25,065 nt of DNA from positions 1 through 25,065 of the forward strand of contig CAZFKW010000004.1 in assembly GCA_964519795.1 (NCBI GenBank), in the 5' to 3' direction. A program made the position numbers and the translations under genes. This stretch comes from an uncultured Ramlibacter sp. (GTDB lineage Bacteria > Pseudomonadota > Gammaproteobacteria > Burkholderiales > Burkholderiaceae_C). Positions 1 through 25,065 of this stretch are shown here, piece by piece. The first letter of the stretch is position 1, and every line of letters begins with the position of its first letter. The notes beneath the pieces are model-generated. The model searched no databases, was not told the DNA's origin, and saw only the letters and a list, made by a program, of their open reading frames with translations.

Positions 1-2
1 GC

Positions 3-755
3 GAGGTGAAGCCGGAAGGCGCCGCTGGCGGCACGAGCCGGTTCGAGCTGCTCAAGGGCCTGGACGAAACCAAGGACCAGAGCTACTTCCTGCACCGCCT
101 GACGCAGGCGCAACTGTCAAAGACGCTTTTCCCGGTCGGCGAACTGCGCAAGACGGAGGTGCGCCGCATCGCAGGAGAGATTGGCCTGCCCAACGCGAAA
201 AAAAAGGACTCCACCGGCATCTGCTTTATCGGCGAGCGGCCGTTCCGCGAGTTCCTCAACCGCTACATCAGCAAGGAGCCCGGGCCGATCCGGGACGAGC
301 GTGGCCGGGTGCTCGGGCGCCATGAAGGCCTGAGCTTCTACACCCTGGGACAGCGACAGGGCCTGGGCATTGGAGGCGTGAAGGAAAAAGGGTCGCAGCG
401 CGGGGGCAGCGACCATGCGCCCTGGTTTGTGGCGCGCAAGGACATGGAGAAGAACACCCTTTGGGTCGTACAGGGGCATGACCACCCGTGGCTGCAATCC
501 CTGGCGCTGGATGCTGCCGATGCGAGCTGGGTGGCAGGTGCCGCGCCAACCGAAGGCGCCTATGCCGCCAAGACACGTTACCGGCAGGCTGACGCGGCCT
601 GCGTTCTGGCGCCGGCCGCCAACGGCGCATTCCACCTGGACTTCAGTTCACCGCAATGGGCCGTCACGCCAGGTCAATCCGCAGTGCTGTACGACGGCGA
701 GGTCTGCCTGGGCGGAGGGGTGATTTCAGGGTTGCGACAAGAGTCCAGGCCGTAG
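3..755 (+). CDS. mnmA: tRNA 2-thiouridine(34) synthase MnmA, 3' part (gene starts left of window)
   Basis: Motifs [40 protein letters not shown] and [22 protein letters not shown]. The frame is open to the left edge. Confidence 0.97.
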
Positions 756-764
756 GCGGGCTGC

Positions 765-1160
765 CTAAATCGCGACCAGTTGCCGTTCGGGCACGCGCTG
801 CGCAAACAGGGGCAGCAGCGCATTGATGCGCTTGCGAGCCTCGACCTGGCCGCGTTCCTGGGCAACACACTGGAAGAGATCCGCGCGCAGGAGCCACAAT
901 TCAAGGCCTTCGCGGCAGCGGTAGATGGAGAGCGTCATGCGGTCACGGACAGCCACCGGACAATCATGCAGGACGGCCGCCATTTCTTTCTTGATCAGCC
1001 ATTCGGGGGCGGGCGAATCCGGCCTGACCGCTGTATCGGCGGATGTGACGCCACGGTGGCGGAACTCCTCGCGCAGGAGGCTGCTGTCGAAGGGCTGCGT
1101 CGGGGCGCCAAACCTGCAGATGTCCCGCAACCACCGGGTAAAGGATGACGGTGAAACCAT
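765..1160 (-). CDS. Hypothetical protein (131 aa)
   Basis: The ORF track starts at 1343, but ATG 1160 has a perfect AGGAGG 7 nt upstream. The C-terminal half (LWLLRADLFQCVAQERGQVEARKRINALLPLF) looks like a helical protein. No family assigned. Confidence 0.7.
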   Translation of the reverse strand: MVSPSSFTRWLRDICRFGAPTQPFDSSLLREEFRHRGVTSADTAVRPDSPAPEWLIKKEMAAVLHDCPVAVRDRMTLSIYRCREGLELWLLRADLFQCVAQERGQVEARKRINALLPLFAQRVPERQLVAI

Positions 1161-1246
1161 GACTGAACCTCCTGCGCCGGGTGAATGAATCGGCTGGGAG
1201 ACAGTTTGTGCCCCACAGGAGTCTTGTTCAATCGGCCAGATCGCCC

Positions 1247-1260
1247 CAGCCATATGGCTG
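1247..1260. promoter_or_regulatory. Perfect 14-bp palindrome CAGCCATATGGCTG in a divergent intergenic region
   Basis: Read directly from the sequence, between the hypothetical gene start (1160) and the MmgE/PrpD start (1397). Confidence 0.3.
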
Positions 1261-1396
1261 AGAGTAGTTTCCCGGACTTGCCGCCAGGCCTCGGCTGCTC
1301 CCCTGGAATCATCCCGAACAACGCAGCGTTGCCTTTTTTTCATACTTCCTGAGACGCATCGCCCCTACATTGGGTGCAGACTTACAAAGAGACAAG

Positions 1397-2758
1397 ATGC
1401 TTCTCGACGAATTCGCCGCATATTGCGCCGCAGAAGGCCTTCGTGACTTGAGCGCAGAGGTCCGCGGCCACGCCCGCCGGGCCCTGATTGACTGGGCCTC
1501 GGCCCTCTACCCCGGCACCCTTGTTGCACCGGGAACCGCCATGGTTGCCGCGCACCGCGCCGAACTGGGCGTGGGCCGTTCAAGCCTTCCCGGGTTCGGA
1601 ACGACCTGCTTCCCGGCCCTGGCCGCATGGATCAATGGGACTGTGTCGCATACCGTGGAGATGGACGACATCTTCCGCGACGCTATCTATCACCCTGGTT
1701 GCCCCACGATTGCTGCCGCCCTGGCGGTGGCCGAGGACATCGGCGCGACGGGTGACGAATTGCTGCGCGCCATCGTCATCGGCTACGAAGTCTCCACCCG
1801 TATCGGTGCGGCCGTACAACCTGCGCACTACCGGTTCTTTCACACCACCGGCACGGCCGGCGTTTTTGGCGCCGCAGCGGCTTCAGCGGCCCTGCTCGCG
1901 CCCGGCAAGGCCGATGTGGCCTTGAATGCCATGGCCACTGCGGCGTCATTTGCCTCCGGCCTGCAACAGGCCTTCCGGTCGGACGCCATGACCAAGGCCC
2001 TGCACGCCGGCCATGCCGCCCAGGTCGGCGTGCAGGCGGCGCAGGCTGCGGCGCAGGGCGTCACCGGCGCGGCCGACATCCTGGAAGGCGCAGCCGGCTT
2101 TGGCGCTGCACTGGCGGGCAGCCCCTCGTGGAGGGGTGCCACTGACGGCCTGGGGACGGACTACAACATCGGCAGGATCACCATGAAGGCGCATGCCTGC
2201 TGCGGCCATACATTTGCGGCCATTGATGCGGCGGTCGCGCTGCGCGAGACACCCGGCTTTGACATCAACCAGGTGCGCGCCATCGACGTTGAAACCTATC
2301 AGGTGGCGCTTGACGTGACCGGCAACCCCGACCCCCGCACCGCCTTCGAGGGCAAATTCAGCCTGCCGTTCGTGGTCTGCCATGCGCTGGTGCATGGCTC
2401 GGTGCGCCTTGACGCGTTTGGCCCGGAACGGCTGGCCGACCCGGCCATCCGCCAGTTGATGAAGACAGTGCACCTCGTTGCAGATCCTGCCATGACAGCA
2501 GGCTTTCCTTCGCTGCGTTCAGCCCGCATGCGCATCACCTTCGCGGACGGCAGTACGCTTGACCACCACTCCCCCTATCGCAAGGGGGACCCCGAAGCAC
2601 CGCTGTCAGACGCTGAACTGGACGCGAAATTCCGCGAGCTCGTTGCGCCCGTGCTCGGCGATCTCCGCGCCAACTCACTGCTCGCGCAGTTCCGTGAGCT
2701 CGGCGCGCAGCCCGTCTCTTCACTTGACCTTTCGGCACGCGCACAAGCCGCCTCCTGA
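1397..2758 (+). CDS. MmgE/PrpD family protein
   Basis: NGTVSHTVEMDD, YHPG, GYEV, HTTGT, KALHAG, KAHACCGH and KFSLPF motifs. Start moved to ATG 1397 (GAGA upstream). Confidence 0.92.
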   Translation: MLLDEFAAYCAAEGLRDLSAEVRGHARRALIDWASALYPGTLVAPGTAMVAAHRAELGVGRSSLPGFGTTCFPALAAWINGTVSHTVEMDDIFRDAIYHPGCPTIAAALAVAEDIGATGDELLRAIVIGYEVSTRIGAAVQPAHYRFFHTTGTAGVFGAAAASAALLAPGKADVALNAMATAASFASGLQQAFRSDAMTKALHAGHAAQVGVQAAQAAAQGVTGAADILEGAAGFGAALAGSPSWRGATDGLGTDYNIGRITMKAHACCGHTFAAIDAAVALRETPGFDINQVRAIDVETYQVALDVTGNPDPRTAFEGKFSLPFVVCHALVHGSVRLDAFGPERLADPAIRQLMKTVHLVADPAMTAGFPSLRSARMRITFADGSTLDHHSPYRKGDPEAPLSDAELDAKFRELVAPVLGDLRANSLLAQFRELGAQPVSSLDLSARAQAAS

Positions 2759-2771
2759 TACCGACCCGCAC

Positions 2772-4898
2772 ATGAAACCCGAAGCCATGCCGTCGCCGCC
2801 CCACTCGATCTCGCTGTTCGATGCCATCTTCTCGCCCCGTGCCGTGGCGCTGGTGGGTGTGTCAGGCGATGCATCCCGCAACACTGCCAGGCCCCTGCGC
2901 TTCATGCGCAAGCATCGATATGCAGGAAAGATCTACCCGGTCAACGCGACCCGCGCTGAGGTGCTTGGCGAGAAAGCCTGGCCTTCGATCGCAGCCATTG
3001 GCGAGGACCCAGGCAGCGGCACGCAAGTTGACCATGTCTTCGTGATGATTGCGGCCTCCCAGGTTGAACAGGCACTTGAGCAAAGTGCGGCGCTCGGCGC
3101 GCGCGTTGTCACCGTTTTCTCTGACGGTTTCGGCGAAGCCGGCGAAGCGGGACAGAAAAAGCAGGACGCCCTGGTAGCCAGGGCGCGCGCGCTGGGTTTG
3201 CGGCTGATCGGCCCCAACAGCATCGGCACCGTCAACACCCACAATGGCGCACTCATCTCGGTGAACGCGGTATTCGAGATGGAGCACCTGCCCCCCGGCC
3301 CCATCAGCATGGTCTCGCAAAGCGGCTCCATGCTGGGGTCGCTCCTCTCGCGCGGTGCGGTACGGGGATTCGGCTTCGGCAAGCTGCTGTCTGTGGGCAA
3401 TGAGAGTGACGTGACGGTCGGCGAGATTGTCGACGGGCTGGTGGACGACCCCCAGACCAAAGTCATCACACTCTTTCTCGAAACCCTGCGCGATGCGCCC
3501 GTGCTGGGCCAGGCACTGGACCGCGCGCGGCTGGCGGGCAAGCCGGTCATCGCCTACAAGCTCGGCCGCTCGGAGATGGGCAGTGCACTGGCGCAGTCGC
3601 ATACCGGTGCGCTTGCAGGTAACGACGCGGCCGTCGATGCCTTCTTCCGCGCGCATGGCGTGCTTCGTGTGGAAATGCTGGAGTCATTGTTCGAGATGAC
3701 GCCACTGGCAACGCGTTATGTCAGGGTGCCATGCATTACCGGCCGCAAAGCCCGGCTGGCCGTGATAACCACCACGGGTGGTGGCGCGGCTGCGGTGGTG
3801 GACCGTCTGGGCCTGCGCGACATTGATGCCATTGCGCCACCTGCCGCGTTCGTCGAGCACATGCTTGCGCGGGGCCTGAAGATACGCTCGCAGCCAGTGG
3901 TGGACCTTACACTGGCCGCCACCAGCGCGCAGTACCGCGACCTGGTGGAGCAGATGTTGCAAAGCGACTGGTGCGACGGTGTGTTGAGCGTCGTGGGCTC
4001 ATCAGCGCAATTCCATCCGGGCCTGGCTGTGAAGCCCCTGCTGCAGGCAGACAAGCCGGCGGACAAGCCCCTGGCGGTGTTCCTCGCGCCTGACGCTCAG
4101 CAGTCGCTGAAGCTCCTGCAGGAAGCCGGCATCGCCGCCTTCAGGACTCCTGAGGGCTGCGCGGATGCGTTGTCAGCCTTTTTCTCGCGCCGTCCTCAGC
4201 AAGTCAGCGTTCCGCTGGCAGCACCGGTGTGGCCCGACGGCGTGCCACGGCACGGCGCACTGAATGAAATGGAAGCTTCTGGCGTCTTCTCGGCGCTGAA
4301 AATCCGGATGGCCGAGACGCGCCTGCTCAATGTCAACCGTCTGGAGCACGGCCTGTCCTACCCGGTGGTGTTGAAAGTCTGCTCCCGGGACATCGCACAC
4401 AAGACCGAGGTCGGCGGCGTTACCGTGGGCATTCGCGATGAAGCGTCGCTTCGCGCACGCGCGCAGGAGATGCGCGAGCGCGTCGCGCTGAACGCACCTG
4501 ACGCCGAAGTGGACGGGTACCTTGTGCAGCGCATGGAAAAGGGCCTGCTGGAGCTGATGCTGGGCTTTCGCCATGATCCGCTGGTCGGCCCCATCGTGGT
4601 GCTCGGCGCGGGCGGCATCACCGCCGAGATCACGCCGGACGTTTCGGTGTCAATGGCGCCTGTCAGCCGCGAACGCGCTGTCGAGATGATCAGCGAGGTA
4701 CGTGCCACGCGACTGGTCCGGGGATTCCGCGGCTTGCCCCTGGGCGACTGCGACGCGCTGGCAGATGCCATCGTGGCCTTCTCGATGCTTGCGCTGCACA
4801 AGGCCCCCGCCATTGCCGAAGCGGAGATCAACCCGCTCTTCGTCAAGCCCGAAGGCGAGGGCGTGGTGGGCGTTGACGGCCTGATCGTCCTGCGCTGA
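2772..4898 (+). CDS. Acetate-CoA ligase family (NDP-forming acyl-CoA synthetase; fused CoA-binding, ligase and ATP-grasp domains)
   Basis: PRAVALVGVS, YPVN, IGPNSIG, SQSG, SVGNESDV, SHTGALAG, YPVVLKV..DIAHKTEVGGV and EINPL. Start ATG 2772 (alternative 2787), just after the upstream stop. Confidence 0.92.
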   Translation: MKPEAMPSPPHSISLFDAIFSPRAVALVGVSGDASRNTARPLRFMRKHRYAGKIYPVNATRAEVLGEKAWPSIAAIGEDPGSGTQVDHVFVMIAASQVEQALEQSAALGARVVTVFSDGFGEAGEAGQKKQDALVARARALGLRLIGPNSIGTVNTHNGALISVNAVFEMEHLPPGPISMVSQSGSMLGSLLSRGAVRGFGFGKLLSVGNESDVTVGEIVDGLVDDPQTKVITLFLETLRDAPVLGQALDRARLAGKPVIAYKLGRSEMGSALAQSHTGALAGNDAAVDAFFRAHGVLRVEMLESLFEMTPLATRYVRVPCITGRKARLAVITTTGGGAAAVVDRLGLRDIDAIAPPAAFVEHMLARGLKIRSQPVVDLTLAATSAQYRDLVEQMLQSDWCDGVLSVVGSSAQFHPGLAVKPLLQADKPADKPLAVFLAPDAQQSLKLLQEAGIAAFRTPEGCADALSAFFSRRPQQVSVPLAAPVWPDGVPRHGALNEMEASGVFSALKIRMAETRLLNVNRLEHGLSYPVVLKVCSRDIAHKTEVGGVTVGIRDEASLRARAQEMRERVALNAPDAEVDGYLVQRMEKGLLELMLGFRHDPLVGPIVVLGAGGITAEITPDVSVSMAPVSRERAVEMISEVRATRLVRGFRGLPLGDCDALADAIVAFSMLALHKAPAIAEAEINPLFVKPEGEGVVGVDGLIVLR

Positions 4899-4930
4899 CC
4901 CCTTTGAACAACCATCCCTGCACAGAACAC

Positions 4931-6079
4931 ATGAATTTCAATCTTTCTCCCGAACAGGCCGAATTCCAGACCGCAGTGCGGCGCTTTGCCGAAAAGCACC
5001 TCAAGGCAGGCGCGCTGGCGCGCGCCCACTCCGATGACTACCCGCGCGACGTGGCGCAGTTGATGGCGGCGCAGGGCCTGCTGGGCATCACCATTGCCGA
5101 GGCCGACGGCGGCCAGGGCGGCAGCCTGATGGATGCCGTCATCGCGATCGAGACCATCGCCTCCGTCTGTCCGCGCAGTGCGGATGTGGTGCAGGCCGGC
5201 AACTTTGGCGCCATTCGCGTACTGGCCGAATACGGCAGCGCGCACCAGAAGGAAAATTACCTCAGGCCCCTGCTTGCCGGGAAGACGCTGATTGCCGTCG
5301 GCATGACCGAGCCGGGCGCAGGTTCCGCCGTCACCGAGCTTGTCACCGCAGCCACGCCCGATGGCGACGGATTCCGCATCAATGGCAGCAAGATATTCAC
5401 CACCCATGGCCCGCACGCCGACGTGTTCCTGACCTATGTGCGCTTCGGCCCCGGCGTCAGGGGCATTGGCTCGGTGCTCATCGAGACCGCCATGGAAGGC
5501 GTCACGCTGGGCAAACGCTCGCGCTTCACCTCGGGGGAGGAATGGGTGGAAATCTTCTTCAACAACGTGTTCGTGCCGAAAGAGATGGTCGTGCTGGGCG
5601 AAGGCGGTTTCAAGAAGCAGATCGCAGGCTTCAACGTCGAGCGGCTGGGCAACACCGCCCGCTCGCTTGCGCTGGGTCGCTATGCGTATGAAGAGGCGCG
5701 CCAGTGGGCGCTCCAGCGCAGGCAGTTCGGGCGCCTGCTGTGCGAATTCCAGGGCCTGCAATGGAAGTTTGCCGACATGCGCATCAAGCTGGACGCGGCG
5801 CAGTTGCTGCTGTACCGCGCAGCCACCAACGCCGACACCGGCTTTCCATCGCCCACGGAGACGGCCATTGCCAAGGCCTATTGCAACCAGACCGGCTTTG
5901 ATGTGGCCAACGATGCCATGCAGGTGCTCGGCGGCATGGGATACAGCCAGGAGTCGCTGGTGGAGTACTGCATGCGCCGCTGCCGCGGCTGGATGATTGC
6001 CGGCGGCTCCATCGAGATCCTGAAGAACCGGATCGCCGAAGCGGTGTTTGAACGGACTTTTTCACAGCGGCCGGACTGA
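4931..6079 (+). CDS. Acyl-CoA dehydrogenase family protein
   Basis: MTEPGAGS, NGSKIFTT, RRQFG, FQGLQWKFADM, QVLGGMGY. Start ATG 4931. Confidence 0.95.
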   Translation: MNFNLSPEQAEFQTAVRRFAEKHLKAGALARAHSDDYPRDVAQLMAAQGLLGITIAEADGGQGGSLMDAVIAIETIASVCPRSADVVQAGNFGAIRVLAEYGSAHQKENYLRPLLAGKTLIAVGMTEPGAGSAVTELVTAATPDGDGFRINGSKIFTTHGPHADVFLTYVRFGPGVRGIGSVLIETAMEGVTLGKRSRFTSGEEWVEIFFNNVFVPKEMVVLGEGGFKKQIAGFNVERLGNTARSLALGRYAYEEARQWALQRRQFGRLLCEFQGLQWKFADMRIKLDAAQLLLYRAATNADTGFPSPTETAIAKAYCNQTGFDVANDAMQVLGGMGYSQESLVEYCMRRCRGWMIAGGSIEILKNRIAEAVFERTFSQRPD

Positions 6080-6133
6080 ACCGCCCGGACTGCCATGCAG
6101 CCTGCCCACTGACACAACTGCCGGAGACAAATC

Positions 6134-6616
6134 ATGAACGCCAACACAACCGCGTCAAACGAATCCACACTGTCGTCCCGCCTGCTGGGCACACTCACCC
6201 TTGACATGGGACGGGCGCACGACCTGGGCGTCACACCCAGCGGCTGGCGCCGCATGCGTGAACTGCCCAGCGGCACGCTGGTCGGCCCCCGCATCAACGC
6301 CAGGGTGCTGACTGGCCTTGACGCCTTCCTGCGCAAGAGCGACGACAGCATGCACAGTGACGTGCGCCTGGCGATTGAGACCGATGATGGCGCGCTGATC
6401 TACCTGGCCTACCGCGGCGTGCGCTACGGCAGCCCCGAGGTCATGAAGAGGATCGAGGCCAACCAGCCCGTGAGCGACGACGAGTACTACCTGCGGAATG
6501 TGCCGACATTCGAGACCGCCAGCCCGCAGTACGAGTGGCTGAACCGCGTGATTGCCGTCGGCGTGGGGCGGCGCATGCCCAATGCGGTTGCCTACACCTT
6601 TCACGAGATCCTGTAG
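6134..6616 (+). CDS. DUF3237 domain protein
   Basis: DVRLAIETDDGALIYLAYRG and FETASPQYEWLNRVIAVGVG are typical of DUF3237. GGAGA RBS upstream. Confidence 0.88.
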   Translation: MNANTTASNESTLSSRLLGTLTLDMGRAHDLGVTPSGWRRMRELPSGTLVGPRINARVLTGLDAFLRKSDDSMHSDVRLAIETDDGALIYLAYRGVRYGSPEVMKRIEANQPVSDDEYYLRNVPTFETASPQYEWLNRVIAVGVGRRMPNAVAYTFHEIL

Positions 6617-6693
6617 GACGCCAGGGCAGGCGCGCCGGCATTTGCTTCGGCGACTTCAGCTGGCGCAACGGGGTTCGCAGGGCGACGAGGGCC

Positions 6694-7803
6694 TCAGGCG
6701 CTCTTGATGATGGTGTCCTGCGATGGAAGGCCTGCGCTCGTCTCGCCCCGGATGTACTGGTGCGGCACTGTCACCTTCGCGCCCAGCGTCTCTGCGGCAT
6801 GCCAGGCCCAGCGGGGATCGTTGAGGAAGCCGCGGCCGAGCGCGACAAGGTCGGCATCGCCACGCTCGACGATGGCCTGCGCATGCGCCGGATCACGGAT
6901 CAGGCCCACGCACATCGTTGCGACATCGGCCTCGCGCCGGACCTGCGCCGCATAGGGCACCTGGTAGCCGGGGCCAAGCGGTATCTCGGCGCGGGCGCTG
7001 CCGCCGGACGACAGGTCCATATAGTCGATGCCGCGTGCCTTCAGTTCGCGCGCAAACGCGACAGCATCATCGCCGGTGAGGCCGCCTTCGAGCCAGTCGG
7101 TGCCATTGAAGCGCACGCCCATCGGCTTGTGGGCGGGCCATGCGGCGCGCACGGCCTCGATCACCTCCAGCGGGTAGCGCATGCGGCCCTCGCGGTTGCC
7201 GCCGTACTCGTCGGTGCGCGCATTGCCAAGCGGTGACAGGAAGGAGCTGAGCAGATAGCCATGGGCGGCGTGGATTTCAAGCAGGTCAAGGCCCAGCCGG
7301 TCGGCGCGCCGCGTAGCCTTGACGAACGCATCCCGCACACGCTCGAGGCCGGCGCGGTCCAGGGCCTGAGGGGCTTCCCAGCCCGGGCCGAACGCGATGT
7401 CCGTGGGGCCGAAGGTCTTCCAGCCGCCTTCGGCCAATGGCAGGTTGCCGCGGCCGGCGCCGGGCGCGCGCACTGATGCCTTGCGCCCCGCATGGCCGAG
7501 CTGGATGCCGATCGGCATGCTCGCAAACGGCCGGACGAATGCGAGCACGCGTGCCAGCGCGGCTTCGTTTTCATCGGACCACAGGCCCAGGCATTCGGCC
7601 GTGATGCGGCCCTCGGGCTCGACGCCTGTAGCCTCGATCACCAGCAAGCCGGCGCCCGATACAGCGTACTGGCCCAGGTGGATCACGTGCCAGTCGGTGG
7701 CATTGCCGTTTACGGCGCTGTACTGGCACATGGGAGACACCACGATGCGGTTGGGCAGCGTGAGATCGCGCAATTTGAAGGTCTGGAACAGGGCGCTCGG
7801 CAT
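6694..7803 (-). CDS. NADH:flavin oxidoreductase, Old Yellow Enzyme family (YqjM/NamA-like)
   Basis: NRIVVSPMCQYSA, QLGHAGRKAS, EIHAAHGYLLSSFLSP, NARTDEYGG and ALGRGFLNDPRW. Start moved to ATG 7803. Confidence 0.95.
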   Translation of the reverse strand: MPSALFQTFKLRDLTLPNRIVVSPMCQYSAVNGNATDWHVIHLGQYAVSGAGLLVIEATGVEPEGRITAECLGLWSDENEAALARVLAFVRPFASMPIGIQLGHAGRKASVRAPGAGRGNLPLAEGGWKTFGPTDIAFGPGWEAPQALDRAGLERVRDAFVKATRRADRLGLDLLEIHAAHGYLLSSFLSPLGNARTDEYGGNREGRMRYPLEVIEAVRAAWPAHKPMGVRFNGTDWLEGGLTGDDAVAFARELKARGIDYMDLSSGGSARAEIPLGPGYQVPYAAQVRREADVATMCVGLIRDPAHAQAIVERGDADLVALGRGFLNDPRWAWHAAETLGAKVTVPHQYIRGETSAGLPSQDTIIKSA

Positions 7804-7935
7804 CGGTACTTCCATGAAAAAAAACGGGCTCACCGCATTGTCCGGGCAGCTGTGCACCATGCCATCCAATTGAGGTGGCCGGTGATGAAAAGCATCTTTG
7901 CAGCTCGCGCAACGACACATCCCCGTGCGGGCGGT

Positions 7936-8826
7936 ATGCTGTGCGGACAGGAGACATGCCTTGACTCATTCCATACCCCAAACCGCCGCGCCAATGCGCA
8001 GAGCAGCACGCCCATCACAAGGTACCCTGCGTACAACGCTGCGATTGTTGCCCACGCCGCCCGGGTGCTCGGGCCGGGTGTTGAAGTCGTGGTACGCGGC
8101 ACCTTGCGCCCGACCTTCGGCAAGTACACACGCGCCGCATTCTTCCTCAAGAGCAGCGACATGATGGACTCCATCGTCGCCGCGGCTGATGAAGGGTTTG
8201 ACGGCGTGGGGATTGGCTGCTTCCTCGACCCGATCCTGCATGAACTGCGCGAGATCCTGGATATCCCGGTCATGGGCCTGGCCGAAGCCGGCATGCATAT
8301 GGCCTGCATGCTCGGCCAGCGCTTTGCCATCCTGTCGCACTCCGAGGCGCTCAACGTCAAGGTCTATGACAGCCTGGCCGACAAGTACGGCCTTCGCGCC
8401 CGCATGAGCGGGATGCTTGCGGTGGACCTTCCCATGGACGCCCTCGAAACGGCCATTACCGGAGACCCGGCGCCAGCCATTGCCCTGATAACCGACGCAG
8501 CGAAGCGGCTCGTGGACCAGGGGGCCGAAGTGATCGTGCCGGGCTGCGGGCTGCTCAACCTCCTGTGTGTCCAGCAAGGCCTCAGCCAGGTCGCCGGCGC
8601 CACTGTGCTTGACGTGACCGGCGCACTGCTCAAGACAACCGAGACAATGATCACGCTGCGGCGGGTATCTGGCACCGGCGTGAGCCGCACCGGCTACTAT
8701 GCGCGCCCGGCCGAGGCTGATGTGCGCAAGACGCTCGCTTCGTTCGGCCGCGGCAAGGTGGGGGGAACCGAGGCCGCCCCGGCGTCCCGTGCTGCATCCA
8801 CGCCCGGACCAAAGGCGATGGCATGA
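7936..8826 (+). CDS. Asp/Glu/hydantoin racemase family protein (5' end uncertain, possibly damaged)
   Basis: Two-Cys motifs GIGCFLDP and VPGCGLL, plus LREILDIPVMGLAE. Recognisable family sequence begins at about 7999 (QSSTPI). In-frame ATGs only at 7885 and 7936, both without a good RBS. Confidence 0.8.
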   Translation: MLCGQETCLDSFHTPNRRANAQSSTPITRYPAYNAAIVAHAARVLGPGVEVVVRGTLRPTFGKYTRAAFFLKSSDMMDSIVAAADEGFDGVGIGCFLDPILHELREILDIPVMGLAEAGMHMACMLGQRFAILSHSEALNVKVYDSLADKYGLRARMSGMLAVDLPMDALETAITGDPAPAIALITDAAKRLVDQGAEVIVPGCGLLNLLCVQQGLSQVAGATVLDVTGALLKTTETMITLRRVSGTGVSRTGYYARPAEADVRKTLASFGRGKVGGTEAAPASRAASTPGPKAMA

Positions 8827-9992
8827 GCATCAAGGGACAGGCCTTTATCGCAGGCGCCTTCGAGCACCCGACCCGCCACGCCCCGGACAAGTCCGTCGCC
8901 CAGCTCCACGCCGAATGCGCGCGCGGCGCGCTGGCCGATGCCGGGCTGGACAAGAATGACATCGACGGCTACTTCTGCGCCGGCGACGCGCCCGGGCTTG
9001 GCGCCTCGTCCATGGCAGATTACATGAACCTGCGGCTGCGCCACATCGACAACACGGACACTGGCGGCAGCTCCTACCTGATCCATGTGGCGCATGCGGC
9101 GCAGGCGATCGCGGCAGGCAAATGCAATGTCGCGCTGATCACGCTGGCAGGCAGGCCGCGCAGCGAGGGCATGGCTACAGGAACGGCACCGCGCCCCGGC
9201 AACCCGAACCAGCCCGACCTGGAGTGGGAGCTGCCCTACGCACCGGCGACAGTCAACATGTATGCCATGGCTGCGATGCGGCACATGCACGAGTTCGGCA
9301 CAACGAGTGAACAGCTGGCATGGGTCAAGGTAGCCGCCTCGCATCATGCCCAACACAACCCGAACGCCATGCTGCGGGACGTGCTCACCGTTGACCAGGT
9401 GGTCGCCTCGCCCATGGTGGCCGACCCCTTGCACCGGCTCGACTGCTGCGTGATCAGCGACGGTGGCGGAGCACTGCTGGTAGTCAGGCCGGAGATTGCG
9501 AGGAGCCTCAAGCGGCCCCTGGTCCGGGTGCTGGGCGCCGGGGAAGCCATCAAGGGGCAGTTCGGCGGTGACGTGGATCTCACCTATTCCGGCGCGGCAT
9601 GGTCGGGACCGGCAGCGTTCAGCGAGGCCGGCGTGACACCACAGGACATCCAGTACGCATCGATCTACGACAGCTTCACCATCACGGTTCTGATGCAGCT
9701 GGAAGACCTGGGCTTCTGCAGGAAGGGCGAAGGCGGCCGCTTCGTGGCCGACGGCAACCTCATCTCCGGCACTGGCCGCCTGCCCGTCAACACTGATGGC
9801 GGCGGCCTGTGCAACAACCATCCGGGCAACCGTGGCGGCATGACCAAGGTGATCGAGGCGGTGCGCCAGTTGCGGGGAGAAGCCCATGCGGCTGTGCAGG
9901 TACCCAACTGCGCACTGGCACTCGCCCAGGGAACCGGCGGCTCGCTGGGCACGCGCCACGGCAGTGCCACCCTGATCATGGAAAGGGTCTGA
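8823..9992 (+). CDS. Thiolase-fold protein, SCP-x/Ltp2-like, lacking the nucleophilic Cys
   Basis: DTGGSS in place of the CxS motif, plus LDCCVISDGG, IYDSFT, NTDGGGL and EAVRQLRG. ATGA overlap with the racemase stop. Confidence 0.92.
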   Translation: MSIKGQAFIAGAFEHPTRHAPDKSVAQLHAECARGALADAGLDKNDIDGYFCAGDAPGLGASSMADYMNLRLRHIDNTDTGGSSYLIHVAHAAQAIAAGKCNVALITLAGRPRSEGMATGTAPRPGNPNQPDLEWELPYAPATVNMYAMAAMRHMHEFGTTSEQLAWVKVAASHHAQHNPNAMLRDVLTVDQVVASPMVADPLHRLDCCVISDGGGALLVVRPEIARSLKRPLVRVLGAGEAIKGQFGGDVDLTYSGAAWSGPAAFSEAGVTPQDIQYASIYDSFTITVLMQLEDLGFCRKGEGGRFVADGNLISGTGRLPVNTDGGGLCNNHPGNRGGMTKVIEAVRQLRGEAHAAVQVPNCALALAQGTGGSLGTRHGSATLIMERV

Positions 9993-9993
9993 C

Positions 9994-10404
9994 ATGGAAG
10001 GCAACATTCCCCTGGAAGAGCCGGCGCGCACCATCGCGGCCATCACGCGCCAGCCCGGCATGCAGCGCTTTCAGGACGCTGCCGAACAAGGTGTGTTCCT
10101 GATTCCCCGCTGCAAGGGCTGCGGCCGGCACCACTGGTACCCCCGCCTGCTGTGCCCGTTCTGCTTCAGCGACGACATTGACTGGCAGTCAGCCACCGGC
10201 AACGGCACGGTCTACAGCTGGACGGTCATGCGCCGGGCAAAGCCTGCGTATGCGATCGCCTATGTCCGGATGGACGAAGGTCCCGTGGTGATGACGAACA
10301 TCGTGGGCTGTGATCTGGATTCAATCAGCATCGGCATGAGGGTACGCGCCGTGTTCCAGCCCGCTTCCAACGGGCCGCTCGTGCCGATGTTCAAACCCGC
10401 CTGA
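9994..10404 (+). CDS. DUF35 family Zn-ribbon/OB-fold protein (thiolase partner)
   Basis: CKGC..YPRLLCPFC zinc ribbon, G.GTVYSWTV, and EGPVVMTNIV..IGMRVRAVF. Starts 1 nt after the thiolase stop. Confidence 0.93.
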   Translation: MEGNIPLEEPARTIAAITRQPGMQRFQDAAEQGVFLIPRCKGCGRHHWYPRLLCPFCFSDDIDWQSATGNGTVYSWTVMRRAKPAYAIAYVRMDEGPVVMTNIVGCDLDSISIGMRVRAVFQPASNGPLVPMFKPA

Positions 10405-10434
10405 ACCGCCGCCGCCGGCCCGGACCGCTGCAGA

Positions 10435-11418
10435 TCAGGCCAGCGCGCCCGCCTGGCGCTGGAACTGCTCCACGTGGCTGAAGTATTCACGCATGGTGGC
10501 GACGGCACCGCCGGGATCACGGGCACGCAGGCGTGCGACCATCTGCCTGCGCAACGGTGTCAGCTCCGGCTGGTGCATCGAGGCATAAGGCATCACGTCC
10601 GCCTGGGCAGTGACCGTATGGTGCATCAGCGTCCCCAGCGTGTTCGCCACCAGCGCGAGCACGTCGTTGTGGGCTGCGCGGGTGATCAGCGCAAAGTAGT
10701 CCAGGGCGGCCAGTGCCCGCGCGGCCATGTCGCCGCGTTCAGTCTTGGCATCCATTTCGGCCAGGTGCTGATCCATGGCATCAAAGTCCGCTTCCTCACC
10801 ACGCTCACAGGCCAGTTGCAGCAGCAACTCATAGACCCCGGCACGTGCCTCGATCAGCGACTTCAGGGGCAGCTTGCCCTGCGACGCCAGGTCGCGCAAT
10901 GACTGCGCCAGCATCATGTAGGCGCCCTTGTAGAACACCAGCGGGTCCTGCTCGCGCCCGTGCTCGAACCGCTCGACCTTGCCAATGAAGATCACGTGGT
11001 CGCCGGCCTCATGCTGCGCAAATGTCGTGCAGTGAAACCGGGCCACGCAGTCATCAATCAGTGGCATGCCGCCAAATCCCTCGCTGTGCCCGACGCCTTC
11101 AAACTTGTCGGCAATGGCACCGCTGGCAAAGCGTGCGGACAGCTTGCTCTGGTCCTCCGCCAGCACGTTGATGGCGAATCCGCTGCCGCTGCGGAACGCC
11201 TCCATCGACTTGCTCGCATTGCGCAGGCTCCACAGCACCAGCGGCGGGTCCAGGGACACCGAGCTGAACGAGTTGCAGGTCAGGCCTACGGGCTTGCCAT
11301 CAGGCCCGCGCGTCGTGATGATCGCCACGCCGGTCGGAAAGGTTCCCAGCGCCCGGCGGAACCCGGCTGCGTCAAATGGCGGCGTGCCGGTGTGATGGGC
11401 GTCGGGACGTTCAGTCAT
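10435..11418 (-). CDS. Flavin reductase (HpaC/RutF-like) fused to a C-terminal FCD (GntR ligand-binding)-like domain
   Basis: N-terminal half: FRRALGTFPTGV, GLTCNSFSSVSLDPPLVLWS, AGDHVIFIG, PLVFYKGAY. C-terminal half is helical (IEARAGVYELLLQLACER...ITRAAHNDVL...AVATMREYF). ATG 11418 has AAGGAG upstream. Confidence 0.85.
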   Translation of the reverse strand: MTERPDAHHTGTPPFDAAGFRRALGTFPTGVAIITTRGPDGKPVGLTCNSFSSVSLDPPLVLWSLRNASKSMEAFRSGSGFAINVLAEDQSKLSARFASGAIADKFEGVGHSEGFGGMPLIDDCVARFHCTTFAQHEAGDHVIFIGKVERFEHGREQDPLVFYKGAYMMLAQSLRDLASQGKLPLKSLIEARAGVYELLLQLACERGEEADFDAMDQHLAEMDAKTERGDMAARALAALDYFALITRAAHNDVLALVANTLGTLMHHTVTAQADVMPYASMHQPELTPLRRQMVARLRARDPGGAVATMREYFSHVEQFQRQAGALA

Positions 11419-11464
11419 GTATGTCTCCTTGCGGGGCCTTGCAGCACCCTTGCCTGCATCTGCT

Positions 11465-11842
11465 TCAACCGGCGCGGGGGGCACGGCGGAACATCTGCAC
11501 AATATTGCCTTCGGGATCCCGCATCGACAGCACGGCGCCATGGCTGCCCATGTCGCGGATACCGGTGACTTCCCCGCCCGCCTGCCTGACCGATGCCTCG
11601 ATGCCGTCGAAGTCCTCAACCTCAAACACCAGCACGGCGCCCGATTGCGCCGGGCTGGCCTCTTCCAGGCAGGCCAGCGAAAAGCCGGTGACCGCGCCGT
11701 CGCCCGTCGTGTACTGGACCCAGCGATCCGCGTCACGGAACTTCAGGGGCAGGCCCAGCACCGACTCGTAGAAGGCCGACTGCGCAGCCACGTCGCGCGC
11801 TGCCAGGTAGACGTTCTGCAGTTTCCTTACTTTCGCAGTCAT
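11465..11842 (-). CDS. VOC (glyoxalase/bleomycin resistance) family protein
   Basis: AFYESVLGL, LVFEVEDFD and RDPEGNIVQM. ATGA overlap with the MaoC gene stop. Confidence 0.88.
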   Translation of the reverse strand: MTAKVRKLQNVYLAARDVAAQSAFYESVLGLPLKFRDADRWVQYTTGDGAVTGFSLACLEEASPAQSGAVLVFEVEDFDGIEASVRQAGGEVTGIRDMGSHGAVLSMRDPEGNIVQMFRRAPRAG

Positions 11843-12723
11843 GACATCTCCTCCTGCTGCGCCATCCGGGCATGCCCGTGGGACAGGACTTCAACATTTC
11901 GTTCCTTGCACAAGGCGCGAAACACGATTCCGCCTTCGTCACGCCACATATGGGTGACCAGGGTCTCCCCCGGATACATGGGAGCCGCGAAGCGCGCGCC
12001 GATGGCGCCAATCACCAGGGGCGCAAAGCGCTCTTCCATCATTCGCGCTGCAAGGCCGAACGACAGCAGGCCATGGGAGATCGGCCGCTCGAATCCGGCG
12101 ACACGCGCCACCCCGGGATCGGCGTGAAGCAGGTTGTAGTCGCCGTTGAGGCGATACAGCAGTGCCGCCTGCGGGCGGGTTGGCAGTTCCGCAATCTCAT
12201 CCGGCGCCCGTTCAGGGACTGCAGGCGCGCGCGGGGCAGGGGCCGCAGGCGCTGTCGCCTGTGCCGCACCGCCGTCAAAACCGCCATTGCGCCGGCAGAA
12301 TGTCGAACCGGCAATGGTTGCCAACAACTCGCCTGAGGCGGTGTCGTGCAACTGCCGCTCCGTCTGTATGACCGCTCCCTTGCCTTCGCCCTTGTCGAGC
12401 ACGGCCACCACGCGGTTGCGCGAGCGGACTGTACCTTCGGCAGGCAACTGCCGGTGCAACACCAGCCGTTGTTCGCCATGCACCACACCCTTGCGATCCA
12501 CGCCTGTGGCAGGGTTGGCCGTCCAGGGGCCGGGGTGCGCAAGCACCAGCGCCATGGTGGGAAAGGGGCGCAGCCCGTCCTCCAGCACATGGCGCAACTG
12601 GCGCGGATCCACCGGGTCATCGCCAAAGCCGAGGCTGAGCGCATACAGCTGCGTGTCGCGCACGGTATAGCGCTGCACGACCTCGTCAAACGGCCAGTTG
12701 AGCAGGGTGTCGCGATTGATCAT
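11839..12723 (-). CDS. MaoC double-hotdog dehydratase, hydratase-2 (R-specific) type
   Basis: LYALSLG, VVHGEQ, hydratase-2 motif YRLNGDYNLLHADP, PISHGL and PMYPGETL. Start ATG 12723. Confidence 0.93.
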   Translation of the reverse strand: MINRDTLLNWPFDEVVQRYTVRDTQLYALSLGFGDDPVDPRQLRHVLEDGLRPFPTMALVLAHPGPWTANPATGVDRKGVVHGEQRLVLHRQLPAEGTVRSRNRVVAVLDKGEGKGAVIQTERQLHDTASGELLATIAGSTFCRRNGGFDGGAAQATAPAAPAPRAPAVPERAPDEIAELPTRPQAALLYRLNGDYNLLHADPGVARVAGFERPISHGLLSFGLAARMMEERFAPLVIGAIGARFAAPMYPGETLVTHMWRDEGGIVFRALCKERNVEVLSHGHARMAQQEEMS

Positions 12724-12736
12724 GCGCAGCGCCCGC

Positions 12737-13687
12737 TCACTGCGCCTGCCATGGGAACACGTCGCGGGTGCGCTCCAGCGGAACAAAGGACTTCGCCCAT
12801 CCTTCGCCGACCTGCTCGCGCAGGCGATCCATGTTCCAGCCCTCGCTGTTCTGGAGAATCCGCACCGGCCGCGGCTGGCTGTACAGGTACAACTCGTTTC
12901 CGCGAACGCCGATGATCTGGCCGGAGATGTGTCTGGCATCATCGCTGAGCAGGTAGGCCACAACCGGCGCAATCTGCTCCGGCCGGGTGCGGGCACGGCG
13001 TGCTTCCAGATTCTTCGCCTGCTGTTCGGGCGTTGCACCGGGGACGGACTCGATCATGCGGCTGAAGGCACTGGGCGCAACGCAGTTGGATCGCACATTG
13101 AAGCGCGCCATCTCCAGCGACAGCGAGCGCGACATGCCGACGATGCCCATCTTGGCCGCCGCATAGTTGGCCTGCCCGATGCTGCCGATCAGGCCCGAGG
13201 TGGAGGTCATGTGCACAAAAGCGCCGCTCTCCTGCCTGCGGAAGATTTCGGCAGCGGCCCTGCTGACGTAGAAACTGCCCATCAGGTGAACCTTGATGAC
13301 CGCCTCGAAGTCTTCCGGTGCCATCTGGTGGAATATCTTGTCGCGAAGGATGCCGGCGTTGTTGACCACATAGTCCAGCCGGCCAAAGGTCTCCACAGCC
13401 AGCGAGACGATGCTGCGCGCGGATTCCCATTCCGACACGCTGGCGGTACTGGCAACCGCATTGCCGCCAAGGGCCTTGATCTCGCGCACGAGTTCCTCCG
13501 CCGGACCGGTATCTTCGCCCTTGCCGTCCAGGGACACGCCCACGTCGTTGATCACCACACTCGCGCCCTGCTTCACAAGGTACAGGGCGATCTCCCGGCC
13601 GATCCCACGGCCCGAACCGGTGACCACTGCCACCTTGCCATTCATGCCTTGCGCAAGTCCCGCGTCATTTGTCTGTTGCTCTGACAT
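12737..13687 (-). CDS. SDR oxidoreductase resembling the 3-hydroxyacyl-CoA dehydrogenase domain of MFE-2/HSD17B4
   Basis: VTGSGRGIG, VINDVG, NNAGILRD, VHL.GSF, TSTSGLIG, QANYAAAK. ATG 13687 has GGAGA upstream. Confidence 0.92.
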   Translation of the reverse strand: MSEQQTNDAGLAQGMNGKVAVVTGSGRGIGREIALYLVKQGASVVINDVGVSLDGKGEDTGPAEELVREIKALGGNAVASTASVSEWESARSIVSLAVETFGRLDYVVNNAGILRDKIFHQMAPEDFEAVIKVHLMGSFYVSRAAAEIFRRQESGAFVHMTSTSGLIGSIGQANYAAAKMGIVGMSRSLSLEMARFNVRSNCVAPSAFSRMIESVPGATPEQQAKNLEARRARTRPEQIAPVVAYLLSDDARHISGQIIGVRGNELYLYSQPRPVRILQNSEGWNMDRLREQVGEGWAKSFVPLERTRDVFPWQAQ

Positions 13688-13734
13688 CTGCCTGTCTCCA
13701 TTCTGGTAAATAAAAGTAGCCGGGGTCTGCGCCG

Positions 13735-14313
13735 TCAATCCATGACGGCTCTTGCAGCTTGCCGCAACGCCGGACCGGGCTTCGGGGCGCCATCCCCGGC
13801 ACCGGCCTGCCGGTACCTTCGCACCACGCCGGTGAACATCACACGCCCCTGCGCGTCGGTCACGCCCTGGGGCCAGTTCTCGCATTCGAAGGTCGCCCTG
13901 GCGGCCTCCAGCAGGGGCGCTCCGCCCAGGCCGAACTCAAAGGCCAGTGCCGCAAACCTGTCCCGGCCCTGACCCGAAAAGTTGCGAGTCACATTGCCAT
14001 CCACATCTTCCAGGACAAGGTTGAGCGAGACATGCGTTGCGTGCGTGAAAACCTCAAGCCCGGGTGTATCGCCAGGCAGCATCCAGACCAGCGACGGCAT
14101 GGAGGCGCCGGACAGAACCGGCATCCTGCAGCAGCAGGCGCCGACCAGGCTGCCATCCGCACCCTGCGCAGTGGCAACAGCGACCCACTGACCGGTTTGC
14201 CCGAGCGCAAGCGCCATACCGGAGGCGCCGCTCCTGTCGGCGACCCAGTGGCTTGTCATGCCCGGCATCTCGGGCTGTTGTTCGCGCATCGGCGATGGCG
14301 CCCGTGGTGTCAT
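13735..14313 (-). CDS. Divergent flavin-reductase-like (split-barrel) protein
   Basis: The pattern ALG..VAVAT..G..VG..SLVWML..F..A..LNLV..F..DRF..G.PLL..A.ATFEC..F.G.V aligns by eye with flavin reductases, but the key motifs are altered. ATGA overlap with the crotonase stop. Confidence 0.7.
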   Translation of the reverse strand: MTPRAPSPMREQQPEMPGMTSHWVADRSGASGMALALGQTGQWVAVATAQGADGSLVGACCCRMPVLSGASMPSLVWMLPGDTPGLEVFTHATHVSLNLVLEDVDGNVTRNFSGQGRDRFAALAFEFGLGGAPLLEAARATFECENWPQGVTDAQGRVMFTGVVRRYRQAGAGDGAPKPGPALRQAARAVMD

Positions 14314-15107
14314 GTCGGGCTCACCGGCGAAGTCTCAACCCAGGCCGGCGGCCGCTTCGCGCGGAAGGCAGCCATGCCTTCGGCAGCTTCGGCCGTCTTC
14401 ATCGACTCCACCGCAAGTTGCGACGCCAGGCCGATGGCCGCGTCAAACGGCAAACCCCAGGCACTGTCCAGCAATTGCCGGGTCTGTTTCAGGGCCAGCG
14501 GGCCCGCCTTGACGAGACTGACGGCCAGGCCTTCGACATGGGACTCAAGATCCGGTGGGGCGCAGACCTGCTGGACCAGGCCGATGGACAGCGCCTCTGC
14601 AGCGCCAACACTGCGCCCGGTCAGGCACAGGCCCAGCGCAGCGCGCCGCCCGATGGCCTGCATCAGGGAAACAGCCGTGAAAGATGGCGCAATGCCGGCA
14701 CGCGCCTCGGGGATGGAAAAGGAGGCGGCATCCGAGGCGATGGCCATGTCACACCAGCTGGCCAGCGCCACGCCAAGTCCCAGCGCCTTGCCTTCAATGA
14801 CGGCCACCGCTGGAACCGCGCAATGGCGTACAGCATGTGCGAGCCGCACGGCCGGCTGGATGCGCCGGGCGAGCGCGGCATCGTCCTCCCCTTCGTCGGC
14901 ATCAAGCTCGCCCAGGTCGCGGCCGGAGCAGAAGACACCGTGCCGGCCACGCACAAGCACGGCGCGCGCGCCCTGCCTGCCGGCCTCTTCCATGGCGACC
15001 GAGAGCGCAGCGAGCATGGAGTCGTTCAGCGCGTTGCGGCGCGCCGGGTTGTCAATCCAGCAGGTCACGATGCCACGCGCATCGCGCTGGATGTCGAGCA
15101 TCGTCAC
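14310..15107 (-). CDS. Enoyl-CoA hydratase/isomerase (crotonase) family protein
   Basis: RRNALN, FCSGRDL, ALGLG, SIPEARAGIAP, EALSIGLV and EGMAAFRAKRPP. GTG 15107 overlaps the upstream stop (alternative ATG 15101). Confidence 0.93.
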   Translation of the reverse strand: MTMLDIQRDARGIVTCWIDNPARRNALNDSMLAALSVAMEEAGRQGARAVLVRGRHGVFCSGRDLGELDADEGEDDAALARRIQPAVRLAHAVRHCAVPAVAVIEGKALGLGVALASWCDMAIASDAASFSIPEARAGIAPSFTAVSLMQAIGRRAALGLCLTGRSVGAAEALSIGLVQQVCAPPDLESHVEGLAVSLVKAGPLALKQTRQLLDSAWGLPFDAAIGLASQLAVESMKTAEAAEGMAAFRAKRPPAWVETSPVSPT

Positions 15108-16330
15108 ACAACGCCCCTGGCGCGCAGATCGTCAATGGCCGCCTGCCCGAAGCCGGCCTCCTGCAGCACTTCCTGCGAATGCTCTCCCAGGCGCGGCGGA
15201 TGGCGCCCCGAAACGTTCGCGCCCTCGCCCACCTTGAAGGGCGAGCCCAGCAGGCGCGTGGAGCGGCCATCGCCCTTGGCGACCTCGACCACCATGTGGT
15301 TGGCCAGTGACTGCCTGTGCATCAGCGCCTGGTCTATCGTATGCAGCGGCGCTATCGGCACGCCATGTTCTTCGAGCCGGGCCATCCACCAGGCAACGGT
15401 ATTGCTGCCGAAAATCCTGATGAACTCCTGCACGACCTCTTCCCGGCGCGCAAGCCGCCCCGCGTTGGTCGCCAGACCCTCGTCGTTGCCCAGGTCCGGG
15501 CGGTCAACCGCACGGCAGAGCTTGCGCCAAGTGCCGTCGTTCAACGCGCCGGTGAGGACTTCGCCATCCGTGCACCTGAATGCCTGGTAAGGCACCAGGT
15601 GCCACAGGCCCGAGCCTTCGCGGCGGGGCATGGCGCCCGCTTCAAGCCAGCCGACACCGTGGTAACCCAGCAGCGACACCGCCGTCTCCAGCAGCGATAC
15701 CCGCACCGTATTGCCCGCATGCGTCTTCTCGCGCCCCATGAGCGCGGTAAGAACGCCGCAATAGGCCAGGATCCCGGTCGTCATGTCGACAAAGGAAACA
15801 CCTGACCGTATCGGGCCGCCGTCGCGCTCGCCCGTGATCGACATGATCCCGGAGAACGCCTGCAGCAAGGCGTCATACCCCGGCCGGTCGGCAAGATCTC
15901 CATGCGCCCCGAAGGCCGAGATCGTGCTCACCACAAGGCGCGGATGCCGCGCCCTCAGGGCCGCCTCGTCGATCCCGAGGCTTTGCGCAGTACCCGGCAG
16001 GAAGCTGTGGAGCAGCACATCGGCCTGCTCCAGCAGCTTGTCGAGTACGTCGCGCCCCTCCTGCATCTTGAGGTTGATCGTGATGCCGCGCTTGCCACGG
16101 TTCACGCTCATGAAGTTGCAGCTCTCGCCCGTGTCCGTCATGGGCGCCCACTGGCGGTTCTCGTCGCCGGTCGGTGCCTCGATCTTGATCACATCGGCAC
16201 CCATGTCGGCCAGCATCTGGCCACACAATGGACCCGCCAGCACCCGGCTCAGGTCTATGACGCGGATGCCATCGAGCGGGCGCGCGGCGGCTGCAGCGGC
16301 CGCTGCATTCCCGGGAGCCTGGGCGCTCAT
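15104..16330 (-). CDS. Family III CoA-transferase (CaiB/BaiF)
   Basis: LDGIRVIDLSRVLAGP, LADMGADVIKIE, NRGKRGI, GYD, and a catalytic Asp in SFVDMTTG. ATG 16330 overlaps the LLM stop. Confidence 0.95.
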   Translation of the reverse strand: MSAQAPGNAAAAAAAARPLDGIRVIDLSRVLAGPLCGQMLADMGADVIKIEAPTGDENRQWAPMTDTGESCNFMSVNRGKRGITINLKMQEGRDVLDKLLEQADVLLHSFLPGTAQSLGIDEAALRARHPRLVVSTISAFGAHGDLADRPGYDALLQAFSGIMSITGERDGGPIRSGVSFVDMTTGILAYCGVLTALMGREKTHAGNTVRVSLLETAVSLLGYHGVGWLEAGAMPRREGSGLWHLVPYQAFRCTDGEVLTGALNDGTWRKLCRAVDRPDLGNDEGLATNAGRLARREEVVQEFIRIFGSNTVAWWMARLEEHGVPIAPLHTIDQALMHRQSLANHMVVEVAKGDGRSTRLLGSPFKVGEGANVSGRHPPRLGEHSQEVLQEAGFGQAAIDDLRARGVV

Positions 16331-17418
16331 ACAGCTTCCGCAGCGACAGGCACGGCGGCCACGTGTGGCTTGTCGTTGGCGATCTCCTTCTGCACTGCCG
16401 GAATGATCACCTTGTTCCACAACTCAAGCTGCCTGAGCATCAGCTGGTGGTCAAAGTCGCCCACCTGCGTCTGCAGGGCCACATGCACGGGGCGCACGGC
16501 CCGGATGTCCGCCACAAGCCGCTCGACCACCGTATCCACCGAGCCGACGGGCAGGTTCTTCATGAGCTTGTCCCAGGGCAGCTCTTCGTCATAGGGCTTT
16601 TCCATGACAAGGTAATCGTCCTCGACGGACTCGGTGCGCTGCTTCAGGCTCACGGCAATGCGTTGCTGATACCGGGCGCAGTCCACATAGTGCTCGACCT
16701 CCGCCTTGTTGTCGCTCGCAAATGCAAAGCGCAGCAGGCCGACTTTTGCCTTCGCCGGGTCCTTGCCCTCGGCGACTGCCAGCTCGTCAATGACACCGCG
16801 GAACCCGCCCAGCCGCTTGGTGCCGCCCAGCCCACCGGAGATGAACACGTGCTGGTCGCGGCGCAATGCATGACGCATCAGCATCGGGTCGCCGCTGGCG
16901 ATCCAGACCGGCGGCATCGGTGTCTGCACCGGACGCACGCTGATGGCGGTCATCGGCTGCTTGAAGTGCTTGCCGTCGTAGCTGAACTTCTTCTGCGCCA
17001 TGGCCAGCTCGATCATGTCGAGCATCTCCAGCGTCTTTTCCTTGGCGTTCTCCAGCGTGATGCCAAAACGCTCGAACTCGAACTGCTGGTATCCGCCGCC
17101 AACGCCAACGTTCAGCCGGCCACCCGAGAGCTGGTCAGCCATGGCGATCTCGGCGATCAGCCGGGCAGGCGTATACAAGGGTGCCACAACCACGGCCGAT
17201 CCAAGCCGGATCTTTTCAGTGACGCCGGCGCAGTACGCAGCCATCATCAGCGGAGAAGGGCAAAGACCATAGTTTGAGAAGTGATGCTCTGCATACCAGG
17301 CCGCTGCAAAGCCATTGCGGTCAGCCACCTGCGTCTGCTCGACGGCCTCTTGTATGATTTGACCGGAGGACTTCTTCTGGTTCCTCTGCTGCATCAAGAT
17401 GAAAATTCCGAAGTCCAT
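16327..17418 (-). CDS. Luciferase-like (LLM) flavin-dependent monooxygenase
   Basis: MDFGIF, WYAEHHF, CPSP, TEKIRLGSAV, AEIAMADQLSGGRLNVGVGGGY, P.Q.P.PPVW. AAGGA RBS. Confidence 0.93.
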   Translation of the reverse strand: MDFGIFILMQQRNQKKSSGQIIQEAVEQTQVADRNGFAAAWYAEHHFSNYGLCPSPLMMAAYCAGVTEKIRLGSAVVVAPLYTPARLIAEIAMADQLSGGRLNVGVGGGYQQFEFERFGITLENAKEKTLEMLDMIELAMAQKKFSYDGKHFKQPMTAISVRPVQTPMPPVWIASGDPMLMRHALRRDQHVFISGGLGGTKRLGGFRGVIDELAVAEGKDPAKAKVGLLRFAFASDNKAEVEHYVDCARYQQRIAVSLKQRTESVEDDYLVMEKPYDEELPWDKLMKNLPVGSVDTVVERLVADIRAVRPVHVALQTQVGDFDHQLMLRQLELWNKVIIPAVQKEIANDKPHVAAVPVAAEAV

Positions 17419-17498
17419 ATCGTTCCTTTTGGAGTTGCTGGCAGGCGCCCGGGGCGATGGAGATTCACCACGCCCGGCGCCTTGTCCCGGTGTTCAAA

Positions 17499-17527
17499 AT
17501 TCTAGGCAGCACCCCGGCAAAACAGAA
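17499..17527 (-). promoter_or_regulatory. Candidate sigma70 promoter for the LLM operon
   Basis: Minus-strand TAGAAT (-10) at 17499-17504, with a poor -35 (TTCTGT) 17 nt upstream, as expected for an activator-dependent promoter. Confidence 0.5.
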
Positions 17528-17550
17528 GGCACAGGCTGCGTACACCTTCT

Positions 17551-17565
17551 TTGCAATATCTGAAA
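17551..17565. promoter_or_regulatory. Candidate LysR recognition site TTGCA-N5-TGAAA
   Basis: Interrupted dyad containing T-N11-A. It overlaps the lysR start codon and is centred about 65 bp upstream of the predicted LLM start site. Confidence 0.6.
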
Positions 17566-18494
17566 TGAAGGCACTCGACACCATCCGGATCTTCGTGATC
17601 ACCCTGCAGACCGGAAGCCTTTCGGCGGCAGGCCGCAGCCTGGGTCTGTCACCCGCCACCATCTCGCGGCGCATCAGTGCGCTGGAAGAGGAACTGGGCG
17701 TACAGTTGCTGGACCGCACCAGCCGCAAGCTCACCGCGACGGATTCGGGCGTGATCTTCCAGCAGAGGGCCGAGGCCATCCTGGAAGACATGGCGCAGGC
17801 GGAGAACGCCGCGCGCCACGCCAAGGCCGCACCGGAGGGCCGCCTGCGCGTGCATTCACGCACACTGGTGGGCATCCAGCTGATCGCGCCATTGCTGCAC
17901 CGGTTCTCCGCCCGCTATCCCGAGCTGACCATTGACCTCCACCTGTCGGAGGAGCCCGTCAACCTGGTCGAGCAGAACTATGACGTGGACTTGCGGATCG
18001 GCAAGCTGGAGGATTCTTCTTATGTCATGCGCAAGCTTGGCACCGGGGAGCGGGTACTTGTCGCCAGCCCCGCCTATGTCGAAGCCCATCCCCCGGTCAA
18101 GGTGCCGGAGGACCTGGAAAGCGGCCACAACTGCCTGACCTACCGCAAGGCGCAGGAGCCCACGTTCTGGCGCTACCTGCATGGCGACCGCGTGCGCGAA
18201 CTCAAGATCAGCGGCACCGTGCATGCCAACAACGGCGAAGTCCTGCGCCGGGCGGCGTTGAGCGGCCTGGGCCTCGCGCTGCTCGCAGACTGGTCGGTCA
18301 ACGAAGACATCCGGGCCGGCCGACTCGTGCGGCTGCTGCCGGGCTACCGCCTGACAAACTCCACCTTTGACAACGGCGTGTACGCGCTGTTCCGGCACAC
18401 ACGGATGCTGCCGCAGGTTCGGGTATTCGTGGACTTTCTTGCCGACGCGCTGGGCGAGGTGGAAGCCGCAACGGACCCTGGCAGGCCCGGGTGA
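17565..18494 (+). CDS. LysR-type regulator (CrgA/DmlR-like), divergent from the LLM operon
   Basis: GSLSAAGRSLG.SPATISRRISALEEELGVQLLDRTSR HTH, P.G.LRV, and NNGEVLR.AAL.GLG. Confidence 0.96.
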   Translation: MKALDTIRIFVITLQTGSLSAAGRSLGLSPATISRRISALEEELGVQLLDRTSRKLTATDSGVIFQQRAEAILEDMAQAENAARHAKAAPEGRLRVHSRTLVGIQLIAPLLHRFSARYPELTIDLHLSEEPVNLVEQNYDVDLRIGKLEDSSYVMRKLGTGERVLVASPAYVEAHPPVKVPEDLESGHNCLTYRKAQEPTFWRYLHGDRVRELKISGTVHANNGEVLRRAALSGLGLALLADWSVNEDIRAGRLVRLLPGYRLTNSTFDNGVYALFRHTRMLPQVRVFVDFLADALGEVEAATDPGRPG

Positions 18495-18649
18495 CCGGGC
18501 ACTGCCTGATTTTTCAAAGCTTCTTTTCCTTTCCGTCACAGTCAGCCAGCCCGTGTGTGCCTAAGATGGCCGCACGGCAAGCCGCCAGATCCGGCAGCTT
18601 GCCCGGACCGGCACGATCCGGAACTGCGAACACGGAGACAAGACAAGAC

Positions 18650-19516
18650 ATGGCCATGATGCCACCCACTTCCAGCAACGCGCGCGGACCCACGCCGGTT
18701 TCCGCGCCGGCTTTCGCGGACGGTTGCCTGGAAGGCCGTGTGGCGGTCGTTACCGGGGCCGGTGGCGGCCTGGGCGGATCGATTGCAGCGCGACTCGCTG
18801 CCATGGGTGCGTCTGTGGTGCTTGCCGACCTGGATGCACCTTCAGGACTACCCTCCTCCCGCTGCATGGCCATCGCATGCAACATCGCAGATGCCGATGC
18901 GGTGGATGCCATGGGCCTTGAAGTGGAGAAGCGCTACGGCCGGTGCGACATCCTGGTCAACAATGCCGGCACCAAGGCCATTCCCGTATCACTGGAAGAT
19001 CTTCCTGTCGCCGACTGGGACAAGGTATTCAGCGTCAACGTGCGCGGCGCCTTCCTGTGCGCGAGGGTCGTGGCAAGAATGATGCTCGCCCGCGGATCGG
19101 GCTCCATCATCAACATTGCCTCCATCGGTGCGCAGATGCCCACGCGCATTGGTGGCTACGGACCCAGCAAGGCCGCCCTCATCGGGCTGACACGCCAGAT
19201 GGCCGTCGAATGGGGGCCACGCGGCATCCGGGCCAATTCGGTCAGCCCCGGCCTGGTCAGGACGCCGATGTCCGAAGCCTTCTACAGCGACGTTCAACAG
19301 CACGACCTGCGCGTCGCCATGCTTCCGGCCCGCCGGATCGGCGTGCCGGAAGACATCGCAAGCGTCGTGGCCTTCCTGGCCACCGATGCCGCCGCCTTCG
19401 TGACCGGCCAGGACATCGTCGTCGATGGCGGCTACACCATTGCACCCCTGTTCAACGCACAACCCCAGTCCGCAGCTGCGGCCTATGCGCGCGGCGCGGG
19501 CGCGCCGAAAAACTGA
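18650..19516 (+). CDS. Classical SDR oxidoreductase (probably NAD-preferring)
   Basis: VTGAGGGLG, VLAD (Asp after beta-2), NNAG, NIAS, YGPSK, NSVSPG, FVTGQDIVVDGG. ATG 18650 has GGAGA upstream. Confidence 0.93.
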   Translation: MAMMPPTSSNARGPTPVSAPAFADGCLEGRVAVVTGAGGGLGGSIAARLAAMGASVVLADLDAPSGLPSSRCMAIACNIADADAVDAMGLEVEKRYGRCDILVNNAGTKAIPVSLEDLPVADWDKVFSVNVRGAFLCARVVARMMLARGSGSIINIASIGAQMPTRIGGYGPSKAALIGLTRQMAVEWGPRGIRANSVSPGLVRTPMSEAFYSDVQQHDLRVAMLPARRIGVPEDIASVVAFLATDAAAFVTGQDIVVDGGYTIAPLFNAQPQSAAAAYARGAGAPKN

Positions 19517-19563
19517 CGCAGAGCAACCTTCACTTCACACACCAACCCTATGGAGACAACCCC

Positions 19564-20532
19564 ATGAAATTTCCCCGCTTGCTGATGGCCGTCCTGGCCG
19601 GCGCCATGAGCCTTTCCGCGAATGCGCAACAACCCATCGTTTTCACCAAGCCGATCACGCTGGTCGTGCCTTTCTCGCCTGGAGGTTCGACCGACCCGGC
19701 TGCCCGCGTGATCGCCCCGCGCCTGGCCAGGGAGCTCGGCCAGCCGGTGGTGGTCGAGAACAAGCCCGGTGCCGCAGGAGCCCTGGGGACCGCTTACGTG
19801 GCACGCTCCGCGCCGGACGGCTACACCGTCCTGCTCAATACCAACGTGGTCGCCATCCTTCCGCACACGCAGAAGAATCCCGGCTTCGACATGCGCACCG
19901 ACATCGTGCCGGTGATGTTGATGGCGTCGGGCCCATTCACGCTGGCCGTCAACCCGGCACTGCCGGTCAACTCGGTGCAGGAACTCCTTGCCTACAGCAA
20001 GGCGAACCCCACCAAGCTGTTCTATGGCACCTCGGGCCCGGGCTCCACCCTTCACCTGCTGACCGAACTGCTGAAGAAGTCCTCAGGCCTGCAGATGACG
20101 CACGTGCCATACAAGGGCAATGGCCCTGTGGTGACAGCACTCATCGGCGGCGAGATCCAGGCTGCCTTCGATACCGTTCCCGGCTCCAAGGCCATGGCCG
20201 ACGCCGGCCGGGTGCGGCTTCTGGCCGTGACCAGCGCCGAGCGCCACAGGTTGCTGCCCAACGTTCCCACACTGGCTGAGTCCGGCATCAAGGGCTTCGA
20301 GGCAGAGACCTCGGTCGGCATCTTCCTGCCCAAGGGCGCGTCGGATGCCATGGTGCAGCGCTACTACCAGGCGCTGGTCAAGGTGATGAATGACGACGAC
20401 GTCAAGGCCAGGCTCAACGATATCGCCTTCCGCATTGTGGCCTCCACGCCGGAACAGTTCAGGAACCGCCTGGACGCGGAGTCCCGGCAGTGGGCCGAGG
20501 TCACGAAGAGTGCAGGCATCAAGCCGGAGTAA
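19564..20532 (+). CDS. Bug/TctC family periplasmic substrate-binding protein
   Basis: Signal peptide, PITLVVPFSPGGSTD, QPVVVENKPGAAG, APDGYT, HVPYKGNGP and PNVPTLAESG. GGAGA RBS. Confidence 0.96.
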   Translation: MKFPRLLMAVLAGAMSLSANAQQPIVFTKPITLVVPFSPGGSTDPAARVIAPRLARELGQPVVVENKPGAAGALGTAYVARSAPDGYTVLLNTNVVAILPHTQKNPGFDMRTDIVPVMLMASGPFTLAVNPALPVNSVQELLAYSKANPTKLFYGTSGPGSTLHLLTELLKKSSGLQMTHVPYKGNGPVVTALIGGEIQAAFDTVPGSKAMADAGRVRLLAVTSAERHRLLPNVPTLAESGIKGFEAETSVGIFLPKGASDAMVQRYYQALVKVMNDDDVKARLNDIAFRIVASTPEQFRNRLDAESRQWAEVTKSAGIKPE

Positions 20533-20535
20533 GCT

Positions 20536-21435
20536 TCAGGCGCTGCTGCCTTCTTCCCGCAAATACTCGAGCAGCTCGGCAACGGGCTGGCTCATCGCCA
20601 GGGCGTCGCGCACGCAGACATAGAACTGCCGCTCCGCCCAGTCGTCGTTCAGGCGCAGCAGCACCAGGCCCATGTCGTCCAGGTAGCGCCTGGCGATCAG
20701 CTCGGGAACAATGGCAATGCCCAGCCCCTCGCGGATCATCACGCAGCGCGTCTCGAAATTTGACACCTGCAGCTTGACGTTCGGAGGCCGCGAGATCGTC
20801 CGGTCGACCAGCTGGAGGAACGAGTCGAGCGAGTGGCGCGGGAAGTAACCCAGCAGGTCGTAGTCCAGCGCATCCTCCAGGAACAGCGACTTGCGATCGG
20901 CCAGCGCATGGTCGCGCCGCACCACCAGGCCAACGCGGTCGGTGCGGTAGCGGTAGGACACCACACCCGGTGCGAGGTAGGCGGCGTGGTAGATCCCGAT
21001 GTCGGCATCGCCGTCCACGATCATGCGGGGAACATCGTAGCTGTGGCTCTCCAGCAGGTCCACCCGTACATCGGGCCGCGTTGCAAGGTACCGGGCGAGC
21101 GGGACAGGCAGGAACTGCAGGATGGTGGACGGGTTGGACGCCAGGCGTATCTTGGGCAGGCCGTCTGCGTCGAAACCGGCAATCGACTCTTCCACCATCT
21201 GCGCATTGCGAAGCAATGCCTTGGCCTGCCGGTACAGCAGTGAGCCGGCCGGCGTGGGCTCGACCCCCCGACCATGACGGTACAGCAAGGCCTTGCCGAA
21301 GCGCCGTTCAAGCTCGGCAATACGCTTGCTCACAGCCGAGGTGACGAGGTCGTTGCGCTCGGCGGCGCGCGAAAAGCTTGTCTCCTCCACGGCGGAGACG
21401 AAAATCTCCAGGTCGGCGGTGTTGATGCGTTTCAT
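20536..21435 (-). CDS. LysR-type transcriptional regulator
   Basis: SFSRAAER..VTSAVSKRIAELE..FG..LLYR..RGV.PT.AG HTH and GLGIAIVP. Confidence 0.95.
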   Translation of the reverse strand: MKRINTADLEIFVSAVEETSFSRAAERNDLVTSAVSKRIAELERRFGKALLYRHGRGVEPTPAGSLLYRQAKALLRNAQMVEESIAGFDADGLPKIRLASNPSTILQFLPVPLARYLATRPDVRVDLLESHSYDVPRMIVDGDADIGIYHAAYLAPGVVSYRYRTDRVGLVVRRDHALADRKSLFLEDALDYDLLGYFPRHSLDSFLQLVDRTISRPPNVKLQVSNFETRCVMIREGLGIAIVPELIARRYLDDMGLVLLRLNDDWAERQFYVCVRDALAMSQPVAELLEYLREEGSSA

Positions 21436-21445
21436 TCGTCCTGCT

Positions 21446-22477
21446 TCATTTGTCCTGCATGGCGCGGGCCGTCAGCGGCCTCAGCACCCGGCCACCCAGC
21501 CACGCCAGTACATTCTCCACCGTGTCAGTGAAGAAGCCCCTGAAAATCCCTTCGGTGGAAAAGCCCAGGTGAGGTGTGAGTACGACGTTGGGCAATACCG
21601 TCAACGGGTGACCCGGCGGCAAGGGCTCCTGGTCGAATACATCCAGGCCTGCGCCTGCGATGCGCTGCTCACGCAAGGCCTGCAGGAGCGCCGCCTCGTC
21701 CACCAGCGGGCCTCGCGCGGTGTTCACCAGCACCGCGCTGCGCTTCATCATGGCAAACTCTGCCGCGCCCACCAGGCCGCGCGTGCGCTCCCCCAGGATG
21801 ACATGCAGGCTGATAAAGTCGCTGGTGCGAAACAGCTCCTCCCTGGTCACGTATCGCGCGCCGGCTTCGCTTGCGGCCCCGGCCGTGAGGTTCTGGCTCC
21901 ATGCGACAACGTCCATGCCAAATGCCGCACCGATGGCCGCCATGCGCCGCCCGATCCGGCCCAGGCCGACGAGGCCCAGGCGCTGCCCATGCAAACCCAG
22001 CCCCACACGGCTGGCCCAGTGCCCCTGCCGCAACTGCGCATCGCAGGCGGCAATGGATCGCCCCGCAGCAATCATCAGCCCAAAGGCGAGCTCGGCCGTG
22101 GAATGCGCGCCGTCCTCCCGCGGGGTGGTATGCGAGACCGCAATGCCACGGGCCTCGCACGCGGCCAAGTCGATGGTGCGGTTCCACGGTCCGGTGGCCG
22201 CGACGTAGCGCAGTTTCGGCAGCGCCTCTATCAGTGAAGACGGCAGCGGCATGCGCTCGCGAACCAGGCAGAGGATGTCATAGGGGGCCAGAACTTCGGC
22301 CGCCTCGCCGGACACTGACAATGGGCGGTCAAAGACGTCGATGTCGCACTGCGCGCGGACATCCGACCAGTCGGCCAATGACAGCGCCAGGCGCTCGTGA
22401 TCGTTGAGGATGGCCAGGCGGGGCCGCGGACGCGTCTGCTGCAAGGCAGCATCCGGCGAAAGTGATTCAGGTTTCAA
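21446..22477 (-). CDS. D-2-hydroxyacid dehydrogenase family protein
   Basis: GLVGLGRIG, LVNTARGPLVDE, GLDVFDQEP and LTPHLG (Arg/Glu/His catalytic set present). Start uncertain; TTG 22477 has AGGA upstream. Confidence 0.92.
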   Translation of the reverse strand: MKPESLSPDAALQQTRPRPRLAILNDHERLALSLADWSDVRAQCDIDVFDRPLSVSGEAAEVLAPYDILCLVRERMPLPSSLIEALPKLRYVAATGPWNRTIDLAACEARGIAVSHTTPREDGAHSTAELAFGLMIAAGRSIAACDAQLRQGHWASRVGLGLHGQRLGLVGLGRIGRRMAAIGAAFGMDVVAWSQNLTAGAASEAGARYVTREELFRTSDFISLHVILGERTRGLVGAAEFAMMKRSAVLVNTARGPLVDEAALLQALREQRIAGAGLDVFDQEPLPPGHPLTVLPNVVLTPHLGFSTEGIFRGFFTDTVENVLAWLGGRVLRPLTARAMQDK

Positions 22478-22521
22478 GGCTCGTGTTCCTGTGCGGCACT
22501 GCGGGGGATGCGGTACCTGTG

Positions 22522-22535
22522 TAACCTGCATGTTA
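22522..22535. promoter_or_regulatory. Near-palindrome TAACCTGCATGTTA in a divergent intergenic region
   Basis: 12 of 14 positions are self-complementary; lies between the dehydrogenase and EthD gene starts. Confidence 0.35.
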
Positions 22536-22567
22536 AGACAAGCCATCGTCCAAGACCATTGACTCCC

Positions 22568-23266
22568 ATGACAGCCACCTGGAAACGCTTTTACTTTTCA
22601 AGACGCAACGCAGCCCTCTCACCGGAGCAGTTCCCGCAGCGATGGCGACAGCACGCCAGGCTCGGGGCCACCTTCCCGGATGGCATGAAGCGCCACACAA
22701 GGCTCAACTACGCGCTGGTGGACCAGGCATACAGCCCGGGCGGAGCGCGCCGGTACGATGGCATCGGCATCCTCTGGCTGGGAAGCCCGGCCATGATCGA
22801 CTACGTCAATGAAGATCCGCTGTGCACGCCCACCATGCGGCGTGACGAGCTGTTCGTCTTCACCCAGCCTGTCTATGACTCGGCGATGCTGGTGGAAGAG
22901 CGCATCTGCAAACCGGGACCGCTGACGAAGTTTGCACTGCTGTGGTTCATCCGGCGCAGGGCAGGTGTCAGCGACGGTGACTTCGGCCAGGCATGTGAGG
23001 CCATTGGCCGGGCGCTCTCGGGTGCCGATGCTGCCGCGCCGGTCCGCCGTTGCGCATGGGGTACCGTGGTGCGTGAGCCCACCATTGATTTCGACAGCAT
23101 GGTCGAGTTCTGGTTTGACTCACAGGAGGACGCGGTGGCCGCGTCGGGCAGCGCCGGGTTCAGGACCCAGGCTCTGGATCCACTGGGCTTTTCAATCGAT
23201 GGCGAGGATGCGCAGGCCCTGTACCTTGTCGGCATATGCCACGAGCGGGTGACACCGCCCGCTTGA
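22568..23266 (+). CDS. Tandem EthD-domain (dimeric alpha+beta barrel) protein
   Basis: Two repeats: RRNAALSPEQF..W.QHA...YDGIGILW and RRRAGVSDGDF...FDSMVEFWFDS. Confidence 0.8.
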   Translation: MTATWKRFYFSRRNAALSPEQFPQRWRQHARLGATFPDGMKRHTRLNYALVDQAYSPGGARRYDGIGILWLGSPAMIDYVNEDPLCTPTMRRDELFVFTQPVYDSAMLVEERICKPGPLTKFALLWFIRRRAGVSDGDFGQACEAIGRALSGADAAAPVRRCAWGTVVREPTIDFDSMVEFWFDSQEDAVAASGSAGFRTQALDPLGFSIDGEDAQALYLVGICHERVTPPA

Positions 23267-23274
23267 ACTGCGGA

Positions 23275-23348
23275 CCTGTCTCGGGAACGGTCGGGGCGGG
23301 ATCGAATCGTTGACGCGCGCCCCGTTCGAGCTGACGTTCTGGAACAGG
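23275..23348. terminator. Long imperfect inverted repeat between convergent ethD-like and ssb genes
   Basis: Nested arms CCTGT/ACAGG, CTCG..GAAC/GTTCGAG and CGGGGCG (23292-23298)/CGCCCCG (23318-23324). No U-tract, so terminator function is uncertain. Confidence 0.4.
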
Positions 23349-23350
23349 CC

Positions 23351-23851
23351 CTAGAACGGGATGTCGTCGTCCATGTCGTCAAAGCCGCTTGACGGCTTGG
23401 CCGGTGCCTGCGGGCGTGGTGCCGGTGCGGCTGACTGGCGCGGGGCTGCCGGCGGGCGCGAGTACCCTGCGCCAGCGCCGCCACCTTCTTCACCGCCGCC
23501 GGGGCCACCCATGCCTTCACGGCCGCCGAGCAGCTGCATTTCGGTGGCGATGATGTCGGTAGCCGATTTTTCGATGCCGTCCTTGTCCGTATATTTGCGG
23601 TAGCTCAGACGGCCCTCGACATAGATCGGGCGGCCCTTCTTGACGTACTCACCGACAATTTCGGCCAGGCGGTCGAAGAACGTGACGCGGTGCCACTGGG
23701 TGTCTTCCACGGTCTCACCGGTGTTCTTGTCCTTGCGCCGGCTGGTGGTTGCCACGCTGACGTTGGCAACGGCCTGGCCGGAAGGCAGGTAGCGGATTTC
23801 AGGGTCGCGGCCACAGTTGCCGACGAGGATGACTTTGTTGACGGATGCCAT
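23351..23851 (-). CDS. ssb: Single-stranded DNA-binding protein
   Basis: [41 protein letters not shown], Gly/Pro-rich linker and acidic tail [10 protein letters not shown]. Confidence 0.99.
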
Positions 23852-23901
23852 GGAGGATTCCTCGGAAAAATGGGTCTTGGTGTGTCTGGTGACTGTCTGG
23901 A

Positions 23902-25065
23902 TTATGCGGCCTTGCGGCGGGTTCCCGGGATGGGTTGCATCGGCCATGCGACCACCAGCCACAGCACGATCGCCACTGTACAGGCGCCGAACAGACCGGT
24001 CGCACCCCAGGCCTTGACCAGGGTTCCGCCAAGCGCGCCGCCGGCGAAGAATCCGAGCGATTGCAAGGTATTGTAAAAACCCAGCGCAGCACCCCGCGCA
24101 TGCGGCGGCGCAGCGCGAGATGCGATGCTGGGCTGGCTGGCTTCCAGCACGTTGGAGGCATAGAAAAACAGGAACAGCGCCAGCGACAGCGCCGCGATGC
24201 CCGGGCTGCCGGCTGCCAGCAGGGCCAGCCCCGCCTGCACCAGCGCAATCAGGCCCACGGCTCCCAGGAAGACGGCACGCAGGTAGCCGCGCCGCTCCAG
24301 GGGGAACAGCGTCAGCCCCATGACAATGAAAGAGCCGAACACCGCCGGCAGGTACACCCACCAATGGTGCTCCTTGGGCAGACCTGCATCGACCAGCATC
24401 GCCGGCACCGCAACCCACATGGCCAGCAGCACGGCGTGCAGGACGAACACGCCAAAATTCAGGCGCAGCGTGGGGACGTGGCGCAGCACTTCGGCAAGAC
24501 TGCCTCGCGGCGGGTTCTTCTGCCTGGCCGGCTCCGGCGGCACCATCCAGATCACCACTGCAATACCGGTCAATGCCAGTGCCCCGGTGATGACAAACAG
24601 GCCGGACAGACCCACCCAGGCGGTCAGCAGCGGCGCAGCCACCAGTGACACGGCGAACATCAGGCCGATGCTGGCGCCGACCAGCGCCATCGCCTTGGTG
24701 CGGACTTCGTCCCGGGTCTGGTCAGCCAGCAGTGCAGTGACCACGGCCGACACTGCCCCTGCGCCCTGCAGTGAACGCCCGGCGATCAGGCCCGTCAAAG
24801 TGTCTGCCGCAGCGGCCAGGAAGCTGCCCGCTGCGAATACCAGCAGGCCGAACACGATCACGCGCTTGCGGCCCAGCCTGTCCGACGCCATGCCAAATGG
24901 CAGCTGCAGCGCGCCCTGGGTCAGGCCGTAGATGCCCATGGCAAGCCCGATCAGGGCGGGATCGTCGCCACCGGGGTATTTGTGCGCCTCCAATGCAAAG
25001 ACCGGCAGCACCAGGAACAGGCCCAGCATGCGCAATGCGTAAATGAAGGCGAGGGTTCCGCTCGA
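23902..25065 (-). CDS. MFS transporter, YajR-like (5' end beyond window)
   Basis: [40 protein letters not shown] (MFS motif A), GRSLQGAGA and LEASQPS. Frame open to the right edge. Confidence 0.93.

Follow-up and report, generated by a model that had tools for sequence, protein, structure and literature searches.

Twenty-two contiguous genes at positions 1397-23266 of the window (the whole 25,065-nucleotide stretch of DNA analysed, from an uncultured Ramlibacter sp.) raise the question of whether they form one catabolic unit of ~22 kb, as a preliminary description had proposed, or several units lying side by side. The span is flanked by mnmA (6-755) and ssb/MFS (23351-25065). Pfam scans, together with the genes called on an identical contig from a metagenome (L001), indeed yielded 22 genes with no housekeeping gene among them and confirmed every enzyme and regulator family named in that description (Table 1), while codon-position GC (GC3 of 0.75-0.86) backed all 22 genes as coding. 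Two entries needed correction, as the reductase accompanying the luciferase-like monooxygenase (LLM) forms one polypeptide with an FCD effector domain of the GntR type, and the thiolase-fold member of the thiolase-fold/DUF35 pair is devoid of both thiolase cysteines. We also noticed a second, degenerate flavin-reductase-like gene that had not been listed. Gene-neighbourhood comparison, a check which the description itself had named, drew on 78 related loci and separated three modules, namely a core of 15 genes (6694-20532, old yellow enzyme to Bug receptor), a left operon of four genes (module A) and three genes on the right (module C). On balance, we lean towards reading the span as a mosaic of three catabolic modules, of which the core would be a conserved LysR-controlled unit for a carboxylic acid; 'several adjacent modules', the fallback offered earlier, is thus the better description.

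Table 1. Genes of the span and the presumed control region, with positions in the window.
Feature	Position	Strand	Support
MmgE/PrpD-family protein, module A gene 1 (453 aa)	1397..2758	+	Pfam MmgE_PrpD_N, _C
NDP-forming acyl-CoA synthetase, module A gene 2 (708 aa)	2772..4898	+	Pfam CoA_binding_2, Succ_CoA_lig, ATP-grasp_5
Acyl-CoA dehydrogenase (ACAD), module A gene 3 (382 aa)	4931..6079	+	Pfam ACAD N, M, C domains
DUF3237 protein, module A gene 4 (160 aa)	6134..6616	+	Pfam DUF3237, 123 bits
YqjM-type old yellow enzyme (OYE), core (373 aa; alternative start 7860)	6694..7815	-	Pfam Oxidored_FMN
Two-cysteine racemase/epimerase (Asp/Glu/hydantoin type), core; native ATG at 7994	7936..8826	+	Pfam Asp_Glu_race
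Thiolase-fold protein, core (389 aa)	8823..9992	+	Pfam Thiolase_C_1
DUF35 Zn-ribbon/OB-fold partner, core (136 aa)	9994..10404	+	Pfam zf-ChsH2, OB_ChsH2_C
Flavin reductase-FCD fusion, core (327 aa)	10435..11418	-	Pfam Flavin_Reduct, FCD
Small VOC/glyoxalase-fold protein, core (125 aa)	11465..11842	-	Pfam Glyoxalase on identical L001 gene
(R)-specific enoyl-CoA hydratase 2, MaoC double hot-dog, core (294 aa)	11839..12723	-	Pfam MFE-2_hydrat-2_N, MaoC_dehydratas
MFE-2/Hsd4A-like SDR, core (316 aa)	12737..13687	-	Pfam adh_short
Degenerate flavin-reductase-like protein, core, lineage-specific (192 aa)	13735..14313	-	Pfam Flavin_Reduct 26 bits, below cut-off
Crotonase-fold enzyme, core (263 aa)	14310..15101	-	Pfam ECH_1
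Family III CoA-transferase, SUGCT/YfdE dicarboxylate type, core (408 aa)	15104..16330	-	Pfam CoA_transf_3, 396 bits
LLM, first gene of main operon, core (363 aa)	16327..17418	-	Pfam Bac_luciferase, 199 bits
Divergent LLM/LysR1 intergenic region (146 bp), presumed control region	17419..17564	.	Position between divergent genes
LysR-type regulator 1 (LysR1), core (309 aa)	17565..18494	+	Pfam HTH_1, LysR_substrate
Classical SDR 2, core (258 aa; alternative start 18650)	18740..19516	+	Pfam adh_short_C2, 208 bits
Bug/TctC periplasmic receptor, core (322 aa)	19564..20532	+	Pfam TctC, 237 bits
LysR-type regulator 2 (LysR2), module C (299 aa)	20536..21435	-	Pfam HTH_1, LysR_substrate
D-isomer-specific 2-hydroxyacid dehydrogenase (2-HADH), module C (361 aa)	21446..22531	-	Pfam 2-Hacid_dh_C
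EthD-domain protein, module C (232 aa)	22568..23266	+	Pfam EthD, 40 bits

The core genes were found together, at 54-93% identity, in H. palleronii, a Hydrogenophaga MAG, a Ramlibacter MAG, Bordetella genomosp. 4, B. petrii and B. tumulicola, with a gene order that varies: in Ramlibacter they form a single operon, and in Bordetella the OYE gene is at the end of the operon. Since the orthologues stay grouped in two bacterial families despite rearrangement, clustering of the central 15 genes exceeds chance, and for this core the proposal of one catabolic unit held, whereas its extension to modules A and C was not supported. The genome scan showed the core to be rare and conserved in a few Burkholderiales. 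LysR1 (orthologues 73-92% identical) is divergent from the LLM (81-93%) in every orthologous locus, around the intergenic region to which we presume a control role. Orthologues of the Bug receptor were 62-81% identical, those of the OYE 79-90% in all core loci but Ramlibacter, and those of SDR 2 65-82% in Hydrogenophaga, B. petrii and B. tumulicola; a further SDR 2 homologue (56%) lies within LLM-Bug-LLM-SDR-VOC-reductase clusters. Among the related loci the racemase gene was confined to Comamonadaceae, and the degenerate flavin-reductase-like gene (NCBIfam 53 bits) was present in Hydrogenophaga and Ramlibacter but absent from Bordetella.

On the preferred reading, modules A and C are separate units set beside the core in this lineage. 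Module A adjoins the core only in the window, the identical contig and one MAG (L011); it is missing beside the core in the H. palleronii and Bordetella loci, and the Ramlibacter core locus carries merely an unrelated MmgE/PrpD gene at that place. In Cupriavidus basilensis and Bordetella petrii the PrpD-ligase-ACAD operon is found by itself, with the synthetase gene coming after PrpD and with a LysR and a Bug gene that belong to it. Such independent occurrence of a sub-operon, by which the description had proposed to refute its own reading, speaks against a single 22-gene supercluster. Its MmgE/PrpD protein (61 bits against an NCBIfam PrpD equivalog cut-off of 950; nearest solved structures IDS epimerase, 131 bits, and cis-aconitate decarboxylase, 99 bits) has homologues at 64-67% identity widespread in Burkholderiales, as against the rarity of the core, while a DUF3237 orthologue was seen in L011 only among the related loci. 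LysR2, 2-HADH and EthD occurred in none of the orthologous loci, module C has a LysR of its own, and in six orthologous core loci neither module A nor module C lies within 10 kb. All this argues against the unlikely possibility that the 22 genes serve one pathway, in which module A would activate and desaturate the substrate or a product, the core would oxygenate and cleave, and module C would take the 2-hydroxy/2-oxo-acid end product. Such a pathway would agree with the contiguous layout free of foreign genes, with the repeated module A-core arrangement in L011 and with the presence, next to LLM paralogues of Ottowia (L012) and Variovorax (L087 and L089), of homologues of the NDP-forming ligase and of ACAD. 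It would also agree with an EthD homologue (56%) adjoining the paired reductase and OYE genes of Ottowia thiooxydans (L012) and with a 50% homologue of 2-HADH, its sole related match, beside a reductase paralogue in L070; 2-HADH itself fell below every NCBIfam cut-off. Weak recurrences of ACS/ACAD, EthD and 2-HADH homologues near LLM or reductase paralogues were noticed in L012, L070, L080 and L087, and a looser functional tie between the modules is therefore possible.

For the core, carboxylate uptake, oxygenative attack, CoA activation and (R)-type chemistry, all suggested beforehand, were supported by the Bug receptor, the two-component oxygenase (LLM and reductase), the family III transferase and the MaoC-SDR set, respectively. 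The Bug receptor matched PDB entries at 180-215 bits, a range that did not discriminate ligands (5oei, presumably AdpC, at 215 bits; Bug27, 2dvz and terephthalate-binding proteins). The PDB entries closest to the LLM bear the title 'alkanal monooxygenase alpha chain' (8cbb, 112 bits), and its paralogues, 49-65% identical, likewise occur in clusters with a reductase, repeatedly a reductase-FCD fusion, and most of them with CoA enzymes; Baeyer-Villiger reaction, aldehyde oxidation, epoxidation or heteroatom-adjacent hydroxylation are candidate reactions. The fusion matched in NCBIfam the reductase half of HPA-hydroxylase C1 reductase and had 206 relatives in the genome scan, and the best 120 of its 2915 homologues (E<=1e-10) all carried both domains. 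A ligand-gated flavin reductase has precedent in Acinetobacter HpaC/C1, which is gated by a MarR domain (PMC10816480), and by analogy the FCD domain could plausibly act as a carboxylate-responsive gate on NADH use. The VOC protein gave weak PDB matches only (Rv0577 and FosA3), its conserved motifs are, by our reading of the orthologue alignment, without the usual His/Glu metal ligands, and in clusters of Variovorax and Ramlibacter its homologues (~60% identity) accompany paralogues of the LLM. The OYE carries PMCQY and HAAHGY motifs and scored 327 bits with NCBIfam NamA (cut-off 431).

The transferase was nearest to SUGCT/YfdE and not to AMACR (10uh 251 bits, SUGCT 242, YfdE 226, BbsEF 123, AMACR 68), and the Asp in its GVSFVDMTTG motif aligns with an Asp of 10uh which we take to be catalytic. 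In MaoC the hydratase-2 motif YRLNGDYNLLH is intact and conserved in the orthologues. The MFE-2/Hsd4A-like SDR (best NCBIfam match PRK07791, 265 bits against a cut-off of 373; orthologues 78-89% identical) contains GQANYAAAK and is a predicted (3R)-hydroxyacyl-CoA dehydrogenase. The crotonase has GLGVALASWCD at the site of GGGCELAMMCD, which we assume to be the canonical hydratase motif, and retains the PE Glu, both being conserved in seven orthologues; judged by this alignment, it is without the first catalytic Glu.

The thiolase-fold protein belongs to NCBIfam subfamily PRK08142 (746 bits) and matched 4u4e (297 bits), CtSal 9myr (183), TcLtp2 6ok1 (159) and BbsB 7pxp (134). In it the nucleophilic Cys is replaced by Gly, the HDCF/YDHF/YDCY motif reads YDSF and the site of Tyr344/Gln352 is occupied by His, and its GGSS, YDSF and NNHP are kept in seven orthologues. 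According to PMC12329534, thiolysis is precluded when Gly replaces the nucleophile, and the Tyr serves as catalytic base, which makes a Sal/Ltp2-like retro-aldolase more likely than a thiolase; thus, the C-C cleavage suggested earlier, for which the pair is present, would probably be aldolytic and not thiolytic. However, the protein has Ser where CtSal requires Cys (the C304S variant of CtSal is inactive; PMC12329534) and His at the position of the acid Tyr of Ltp2, and therefore aldolase activity is not assured and the enzyme may catalyse some other reaction. The DUF35 gene lies 1 nt downstream and encodes a canonical C-x2-C-x10-C-x2-C motif.

As had been stated before, no named pathway matched the core: no NCBIfam equivalog cut-off was reached, and no paper was found in the literature. 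From the gene content, synteny and active-site residues observed directly, we infer an order of steps that would start with the Bug receptor passing an acid on to a TTT transporter whose genes lie elsewhere. The acid is probably a dicarboxylate or oxo/hydroxy-acid that is branched or has a stereocentre. SDR 2 and the two-component oxygenase would modify the acid, the LLM receiving reduced flavin from the reductase-FCD fusion, after which the SUGCT-like transferase would form the CoA thioester and MaoC the (3R)-hydroxyacyl-CoA. The MFE-2-like SDR would then oxidise this intermediate, or the DUF35 protein and its cysteine-less thiolase-fold partner would cleave it, in a retro-aldol reaction, to a short acyl-CoA and an aldehyde or ketone, and the OYE, single-Glu crotonase, VOC protein and racemase would act on double bonds and stereocentres. 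Since the core (6694-20532) encodes neither an ACAD or thiolase nor a lactonase or aldehyde dehydrogenase, the pathway is incomplete as drawn.

Other assignments of the core have to be weighed against this scheme. Its family set (family III transferase, crotonase, SDR and thiolase-fold protein with DUF35, with an ACAD nearby) would fit a thiolytic beta-oxidation resembling that of the bbs system, with a substituted succinate or another dicarboxylate as substrate, carried out by CoA-transferase, hydratase, SDR and a BbsAB-type thiolase with a DUF35 subunit, and matches to BbsB (134 bits) and BbsEF (103-123 bits) in the PDB and to NCBIfam BbsB (147 bits) point the same way. We nevertheless consider it doubtful, because the NCBIfam score is far under the cut-off of 750 bits, BbsB retains HDAF where the core protein has YDSF, the Gly at the nucleophile position is conserved in orthologues, the transferase is nearer SUGCT/YfdE, and LLM, OYE and VOC are not part of the bbs system. 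Breakdown of the side chain of a steroid or bile acid, as in the Shy-Sal-Sad and ChsH-Ltp2 systems, would account for the MaoC hydratase, the cysteine-less thiolase-fold protein and DUF35, for CtSal and TcLtp2 being among the nearest solved relatives, and for the SDR and hydratase, which presumably resemble Hsd4A/Hsd4B; steroid degraders moreover exist among Comamonadaceae. But the thiolase-fold active site matches neither the YDCY/Gln nor the YDHF/Tyr pattern, and the zinc site of DUF35 is C4 as against C3H1 in Shy (PMC12329534). Steroid-ring genes were not seen in any locus, and uptake via a Bug receptor with activation by a dicarboxylate-type transferase also speaks against this assignment, which we hold to be very doubtful.

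It is more improbable still that module A and the core act on organosulfur acids (3-sulfinopropionate, thiodipropionate) with ACAD as a desulfinase, a reading that we disfavour. The best NCBIfam match of ACAD is indeed 3-sulfinopropanoyl-CoA desulfinase (279 bits), that of the ligase is 3-hydroxypropionate-CoA ligase, and IAGG, with Gly at the MCAD-type Glu position in the alignment with 5af7/5ol2, is common to ACAD and the desulfinase 5af7. Both scores, however, stay far under their cut-offs (600 and 1300 bits, respectively; the synthetase fell far below those of all NCBIfam equivalogs), and a Variovorax thiodipropionate proteome paper has no mention of LLM or flavin reductase. In the same alignment ACAD has Asp at the Arg84 position of 5af7 and, in FNVERLG, Glu where 5af7 has Gln, by which it is assigned an IVD-type catalytic base and the desulfinase function is rejected; these active-site residues are conserved in L011 and L080.

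The cluster is of an ordinary kind, with a few unusual enzymes. The racemase, with hydantoin racemase 3qvj as its nearest solved structure, has both Cys motifs (GIGCF and VPGCG) conserved, but compared with L001 and H. palleronii its gene in the window shows a 10-bp deletion just behind the native ATG, and this allele may be defective.

Open reading frames of the window were picked by codon-position GC and subjected to a Pfam scan, which gave 22 genes within 1397-23266. The gene calls on L001, a metagenome contig identical to the window apart from one deletion, match those of the window and revealed a 125-aa VOC gene at 11465-11842; scan and gene calls together recovered every gene family that the preliminary description had listed. 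Transcription units, drawn from stop/start overlaps and short gaps, are collected in the table, in which LLM stands for luciferase-like monooxygenase, reductase-FCD for a flavin reductase fused to an FCD domain, OYE for old yellow enzyme, Bug for the TctC receptor, and SDR1 and SDR2 for an MFE-2/Hsd4A-like and a classical SDR, respectively. LysR1 is divergent from the LLM operon across a 146-bp spacer, and the same layout is seen in three related loci (L004, L005 and L007). Pfam gave no match for the ORF between mnmA and the cluster. The GC content is 64-68% across the whole window and its uniformity bears no trace of recent transfer; promoter and terminator scans gave no more sites than in shuffled sequence, and tRNA and Rfam scans found none. 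The exact window proteins were found in Logan metagenome contigs only, while the nearest named genome is that of Hydrogenophaga palleronii, with a reductase 82% identical.

Transcription units and flanking features of the window
Feature	Coordinates	Strand	Remark
3' part of mnmA	6-755		flank
ORF (131-192 aa) separating mnmA from the cluster	765-1343	-	131-aa gene call on L001
PrpD, NDP-forming ligase, ACAD, DUF3237	1397-6616	+	
OYE	6694-7815	-	
Racemase, thiolase-fold protein, DUF35	~7936-10404	+	
LLM, CoA-transferase, crotonase, flavin-reductase-like, SDR1, MaoC, VOC, reductase-FCD	17418-10435	-	
LysR1, SDR2, Bug	17565-20532	+	
2-HADH, LysR2	22531-20536	-	
EthD	22568-23266	+	
ssb and MFS transporter	23351-25065		flank

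The preliminary description had taken all 22 genes for one CoA-dependent catabolic supercluster, with several adjacent modules as its fallback. Homologues of the reductase-FCD were aligned, and the alignment was used to scan one genome per species; this gave 206 genomic relatives, mostly from Comamonadaceae and Alcaligenaceae, which adjoin differing oxygenase and CoA gene sets. From these, 78 loci were fetched with 10 kb on each side and searched by tblastn with all 22 window proteins, and the Pfam-labelled gene contexts agree with the tblastn result. Core orthologues were found together in six genomes, those of H. palleronii, a Hydrogenophaga MAG, a Ramlibacter MAG, Bordetella genomosp. 4, B. 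petrii and B. tumulicola, with identities of 81-93% for LLM, 74-89% for the CoA-transferase, 54-76% for the crotonase, 78-89% for SDR1, 67-78% for MaoC, 60-80% for VOC, 66-82% for reductase-FCD, 85-93% for the thiolase-fold protein, 73-92% for LysR1 and 62-81% for Bug. By gene calls DUF35 is present in all core loci; OYE was found in every one except Ramlibacter; the racemase is limited to the Comamonadaceae loci, the small flavin-reductase-like gene to Hydrogenophaga and Ramlibacter, and SDR2 was found in Hydrogenophaga and two Bordetella species. The arrangement differs among them, the Ramlibacter core being a single operon that continues into Bug-racemase-thiolase-DUF35, while in Bordetella OYE stands at the operon end and Bug-thiolase-DUF35 form a divergent unit. 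Because this co-location outlasts rearrangement across two families, a functional unit of 13 to 15 genes, corresponding to 6694-20532 of the window, is well supported.

The genes on either side behave differently. Module A, the left operon PrpD-ligase-ACAD-DUF3237, is found next to the core nowhere but in the window, L001 and a truncated MAG contig (L011, 76-91% identity), and homologues of its PrpD, 64-67% identical, are numerous in Achromobacter, Bordetella, Cupriavidus and Paraburkholderia. In Cupriavidus basilensis (L093, 8001-12826) PrpD-ligase-ACAD stand alone behind their own LysR and Bug, as do PrpD-ligase in Bordetella petrii (L094, 4560-11473), with ACAD nearby, and no LLM core was found near either. 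This is the gene order of module A, with PrpD 65-66% identical, but the window module lacks a dedicated LysR and Bug, carries an extra DUF3237 and abuts the LLM core. B. petrii as a species holds both module A and the core, the two loci coming from different assemblies. The stand-alone PrpD-NDP ligase(-ACAD) module with LysR and Bug was seen to be widespread in Burkholderiales. As for module C (LysR2, 2-HADH, EthD), tblastn found none of its genes in the orthologous core loci. Scattered recurrences hint at loose links between modules: in Ottowia a reductase-OYE pair has an EthD homologue (56%) beside it, in the related locus L070 a reductase paralogue has a 2-HADH homologue (50%) as its neighbour, and in Trinickia PrpD (51%), ligase (43%) and ACAD (64%) lie within 7 kb of a reductase paralogue; none of these recurrences extends beyond one or two of about 70 loci. 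The 22-gene stretch is a juxtaposition of at least three modules. Because sub-operons occur independently, as module A does in C. basilensis and B. petrii, which the preliminary description had itself named as speaking against it, the 22-gene unit is given up; the pathway logic proposed with it is supported for the conserved 15-gene core and not for the supercluster. The conserved 15-gene unit is now set apart from its accidental neighbours, which shows experimenters which genes to study jointly, and many Bug-linked CoA-dependent clusters in Burkholderiales genomes are still without an assigned substrate.

We compared the active site of the thiolase-fold protein with those of solved structures, using motif criteria from PMC12329534. 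The Gly of its DTGGSS aligns with the nucleophilic Cys of the SCP2-type thiolase 7yvy (aaCaSG), and a Gly at this position precludes thiolysis (PMC12329534). Its YDSF occupies the place of HDAF in 7yvy and BbsB, where thiolases have HDAF or HDCF, the aldolase TcLtp2 has YDHF and CtSal has YDCY. In the alignment Tyr294 of 6ok1 (Ltp2) is matched by the Tyr of YDSF, and Tyr is the catalytic base in both aldolases, Sal and Ltp2 (PMC12329534). Ser replaces the oxyanion-hole His of the Ltp2 motif and likewise stands at the position of CtSal Cys304, which is essential, the C304S variant being inactive (PMC12329534), and a His (NNHPG) is found at the acid position, neither the Tyr344 of Ltp2 nor the Gln352 of Sal. 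The DUF35 partner (Pfam zf-ChsH2 and OB_ChsH2_C), encoded 1 nt downstream, has a canonical C4 zinc ribbon, C-x2-C-x10-C-x2-C, and not the C3H1 site of the DUF35 in Sal-type systems. The Gly, the YDSF and the NNHPG His are invariant in seven orthologues, which marks the active-site changes as a selected state rather than decay. By these residues the protein falls outside the thiolases; it has the features common to the aldolases, namely Tyr base, Gly and DUF35 partner, and fits neither described type; it is probably a retro-aldolase with a third active-site arrangement. An unpublished structure, 4u4e (297 bits), has the same arrangement. With Shy-Sal (Comamonas testosteroni, 9MYR) and ChsH1-ChsH2-Ltp2 (Thermomonospora curvata, 6OK1) the window further shares a MaoC-type hydratase, but its DUF35 is a free-standing protein, steroid genes are absent from the window, and it shows instead Bug uptake, CoA-transferase activation and an LLM heading the operon. 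If confirmed, the cysteine-less YDSF protein could place DUF35-assisted retro-aldol cleavage outside steroid catabolism.

The reductase-FCD, encoded at 10435-11418 (-), consists of a flavin reductase domain and an FCD domain and has no DNA-binding domain; both domains are present in the best 120 homologues listed. FCD is the effector-binding half of GntR regulators. For the N-terminal half NCBIfam gives the C1/HpaC reductase of Acinetobacter as the best match, and in the A. baumannii enzyme a reductase domain is likewise followed by a ligand-binding domain from a transcription-factor family, there a C-terminal MarR domain that is autoinhibitory until substrate binds, a ligand-gated behaviour which the review describing it calls uncommon (PMC10816480). 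Unlike C1/HpaC, the window protein carries a GntR-type FCD and has an LLM, not an HpaB-type oxygenase, as its partner. The FCD domain may, by analogy, make NADH consumption depend on carboxylate binding, which, if confirmed, could be a general way against wasteful NADH oxidation in two-component oxygenases.

LLM and reductase lie in one operon in the window and in all orthologous loci, the arrangement of a two-component flavin-dependent monooxygenase with a separate NAD(P)H:flavin reductase, as in bacterial luciferase (LuxAB), SsuDE, EmoAB and the diketocamphane monooxygenases. The LLM family is moderately large, and a specific name for it was found in no source checked. Among solved structures, those nearest in sequence bear the deposited name 'alkanal monooxygenase alpha chain', but the best of them matches with only 112 bits; the LLM does not attain any equivalog cut-off and, unlike known LLM oxygenases, is embedded in CoA-ester metabolism. 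Paralogous clusters were found around other LLMs. In Variovorax (LLM 64-65%) a LysR is divergent from LLM-reductase/FCD-ACAD-ACAD-crotonase-NDP ligase-SDR-VOC-SnoaL-ACAD, accompanied by a family III transferase and an SGL lactonase; in Oceanibacterium (56%) it is divergent from LLM-transferase-crotonase; and a third LLM type (49%; Variovorax, Ramlibacter, Hydrogenophaga) has LysR divergent from LLM-Bug-LLM-SDR2-like, most loci continuing with VOC and then reductase/FCD, and no CoA enzymes. Because the paralogous clusters share these genes, LLM, reductase-FCD and LysR form the recurring nucleus, to which VOC, Bug and SDR are usually added, and the CoA-dependent enzymes vary around it. In two compact loci (L067, 4402-10906, and L084, 4421-10924) LysR is divergent from LLM-Bug-LLM-SDR-(VOC in L067)-reductase/FCD; the LLM is present twice and CoA enzymes are absent, which suggests free carboxylates as substrates of the LLM family. 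A plasmid search with LLM gave 64% matches on a Variovorax megaplasmid and 48% rhizobial homologues, and was uninformative. The latter (L090, 6282-10047; L091, 8033-10056) lie among IS elements on conjugative Rhizobium and Sinorhizobium plasmids and adjoin NTF2-family proteins, and in the Rhizobium locus an SDR too.

Four reactions may be considered for the LLM. Baeyer-Villiger oxidation of a ketone is one option, with SGL lactonases near several of the paralogues. These SMP-30/gluconolactonase-like genes were observed near LLM/reductase paralogues at L087 8056-8949, L088 20236-21062 and L080 17951-18940, three unrelated loci, and hint at lactone intermediates; no SGL gene was found in the window. 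Oxidation of an aldehyde released by the aldolase is another, the closest structures being deposited under the alkanal monooxygenase name. Epoxidation is a third, with the NTF2-family proteins beside the rhizobial homologues, a neighbourhood reminiscent of LimABC, and hydroxylation adjacent to a heteroatom is the fourth.

Residues of the remaining enzymes were examined likewise. The MaoC protein carries YRLNGDYNLLH, the motif of a hydratase 2, with Asp and His invariant in orthologues; measured against the reference motif, [YF]-x-[LVIG]-[STGC]-G-D-x-N-P-[LIV]-H, all orthologues have Asn in place of [STGC] and the Pro position is variable. SDR1 resembles the dehydrogenase part of MFE-2. The family III protein matches CoA_transf_3 over the whole profile (396 bits), as a transferase should, and the Asp of its GVSFVDMTTG aligns with an Asp of the top PDB match 10uh, the catalytic Asp of family III transferases. 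Its closest structures are SUGCT, YfdE and formyl-CoA-transferase-like (227-251 bits), and this similarity points to a putative succinyl-CoA-dependent dicarboxylate transferase. An AMACR-type racemase was rejected for this protein, the match being 68 bits over the N-terminal part only versus 227-251 bits to the transferases. The crotonase has, in all orthologues, Ala at the first catalytic Glu (GLGVALASWCD) and keeps the second (PE), the positions of rat Glu144 and Glu164 in the canonical crotonase motif. Lacking the canonical Glu pair, it probably does not work as a standard hydratase and may instead act as isomerase, decarboxylase or hydrolase. OYE is of the YqjM type, and the racemase keeps both catalytic cysteines. 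The conserved motifs of VOC are, as we read them, without the usual His/Glu metal ligands. Methylmalonyl-CoA epimerase was discarded for VOC, whose PDB matches include none and are limited to weak ones to Rv0577 and FosA3. The solved relatives of Bug all score 180-215 bits and do not discriminate between ligands. At 13735-14313 (-) lies a degenerate flavin-reductase-like ORF (Pfam 26 bits, NCBIfam 53 bits). It shows translational coupling to the adjacent genes and is retained in Hydrogenophaga and Ramlibacter but not in Bordetella.

In module A, ACAD lacks the MCAD-type Glu (IAGG), like the desulfinase 5af7, and has in FNVERLG the catalytic Glu where 5af7 has Gln, the position of the IVD-type base; by these residues it is a dehydrogenase and not a desulfinase. 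A 3-sulfinopropionyl-CoA desulfinase was dismissed (279 bits versus an NCBIfam cut-off of 600, Asp at the Arg84 position of 5af7), and a desulfinase/thiodipropionate reading was rejected both on the ACAD residues and on a Variovorax proteome paper. PrpD falls far short of 2-methylcitrate dehydratase (NCBIfam 61 bits versus 950, and 30 bits versus 575).

None of the systems against which the cluster was compared (steroid aldolase, bbs, LLM, C1, MFE-2) matched at membership level. With NCBIfam no window protein reaches an equivalog cut-off, only the subfamily PRK08142 (thiolase-fold protein) and one generic SDR subfamily passing, and in the literature on LLM, CoA-transferase and hydratase clusters no description of such a cluster was found. 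The bbs route of (R)-benzylsuccinate beta-oxidation (BbsEF, G, H, CD, AB) likewise combines a family III CoA-transferase, crotonase, SDR and thiolase fold with DUF35, and also an ACAD, which here lies in the neighbouring module A. However, BbsB retains HDAF and is distant from the window protein (134 bits; BbsB NCBIfam 147 bits versus a cut-off of 750), the window transferase matches BbsEF at 103-123 bits, below SUGCT and YfdE, and the window cluster has oxygen-dependent enzymes, which are missing from bbs. As in (R)-specific beta-oxidation of the MFE-2/SCPx type (peroxisomal HSD17B4; Mycobacterium Hsd4A/Hsd4B), a split SDR (GQANYAAAK) and a double hot-dog hydratase 2 (YRLNGDxNxxH) accompany a thiolase-fold partner of SCP2 type, but the latter is without both catalytic cysteines and the family III protein belongs with the transferases and not with AMACR-type racemases.

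The genes present, the conservation of their neighbourhood and the residues of their active sites were observed directly; the route proposed for them would run as follows. LysR1 would control the divergent operons and Bug would deliver a carboxylate to a TTT transporter encoded elsewhere. SDR2 would oxidise and the LLM/reductase pair would oxygenate this compound, and the CoA-transferase would form a CoA ester, probably of a dicarboxylate, from which hydratase 2 (MaoC) would make a (3R)-hydroxyacyl-CoA. This would be either oxidised by the MFE-2-like SDR or cleaved by the thiolase-fold/DUF35 pair into a short acyl-CoA and an aldehyde or ketone, while OYE would reduce an activated double bond and racemase, VOC and crotonase would act on stereocentres or shift double bonds. 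A fitting substrate would be an oxo- or hydroxy-(di)carboxylate with a branched, chiral or alicyclic skeleton. It is possible, though we hold it less likely than not, that the core specifies a so far undescribed aerobic pathway for some non-steroid carboxylic acid, in which a new ligand-gated class of reductase-FCD supplies the LLM only when substrate is present and a third type of thiolase-fold retro-aldolase (YDSF and His, free DUF35 subunit) extends Sal/Ltp2 chemistry beyond steroids. Apart from the reductase-FCD and the YDSF protein, the finding is an ordinary uncharacterised catabolic island.

A further observation concerns the stretch 7936-8000 of the window, in the racemase gene. Compared with H. 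palleronii and with L001, which otherwise equals the window, 10 bp (GCATTCTCTG) are deleted after about 7997, directly behind the native ATG at 7994. The native start is thereby out of frame, the ORF is open upstream to ATGs at 7936 and 7885, and the conserved N-terminus MRILW is replaced by an unrelated extension. Either this allele is defective or the deletion arose as an error of the assembly.

Follow-up and report, generated by a model that had tools for sequence, protein, structure and literature searches.

A cysteine-less thiolase-fold protein and its DUF35 partner in an uncultured Ramlibacter, a candidate Tyr/His 3-hydroxyacyl-CoA lyase

Introduction

Two thiolase-fold aldolases that carry a DUF35 partner have been characterised. 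CtSal-CtShy(DUF35) from Comamonas testosteroni (PDB 9myr) is a retro-aldolase of the bile-acid C5 side chain, with a catalytic dyad formed by Tyr302 and Cys304 (motif YDCY), together with Gln347/Gln352; Cys304 is required, as the C304S variant is inactive (PMC12329534). In Ltp2, the base is Tyr294 (YDHF) and the acid Tyr344, as cited in the same paper. The equivalent Tyr of Sal and Ltp2 is essential in both enzymes by mutagenesis, and the authors state that Gly at the nucleophile position precludes thiolysis (PMC12329534). TcLtp2-ChsH2(DUF35) (6ok1; Ltp2 in M. tuberculosis) is a retro-aldolase of the steroid C3 side chain. In the CtSal system, DUF35 forms the C-terminal part of the MaoC hydratase Shy and has a C3H1 zinc site; in that of Ltp2, the hydratase subunit ChsH2 carries it as a fusion.

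Other relatives are less well described. TbSLP, the SCP2-thiolase-like protein of Trypanosoma brucei (5ab4-7), has YDCF in place of HDCF and is a suspected aldolase; it decarboxylates malonyl-CoA very slowly (kcat 0.005 per s), a reaction for which CtSal has no activity (PMC12329534), and it is not known to have a DUF35 partner. The 'putative thiolase' 4u4e of Sphaerobacter thermophilus comes from structural genomics, and a literature search found no paper on it and no assay of it or of any member of the NF006010 family discussed below. Here we analyse a window of 25,065 nucleotides from an uncultured Ramlibacter sp. (GCA_964519795.1, contig CAZFKW010000004.1), which encodes a thiolase-like protein, P0001, followed by a DUF35 protein, P0002 (Table 1).

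Results

P0001 matched Pfam Thiolase_C_1 at 5e-50 and is a member of NCBIfam NF006010/PRK08142 ('thiolase domain-containing protein'), with 745.7 bits for a cutoff of 462 and an end-to-end match (residues 1-388 on profile positions 1-387 of 388). Its AlphaFold2 (AF2) model (pLDDT 93.7, pTM 0.94) displays the five-layer fold of the SCP2-type thiolase superfamily, in which the nucleophile loop stands at the start of helix N-alpha3. Foldseek ranked 4u4e first and 9myr second, then 7yvy and 6ok1, and TM values against these four and 6esq were 0.83-0.90. The closest solved structure is 4u4e (1.6e-87, 43% identity, TM 0.86-0.93), which belongs to the sister family PRK06158. CtSal was the second-best match in sequence (6.9e-53) as in fold and TcLtp2 matched at 1.5e-45, while the DUF35-partnered working thiolases matched more weakly (6e-38 and 2e-30) and TbSLP far more distantly (2.7e-20). 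The nearest characterised relatives in sequence and fold are the two proven retro-aldolases, CtSal and TcLtp2. CtSal and P0001 fall into separate major clades, a phylogenetic placement taken from a quick tree.

Table 1. Features of the thiolase-like locus and of the active-site loops of P0001.
Feature	Position	Strand	Basis or remark
Hydantoin/allantoin-racemase-like gene	8002..8826	+	Pfam Asp_Glu_race; PDB 3qvj at 5.9e-18
P0001, Cys-less SCP2-type thiolase-fold protein, 389 aa	8823..9992	+	ORF, translation, Pfam, NCBIfam, AF2
DTGGSS, residues 79-84	9057..9074	+	Gly81-Gly82 at thiolase nucleophile (CxS) position
LDCC, residues 206-209	9438-9449	+	Sequence motif
YDSF, residues 282-285	9666..9677	+	Tyr282, predicted catalytic base; alignment and orthologue conservation
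GLCNNHPG, residues 328-335	9804..9827	+	His333 loop; Cys330 and Asn332 family-specific
Thr377-Arg378-His379 insertion, family-specific	9951..9959	+	Directly after GTGG (CxG-equivalent) loop
P0002, stand-alone DUF35 protein, 136 aa, C4 zinc ribbon and OB fold	9994..10404	+	Pfam, PDB match
MFE-2 hydratase-2 type double-hotdog MaoC hydratase	11839..12720	-	Pfam MFE-2_hydrat-2_N and MaoC; PDB 7mku at 1.2e-43, 1s9c

Residue equivalences were derived from HMMER alignments of P0001 to solved thiolases and aldolases. The original prediction had read a Gly at the nucleophile position of DTGGSS, and the alignments agree: Gly81 pairs with the nucleophilic Cys of 7yvy, a thiolase from P. furiosus, and Gly81-Gly82 with the Gly-Gly found in Ltp2, Sal and 4u4e. 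The AF2 model has Gly81 capping the N-terminus of helix 81-97, where thiolases carry their nucleophile. The other motifs that had been proposed (LDCC, YDSF and GLCNNHPG) were all found in place. The acid/base Cys of competent thiolases (EC 2.3.1.9/2.3.1.16) is missing as well, with Ser284 in YDSF and Thr371 in the CxG-equivalent GTGG loop. Because both thiolase cysteines are absent (Gly81; Ser284), a covalent thiolase mechanism would be unavailable to P0001. Reasoning from the fold topology, only Cys208/209 and Cys330 could reach the vicinity of the nucleophile site. P0001 shares with the working DUF35-associated thiolases, of which 7yvy was aligned, the fold, a stand-alone DUF35 gene next door and the GHP histidine.

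The YDSF loop corresponds to HDCF in SCP2 thiolases, YDHF in Ltp2 and YDCY in Sal. Tyr282 aligns with the Tyr of the Ltp2 motif (Tyr294 in PMC12329534), so that the first catalytic Tyr of Ltp2 and Sal is kept, as anticipated. Compared with CtSal, P0001 has the SCP2-type thiolase fold, the Gly-Gly nucleophile loop, the YDxx Tyr and a DUF35 zinc-ribbon/OB partner in common, but Ser284 replaces Cys304, Gly328 replaces Gln347 and His333 replaces Gln352; of the Sal residue set only the Tyr remains. With TcLtp2 it has in common a Cys-less thiolase fold, the Gly-Gly loop, LDCC, the Tyr294/Tyr282 equivalence and a DUF35 partner, whereas YDSF and His333 stand in P0001 for YDHF and the acid Tyr344 of Ltp2, with Ser284 at the place of His296. 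The Ltp2 residues are numbered after PMC12329534, and we take the Tyr of the 'EAYIHG' segment, which aligns with His333, to be Tyr344. TbSLP is thiolase-like too, but keeps the loop Cys that P0001 does not. P0001 and 4u4e have the signature GGSS, LDCC, YDSF and xHPG in common, although 4u4e has Ser at position 330, is without the Arg378-His379 insertion and was solved without a DUF35 partner. The second Ltp2 Tyr region is indeed replaced by NNHP, as had been noted, but His333-Pro334 is invariant and lines up with HP in both 7yvy and 4u4e, and we take this His to be the ordinary GHP histidine of thiolases (oxyanion hole 1), apparently retained.

Conservation was assessed in 81 orthologues from many phyla, 68-83% identical across phyla. 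G81, G82, Y282-D283-S284-F285, C208, C209, N332, H333, P334 and Arg378 were invariant, and C330 and His379 were each kept in 80 of the 81; the positions of Thr377-Arg378-His379 are gaps in about 88% of the outgroup representatives. Since the loop residues are invariant in orthologues from so many phyla, the motifs are not due to chance. Near-invariant positions number 182 out of 389 and include all the active-site loops, which argues that P0001 is probably a working enzyme. The branch is very large and strongly conserved, and in the wider Cys-less clade Tyr282 is found in 93%, Asp283 in 100%, His333 in 76% and Cys208, common to P0001 and Ltp2, in 89%, with a nucleophile Cys in none of 81 full-length cluster representatives. 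Most members of a large clade thus combine Tyr and His without nucleophile Cys, and 4u4e has the same YDSF/HP signature, so that this locus is not exceptional in carrying the variant. We also considered Cys330 as a general replacement acid and rejected it, as Ser or Ala occupies this position in 4u4e and in most YD[S/A]F relatives. P0275, a paralogue encoded by the same genome, bears an Ltp2-like signature (YDCF and EAYIHG).

P0002 starts one base past the P0001 stop and has the two parts of a DUF35 protein beside a thiolase-fold gene: a rubredoxin-like zinc ribbon (PF12172, zf-ChsH2, 49.4 bits), with four Cys in CKGC 40-43 and CPFC 54-57, followed by an OB fold (PF01796, OB_ChsH2_C, 75 bits). 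Its top PDB match is ChsH2(DUF35), 6ok1_B, at 1.2e-13. Alignment, fold and Pfam thus bear out a Cys-less thiolase fold with an adjacent zinc-ribbon/OB-fold gene. P0002 is free-standing with a C4 zinc site, in contrast to the C3H1 domain of Shy and to the domain fused in ChsH2. In 77-80 of 80 orthologous loci the thiolase-like gene is followed by a DUF35 gene, the only constant neighbour. P0002 is the predicted partner of P0001: the modelled complex reached an ipSAE of 0.94 against 0.00 for the best control, a level attained by 58 of 80 complexes of solved structure and by 2 of 110 mismatched pairs, and the runs agreed in at least 94% of contacts with a partner pLDDT of at least 92. Because similar complexes are solved (6ok1, 9myr, 6esq, 7pxp), this score shows resemblance to them and may reflect structures memorised by the predictor. 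A thiolase/DUF35 cluster of Alcaligenes faecalis is up-regulated under carbon limitation, which says nothing specific about P0001.

Gene neighbourhoods were compared in 80 related loci by clustering of ORFs from a rough GC3-based gene caller, supplemented by two annotated plasmid records; several of the top neighbour clusters proved to be shadow ORFs antisense to the thiolase gene and were discarded. Orthologues are patchily distributed among relatives and frequently plasmid-borne, and the recognisable contexts belong to acyl-CoA catabolism (ACAD, hydratases, CoA transferases, ligases). The P0001/P0002 gene pair is an accessory module that moves horizontally and sits in diverse clusters for acyl-CoA catabolism. 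The racemase-like gene, whose stop overlaps the P0001 start (ATGA) in the same transcription unit, was rejected as a conserved partner: it stands beside an orthologue in a single locus out of 80, that of the closest relative. The MaoC gene does lie 1.4 kb from the pair, as noted, yet on the other strand, as part of a convergent operon. Its product is a possible supplier of 3-hydroxyacyl-CoA to P0001, but only 5 of 80 orthologous loci have a MaoC gene within 5 kb, and MaoC was likewise rejected as a conserved partner. Any hydratase occurs within the same distance in 14 loci, and SDRs are the commonest neighbours (27/80). On these counts the proposed hydratase/retro-aldol module is not conserved, and the MaoC of the window is self-contained; the Ltp2 arrangement, with DUF35 supplied by the MaoC hydratase, is not found here, P0002 being separate and MaoC having no DUF35 domain. 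The window also encodes ACAD, ECH, a CoA-transferase and an SDR + hydratase-2 pair, and a luciferase-like monooxygenase with flavin reductases neighbours P0001/P0002. On contig C132, a paralogue is the sole thiolase-fold gene in a stretch with CoA-transferase, ECH, SDR and ACAD.

Discussion

Because the only studied cousins of the P0001 branch are steroid side-chain aldolases, P0001 most likely performs an aldol-type cleavage of 3-hydroxyacyl-CoA. Its assignment with P0002 as a thiolase-fold 3-hydroxyacyl-CoA lyase, a Tyr/His retro-aldolase, is our leading explanation, drawn by analogy, and we give it about an even chance; the terms 'non-steroid' and 'retro-aldol' both derive from homology. 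By analogy with Sal and Ltp2, a dimer of P0001 would be flanked by two DUF35 subunits shaping the substrate cleft. Tyr282, together with main-chain amides in the Gly81-Gly82 loop, would hold the beta-hydroxyl of the substrate, and Tyr282 would take up the hydroxyl proton. Cleavage of the C-alpha to C-beta bond would then yield a carbonyl product and an acyl-CoA enolate, which the kept thiolase oxyanion hole, made of His333 and a backbone NH of the GTGG loop, could stabilise. As the Cys of Sal is Ser284 in P0001, protonation of the enolate would fall to His333, water or possibly Cys330.

Several observations count against a retro-aldolase. P0001 has Ser284 where CtSal needs its Cys, and the acid Tyr344 of Ltp2 is absent, so that it has neither of the two known proton donors. 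The rarity of adjacent hydratases (14/80) and the prevalence of SDRs (27/80) fit a dehydrogenase-then-thiolase order too, the C132 paralogue is the only thiolase-fold gene in its stretch, and the window has no aldehyde dehydrogenase to take an aldehyde product.

A bolder version of the retro-aldolase, which we hold to be quite doubtful, makes the PRK08142 clade a third thiolase-fold aldolase solution and places P0001 in a route for tertiary substrates. The Tyr282/His333 pair, perhaps aided by Cys330 and the inserted Arg378-His379, would cleave a non-oxidisable tertiary 3-hydroxyacyl-CoA into acetyl- or propionyl-CoA and a ketone, and the ketone would pass to the luciferase-like monooxygenase and flavin reductases in Baeyer-Villiger fashion. 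If true, this would provide the gene for an orphan lyase of the (1-hydroxycyclohexan-1-yl)acetyl-CoA lyase type (EC 4.1.3.35); a literature search on cyclohexylacetyl-CoA lyase, PRK08142 and thiolase-like + OB-fold retro-aldolases returned no matches.

The same neighbourhoods could be read in terms of a true beta-ketoacyl-CoA thiolase, or Claisen condensing enzyme, working without covalent acyl-enzyme. In a ternary complex, Tyr282/His333 would activate the CoA thiolate for direct attack on the 3-keto group, as part of an MFE-2-like (SDR + hydratase-2) beta-oxidation cycle. The thiolase His and oxyanion-hole loops kept in P0001, the SDR as top orthologue neighbour and the SDR + hydratase-2 pair of the window are consistent with such a role, as are the Pseudonocardia and Delftia loci and that of the paralogue L081 of the same genome, where ACAD, hydratase and SDR accompany the sole thiolase-fold gene shown. 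We nonetheless consider direct thiolysis unlikely: both catalytic Cys are gone, the nucleophile Cys being absent from every clade representative, the thiolase fold has one CoA tunnel, and we know of no precedent for a thiolase without nucleophile Cys. Moreover, those Cys-less relatives that have been characterised act as aldolases, and the Gly is said to preclude thiolysis (PMC12329534).

P0001 might also be another enolate-forming catalyst that needs only an oxyanion hole, decarboxylating 2-carboxyacyl-(malonyl-type)-CoA or catalysing an isomerisation, much like the weak malonyl-CoA decarboxylation by TbSLP or KSQ-type domains. The His and oxyanion hole are present without the proton donor of either Sal or Ltp2, the family-specific invariant basic residues, with Arg378-His379 near an active-site loop, could bind a carboxylate, and TbSLP does decarboxylate malonyl-CoA. 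Its rate is however tiny and CtSal is inactive, carboxylase or malonate genes are not conserved near the orthologues, and the strictly conserved Tyr282-Asp283 pair is a hallmark in common with the proven aldolases, which makes this alternative improbable. That P0001 is a pseudoenzyme or scaffold, devoid of catalysis and limited to binding acyl-CoA or partner enzymes, is suggested by the loss of the canonical catalytic Cys and by DUF35 complexes known to organise other enzymes (HMG-CoA synthase/thiolase), but is hardly credible given an extreme conservation concentrated in the active-site loops and given that a second thiolase-fold gene is not a constant neighbour.

For the window alone the gain is modest. 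Thousands of genes in the clade carry the label 'acetyl-CoA acetyltransferase' or 'thiolase domain-containing protein' but cannot encode thiolases in the ordinary sense, and such labels lead genome-scale models to misstate beta-oxidation capacity. The thiolase-fold aldolases characterised so far differ in their catalytic residues, with Tyr/Tyr in one and Tyr/Cys in the other. A clade with Tyr/His that surpasses both in conservation would reveal how aldol chemistry came to re-use the thiolase oxyanion hole, and would supply stable, steroid-independent biocatalysts for C-C bond formation.

Active site of P0001

The motifs claimed for P0001, the SCP2-type thiolase-fold protein, were all found: DTGGSS (residues 79-84), LDCC (206-209), YDSF (282-285) and GLCNNHPG (328-335). 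The adjoining gene, described in the original prediction as coding for a zinc ribbon and OB fold, starts one base past the TGA of the P0001 gene and was identified as DUF35 (P0002). A 454-aa antisense ORF across the P0001 stretch was rejected as the shadow frame of a GC-rich gene (window GC about 65%).

Features of the window and of the paralogous loci in the same genome
Feature	Contig	Position	Strand	Description
Hydantoin-racemase-like gene	window	8002-8826		Upstream of P0001, ATGA overlap
P0001	window	8823-9992	+	389 aa; Pfam Thiolase_C_1 match, 5e-50
Thr377-Arg378-His379 insertion	window	9951-9959		PRK08142-specific, directly past the GTGG active-site loop
P0002	window	9994-10404	+	136 aa; Pfam zf-ChsH2 + OB_ChsH2_C; four zinc-ribbon cysteines
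Eight-gene operon	window	10435-17418	-	Convergent, facing the thiolase/DUF35 pair
L081	C132	1177-6827		CoA-transferase III, ECH, DUF35, thiolase-like, SDR, ACAD
L082	C188	2316-3876		Thiolase-like P0275, then DUF35 P0276

Residue equivalences were obtained from HMMER alignments to solved structures. Gly81 lies opposite the nucleophile cysteine of the P. furiosus thiolase (7yvy) and the Gly-Gly of Ltp2 (6ok1), Sal (9myr) and 4u4e, a putative thiolase from Sphaerobacter thermophilus. Tyr282 of YDSF is aligned with Tyr294 of Ltp2 (YDHF) and Tyr302 of Sal (YDCY), Ser284 with Sal Cys304 and Ltp2 His296, and His333, which we take to be the GHP-loop histidine of canonical thiolases, with Sal Gln352 and the Ltp2 tyrosine taken as Tyr344. 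The equivalent of the CxG loop reads GTGG, so that no cysteine is present there either. In an AlphaFold2 model built from 76 sequences (pLDDT 93.7, pTM 0.94), Gly81 caps the N-terminus of helix 81-97, where the nucleophile of a thiolase sits in the fold; Foldseek ranked 4u4e first, followed by 9myr, 7yvy and 6ok1. Alignments and model together indicate that P0001 lacks both thiolase cysteines and keeps the histidine. The expected glycine at the nucleophile position, retention of the first Ltp2 tyrosine and replacement of the second by NNHP were thus borne out.

According to Rolfe et al. 2025 (PMC12329534), the nucleophile position is glycine in both CtSal and TcLtp2, and the DUF35 that each of them binds forms the C-terminal part of a MaoC hydratase. 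In CtSal, Tyr302 serves as the base and Cys304 as the acid, its C304A, C304S and C304H variants showing no activity; TcLtp2 works with Tyr294 and Tyr344. P0001 keeps the common tyrosine but neither known acid, and so represents a third active-site configuration. Its closest solved structure, 4u4e (1.6e-87, 43% identity), carries the same GGSS/YDSF/HP signature and originates from structural genomics; a literature search found no publication on it.

Family, conservation and distribution

P0001 belongs with full score to NCBIfam NF006010/PRK08142 (745.7 bits vs a cutoff of 462). Searching 1.84 billion cluster representatives exhaustively with HMMER yielded 10,969 matches at E ≤1e-3 and 1,072 at E ≤1e-30. 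The best 150 of the 10,969 matches include 81 full-length representatives, of which none has cysteine at position 81 (G 69, A 7); Tyr282 is kept in 93%, Asp283 in 100% and His333 in 76%, and position 284 is variable (S 28, A 20, C 20, P 7). Many clade members have no cysteine in either of the two loops, and tyrosine plus histidine are therefore the common apparatus of the clade. The variant active site is not peculiar to the window locus. In a quick ML tree (midpoint root, SH-aLRT support only), the P0001 family formed a tight clade (support 100) within a 35-row YD[S/A]F + xHP clade (support 99), and the other clade, of 52 rows, took in the sequences whose signatures resemble Ltp2 (SEAY) or Sal (YDCY..GQP). 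Aldolases of the Cys-less thiolase fold that pair with a DUF35 are already known; the Tyr/His configuration of the P0001 clade is uncharacterised, widespread and already represented in the PDB.

Orthologues in Beta-, Alpha- and Gammaproteobacteria are 74-93% identical to P0001, a range that also covers MAGs labelled Methylomirabilota, Terriglobia and Bacteroidota; a Pseudonocardia plasmid copy is 68% identical. P0001 has a median identity of about 78% to the orthologues of L001-L080, and the adjoining DUF35 is only about 48% identical; the two differ widely in evolutionary rate, and the high P0001 identity therefore reflects constraint and not just recent transfer. Near-invariant positions number 182 of 389 across 81 orthologues. 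Family-specific invariant residues include Cys330, Asn332, Arg337 and Lys342, and the basic ones are R18, R124, K169, K244, R337 and K342. Within the insertion, Arg378 is invariant and His379 present in 80/81; a carboxylate of the substrate or the phosphates of CoA may be bound by this pair and the family-specific basic residues. Zinc-ribbon cysteines are lost in the DUF35 proteins of L029, L048 and L062.

The P0001 gene is accessory. An orthologue was present in 3 of the 30 relatives searched, same-genus copies (74-79% identical) are no nearer than alphaproteobacterial ones, and 45 plasmid or megaplasmid records carry one, including those of Rhodococcus, Pseudonocardia and the haloarchaeon Halomarina; this suggests wide horizontal spread. 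Copies in a Planococcus assembly (L080) and a Bacteroidota MAG (L004) are possibly contamination or mis-binning. The source MAG (4.0 Mb, 76% complete) encodes three pairs of a Cys-less thiolase and a DUF35, each with its own signature. The thiolase-like protein of C132 reads GG, YDAF and SCVHP, and its DUF35 is devoid of zinc-ribbon cysteines; P0275 reads GG and YDCF with an Ltp2-like EAYIHG tyrosine.

DUF35 partner and gene neighbourhoods

DUF35 is the sole constant neighbour, downstream of the thiolase gene in 77-80 of 80 loci, and the gap, measured in 42 loci, is mostly 3-31 nt. Complex prediction, with each partner supplied as an alignment, gave an ipSAE of 0.94 vs 0.00 for the best control, a mark reached by 58/80 solved complexes and 2/110 mismatched pairs. 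Three runs showed at least 94% contact agreement and a partner pLDDT of at least 92. The predicted interface involves residues 128-156, 197-203 and 246-253 of P0001 and the YPR motif (residues 47-51) of P0002. The prediction points to P0002 as the partner; since homologous complexes are solved (6ok1, 9myr, 6esq, 7pxp), the score indicates resemblance to these and may simply reproduce them.

Of the 80 orthologous loci, 27 have an SDR within 5 kb, 12 a crotonase (ECH), 10 a family III CoA-transferase, 9 an ACAD and 5 a MaoC; TctC receptors, class I CoA-transferase subunits, canonical thiolase, P450, CoA ligase, Rieske and PRISE also recur. On the Pseudonocardia plasmid the order is SDR-MaoC-thiolase-DUF35-ACAD-ACAD-ECH-ligase; on a Delftia plasmid, ACAD, acyl-CoA synthetase and TctC lie upstream and MaoC-ECH-SDR diverges from thiolase-DUF35-ECH. 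L007, L012, L021, L047, L076 and L083 share a layout in which ECH and SDR genes run divergently from a thiolase-like gene, DUF35 and ECH. These loci come from the Comamonadaceae genera Variovorax, Hydrogenophaga and Delftia and from two unclassified Burkholderiales MAGs, and the Variovorax neighbourhood also has a PRISE-like reductase and TctC receptors.

In the window, no in-frame start is evident for the hydantoin-racemase-like gene close to where homology sets in (region 7880-8130), and its long ORF from 7492 overlaps an opposite-strand OYE gene. The minus-strand operon encodes a luciferase-like monooxygenase, CoA-transferase III, ECH, a degenerate flavin reductase, SDR, an MFE-2 hydratase-2 type MaoC, a VOC protein and a flavin reductase-FCD fusion. 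This MaoC has no DUF35 domain, and the tethered hydratase-aldolase complex of Ltp2 and Sal is therefore not reproduced; with MaoC in so few loci, the proposed hydratase/aldolase module is not a conserved one. Neither an aldehyde dehydrogenase nor a canonical thiolase is encoded in the whole window.

Proposed activity

The best-supported reading, in which we place even confidence, is that P0001 is a retro-aldolase (3-hydroxyacyl-CoA lyase). By homology, Tyr282 would act as the base, and the acyl-CoA enolate would be stabilised by the retained thiolase oxyanion hole with its His333. Its main rival, Cys-independent thiolysis, would fit the frequent SDR neighbours and the β-oxidation gene sets in which a P0001-type protein is the sole thiolase-fold gene seen, but is without known precedent and appears improbable. 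Other enolate chemistry, such as decarboxylation, is somewhat less likely still, and a scaffold role very unlikely. If P0001 is a retro-aldolase, we speculate that in the window it cleaves a tertiary 3-hydroxyacyl-CoA to a ketone, which would then feed the adjoining luciferase-like monooxygenase and flavin reductase system.

Follow-up and report, generated by a model that had tools for sequence, protein, structure and literature searches.

A gene in the 25,065-nt stretch of Ramlibacter DNA analyzed here (the window) was found to encode a flavin reductase that is fused to the effector-type domain of a transcription regulator. The gene occupies positions 10435..11418 on the minus strand (stop codon included), and its 327-aa product joins an HpaC-type reductase domain to an FCD domain of the kind present in GntR/FadR regulators. 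By analogy with the C1 reductase of Acinetobacter baumannii, we put the probability at roughly 0.5 that this fusion is the reductase partner of the luciferase-like monooxygenase (LLM) encoded in the same operon, that its FCD domain binds an anion of the pathway, and that such binding gates flavin reduction. The fusion belongs with the effector-domain-bearing reductases of two-component flavin systems, and the FCD version is widespread and has been overlooked. A literature search for a flavin reductase joined to an FCD, GntR, or FadR domain found no relevant paper, FCD is absent from the long reductases C1 and NtaB, and a Leisingera relative of the third kind of long reductase (PDB 3rh7) has no Pfam match in its C-terminal part. 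Thus, the FCD fusion is a separate solution and represents a separate, undescribed kind of long reductase.

The open reading frame of 327 codons translates without an internal stop. An AAGGAG ribosome-binding site was read from the sequence at 11425..11430 (minus strand), with the ATG 6 nt downstream, and a longer, GTG-started version of the frame would run into the upstream gene for a glyoxalase-fold protein. A database protein (P0001) of equal length is 100% identical from end to end, the exact 327-aa product is encoded on 10 metagenome contigs, and all close homologs of the fusion have 315-340 aa. The Pfam scan of the protein returned two domains, Flavin_Reduct and FCD, both above their cut-offs, and otherwise nothing notable; no GntR or other helix-turn-helix (HTH) domain was found, even at E 10. 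An intact reductase that continues into an FCD-like domain with no HTH is what a sequence-only reading of this DNA had claimed, and that architecture was borne out. Having no HTH, and having a flavin reductase barrel in residues 1-170, the protein falls outside the GntR regulators; lacking the winged helix (wHTH), it is not a DNA-binding regulator. NCBIfam profiles gave domain-limited matches under the family cut-offs, namely HPAH reductase, FerA, HsaB, and StyB for the N-terminal half and PdhR, LldR, and GlcC for the C-terminal half.

The reductase domain comprises residues 15-170 (10909..11376, minus strand), as delimited by Pfam, PDB matches, motifs, the AlphaFold2 (AF2) model, and Foldseek. 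Flavin_Reduct (PF01613) was matched at residues 25-168 with an E value of 1.1e-44 and 152.7 bits (cut-off 27). The motifs that had been quoted from the sequence are present (CNSFSSVS at residues 48-55 and GDH at residues 139-141) and, together with R21, are invariant among 45 homologs. In sequence searches against the PDB, residues 15-170 matched C1 (5zc2/5zyr; E 4e-36 for 5zc2) at about 50% identity over 156 residues, and further matches were 3nfw and PheA2. The fusion and C1 have in common the motifs FRRALG-FxTGV, NSFxSVSLDPxLVLWS, and GDH as well as the NADH-contacting arginine (R20 in C1, R21 here), and the sequence similarity ends at residue 170. The split beta-barrel is modeled by AF2 with strands at 32-153, and Foldseek matched this fold to C1, PheA2, CtcQ, and SgcE6 at E values of 1e-11 to 1e-15. 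By fold and motifs, the domain is predicted to act as an NAD(P)H:flavin oxidoreductase.

The FCD effector-type domain covers residues 188-313 (10480..10857, minus strand), and its helical bundle goes on to about residue 326, as seen by Pfam, the structure model, Foldseek, and profile comparison. PF07729 was matched at residues 188-313 with an E value of 3e-13 and 50.7 bits (cut-off 24.3), covering 122/125 profile positions. When residues 172-327 were modeled alone, AlphaFold returned a pLDDT of 95.8 and a pTM of 0.89, and all of the best 50 PDB matches listed by Foldseek are GntR/FadR-type effector domains, which include those of PdhR, McbR, DhdR, PmiR, NanR, LldR/Cgl2915, DgoR, TM0439, VanR, and FadR. 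The best listed match is McbR (TM-score 0.77, 2.3 Å rmsd), and profile matches were obtained for LldR, NanR, DgoR, and DhdR. The Pfam and structure searches that had been proposed as a check thus both identify the all-helical C-terminal domain as FCD. In the model of the whole protein (pLDDT 88 per residue), the beta-barrel extends through residue 153 and helices span residues 161-326, with an arrangement of the two domains that is not confident (pTM 0.63). Foldseek with the whole protein returned reductase-domain matches only, and its overlays on C1 are globally meaningless (rmsd 15-18 Å) and therefore have no bearing on whether the FCD domain covers the NADH site. In C1, the NADH groove is taken up by the C-terminal helix.

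To map the pocket residues, the profile of the C-terminal domain was aligned to solved FCD domains and combined with a study of DgoR (PMC7674646). The Asp/His/His/His metal site of many FCD domains is not present here and reads A238/F242/R290/Y312. A238 corresponds to D146 of DgoR, Y241-F242 (10693..10698, minus strand; placed by the profile alignment and a comparison of 79 sequences) to Y149-H150 of DgoR and to the canonical 'FH' of LldR (Cgl2915), R290 (codon at 10549..10551, minus strand) to H195 of DgoR and its His counterpart in LldR and NanR, and Y312 to the final metal-binding His in these two regulators; D146, H150, H195, and this last His are metal ligands in those proteins. The earlier remark that the usual FH motif reads YF is therefore correct, and the metal-binding His of that motif has given way to an (almost) invariant Phe, F242. 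The replaced metal site lies at the bottom of the FCD cavity, where R290 and F242 take metal-ligand positions. R234 (codon at 10717..10719, minus strand) lies on the former metal-site helix, two turns ahead of the metal site, and both R234 and R290 are invariant in 79/79 sequences that span 46-100% identity. R192 (codon at 10843..10845, minus strand) aligns with R102 of DgoR, which is needed for galactonate binding (PMC7674646). Among the genomic context types described below, D and E have Tyr at position 192, where A, B, C, and C' have Arg, and Leu at position 312. PdhR-like members of the FCD family also deviate from the Asp/His metal site, so its absence marks a subgroup and does not exclude the FCD fold. 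Compared with the FCD regulators (PdhR, LldR/Cgl2915, NanR, DgoR, DhdR, and McbR), the domain has the same seven-helix effector/dimerization fold (TM-score up to 0.77), the arginine of the first FCD helix, the HN motif, and the LRARD helix, but its metal ligands are replaced and the output module attached to it is an enzyme. From the invariant arginines of the cavity, we infer that the FCD domain binds an effector.

The fusion gene is the last of an operon on the minus strand. At the head of this operon lies the gene for the LLM, which has 363 aa (16327..17418, minus strand; Pfam Bac_luciferase, E 1e-58). It is followed at 11465..16330 (minus strand; Pfam, and gene calls on contig L003) by genes for a family III CoA-transferase, an enoyl-CoA hydratase, a small Flavin_Reduct paralog, an SDR, a MaoC-type hydratase, and a VOC/glyoxalase-fold protein, in this order, and then by the reductase-FCD gene. 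The small paralog (13735-14289, minus strand) is degenerate and has neither the NSFxSVS nor the GDH motif; thus, the fusion is the sole intact reductase of the operon, and the LLM is presumed to consume the reduced flavin that it makes. A LysR-type regulator (HTH_1 and LysR_substrate in Pfam) is encoded divergently at 17457..18494 on the plus strand, in a conserved position, and likely controls transcription of the operon. On the other side, a thiolase-like gene (SCP-x type) and a DUF35/ChsH2-OB gene form a convergent pair (8823..10404, plus strand; Pfam), which also flanks the fusion in types C and C'. Contig L003 has the same gene order, and so do Hydrogenophaga, Ramlibacter, and Bordetella; in Hydrogenophaga palleronii NBRC 102513, which has this operon, the ortholog of the fusion is 82% identical. 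NCBIfam searches with the operon proteins and the nearest regulators yielded only generic names or matches below cut-off.

The best 120 database relatives of the fusion (53-88% identity) all contain PF01613 and PF07729, and their names are just 'flavin reductase' or 'RutF-family'. With one genome scanned per species, 369 relatives were obtained, of which the best 78 loci all run through the FCD domain, so that the fusion is present in at least 78 species-level Burkholderiales genomes. The carriers belong to the Comamonadaceae (Variovorax, Hydrogenophaga, Ramlibacter, Xenophilus, Polaromonas, and others) and the Alcaligenaceae (Bordetella, Advenella, and Orrella), together with one Trinickia, and eight distinct fusion clusters were verified by clustering at 50%. 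With a family that is this widespread and so generically annotated, the protein of the window is no singular oddity.

The genomic contexts of these 78 loci were surveyed by tblastn using reference proteins of prior Pfam assignment. The window's own arrangement (type A) was found at 6 loci, TctC-LLM(455 aa)-AtuA-DUF4387 (type B) at 12, RED-FAD_binding_2(588 aa)-NIPSNAP (type C, RED being the reductase-FCD gene) at 21, NIPSNAP-RED-thiolase-DUF35 (type C') at 3, LLM-RED-ACAD-ECH-ACS-SDR-VOC (type D) at 20, LLM ... SDR-VOC-RED (type E) at 8, and an NtaA-like LLM (type F) at 2, while 6 loci have various other contexts, including an ACAD-fold gene directly upstream. A survey of this architecture beside LLM genes had been suggested from the sequence; at 48 of the 78 loci, an LLM lies no more than 8 kb from the fusion. 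No LLM was detected within 8 kb at the 21 type C loci, where the fusion is paired with the FAD_binding_2 protein, and the output of the reductase therefore does not always go to an LLM. Thus, the sequence-only claim that the protein supplies an LLM fits the window, where the LLM heads the same operon, but does not extend to the whole family. Type C loci also have one or more genes for GntR/FCD regulators within a few kb, and these neighbors are only about 30% identical to the fused FCD domain. No GntR gene was found near the fusion in the window or at the other A, B, D, and E loci, which have LysR regulators instead.

Besides the two invariant arginines, F242, H250, N251, and R300 are conserved in at least 97% of the 79 sequences. 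The putative cavity residues 192, 196, 197, 243, 266, 267, and 312 are constant within a context type and differ between types, and the reductase tree largely recovers the types as monophyletic. Estimates of dN/dS by the Nei-Gojobori method for the window versus type A orthologs were 0.14-0.32 for the C-terminal domain and 0.04-0.16 for the N-terminal domain; close Variovorax pairs gave about 0-0.3 for both domains. With overall values of about 0.05-0.3, comparable to those of the catalytic domain, the C-terminal domain is under purifying selection. Within types, the ratio of C-terminal to N-terminal identity is 0.75-0.96, compared with 0.53-0.68 between types, which means that the C-terminal domain evolves faster (by about 1.2-1.9x within types and about 2.2x between types), an excess in relative rate so modest that the ratio is only suggestive.

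The two domains are connected by a linker helix at residues 161-179 (LVFYKGAYMMLAQSLRDLA; 10882..10938, minus strand), which was delimited from the AF2 helix, its invariant or near-invariant residues, and the alignment. QSLRDL, which forms the second half of this helix, aligns with the linker between wHTH and FCD in the nearest GntR regulators. In a search of 1.84 billion representative proteins with residues 172-327 alone, the fusion clusters ranked highest, followed by GntR-wHTH/FCD regulators, the nearest of which have 250-296 aa and are 33-38% identical (E values down to 1e-17). A joint alignment revealed that regulators and fusions have in common the linker QSLxDL..G, the motifs EAR, LACER, and HN, 'FF' where 'FH' is usual, and arginines that correspond to R192, R234, R290, and R298. 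Given this common linker and pocket signature, the reductase has the position that a winged helix takes in the regulators, and the sensor module is otherwise intact. Of the regulators, P0126 is the best match; its gene diverges from a thiolase-like/DUF35 pair and has an Amidohydro_2 gene nearby, and the thiolase and amidohydrolase of its cluster are 75% and 58% identical, respectively, to genes flanking the fusion in type C. P0126 is 41% identical to the separate GntR of type C versus 36% to the fused FCD domain. An origin by a head swap in situ, in which a regulator divergent from the thiolase/DUF35 genes would have exchanged its winged helix for the reductase, was set aside because P0126 is more similar to type C's separate GntR, although such an event is still conceivable.

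The closest functional precedent is C1 of the A. baumannii HPAH system, whose C-terminal domain is MarR/NadR-like, binds HPA, and controls the access of NADH, as the sequence-only reading had stated in part (PMC11618861). The same 2024 study names C1, the Pseudomonas putida HPAH reductase, and NtaB as the long reductases that have been studied, and takes the latter two to be C1-like in their C-terminal helices (PMC11618861). The fusion resembles C1 in size (about 315-327 aa), in having a regulator-derived helical domain after the reductase, and in a gene that adjoins an oxygenase gene, which here lies in the same operon; these are the features of an effector-gated long reductase. It differs from C1 in that the latter's C-terminal domain is a MarR/NadR-like winged-helix domain, whereas the fusion has an FCD bundle without a winged helix, gives no MarR match, and beyond residue 170 matches C1 neither in sequence nor in fold. 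Moreover, the partner of C1 is an HpaB/C2-type oxygenase and not an LLM, and regulation is proven for C1, while for the FCD fusion we infer it. SMa0793-type proteins (PDB 3rh7, and a homolog encoded on a Leisingera plasmid) are similar to the fusion in that a reductase is followed by about 150 extra residues and an LLM gene is adjacent; however, the extra C-terminal domain of the Leisingera homolog has no Pfam match, and the similarity of both proteins to the fusion ends between residues 196 and 229. Short reductases of the HpaC/PheA2/StyB/FerA type (150-190 aa) have the same catalytic fold and motifs but are devoid of any C-terminal domain. To our knowledge, no effector control is known for these short enzymes.

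On these grounds, it is plausible that a ligand gates the reductase, and the switch would probably be a metabolite of the pathway. The fusion would act as an NAD(P)H:flavin oxidoreductase serving the LLM at the head of the operon, with its HpaC-type domain set in the place of a winged helix and connected, through a linker helix like that of the regulators, to a metal-free FCD domain. A carboxylate-bearing pathway metabolite, as the free acid or as a CoA ester, may enter the FCD cavity, in which the metal triad has become Ala238/Phe242/Arg290, and would there be held as an anion by R234 and R290, plus R192 and R298 in this subgroup. The ligand could then alter the FCD dimer and the linker, as in the regulators, and this shift would reach the reductase dimer and change the access of NADH or the reduction or release of flavin. 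If the ligand activates and does not inhibit, reduced flavin would be made mainly while the oxygenase has its substrate. A broader version, in which a whole family of metabolite-gated reductases arose by exchange of the GntR/FadR repressor head for a reductase, with pocket and linker, which formerly governed DNA binding, now steering electron supply post-translationally and each subfamily tuned to the ligand of its own pathway (several pathways with an LLM and one with a FAD_binding_2 enzyme at its center), is put forward more tentatively.

The main rival to gating is a structural role, in which the FCD domain would be a passive module for dimerization, stability, or oxygenase docking and would have no regulatory ligand. 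FCD is also the dimerization domain of GntR/FadR regulators (the PdhR structure 5tpm was deposited as a 'C-terminal dimerization domain'), so the conservation of the C-terminal domain could be structural only. HpaC-type reductases are themselves dimers, the metal site that many FCD domains use for ligands is gone, and no autoinhibitory contact between the domains could be made out in the whole-protein model, whose interdomain geometry is not usable (pTM 0.63). Nevertheless, short reductases (150-190 aa) function in the absence of such a domain, the invariant arginines are located at cavity positions and not on the surface, the pocket signature is common to regulators of the ligand-responsive type, and the putative cavity residues are constant within each context type. 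We therefore regard a purely structural role as unlikely.

Two weaker alternatives keep a signaling function for the domain. The ligand might act negatively or at another step, either as a product or intermediate that shuts the enzyme off or by controlling the hand-over of reduced flavin. The same structural signs of a ligand pocket apply to this case, effectors of GntR/FadR regulators may be substrates or downstream intermediates, and the family also partners a flavoenzyme that is not an LLM. But C1, the sole characterized analog, is activated by the substrate of its oxygenase, and no sequence feature speaks for inhibition, which makes negative or hand-over control somewhat more doubtful than a structural role. 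Alternatively, the fusion might be mainly a regulator that does not bind DNA, its FCD domain heterodimerizing with a GntR/FCD repressor and titrating it while the flavin domain reports the redox state. FCD domains do dimerize, type C has one or more GntR/FCD regulators within a few kb, and P0126 holds an equivalent place, divergent from thiolase/DUF35, in a related cluster. This idea fits poorly, since most loci, including the window, have LysR without GntR; in addition, the fused FCD domain has only about 30% identity to the GntR neighbor of type C, and conservation of the reductase's catalytic motifs is complete. Titration thus appears highly improbable, and ligand gating of the reductase is the reading that we prefer.

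In two-component flavin monooxygenases, a reductase that runs without substrate wastes NADH and makes H2O2. We know of only one worked-out way in which an effector domain prevents such futile cycling, namely that of the MarR-like domain in C1. Should the FCD fusion prove to be ligand-gated, a transcription factor sensor would have been recruited to the same enzyme a second time and independently, and effector domains of regulators would then qualify as reusable enzyme switches. Moreover, if gating holds throughout the family, knowing a subfamily's ligand would tell which substrate the corresponding orphan catabolic cluster acts on. Being small and confidently folded, the FCD domain could be screened for ligands, which would offer a route to the substrates of several widespread LLM- and CoA-dependent catabolic clusters in Comamonadaceae and Alcaligenaceae. 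Such fusions are also possible parts for substrate-controlled biocatalytic cascades or biosensors.

Sequence comparison also indicates that the FCD fusion arose independently of the MarR-like fusions of C1 and NtaB, in agreement with the independent evolution that had been proposed at first reading. The nearest relatives of its C-terminal domain are GntR-wHTH/FCD regulators, while the additional domain of C1 and NtaB is MarR-like, which argues for an independent recruitment. Because one homolog of the fusion had been automatically named 'NtaB', we considered NtaB as a possible precedent and rejected it. NtaB/NmoB of Aminobacter/Chelatobacter (322 aa) is likewise a long reductase with an LLM-class partner, NtaA; however, the Aminobacter protein consists of Flavin_Reduct and a weak MarR_2 match (E 1.6e-4) with no match to FCD, and its similarity to the fusion stops at fusion residue 189. 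In the nta locus of the Aminobacter plasmid, the ntaB gene adjoins that of NtaA and a gene for a separate GntR regulator, and it is to this regulator that the FCD domain of the locus belongs.

The gene for the flavin reductase-FCD fusion is recurrently associated with a thiolase-like (SCP-x type) and DUF35/ChsH2-OB gene pair, and this association is independent of the luciferase-like monooxygenase (LLM). In the window, the pair (8823-10404, plus strand) is the immediate neighbour of the fusion gene. It adjoins the fusion gene in three arrangements (the window; loci L019-L040, L061, L063, and L065), being convergent with it in type A (the gene context of the window), divergent in type C (fusion with FAD_binding_2 and NIPSNAP genes), and co-directional in type C' (NIPSNAP, fusion, thiolase, and DUF35 genes).

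In 21 genomes, the fusion gene is found together with genes for a 588-aa FAD_binding_2 flavoprotein and a NIPSNAP protein (L007:8972-11057, L008:8993-11081, and 19 more loci), and it abuts or overlaps the FAD_binding_2 gene in those loci that have gene calls on record. No LLM was detected within 8 kb of the fusion in these 21 genomes, and the genes called with Pfam in L007 and L008 include none. Among complete GntR/FCD regulators, P0126 (cluster at L088:4056-10179, GCA_050955105.1) is the nearest, and it has the metal-free 'FF' pocket signature in common with the fusion. Its cluster is related to type C (75% identity for the thiolase and 58% for Amidohydro_2), and the P0126 gene occupies the slot that the fusion gene holds in type C genomes.

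A further cluster is conserved across Variovorax, Pseudorhodoferax, Advenella, and Ramlibacter, comprising genes for TctC, LLM (455 aa), AtuA, DUF4387, (aldehyde dehydrogenase), and the reductase-FCD fusion (L005:4343-10963, L006:3769-8969, and about 10 more loci). In long HpaC-type reductases of another kind (308-321 aa), the C-terminal 150 residues give no Pfam match; on a Leisingera plasmid (NZ_CP038237.1; L087:3992-5952), such a reductase gene lies directly upstream of an LLM gene. The crystal structure of a relative of the Leisingera protein is available as PDB 3rh7, where it is named only a hypothetical/putative oxidoreductase.

The operon of the fusion in the window also contains a small Flavin_Reduct-like gene (13735-14289, minus strand). 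Its 184-aa product shares 30% identity with the reductase domain of the fusion, scores slightly under the Flavin_Reduct Pfam threshold, and has lost all three of the motifs FRRALG, NSFxSVS, and GDH. It is probably a split-barrel paralogue without catalytic activity. Hydrogenophaga and Ramlibacter carry the gene in their versions of the operon; the Bordetella version lacks it.

The remaining neighbourhood (1370-8826) is densely packed with genes for the catabolism of acids and CoA esters, whose products are PrpD/MmgE, an NDP-forming acyl-CoA synthetase, an acyl-CoA dehydrogenase, a DUF3237 protein, an Old Yellow Enzyme, and a member of the Asp/Glu-racemase family; those of these proteins that were scanned with NCBIfam received no pathway-specific name. 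If the CoA-transferase gene is read as its longest ORF, it shares 94 nt with the end of the LLM gene (16327-16420). Gene calls on an identical contig place the CoA-transferase start later, leaving a 4-nt overlap with the LLM gene, an overlap length typical of translational coupling.

Follow-up and report, generated by a model that had tools for sequence, protein, structure and literature searches.

What reaction does a luciferase-like monooxygenase (LLM) carry out when its gene heads an operon of CoA enzymes? The question is raised by a 25,065-nt stretch of DNA from an uncultured Ramlibacter sp. (GCA_964519795.1, CAZFKW010000004.1:1-25065; hereafter the window), in which a preliminary description had proposed an eight-gene operon, with the LLM first and its probable reductase last, joined by four 4-nt start/stop overlaps and short gaps. 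Eight minus-strand open reading frames with confirming domain matches bear this out (Table 1): the genes are co-directional from 17418 to 10435 and form a real operon. Their translational coupling is visible in the four overlaps (ATGA at 16330-16327, GTGA at 15107-15104, ATGA at 14313-14310 and ATGA at 11842-11839), two of which hinge on the choice of start codon, the ECH gene (gene 3) having an alternative ATG at 15101 and gene 4 a downstream ATG. The remaining three junctions are gaps of 47, 13 and 46 nt. A terminator scan of the operon returned three terminator-like sites, none convincing, against 4.6 ± 2.2 in shuffled sequences.

Table 1. Features of the LLM operon and of the divergent genes beside it (positions in the window).
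Feature	Coordinates	Strand	Length	Domain evidence and remarks
Gene 1, LuxA-like luciferase-like monooxygenase (LLM)	16330..17418	-	363 aa	PF00296, full length
Gene 2, family III CoA-transferase, SUGCT/YfdE-like	15107..16330	-	408 aa	PF02515; ATGA overlap with LLM stop
Gene 3, single-Glu crotonase-fold enzyme	14313..15107	-	265 aa	PF00378, E 2.2e-44
Gene 4, degenerate flavin-reductase-like protein	13738..14313	-	192 aa	PF01613, 26.3 bits, below cut-off
Gene 5, MFE-2-type short-chain dehydrogenase (SDR)	12740..13687	-	316 aa	adh_short + adh_short_C2
Gene 6, double hot-dog (R)-specific enoyl-CoA hydratase (hydratase 2)	11842..12723	-	294 aa	MFE-2_hydrat-2_N + MaoC_dehydratas
Gene 7, small VOC (glyoxalase-fold) protein	11468..11842	-	125 aa	PF00903, E 4.6e-9
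Gene 8 (last), NAD(P)H:flavin reductase with C-terminal FCD fusion	10438..11418	-	327 aa	Flavin_Reduct, FCD
Divergent LysR-type regulator	17565..18494	+		HTH_1 + LysR_substrate
Second SDR (SDR2), 3' of lysR	18650..19516	+		adh_short_C2, E 2.2e-61
TctC/Bug-type periplasmic carboxylate-binding protein	19564..20532	+		PF03401, E 3.4e-70

All eight genes are under purifying selection (dN/dS 0.04-0.23 against two Hydrogenophaga genomes), the LLM being the most constrained of them (0.04-0.05). The eight genes recur in unchanged order in both Hydrogenophaga genomes. The cultured strain Hydrogenophaga palleronii NBRC 102513 shows this arrangement, and its LLM is 92% identical. We also compared the locus with 80 related loci, gathered by a related-locus search and tblastn, 55 of which had full flanks. 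An order-level genome search also took in one unpublished genome, on which none of the results given here depends. The functional unit reaches beyond 10435-17418, into the divergent LysR-SDR2-TctC genes (17565-20532); other genera retain these genes alongside members of the LLM family. Gene 4 is a Hydrogenophaga-only addition outside the conserved core. It falls short of the 27-bit PF01613 cut-off, has a dN/dS of 0.23, and has orthologues only in the related loci L016 and L017 (61-64% identity), with none in Orrella or Pigmentiphaga.

The LLM aligns with PF00296 over residues 1-303 (profile positions 1-306 of 314; E 1.2e-58). No NCBIfam model reached its cut-off on this protein, and the luciferase-alpha model NF052254, whose cut-off is 600 bits, scored it at 87.9, placing it outside LuxA proper; the lux families (luxB, luxCDE context) had no match among the window genes scanned. 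Its closest solved relatives in profile searches were 8cbb, 7bip, 8k74 and 1brl, and an AlphaFold model (pLDDT 84.5, pTM 0.85) predicts a LuxA-type TIM barrel, with Foldseek TM-scores of 0.78-0.80 against 8cbb, 2i7g, 7bip and 3fgc. With LuxA, including the homodimeric enzyme of Enhygromyxa salina (8cbb), it shares the PF00296 barrel (full-length profile E 4.6e-46, TM ~0.78), a conserved EHHF segment, and a likeness to a system in which FMNH2 comes from a separate reductase (bioRxiv 10.1101/2023.02.27.530324). However, identity to luciferases in structural alignments is ~20-24%, and the window LLM lies in a catabolic context of LysR and CoA enzymes. A poly(acrylic acid) monooxygenase has been reported as 8k74, but its profile E-value is no better than 3e-32. 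The one solved type II Baeyer-Villiger monooxygenase (BVMO), 4uwm, aligned over residues 16-110 only (E 1e-11; TM-score 0.73), which suggests that the two enzymes belong to the same superfamily but not the same subfamily, and the SsuD/SfnG/DszA clade matched at E 1e-6 or worse in profile searches. The characterised chemistry of the LuxA clade is peroxyflavin attack on carbonyls.

At least 575 relatives of the LLM were confirmed among the 600 pattern matches listed from species-representative genomes, with hosts that include Hydrogenophaga, Variovorax, Bradyrhizobium, Bordetella, Achromobacter, Cupriavidus, Advenella and many alphaproteobacteria. To our knowledge, no member of this large subfamily has been studied or biochemically described, and the Protein Atlas gives the LLM generic labels only. 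No characterised enzyme or known operon matching the LLM was present in NCBIfam, among solved structures or in open-access literature text, and no match to the operon's gene combination appeared in such text. The locus had been put forward as a source of new enzyme chemistry unless its LLM clustered with a characterised enzyme from a like operon; no such match was found, so that claim survives.

The last gene of the operon encodes a genuine flavin reductase. Its Flavin_Reduct domain (residues 25-168, E 1.1e-44) is nearest to 5zc2, the C1 reductase of HPA hydroxylase (E 4e-36), and is followed by FCD (PF07729) at residues 188-313; the NCBIfam model aligned over positions 5-158 of 309 only. As in the C1 reductase of the Acinetobacter baumannii p-hydroxyphenylacetate 3-hydroxylase, a flavin reductase precedes a C-terminal ligand-sensor-type domain, but here that domain is FCD (GntR/FadR-type) and not MarR-like, and the partner is an LLM and not an HpaB/ACAD-fold protein. 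A contiguous fusion of this kind occurs in 25 of the 80 related loci. The VOC protein is co-conserved with the LLM and reductase (57-65% identity in Variovorax-type loci; VOC genes in 26/80 loci), and orthologues of SDR2 (55-58% identity) adjoin the LLM, VOC and reductase genes in other genera. We rejected the VOC protein as a methylmalonyl-CoA epimerase: its four solved-structure matches were weak (best Rv0577, 5e-6) and included no epimerase. TctC is uninformative as a clue to the substrate, since its best solved relative, 5oei, is barely ahead of Bug27 and BugD.

The CoA-transferase covers all of PF02515 (positions 1-366 of 366, E 1.7e-118) and carries a GYD...QA..SG motif, although no NCBIfam equivalog cut-off was attained. 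Its nearest solved structures are the formyl-CoA-transferase-like 10uh, human SUGCT (9br7) and YfdE (4hl6), at 1e-66 to 1e-73, and its nearest kin are dicarboxylate transferases. An alternative identity as alpha-methylacyl-CoA racemase was ruled out, as racemase 2g04 matched at 6e-21, and with it falls a peroxisome-like branched-chain set of racemase, MFE-2 and SCPx-like thiolase. Catalytic residues in crotonases are named here after rat ECH, in which the roles of the glutamates are established. In the window crotonase and all its orthologues the alignment places Ala at the first catalytic Glu, a position taken by Gly in the Variovorax/Bordetella type. The PE Glu is retained, so the protein has one of the two catalytic glutamates of a canonical enoyl-CoA hydratase. 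The MFE-2-type SDR has NF005861 as its best NCBIfam match (265 bits, below cut-off), and hydratase 2 retains Asp and His in a GDYNLLH motif. This adjacent pair resembles peroxisomal multifunctional enzyme 2 in joining an SDR to a double hot-dog hydratase with MFE-2 hydratase-2 N-terminal and MaoC domains, except that here the two are separate genes, and the likeness implies (R)-3-hydroxyacyl-CoA intermediates. Only in Hydrogenophaga and Orrella does the cluster include these two genes.

Raw neighbour counts overstate the case, because the 80 loci are phylogenetically non-independent and their genomes have many TctC, SDR, ECH and ACAD genes; with this qualification, a divergent LysR gene adjoins the LLM in 70/80 loci, a flavin reductase domain lies nearby in 60/80, and a TctC gene is present in 65/80, the last against a high background (71 copies in the window's genome). 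CoA enzymes are present in 53 of the 55 full-flank loci; by gene type the counts are LysR 54, ECH 51, ACAD 47 and CoA activation 42. In random 20-kb segments of the window's genome, ECH, ACAD and CoAT genes each have a background of ~10%, and the figure for the NDP-forming synthetase or the reductase is 1%. The link to CoA metabolism is therefore conserved and not merely local. The preliminary description had proposed such a link; nothing in these comparisons establishes its further idea, that the LLM might act on a CoA ester itself.

Three layouts can be told apart among the relatives. An SMP-30-type lactonase goes with an NDP-forming CoA synthetase and a PimCD-like pair of dehydrogenases in the two most frequent ones; the window layout is without all of these and has a CoA-transferase in their place, so that orthologous LLMs are found with differing activators. 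In most relatives, the LLM stands beside the lactonase, LysR and TctC genes and outside the CoA operon. The LLM-CoAT-ECH arrangement appears on three separate branches of clade 1 in the tree. A lactone- or ester-processing enzyme, as would mark a type II BVMO cluster, is absent from the window but present in 53/80 relatives, where an SMP-30/gluconolactonase-family gene lies beside lysR. No SMP-30 lactonase was found in the window or the other LLM-CoAT-ECH loci, whose genomes hold only paralogues of 25-32% identity, and for this reason any lactone argument is borrowed from the relatives. Some SMP-30-family proteins are not lactonases.

Given these results, we consider it about an even bet that the operon serves the catabolism of an imported organic acid under LysR control, with a two-component, FMNH2-using LLM followed by CoA activation and a modified beta-oxidation. 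The last gene product would reduce FMN with NAD(P)H, and the LLM would combine FMNH2 and O2 into a flavin C4a-peroxide that attacks a substrate carbonyl. The reaction is probably of the Baeyer-Villiger type; most likely the oxygen is inserted into a keto-acid, whose ketone the co-conserved SDR2 may make. Among the reaction types listed in the preliminary description, Baeyer-Villiger oxidation is favoured because the LLM falls in the LuxA clade and 53/80 relatives have the lactonase, while heteroatom oxidation found no support. The varying activators, and the LLM's usual place beside lactonase, LysR and TctC genes, fit somewhat better with an LLM that acts on the free acid, activation coming afterwards. 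The CoA-transferase may then activate the oxygenated acid, probably with succinyl-CoA as donor, and the single-Glu crotonase, hydratase 2 and MFE-2-type dehydrogenase would carry out the modified beta-oxidation. Speculatively, the crotonase might use elimination to open a beta-acyloxy (lactone) thioester, which would explain a layout that has neither the lactonase nor the acyl-CoA dehydrogenase found in the operons of relatives.

Two known kinds of pathway bear on this proposal. In cycloalkanone degradation, the BVMOs ChnB/CpnB and a lactone hydrolase precede beta-oxidation of the dicarboxylate, for example by PimCD-type dehydrogenases; the same logic is seen in relatives of the LLM, whose neighbours are a lactonase-family gene, a crotonase, SDRs and an ACAD pair resembling PimC/PimD. 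Those pathways, however, use single-component FAD type I BVMOs and alpha/beta-hydrolase lactonases, and the window has neither lactonase nor ACAD pair. When Pseudomonas putida degrades camphor, the diketocamphane monooxygenases (4uwm), two-component LLMs served by the reductase Fred, open a ketone by inserting oxygen, and the pathway continues via CoA esters (PMC6352141). The window resembles that system in combining an LLM and a flavin reductase with CoA enzymes, with a candidate ketone-making SDR co-conserved, but its reductase is FCD-fused and encoded in the operon, its CoA activation falls to a family III transferase, and the sequence similarity is weak and N-terminal.

One alternative to action on a free acid is that the LLM oxygenates a CoA thioester downstream of the CoA-transferase, performing an OTEMO-like function of the camphor pathway on an LLM scaffold. 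The ATGA overlap between the LLM stop and the transferase start, the retention of LLM-CoAT-ECH in several lineages and the near-universal CoA-enzyme neighbours are all consistent with it, as is the reductase's FCD domain, a fold named for the acyl-CoA-binding domain of FadR. We nevertheless consider it unlikely: orthologous LLMs work alongside different activation systems, in most relatives the LLM belongs to a different transcription unit from the CoA operon, and the LLM precedes the transferase in gene order. We know of no LLM with a CoA substrate, and this one would be the first to use an acyl-CoA. A bolder combination, with a CoA thioester as LLM substrate or product and a crotonase that opens the Baeyer-Villiger lactone by beta-elimination rather than hydrolysis, seems to us about as unlikely. 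If true, it would mean that the lactonase and the acyl-CoA dehydrogenase of the sister cluster types have both been replaced, and it would provide the first acyl-CoA-linked LLM and a novel ring-opening role for a crotonase.

The LLM might instead be a dark luciferase that oxidises an aldehyde to an acid, the aldehyde arising, for example, by retro-aldol cleavage through a cysteine-less thiolase/DUF35 pair and the (di)carboxylate passing to the CoA-transferase. True luciferases are its closest solved relatives, no aldehyde dehydrogenase family matched among the window genes scanned, and hydratase 2 and a thiolase-like/DUF35 pair lie close by. That pair accompanies the LLM in Hydrogenophaga only, however, an NADH-costing aldehyde oxidation would be wasteful in catabolism, and the relatives' lactonase association would go unexplained, which together make this reading quite improbable. 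Heteroatom oxidation or C-S cleavage of a thioether or sulfonate carboxylate, with the CoA-transferase and atypical crotonase then eliminating the sulfur group as in mercaptopropionate/thiodipropionate metabolism, is less probable again. LLMs are prominent in organosulfur metabolism, and among solved proteins the neighbouring ACAD matches the sulfinopropionyl-CoA desulfinase 5af7 best, but Arg84 of the desulfinase is missing from this ACAD, and a Glu occupies the helix-G position of the isovaleryl-CoA dehydrogenase (IVD) base. Moreover, the LLM falls in the LuxA clade and outside the SsuD/SfnG/DszA clade, thiol-dioxygenase families had no match among the window genes scanned, and the proteomics paper on thiodipropionate (TDP) in Variovorax TBEA6 makes no mention of an LLM, monooxygenase or lactonase. 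Finally, the genes may be adjacent yet belong to separate pathways, the LLM and reductase serving one substrate and the CoA enzymes an unrelated one. The great abundance of CoA-enzyme, SDR and TctC genes in these genomes and the differing layouts among lineages would allow this, but the four overlaps, the like gene order in three Hydrogenophaga genomes, the recurrence of the LLM-CoAT-ECH triad in alpha- and beta-proteobacteria, and the presence of ECH and ACAD in 85-93% of full-flank loci against the ~10% background leave it extremely improbable.

On the favoured reading of a Baeyer-Villiger step on a free keto-acid, the two-component (type II) Baeyer-Villiger enzymes, scarce and of use to biocatalysis, could gain this LLM family as a second clearly defined group. 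The substrate of the family, once found, would annotate hundreds of gene clusters, and the presence of the same eight genes in a cultured organism, H. palleronii NBRC 102513, makes the question directly testable.

The eight minus-strand genes that the preliminary description had read as one operon lie on C4, a 30.5-kb contig whose first 25,065 bases form the window, in a 76%-complete metagenome-assembled genome. Two Hydrogenophaga genomes were the nearest found, that of H. palleronii NBRC 102513 and one from an uncultured member; their luciferase-like monooxygenases (LLMs) are 92-93% identical to that of the window. The ORFs run head to tail from 17418 to 10435, the LLM first and its reductase last, as previously described. 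All four reported start/stop overlaps are present (ATGA 16330-16327, GTGA 15107-15104, ATGA 14313-14310 and ATGA 11842-11839), and gaps of 47, 13 and 46 nt make up the remaining junctions; two of the overlaps hinge on start choice, because the crotonase may begin at ATG 15101 and gene 4, a degenerate flavin-reductase-like gene, at a later ATG. A scan for terminators returned no convincing candidate, and terminator-like sites were less frequent than after shuffling. Both Hydrogenophaga genomes carry the eight genes in identical order, and pairwise dN/dS is lowest for the LLM (0.04-0.05), the most tightly constrained of the eight, and highest for gene 4 (0.23). Kept order and low dN/dS therefore indicate eight real, constrained genes, and a single operon is the reasonable reading. 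Gene 4, fastest-evolving yet constrained, was seen in Hydrogenophaga only and has no counterpart in the operon as it occurs in Orrella or Pigmentiphaga.

Features of the window and of related loci (L0xx, LLM loci from other genomes; C89, another contig of the window's genome)
Feature	Location	Strand	Remarks
Gene 1, luciferase-like monooxygenase	16330-17418	minus	363 aa; full-length PF00296 match
Gene 2, family III CoA-transferase		minus	best solved relatives: formyl-CoA-transferase-like 10uh, human succinate-hydroxymethylglutarate CoA-transferase (SUGCT), YfdE; same-fold racemases score far below
Gene 3, crotonase	14313-15107	minus	one catalytic glutamate of two
Gene 4	13738-14313	minus	192 aa; just below Pfam flavin-reductase cut-off
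Gene 5, MFE-2-type SDR		minus	
Gene 6, double hot-dog hydratase-2		minus	GDYNLLH motif retains Asp and His
Gene 7, VOC protein		minus	125 aa; without close characterised relative
Gene 8, flavin reductase		minus	C-terminal FCD domain; N-terminal domain nearest to C1 reductase of p-hydroxyphenylacetate hydroxylase
SDR2, second SDR	18650-19516	plus	
Convergent cluster		plus	PrpD-family, NDP-forming acyl-CoA synthetase, acyl-CoA dehydrogenase (ACAD), DUF3237, racemase-family, thiolase-like/DUF35 pair
ACAD	4904-6076		best solved match 3-sulfinopropionyl-CoA desulfinase 5af7
ORF	768-1343	minus	192 aa; no Pfam match at E 0.01
Reductase-FCD paralogue and neighbours	C89, ~6792-7658 and 8740-10030		paralogue 48% identical to gene 8; family III CoA-transferase (37%) and TctC gene nearby
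LLM-linked crotonases	L025:14357-15115; L093:7045-7812		
SMP-30/gluconolactonase-family gene	L093:7866-8942		
Enterovirga locus	L041:4412-5422		LLM-CoA-transferase-crotonase-crotonase, then Ldh_2-family oxidoreductase, SDR, MFS transporter, GNAT acetyltransferase

No NCBIfam model reaches its cut-off with the LLM, and the best subfamily models also fall well under threshold; the luciferase-alpha model scores 88 bits against a cut-off of 600. Solved structures that the LLM-family profile matches from end to end are the Enhygromyxa salina homodimeric luciferase (8cbb, E 4.6e-46), RslO1 (7bip), 8k74, which is reported to be a poly(acrylic acid) monooxygenase, and LuxA of Vibrio harveyi. For 3,6-diketocamphane monooxygenase (4uwm), a type II Baeyer-Villiger enzyme, the match is confined to the N-terminus (E 1e-11), and SsuD, RutA and DszA types reach 1e-6 or worse. 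The AlphaFold model (pLDDT 84.5) superposes on LuxA-type barrels with TM-scores of 0.78-0.80 at roughly 20-24% identity. The best 120 database relatives listed (54-95% identity) bear generic names only, and nothing was found in open-access text on this gene combination. A characterised enzyme with a matching operon would have refuted the preliminary description, but these comparisons turned up none; as judged by them, the LLM is not a known enzyme and its family is uncharacterised. The window's genome holds no second LLM of this family.

To place the operon in context, 80 loci around LLM relatives were fetched from species-representative genomes and the window proteins mapped onto them by tblastn. 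A divergent LysR gene adjoins the LLM in 70 of the 80, and 60 code for a flavin-reductase domain, several of the remaining 20 being short contigs; in 25 loci, as in the window, the reductase is fused to an FCD domain. Among the 55 loci whose two flanks each span 8 kb or more, 51 encode a crotonase, 47 an ACAD, 42 a CoA-activating enzyme and 53 any CoA enzyme, counts that are descriptive and carry no statistical test, since the loci are mutually related. The background in random 20-kb stretches of the window's genome is about 10% for a crotonase, ACAD or CoA-transferase and about 1% for an NDP-forming synthetase or reductase. The gene order recurs in beta- and alphaproteobacterial genera. A genuine reductase, conserved alongside the LLM, forms a two-component system with it, and this system sits within CoA-dependent catabolism under a LysR regulator.

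A FastTree phylogeny of the LLMs has two main clades, across which three layouts occur. Layout A (LLM, CoA-transferase, crotonase) is that of the window; it is scattered over separate clade 1 branches and is shared by Orrella, Pigmentiphaga, Enterovirga, Mesorhizobium, a Hyphomicrobiales MAG and a betaproteobacterial MAG. Layout B (Variovorax and neighbours, clade 1) runs LLM, reductase-FCD, PimC/PimD-like ACAD pair, crotonase, NDP-forming synthetase, SDR and VOC. Layout C corresponds to clade 2 (Bradyrhizobium, Bordetella, Achromobacter, Cupriavidus, Advenella, Acetobacteraceae and Rhodobacterales): an upstream SDR-SDR-ACAD-ACAD-synthetase-crotonase operon is followed by LysR, from which the LLM and a short reductase diverge. 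The crotonases of layouts B and C are orthologous (65-72% identity). Both LLM-linked crotonase types have Ala or Gly for the first catalytic glutamate and keep the second; in the window's type it is alanine in all aligned orthologues. Of the 80 loci, 53 (within L021-L095; layouts B and C) have lysR flanked by a gene of the SMP-30/gluconolactonase family. The layout-A loci, in which the LLM is immediately followed by a CoA-transferase, all lack it, the window included; its only paralogues in H. palleronii, Pigmentiphaga and the window's own genome are 25-32% identical. In layouts A and B the LLM is accompanied by VOC, SDR2 and reductase-FCD, which also occur in several layout-C loci with a second LLM paralogue. 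Loci L063, L071, L087, L094 and L078 each have two LLM paralogues, the second followed by SDR2 (55-58%), VOC (58-62%) and reductase-FCD (47-51%), so that one reductase gene stands beside two oxygenase genes.

In the window, the LysR gene diverges from the LLM and is followed by SDR2 and a TctC-type binding protein (19564-20532). The genes beyond the operon's other end form a plus-strand cluster that is transcribed towards it; an OYE flavoenzyme gene of opposite orientation lies among them. As a less likely reading, the LLM might be an aldehyde-oxidising dark luciferase fed by the thiolase-like/DUF35 pair of this cluster, but the pair accompanies the LLM in Hydrogenophaga only. An organosulfur role is weakened. 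The ACAD at 4904-6076 and 5af7 are alike in having AGG where a YEG base motif is usual, but the likeness is superficial: unlike 5af7, this ACAD has Glu at the helix-G position (isovaleryl-CoA dehydrogenase type), with Asp at the position of desulfinase Arg84, so it is probably a dehydrogenase. Moreover, the LLM lies outside the sulfonate clade, and no LLM is named in a Variovorax thiodipropionate proteome paper.

In LuxA-clade enzymes, a nucleophilic flavin peroxide attacks carbonyl groups. Among the reaction types listed in the preliminary description (Baeyer-Villiger, heteroatom oxidation, hydroxylation), Baeyer-Villiger oxygen insertion into a keto-acid appears most likely, because it fits this chemistry and the lactonase-family gene of most relatives; the co-conserved SDR, which could supply the ketone, points to it as well. 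The likeness of the CoA-transferase to dicarboxylate transferases, together with the TctC receptor, suggests a carboxylate substrate, the TctC gene being uninformative as to which. The proposed link between the LLM and CoA metabolism is both real and conserved, whereas action on a CoA ester is slightly less favoured than a reaction of the LLM with the free acid, ahead of its activation, because orthologous LLMs pair with two activation systems and the LLM lies outside the CoA operon in layouts B and C. More speculatively, the single-Glu crotonase of layout A might open a beta-acyloxy thioester by elimination, directly giving an enoyl-CoA that the hydratase-2 and MFE-2-type SDR would then process; the lack of a lactonase and of an in-operon ACAD in layout A would fit such a crotonase.

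The operon is a catabolic one with a two-component flavin monooxygenase at its head, a familiar kind that will not surprise the specialist, and the FCD-fused reductase is one variant feature of it. With a cultured host available, the LLM operon is a good, testable target for enzyme discovery.
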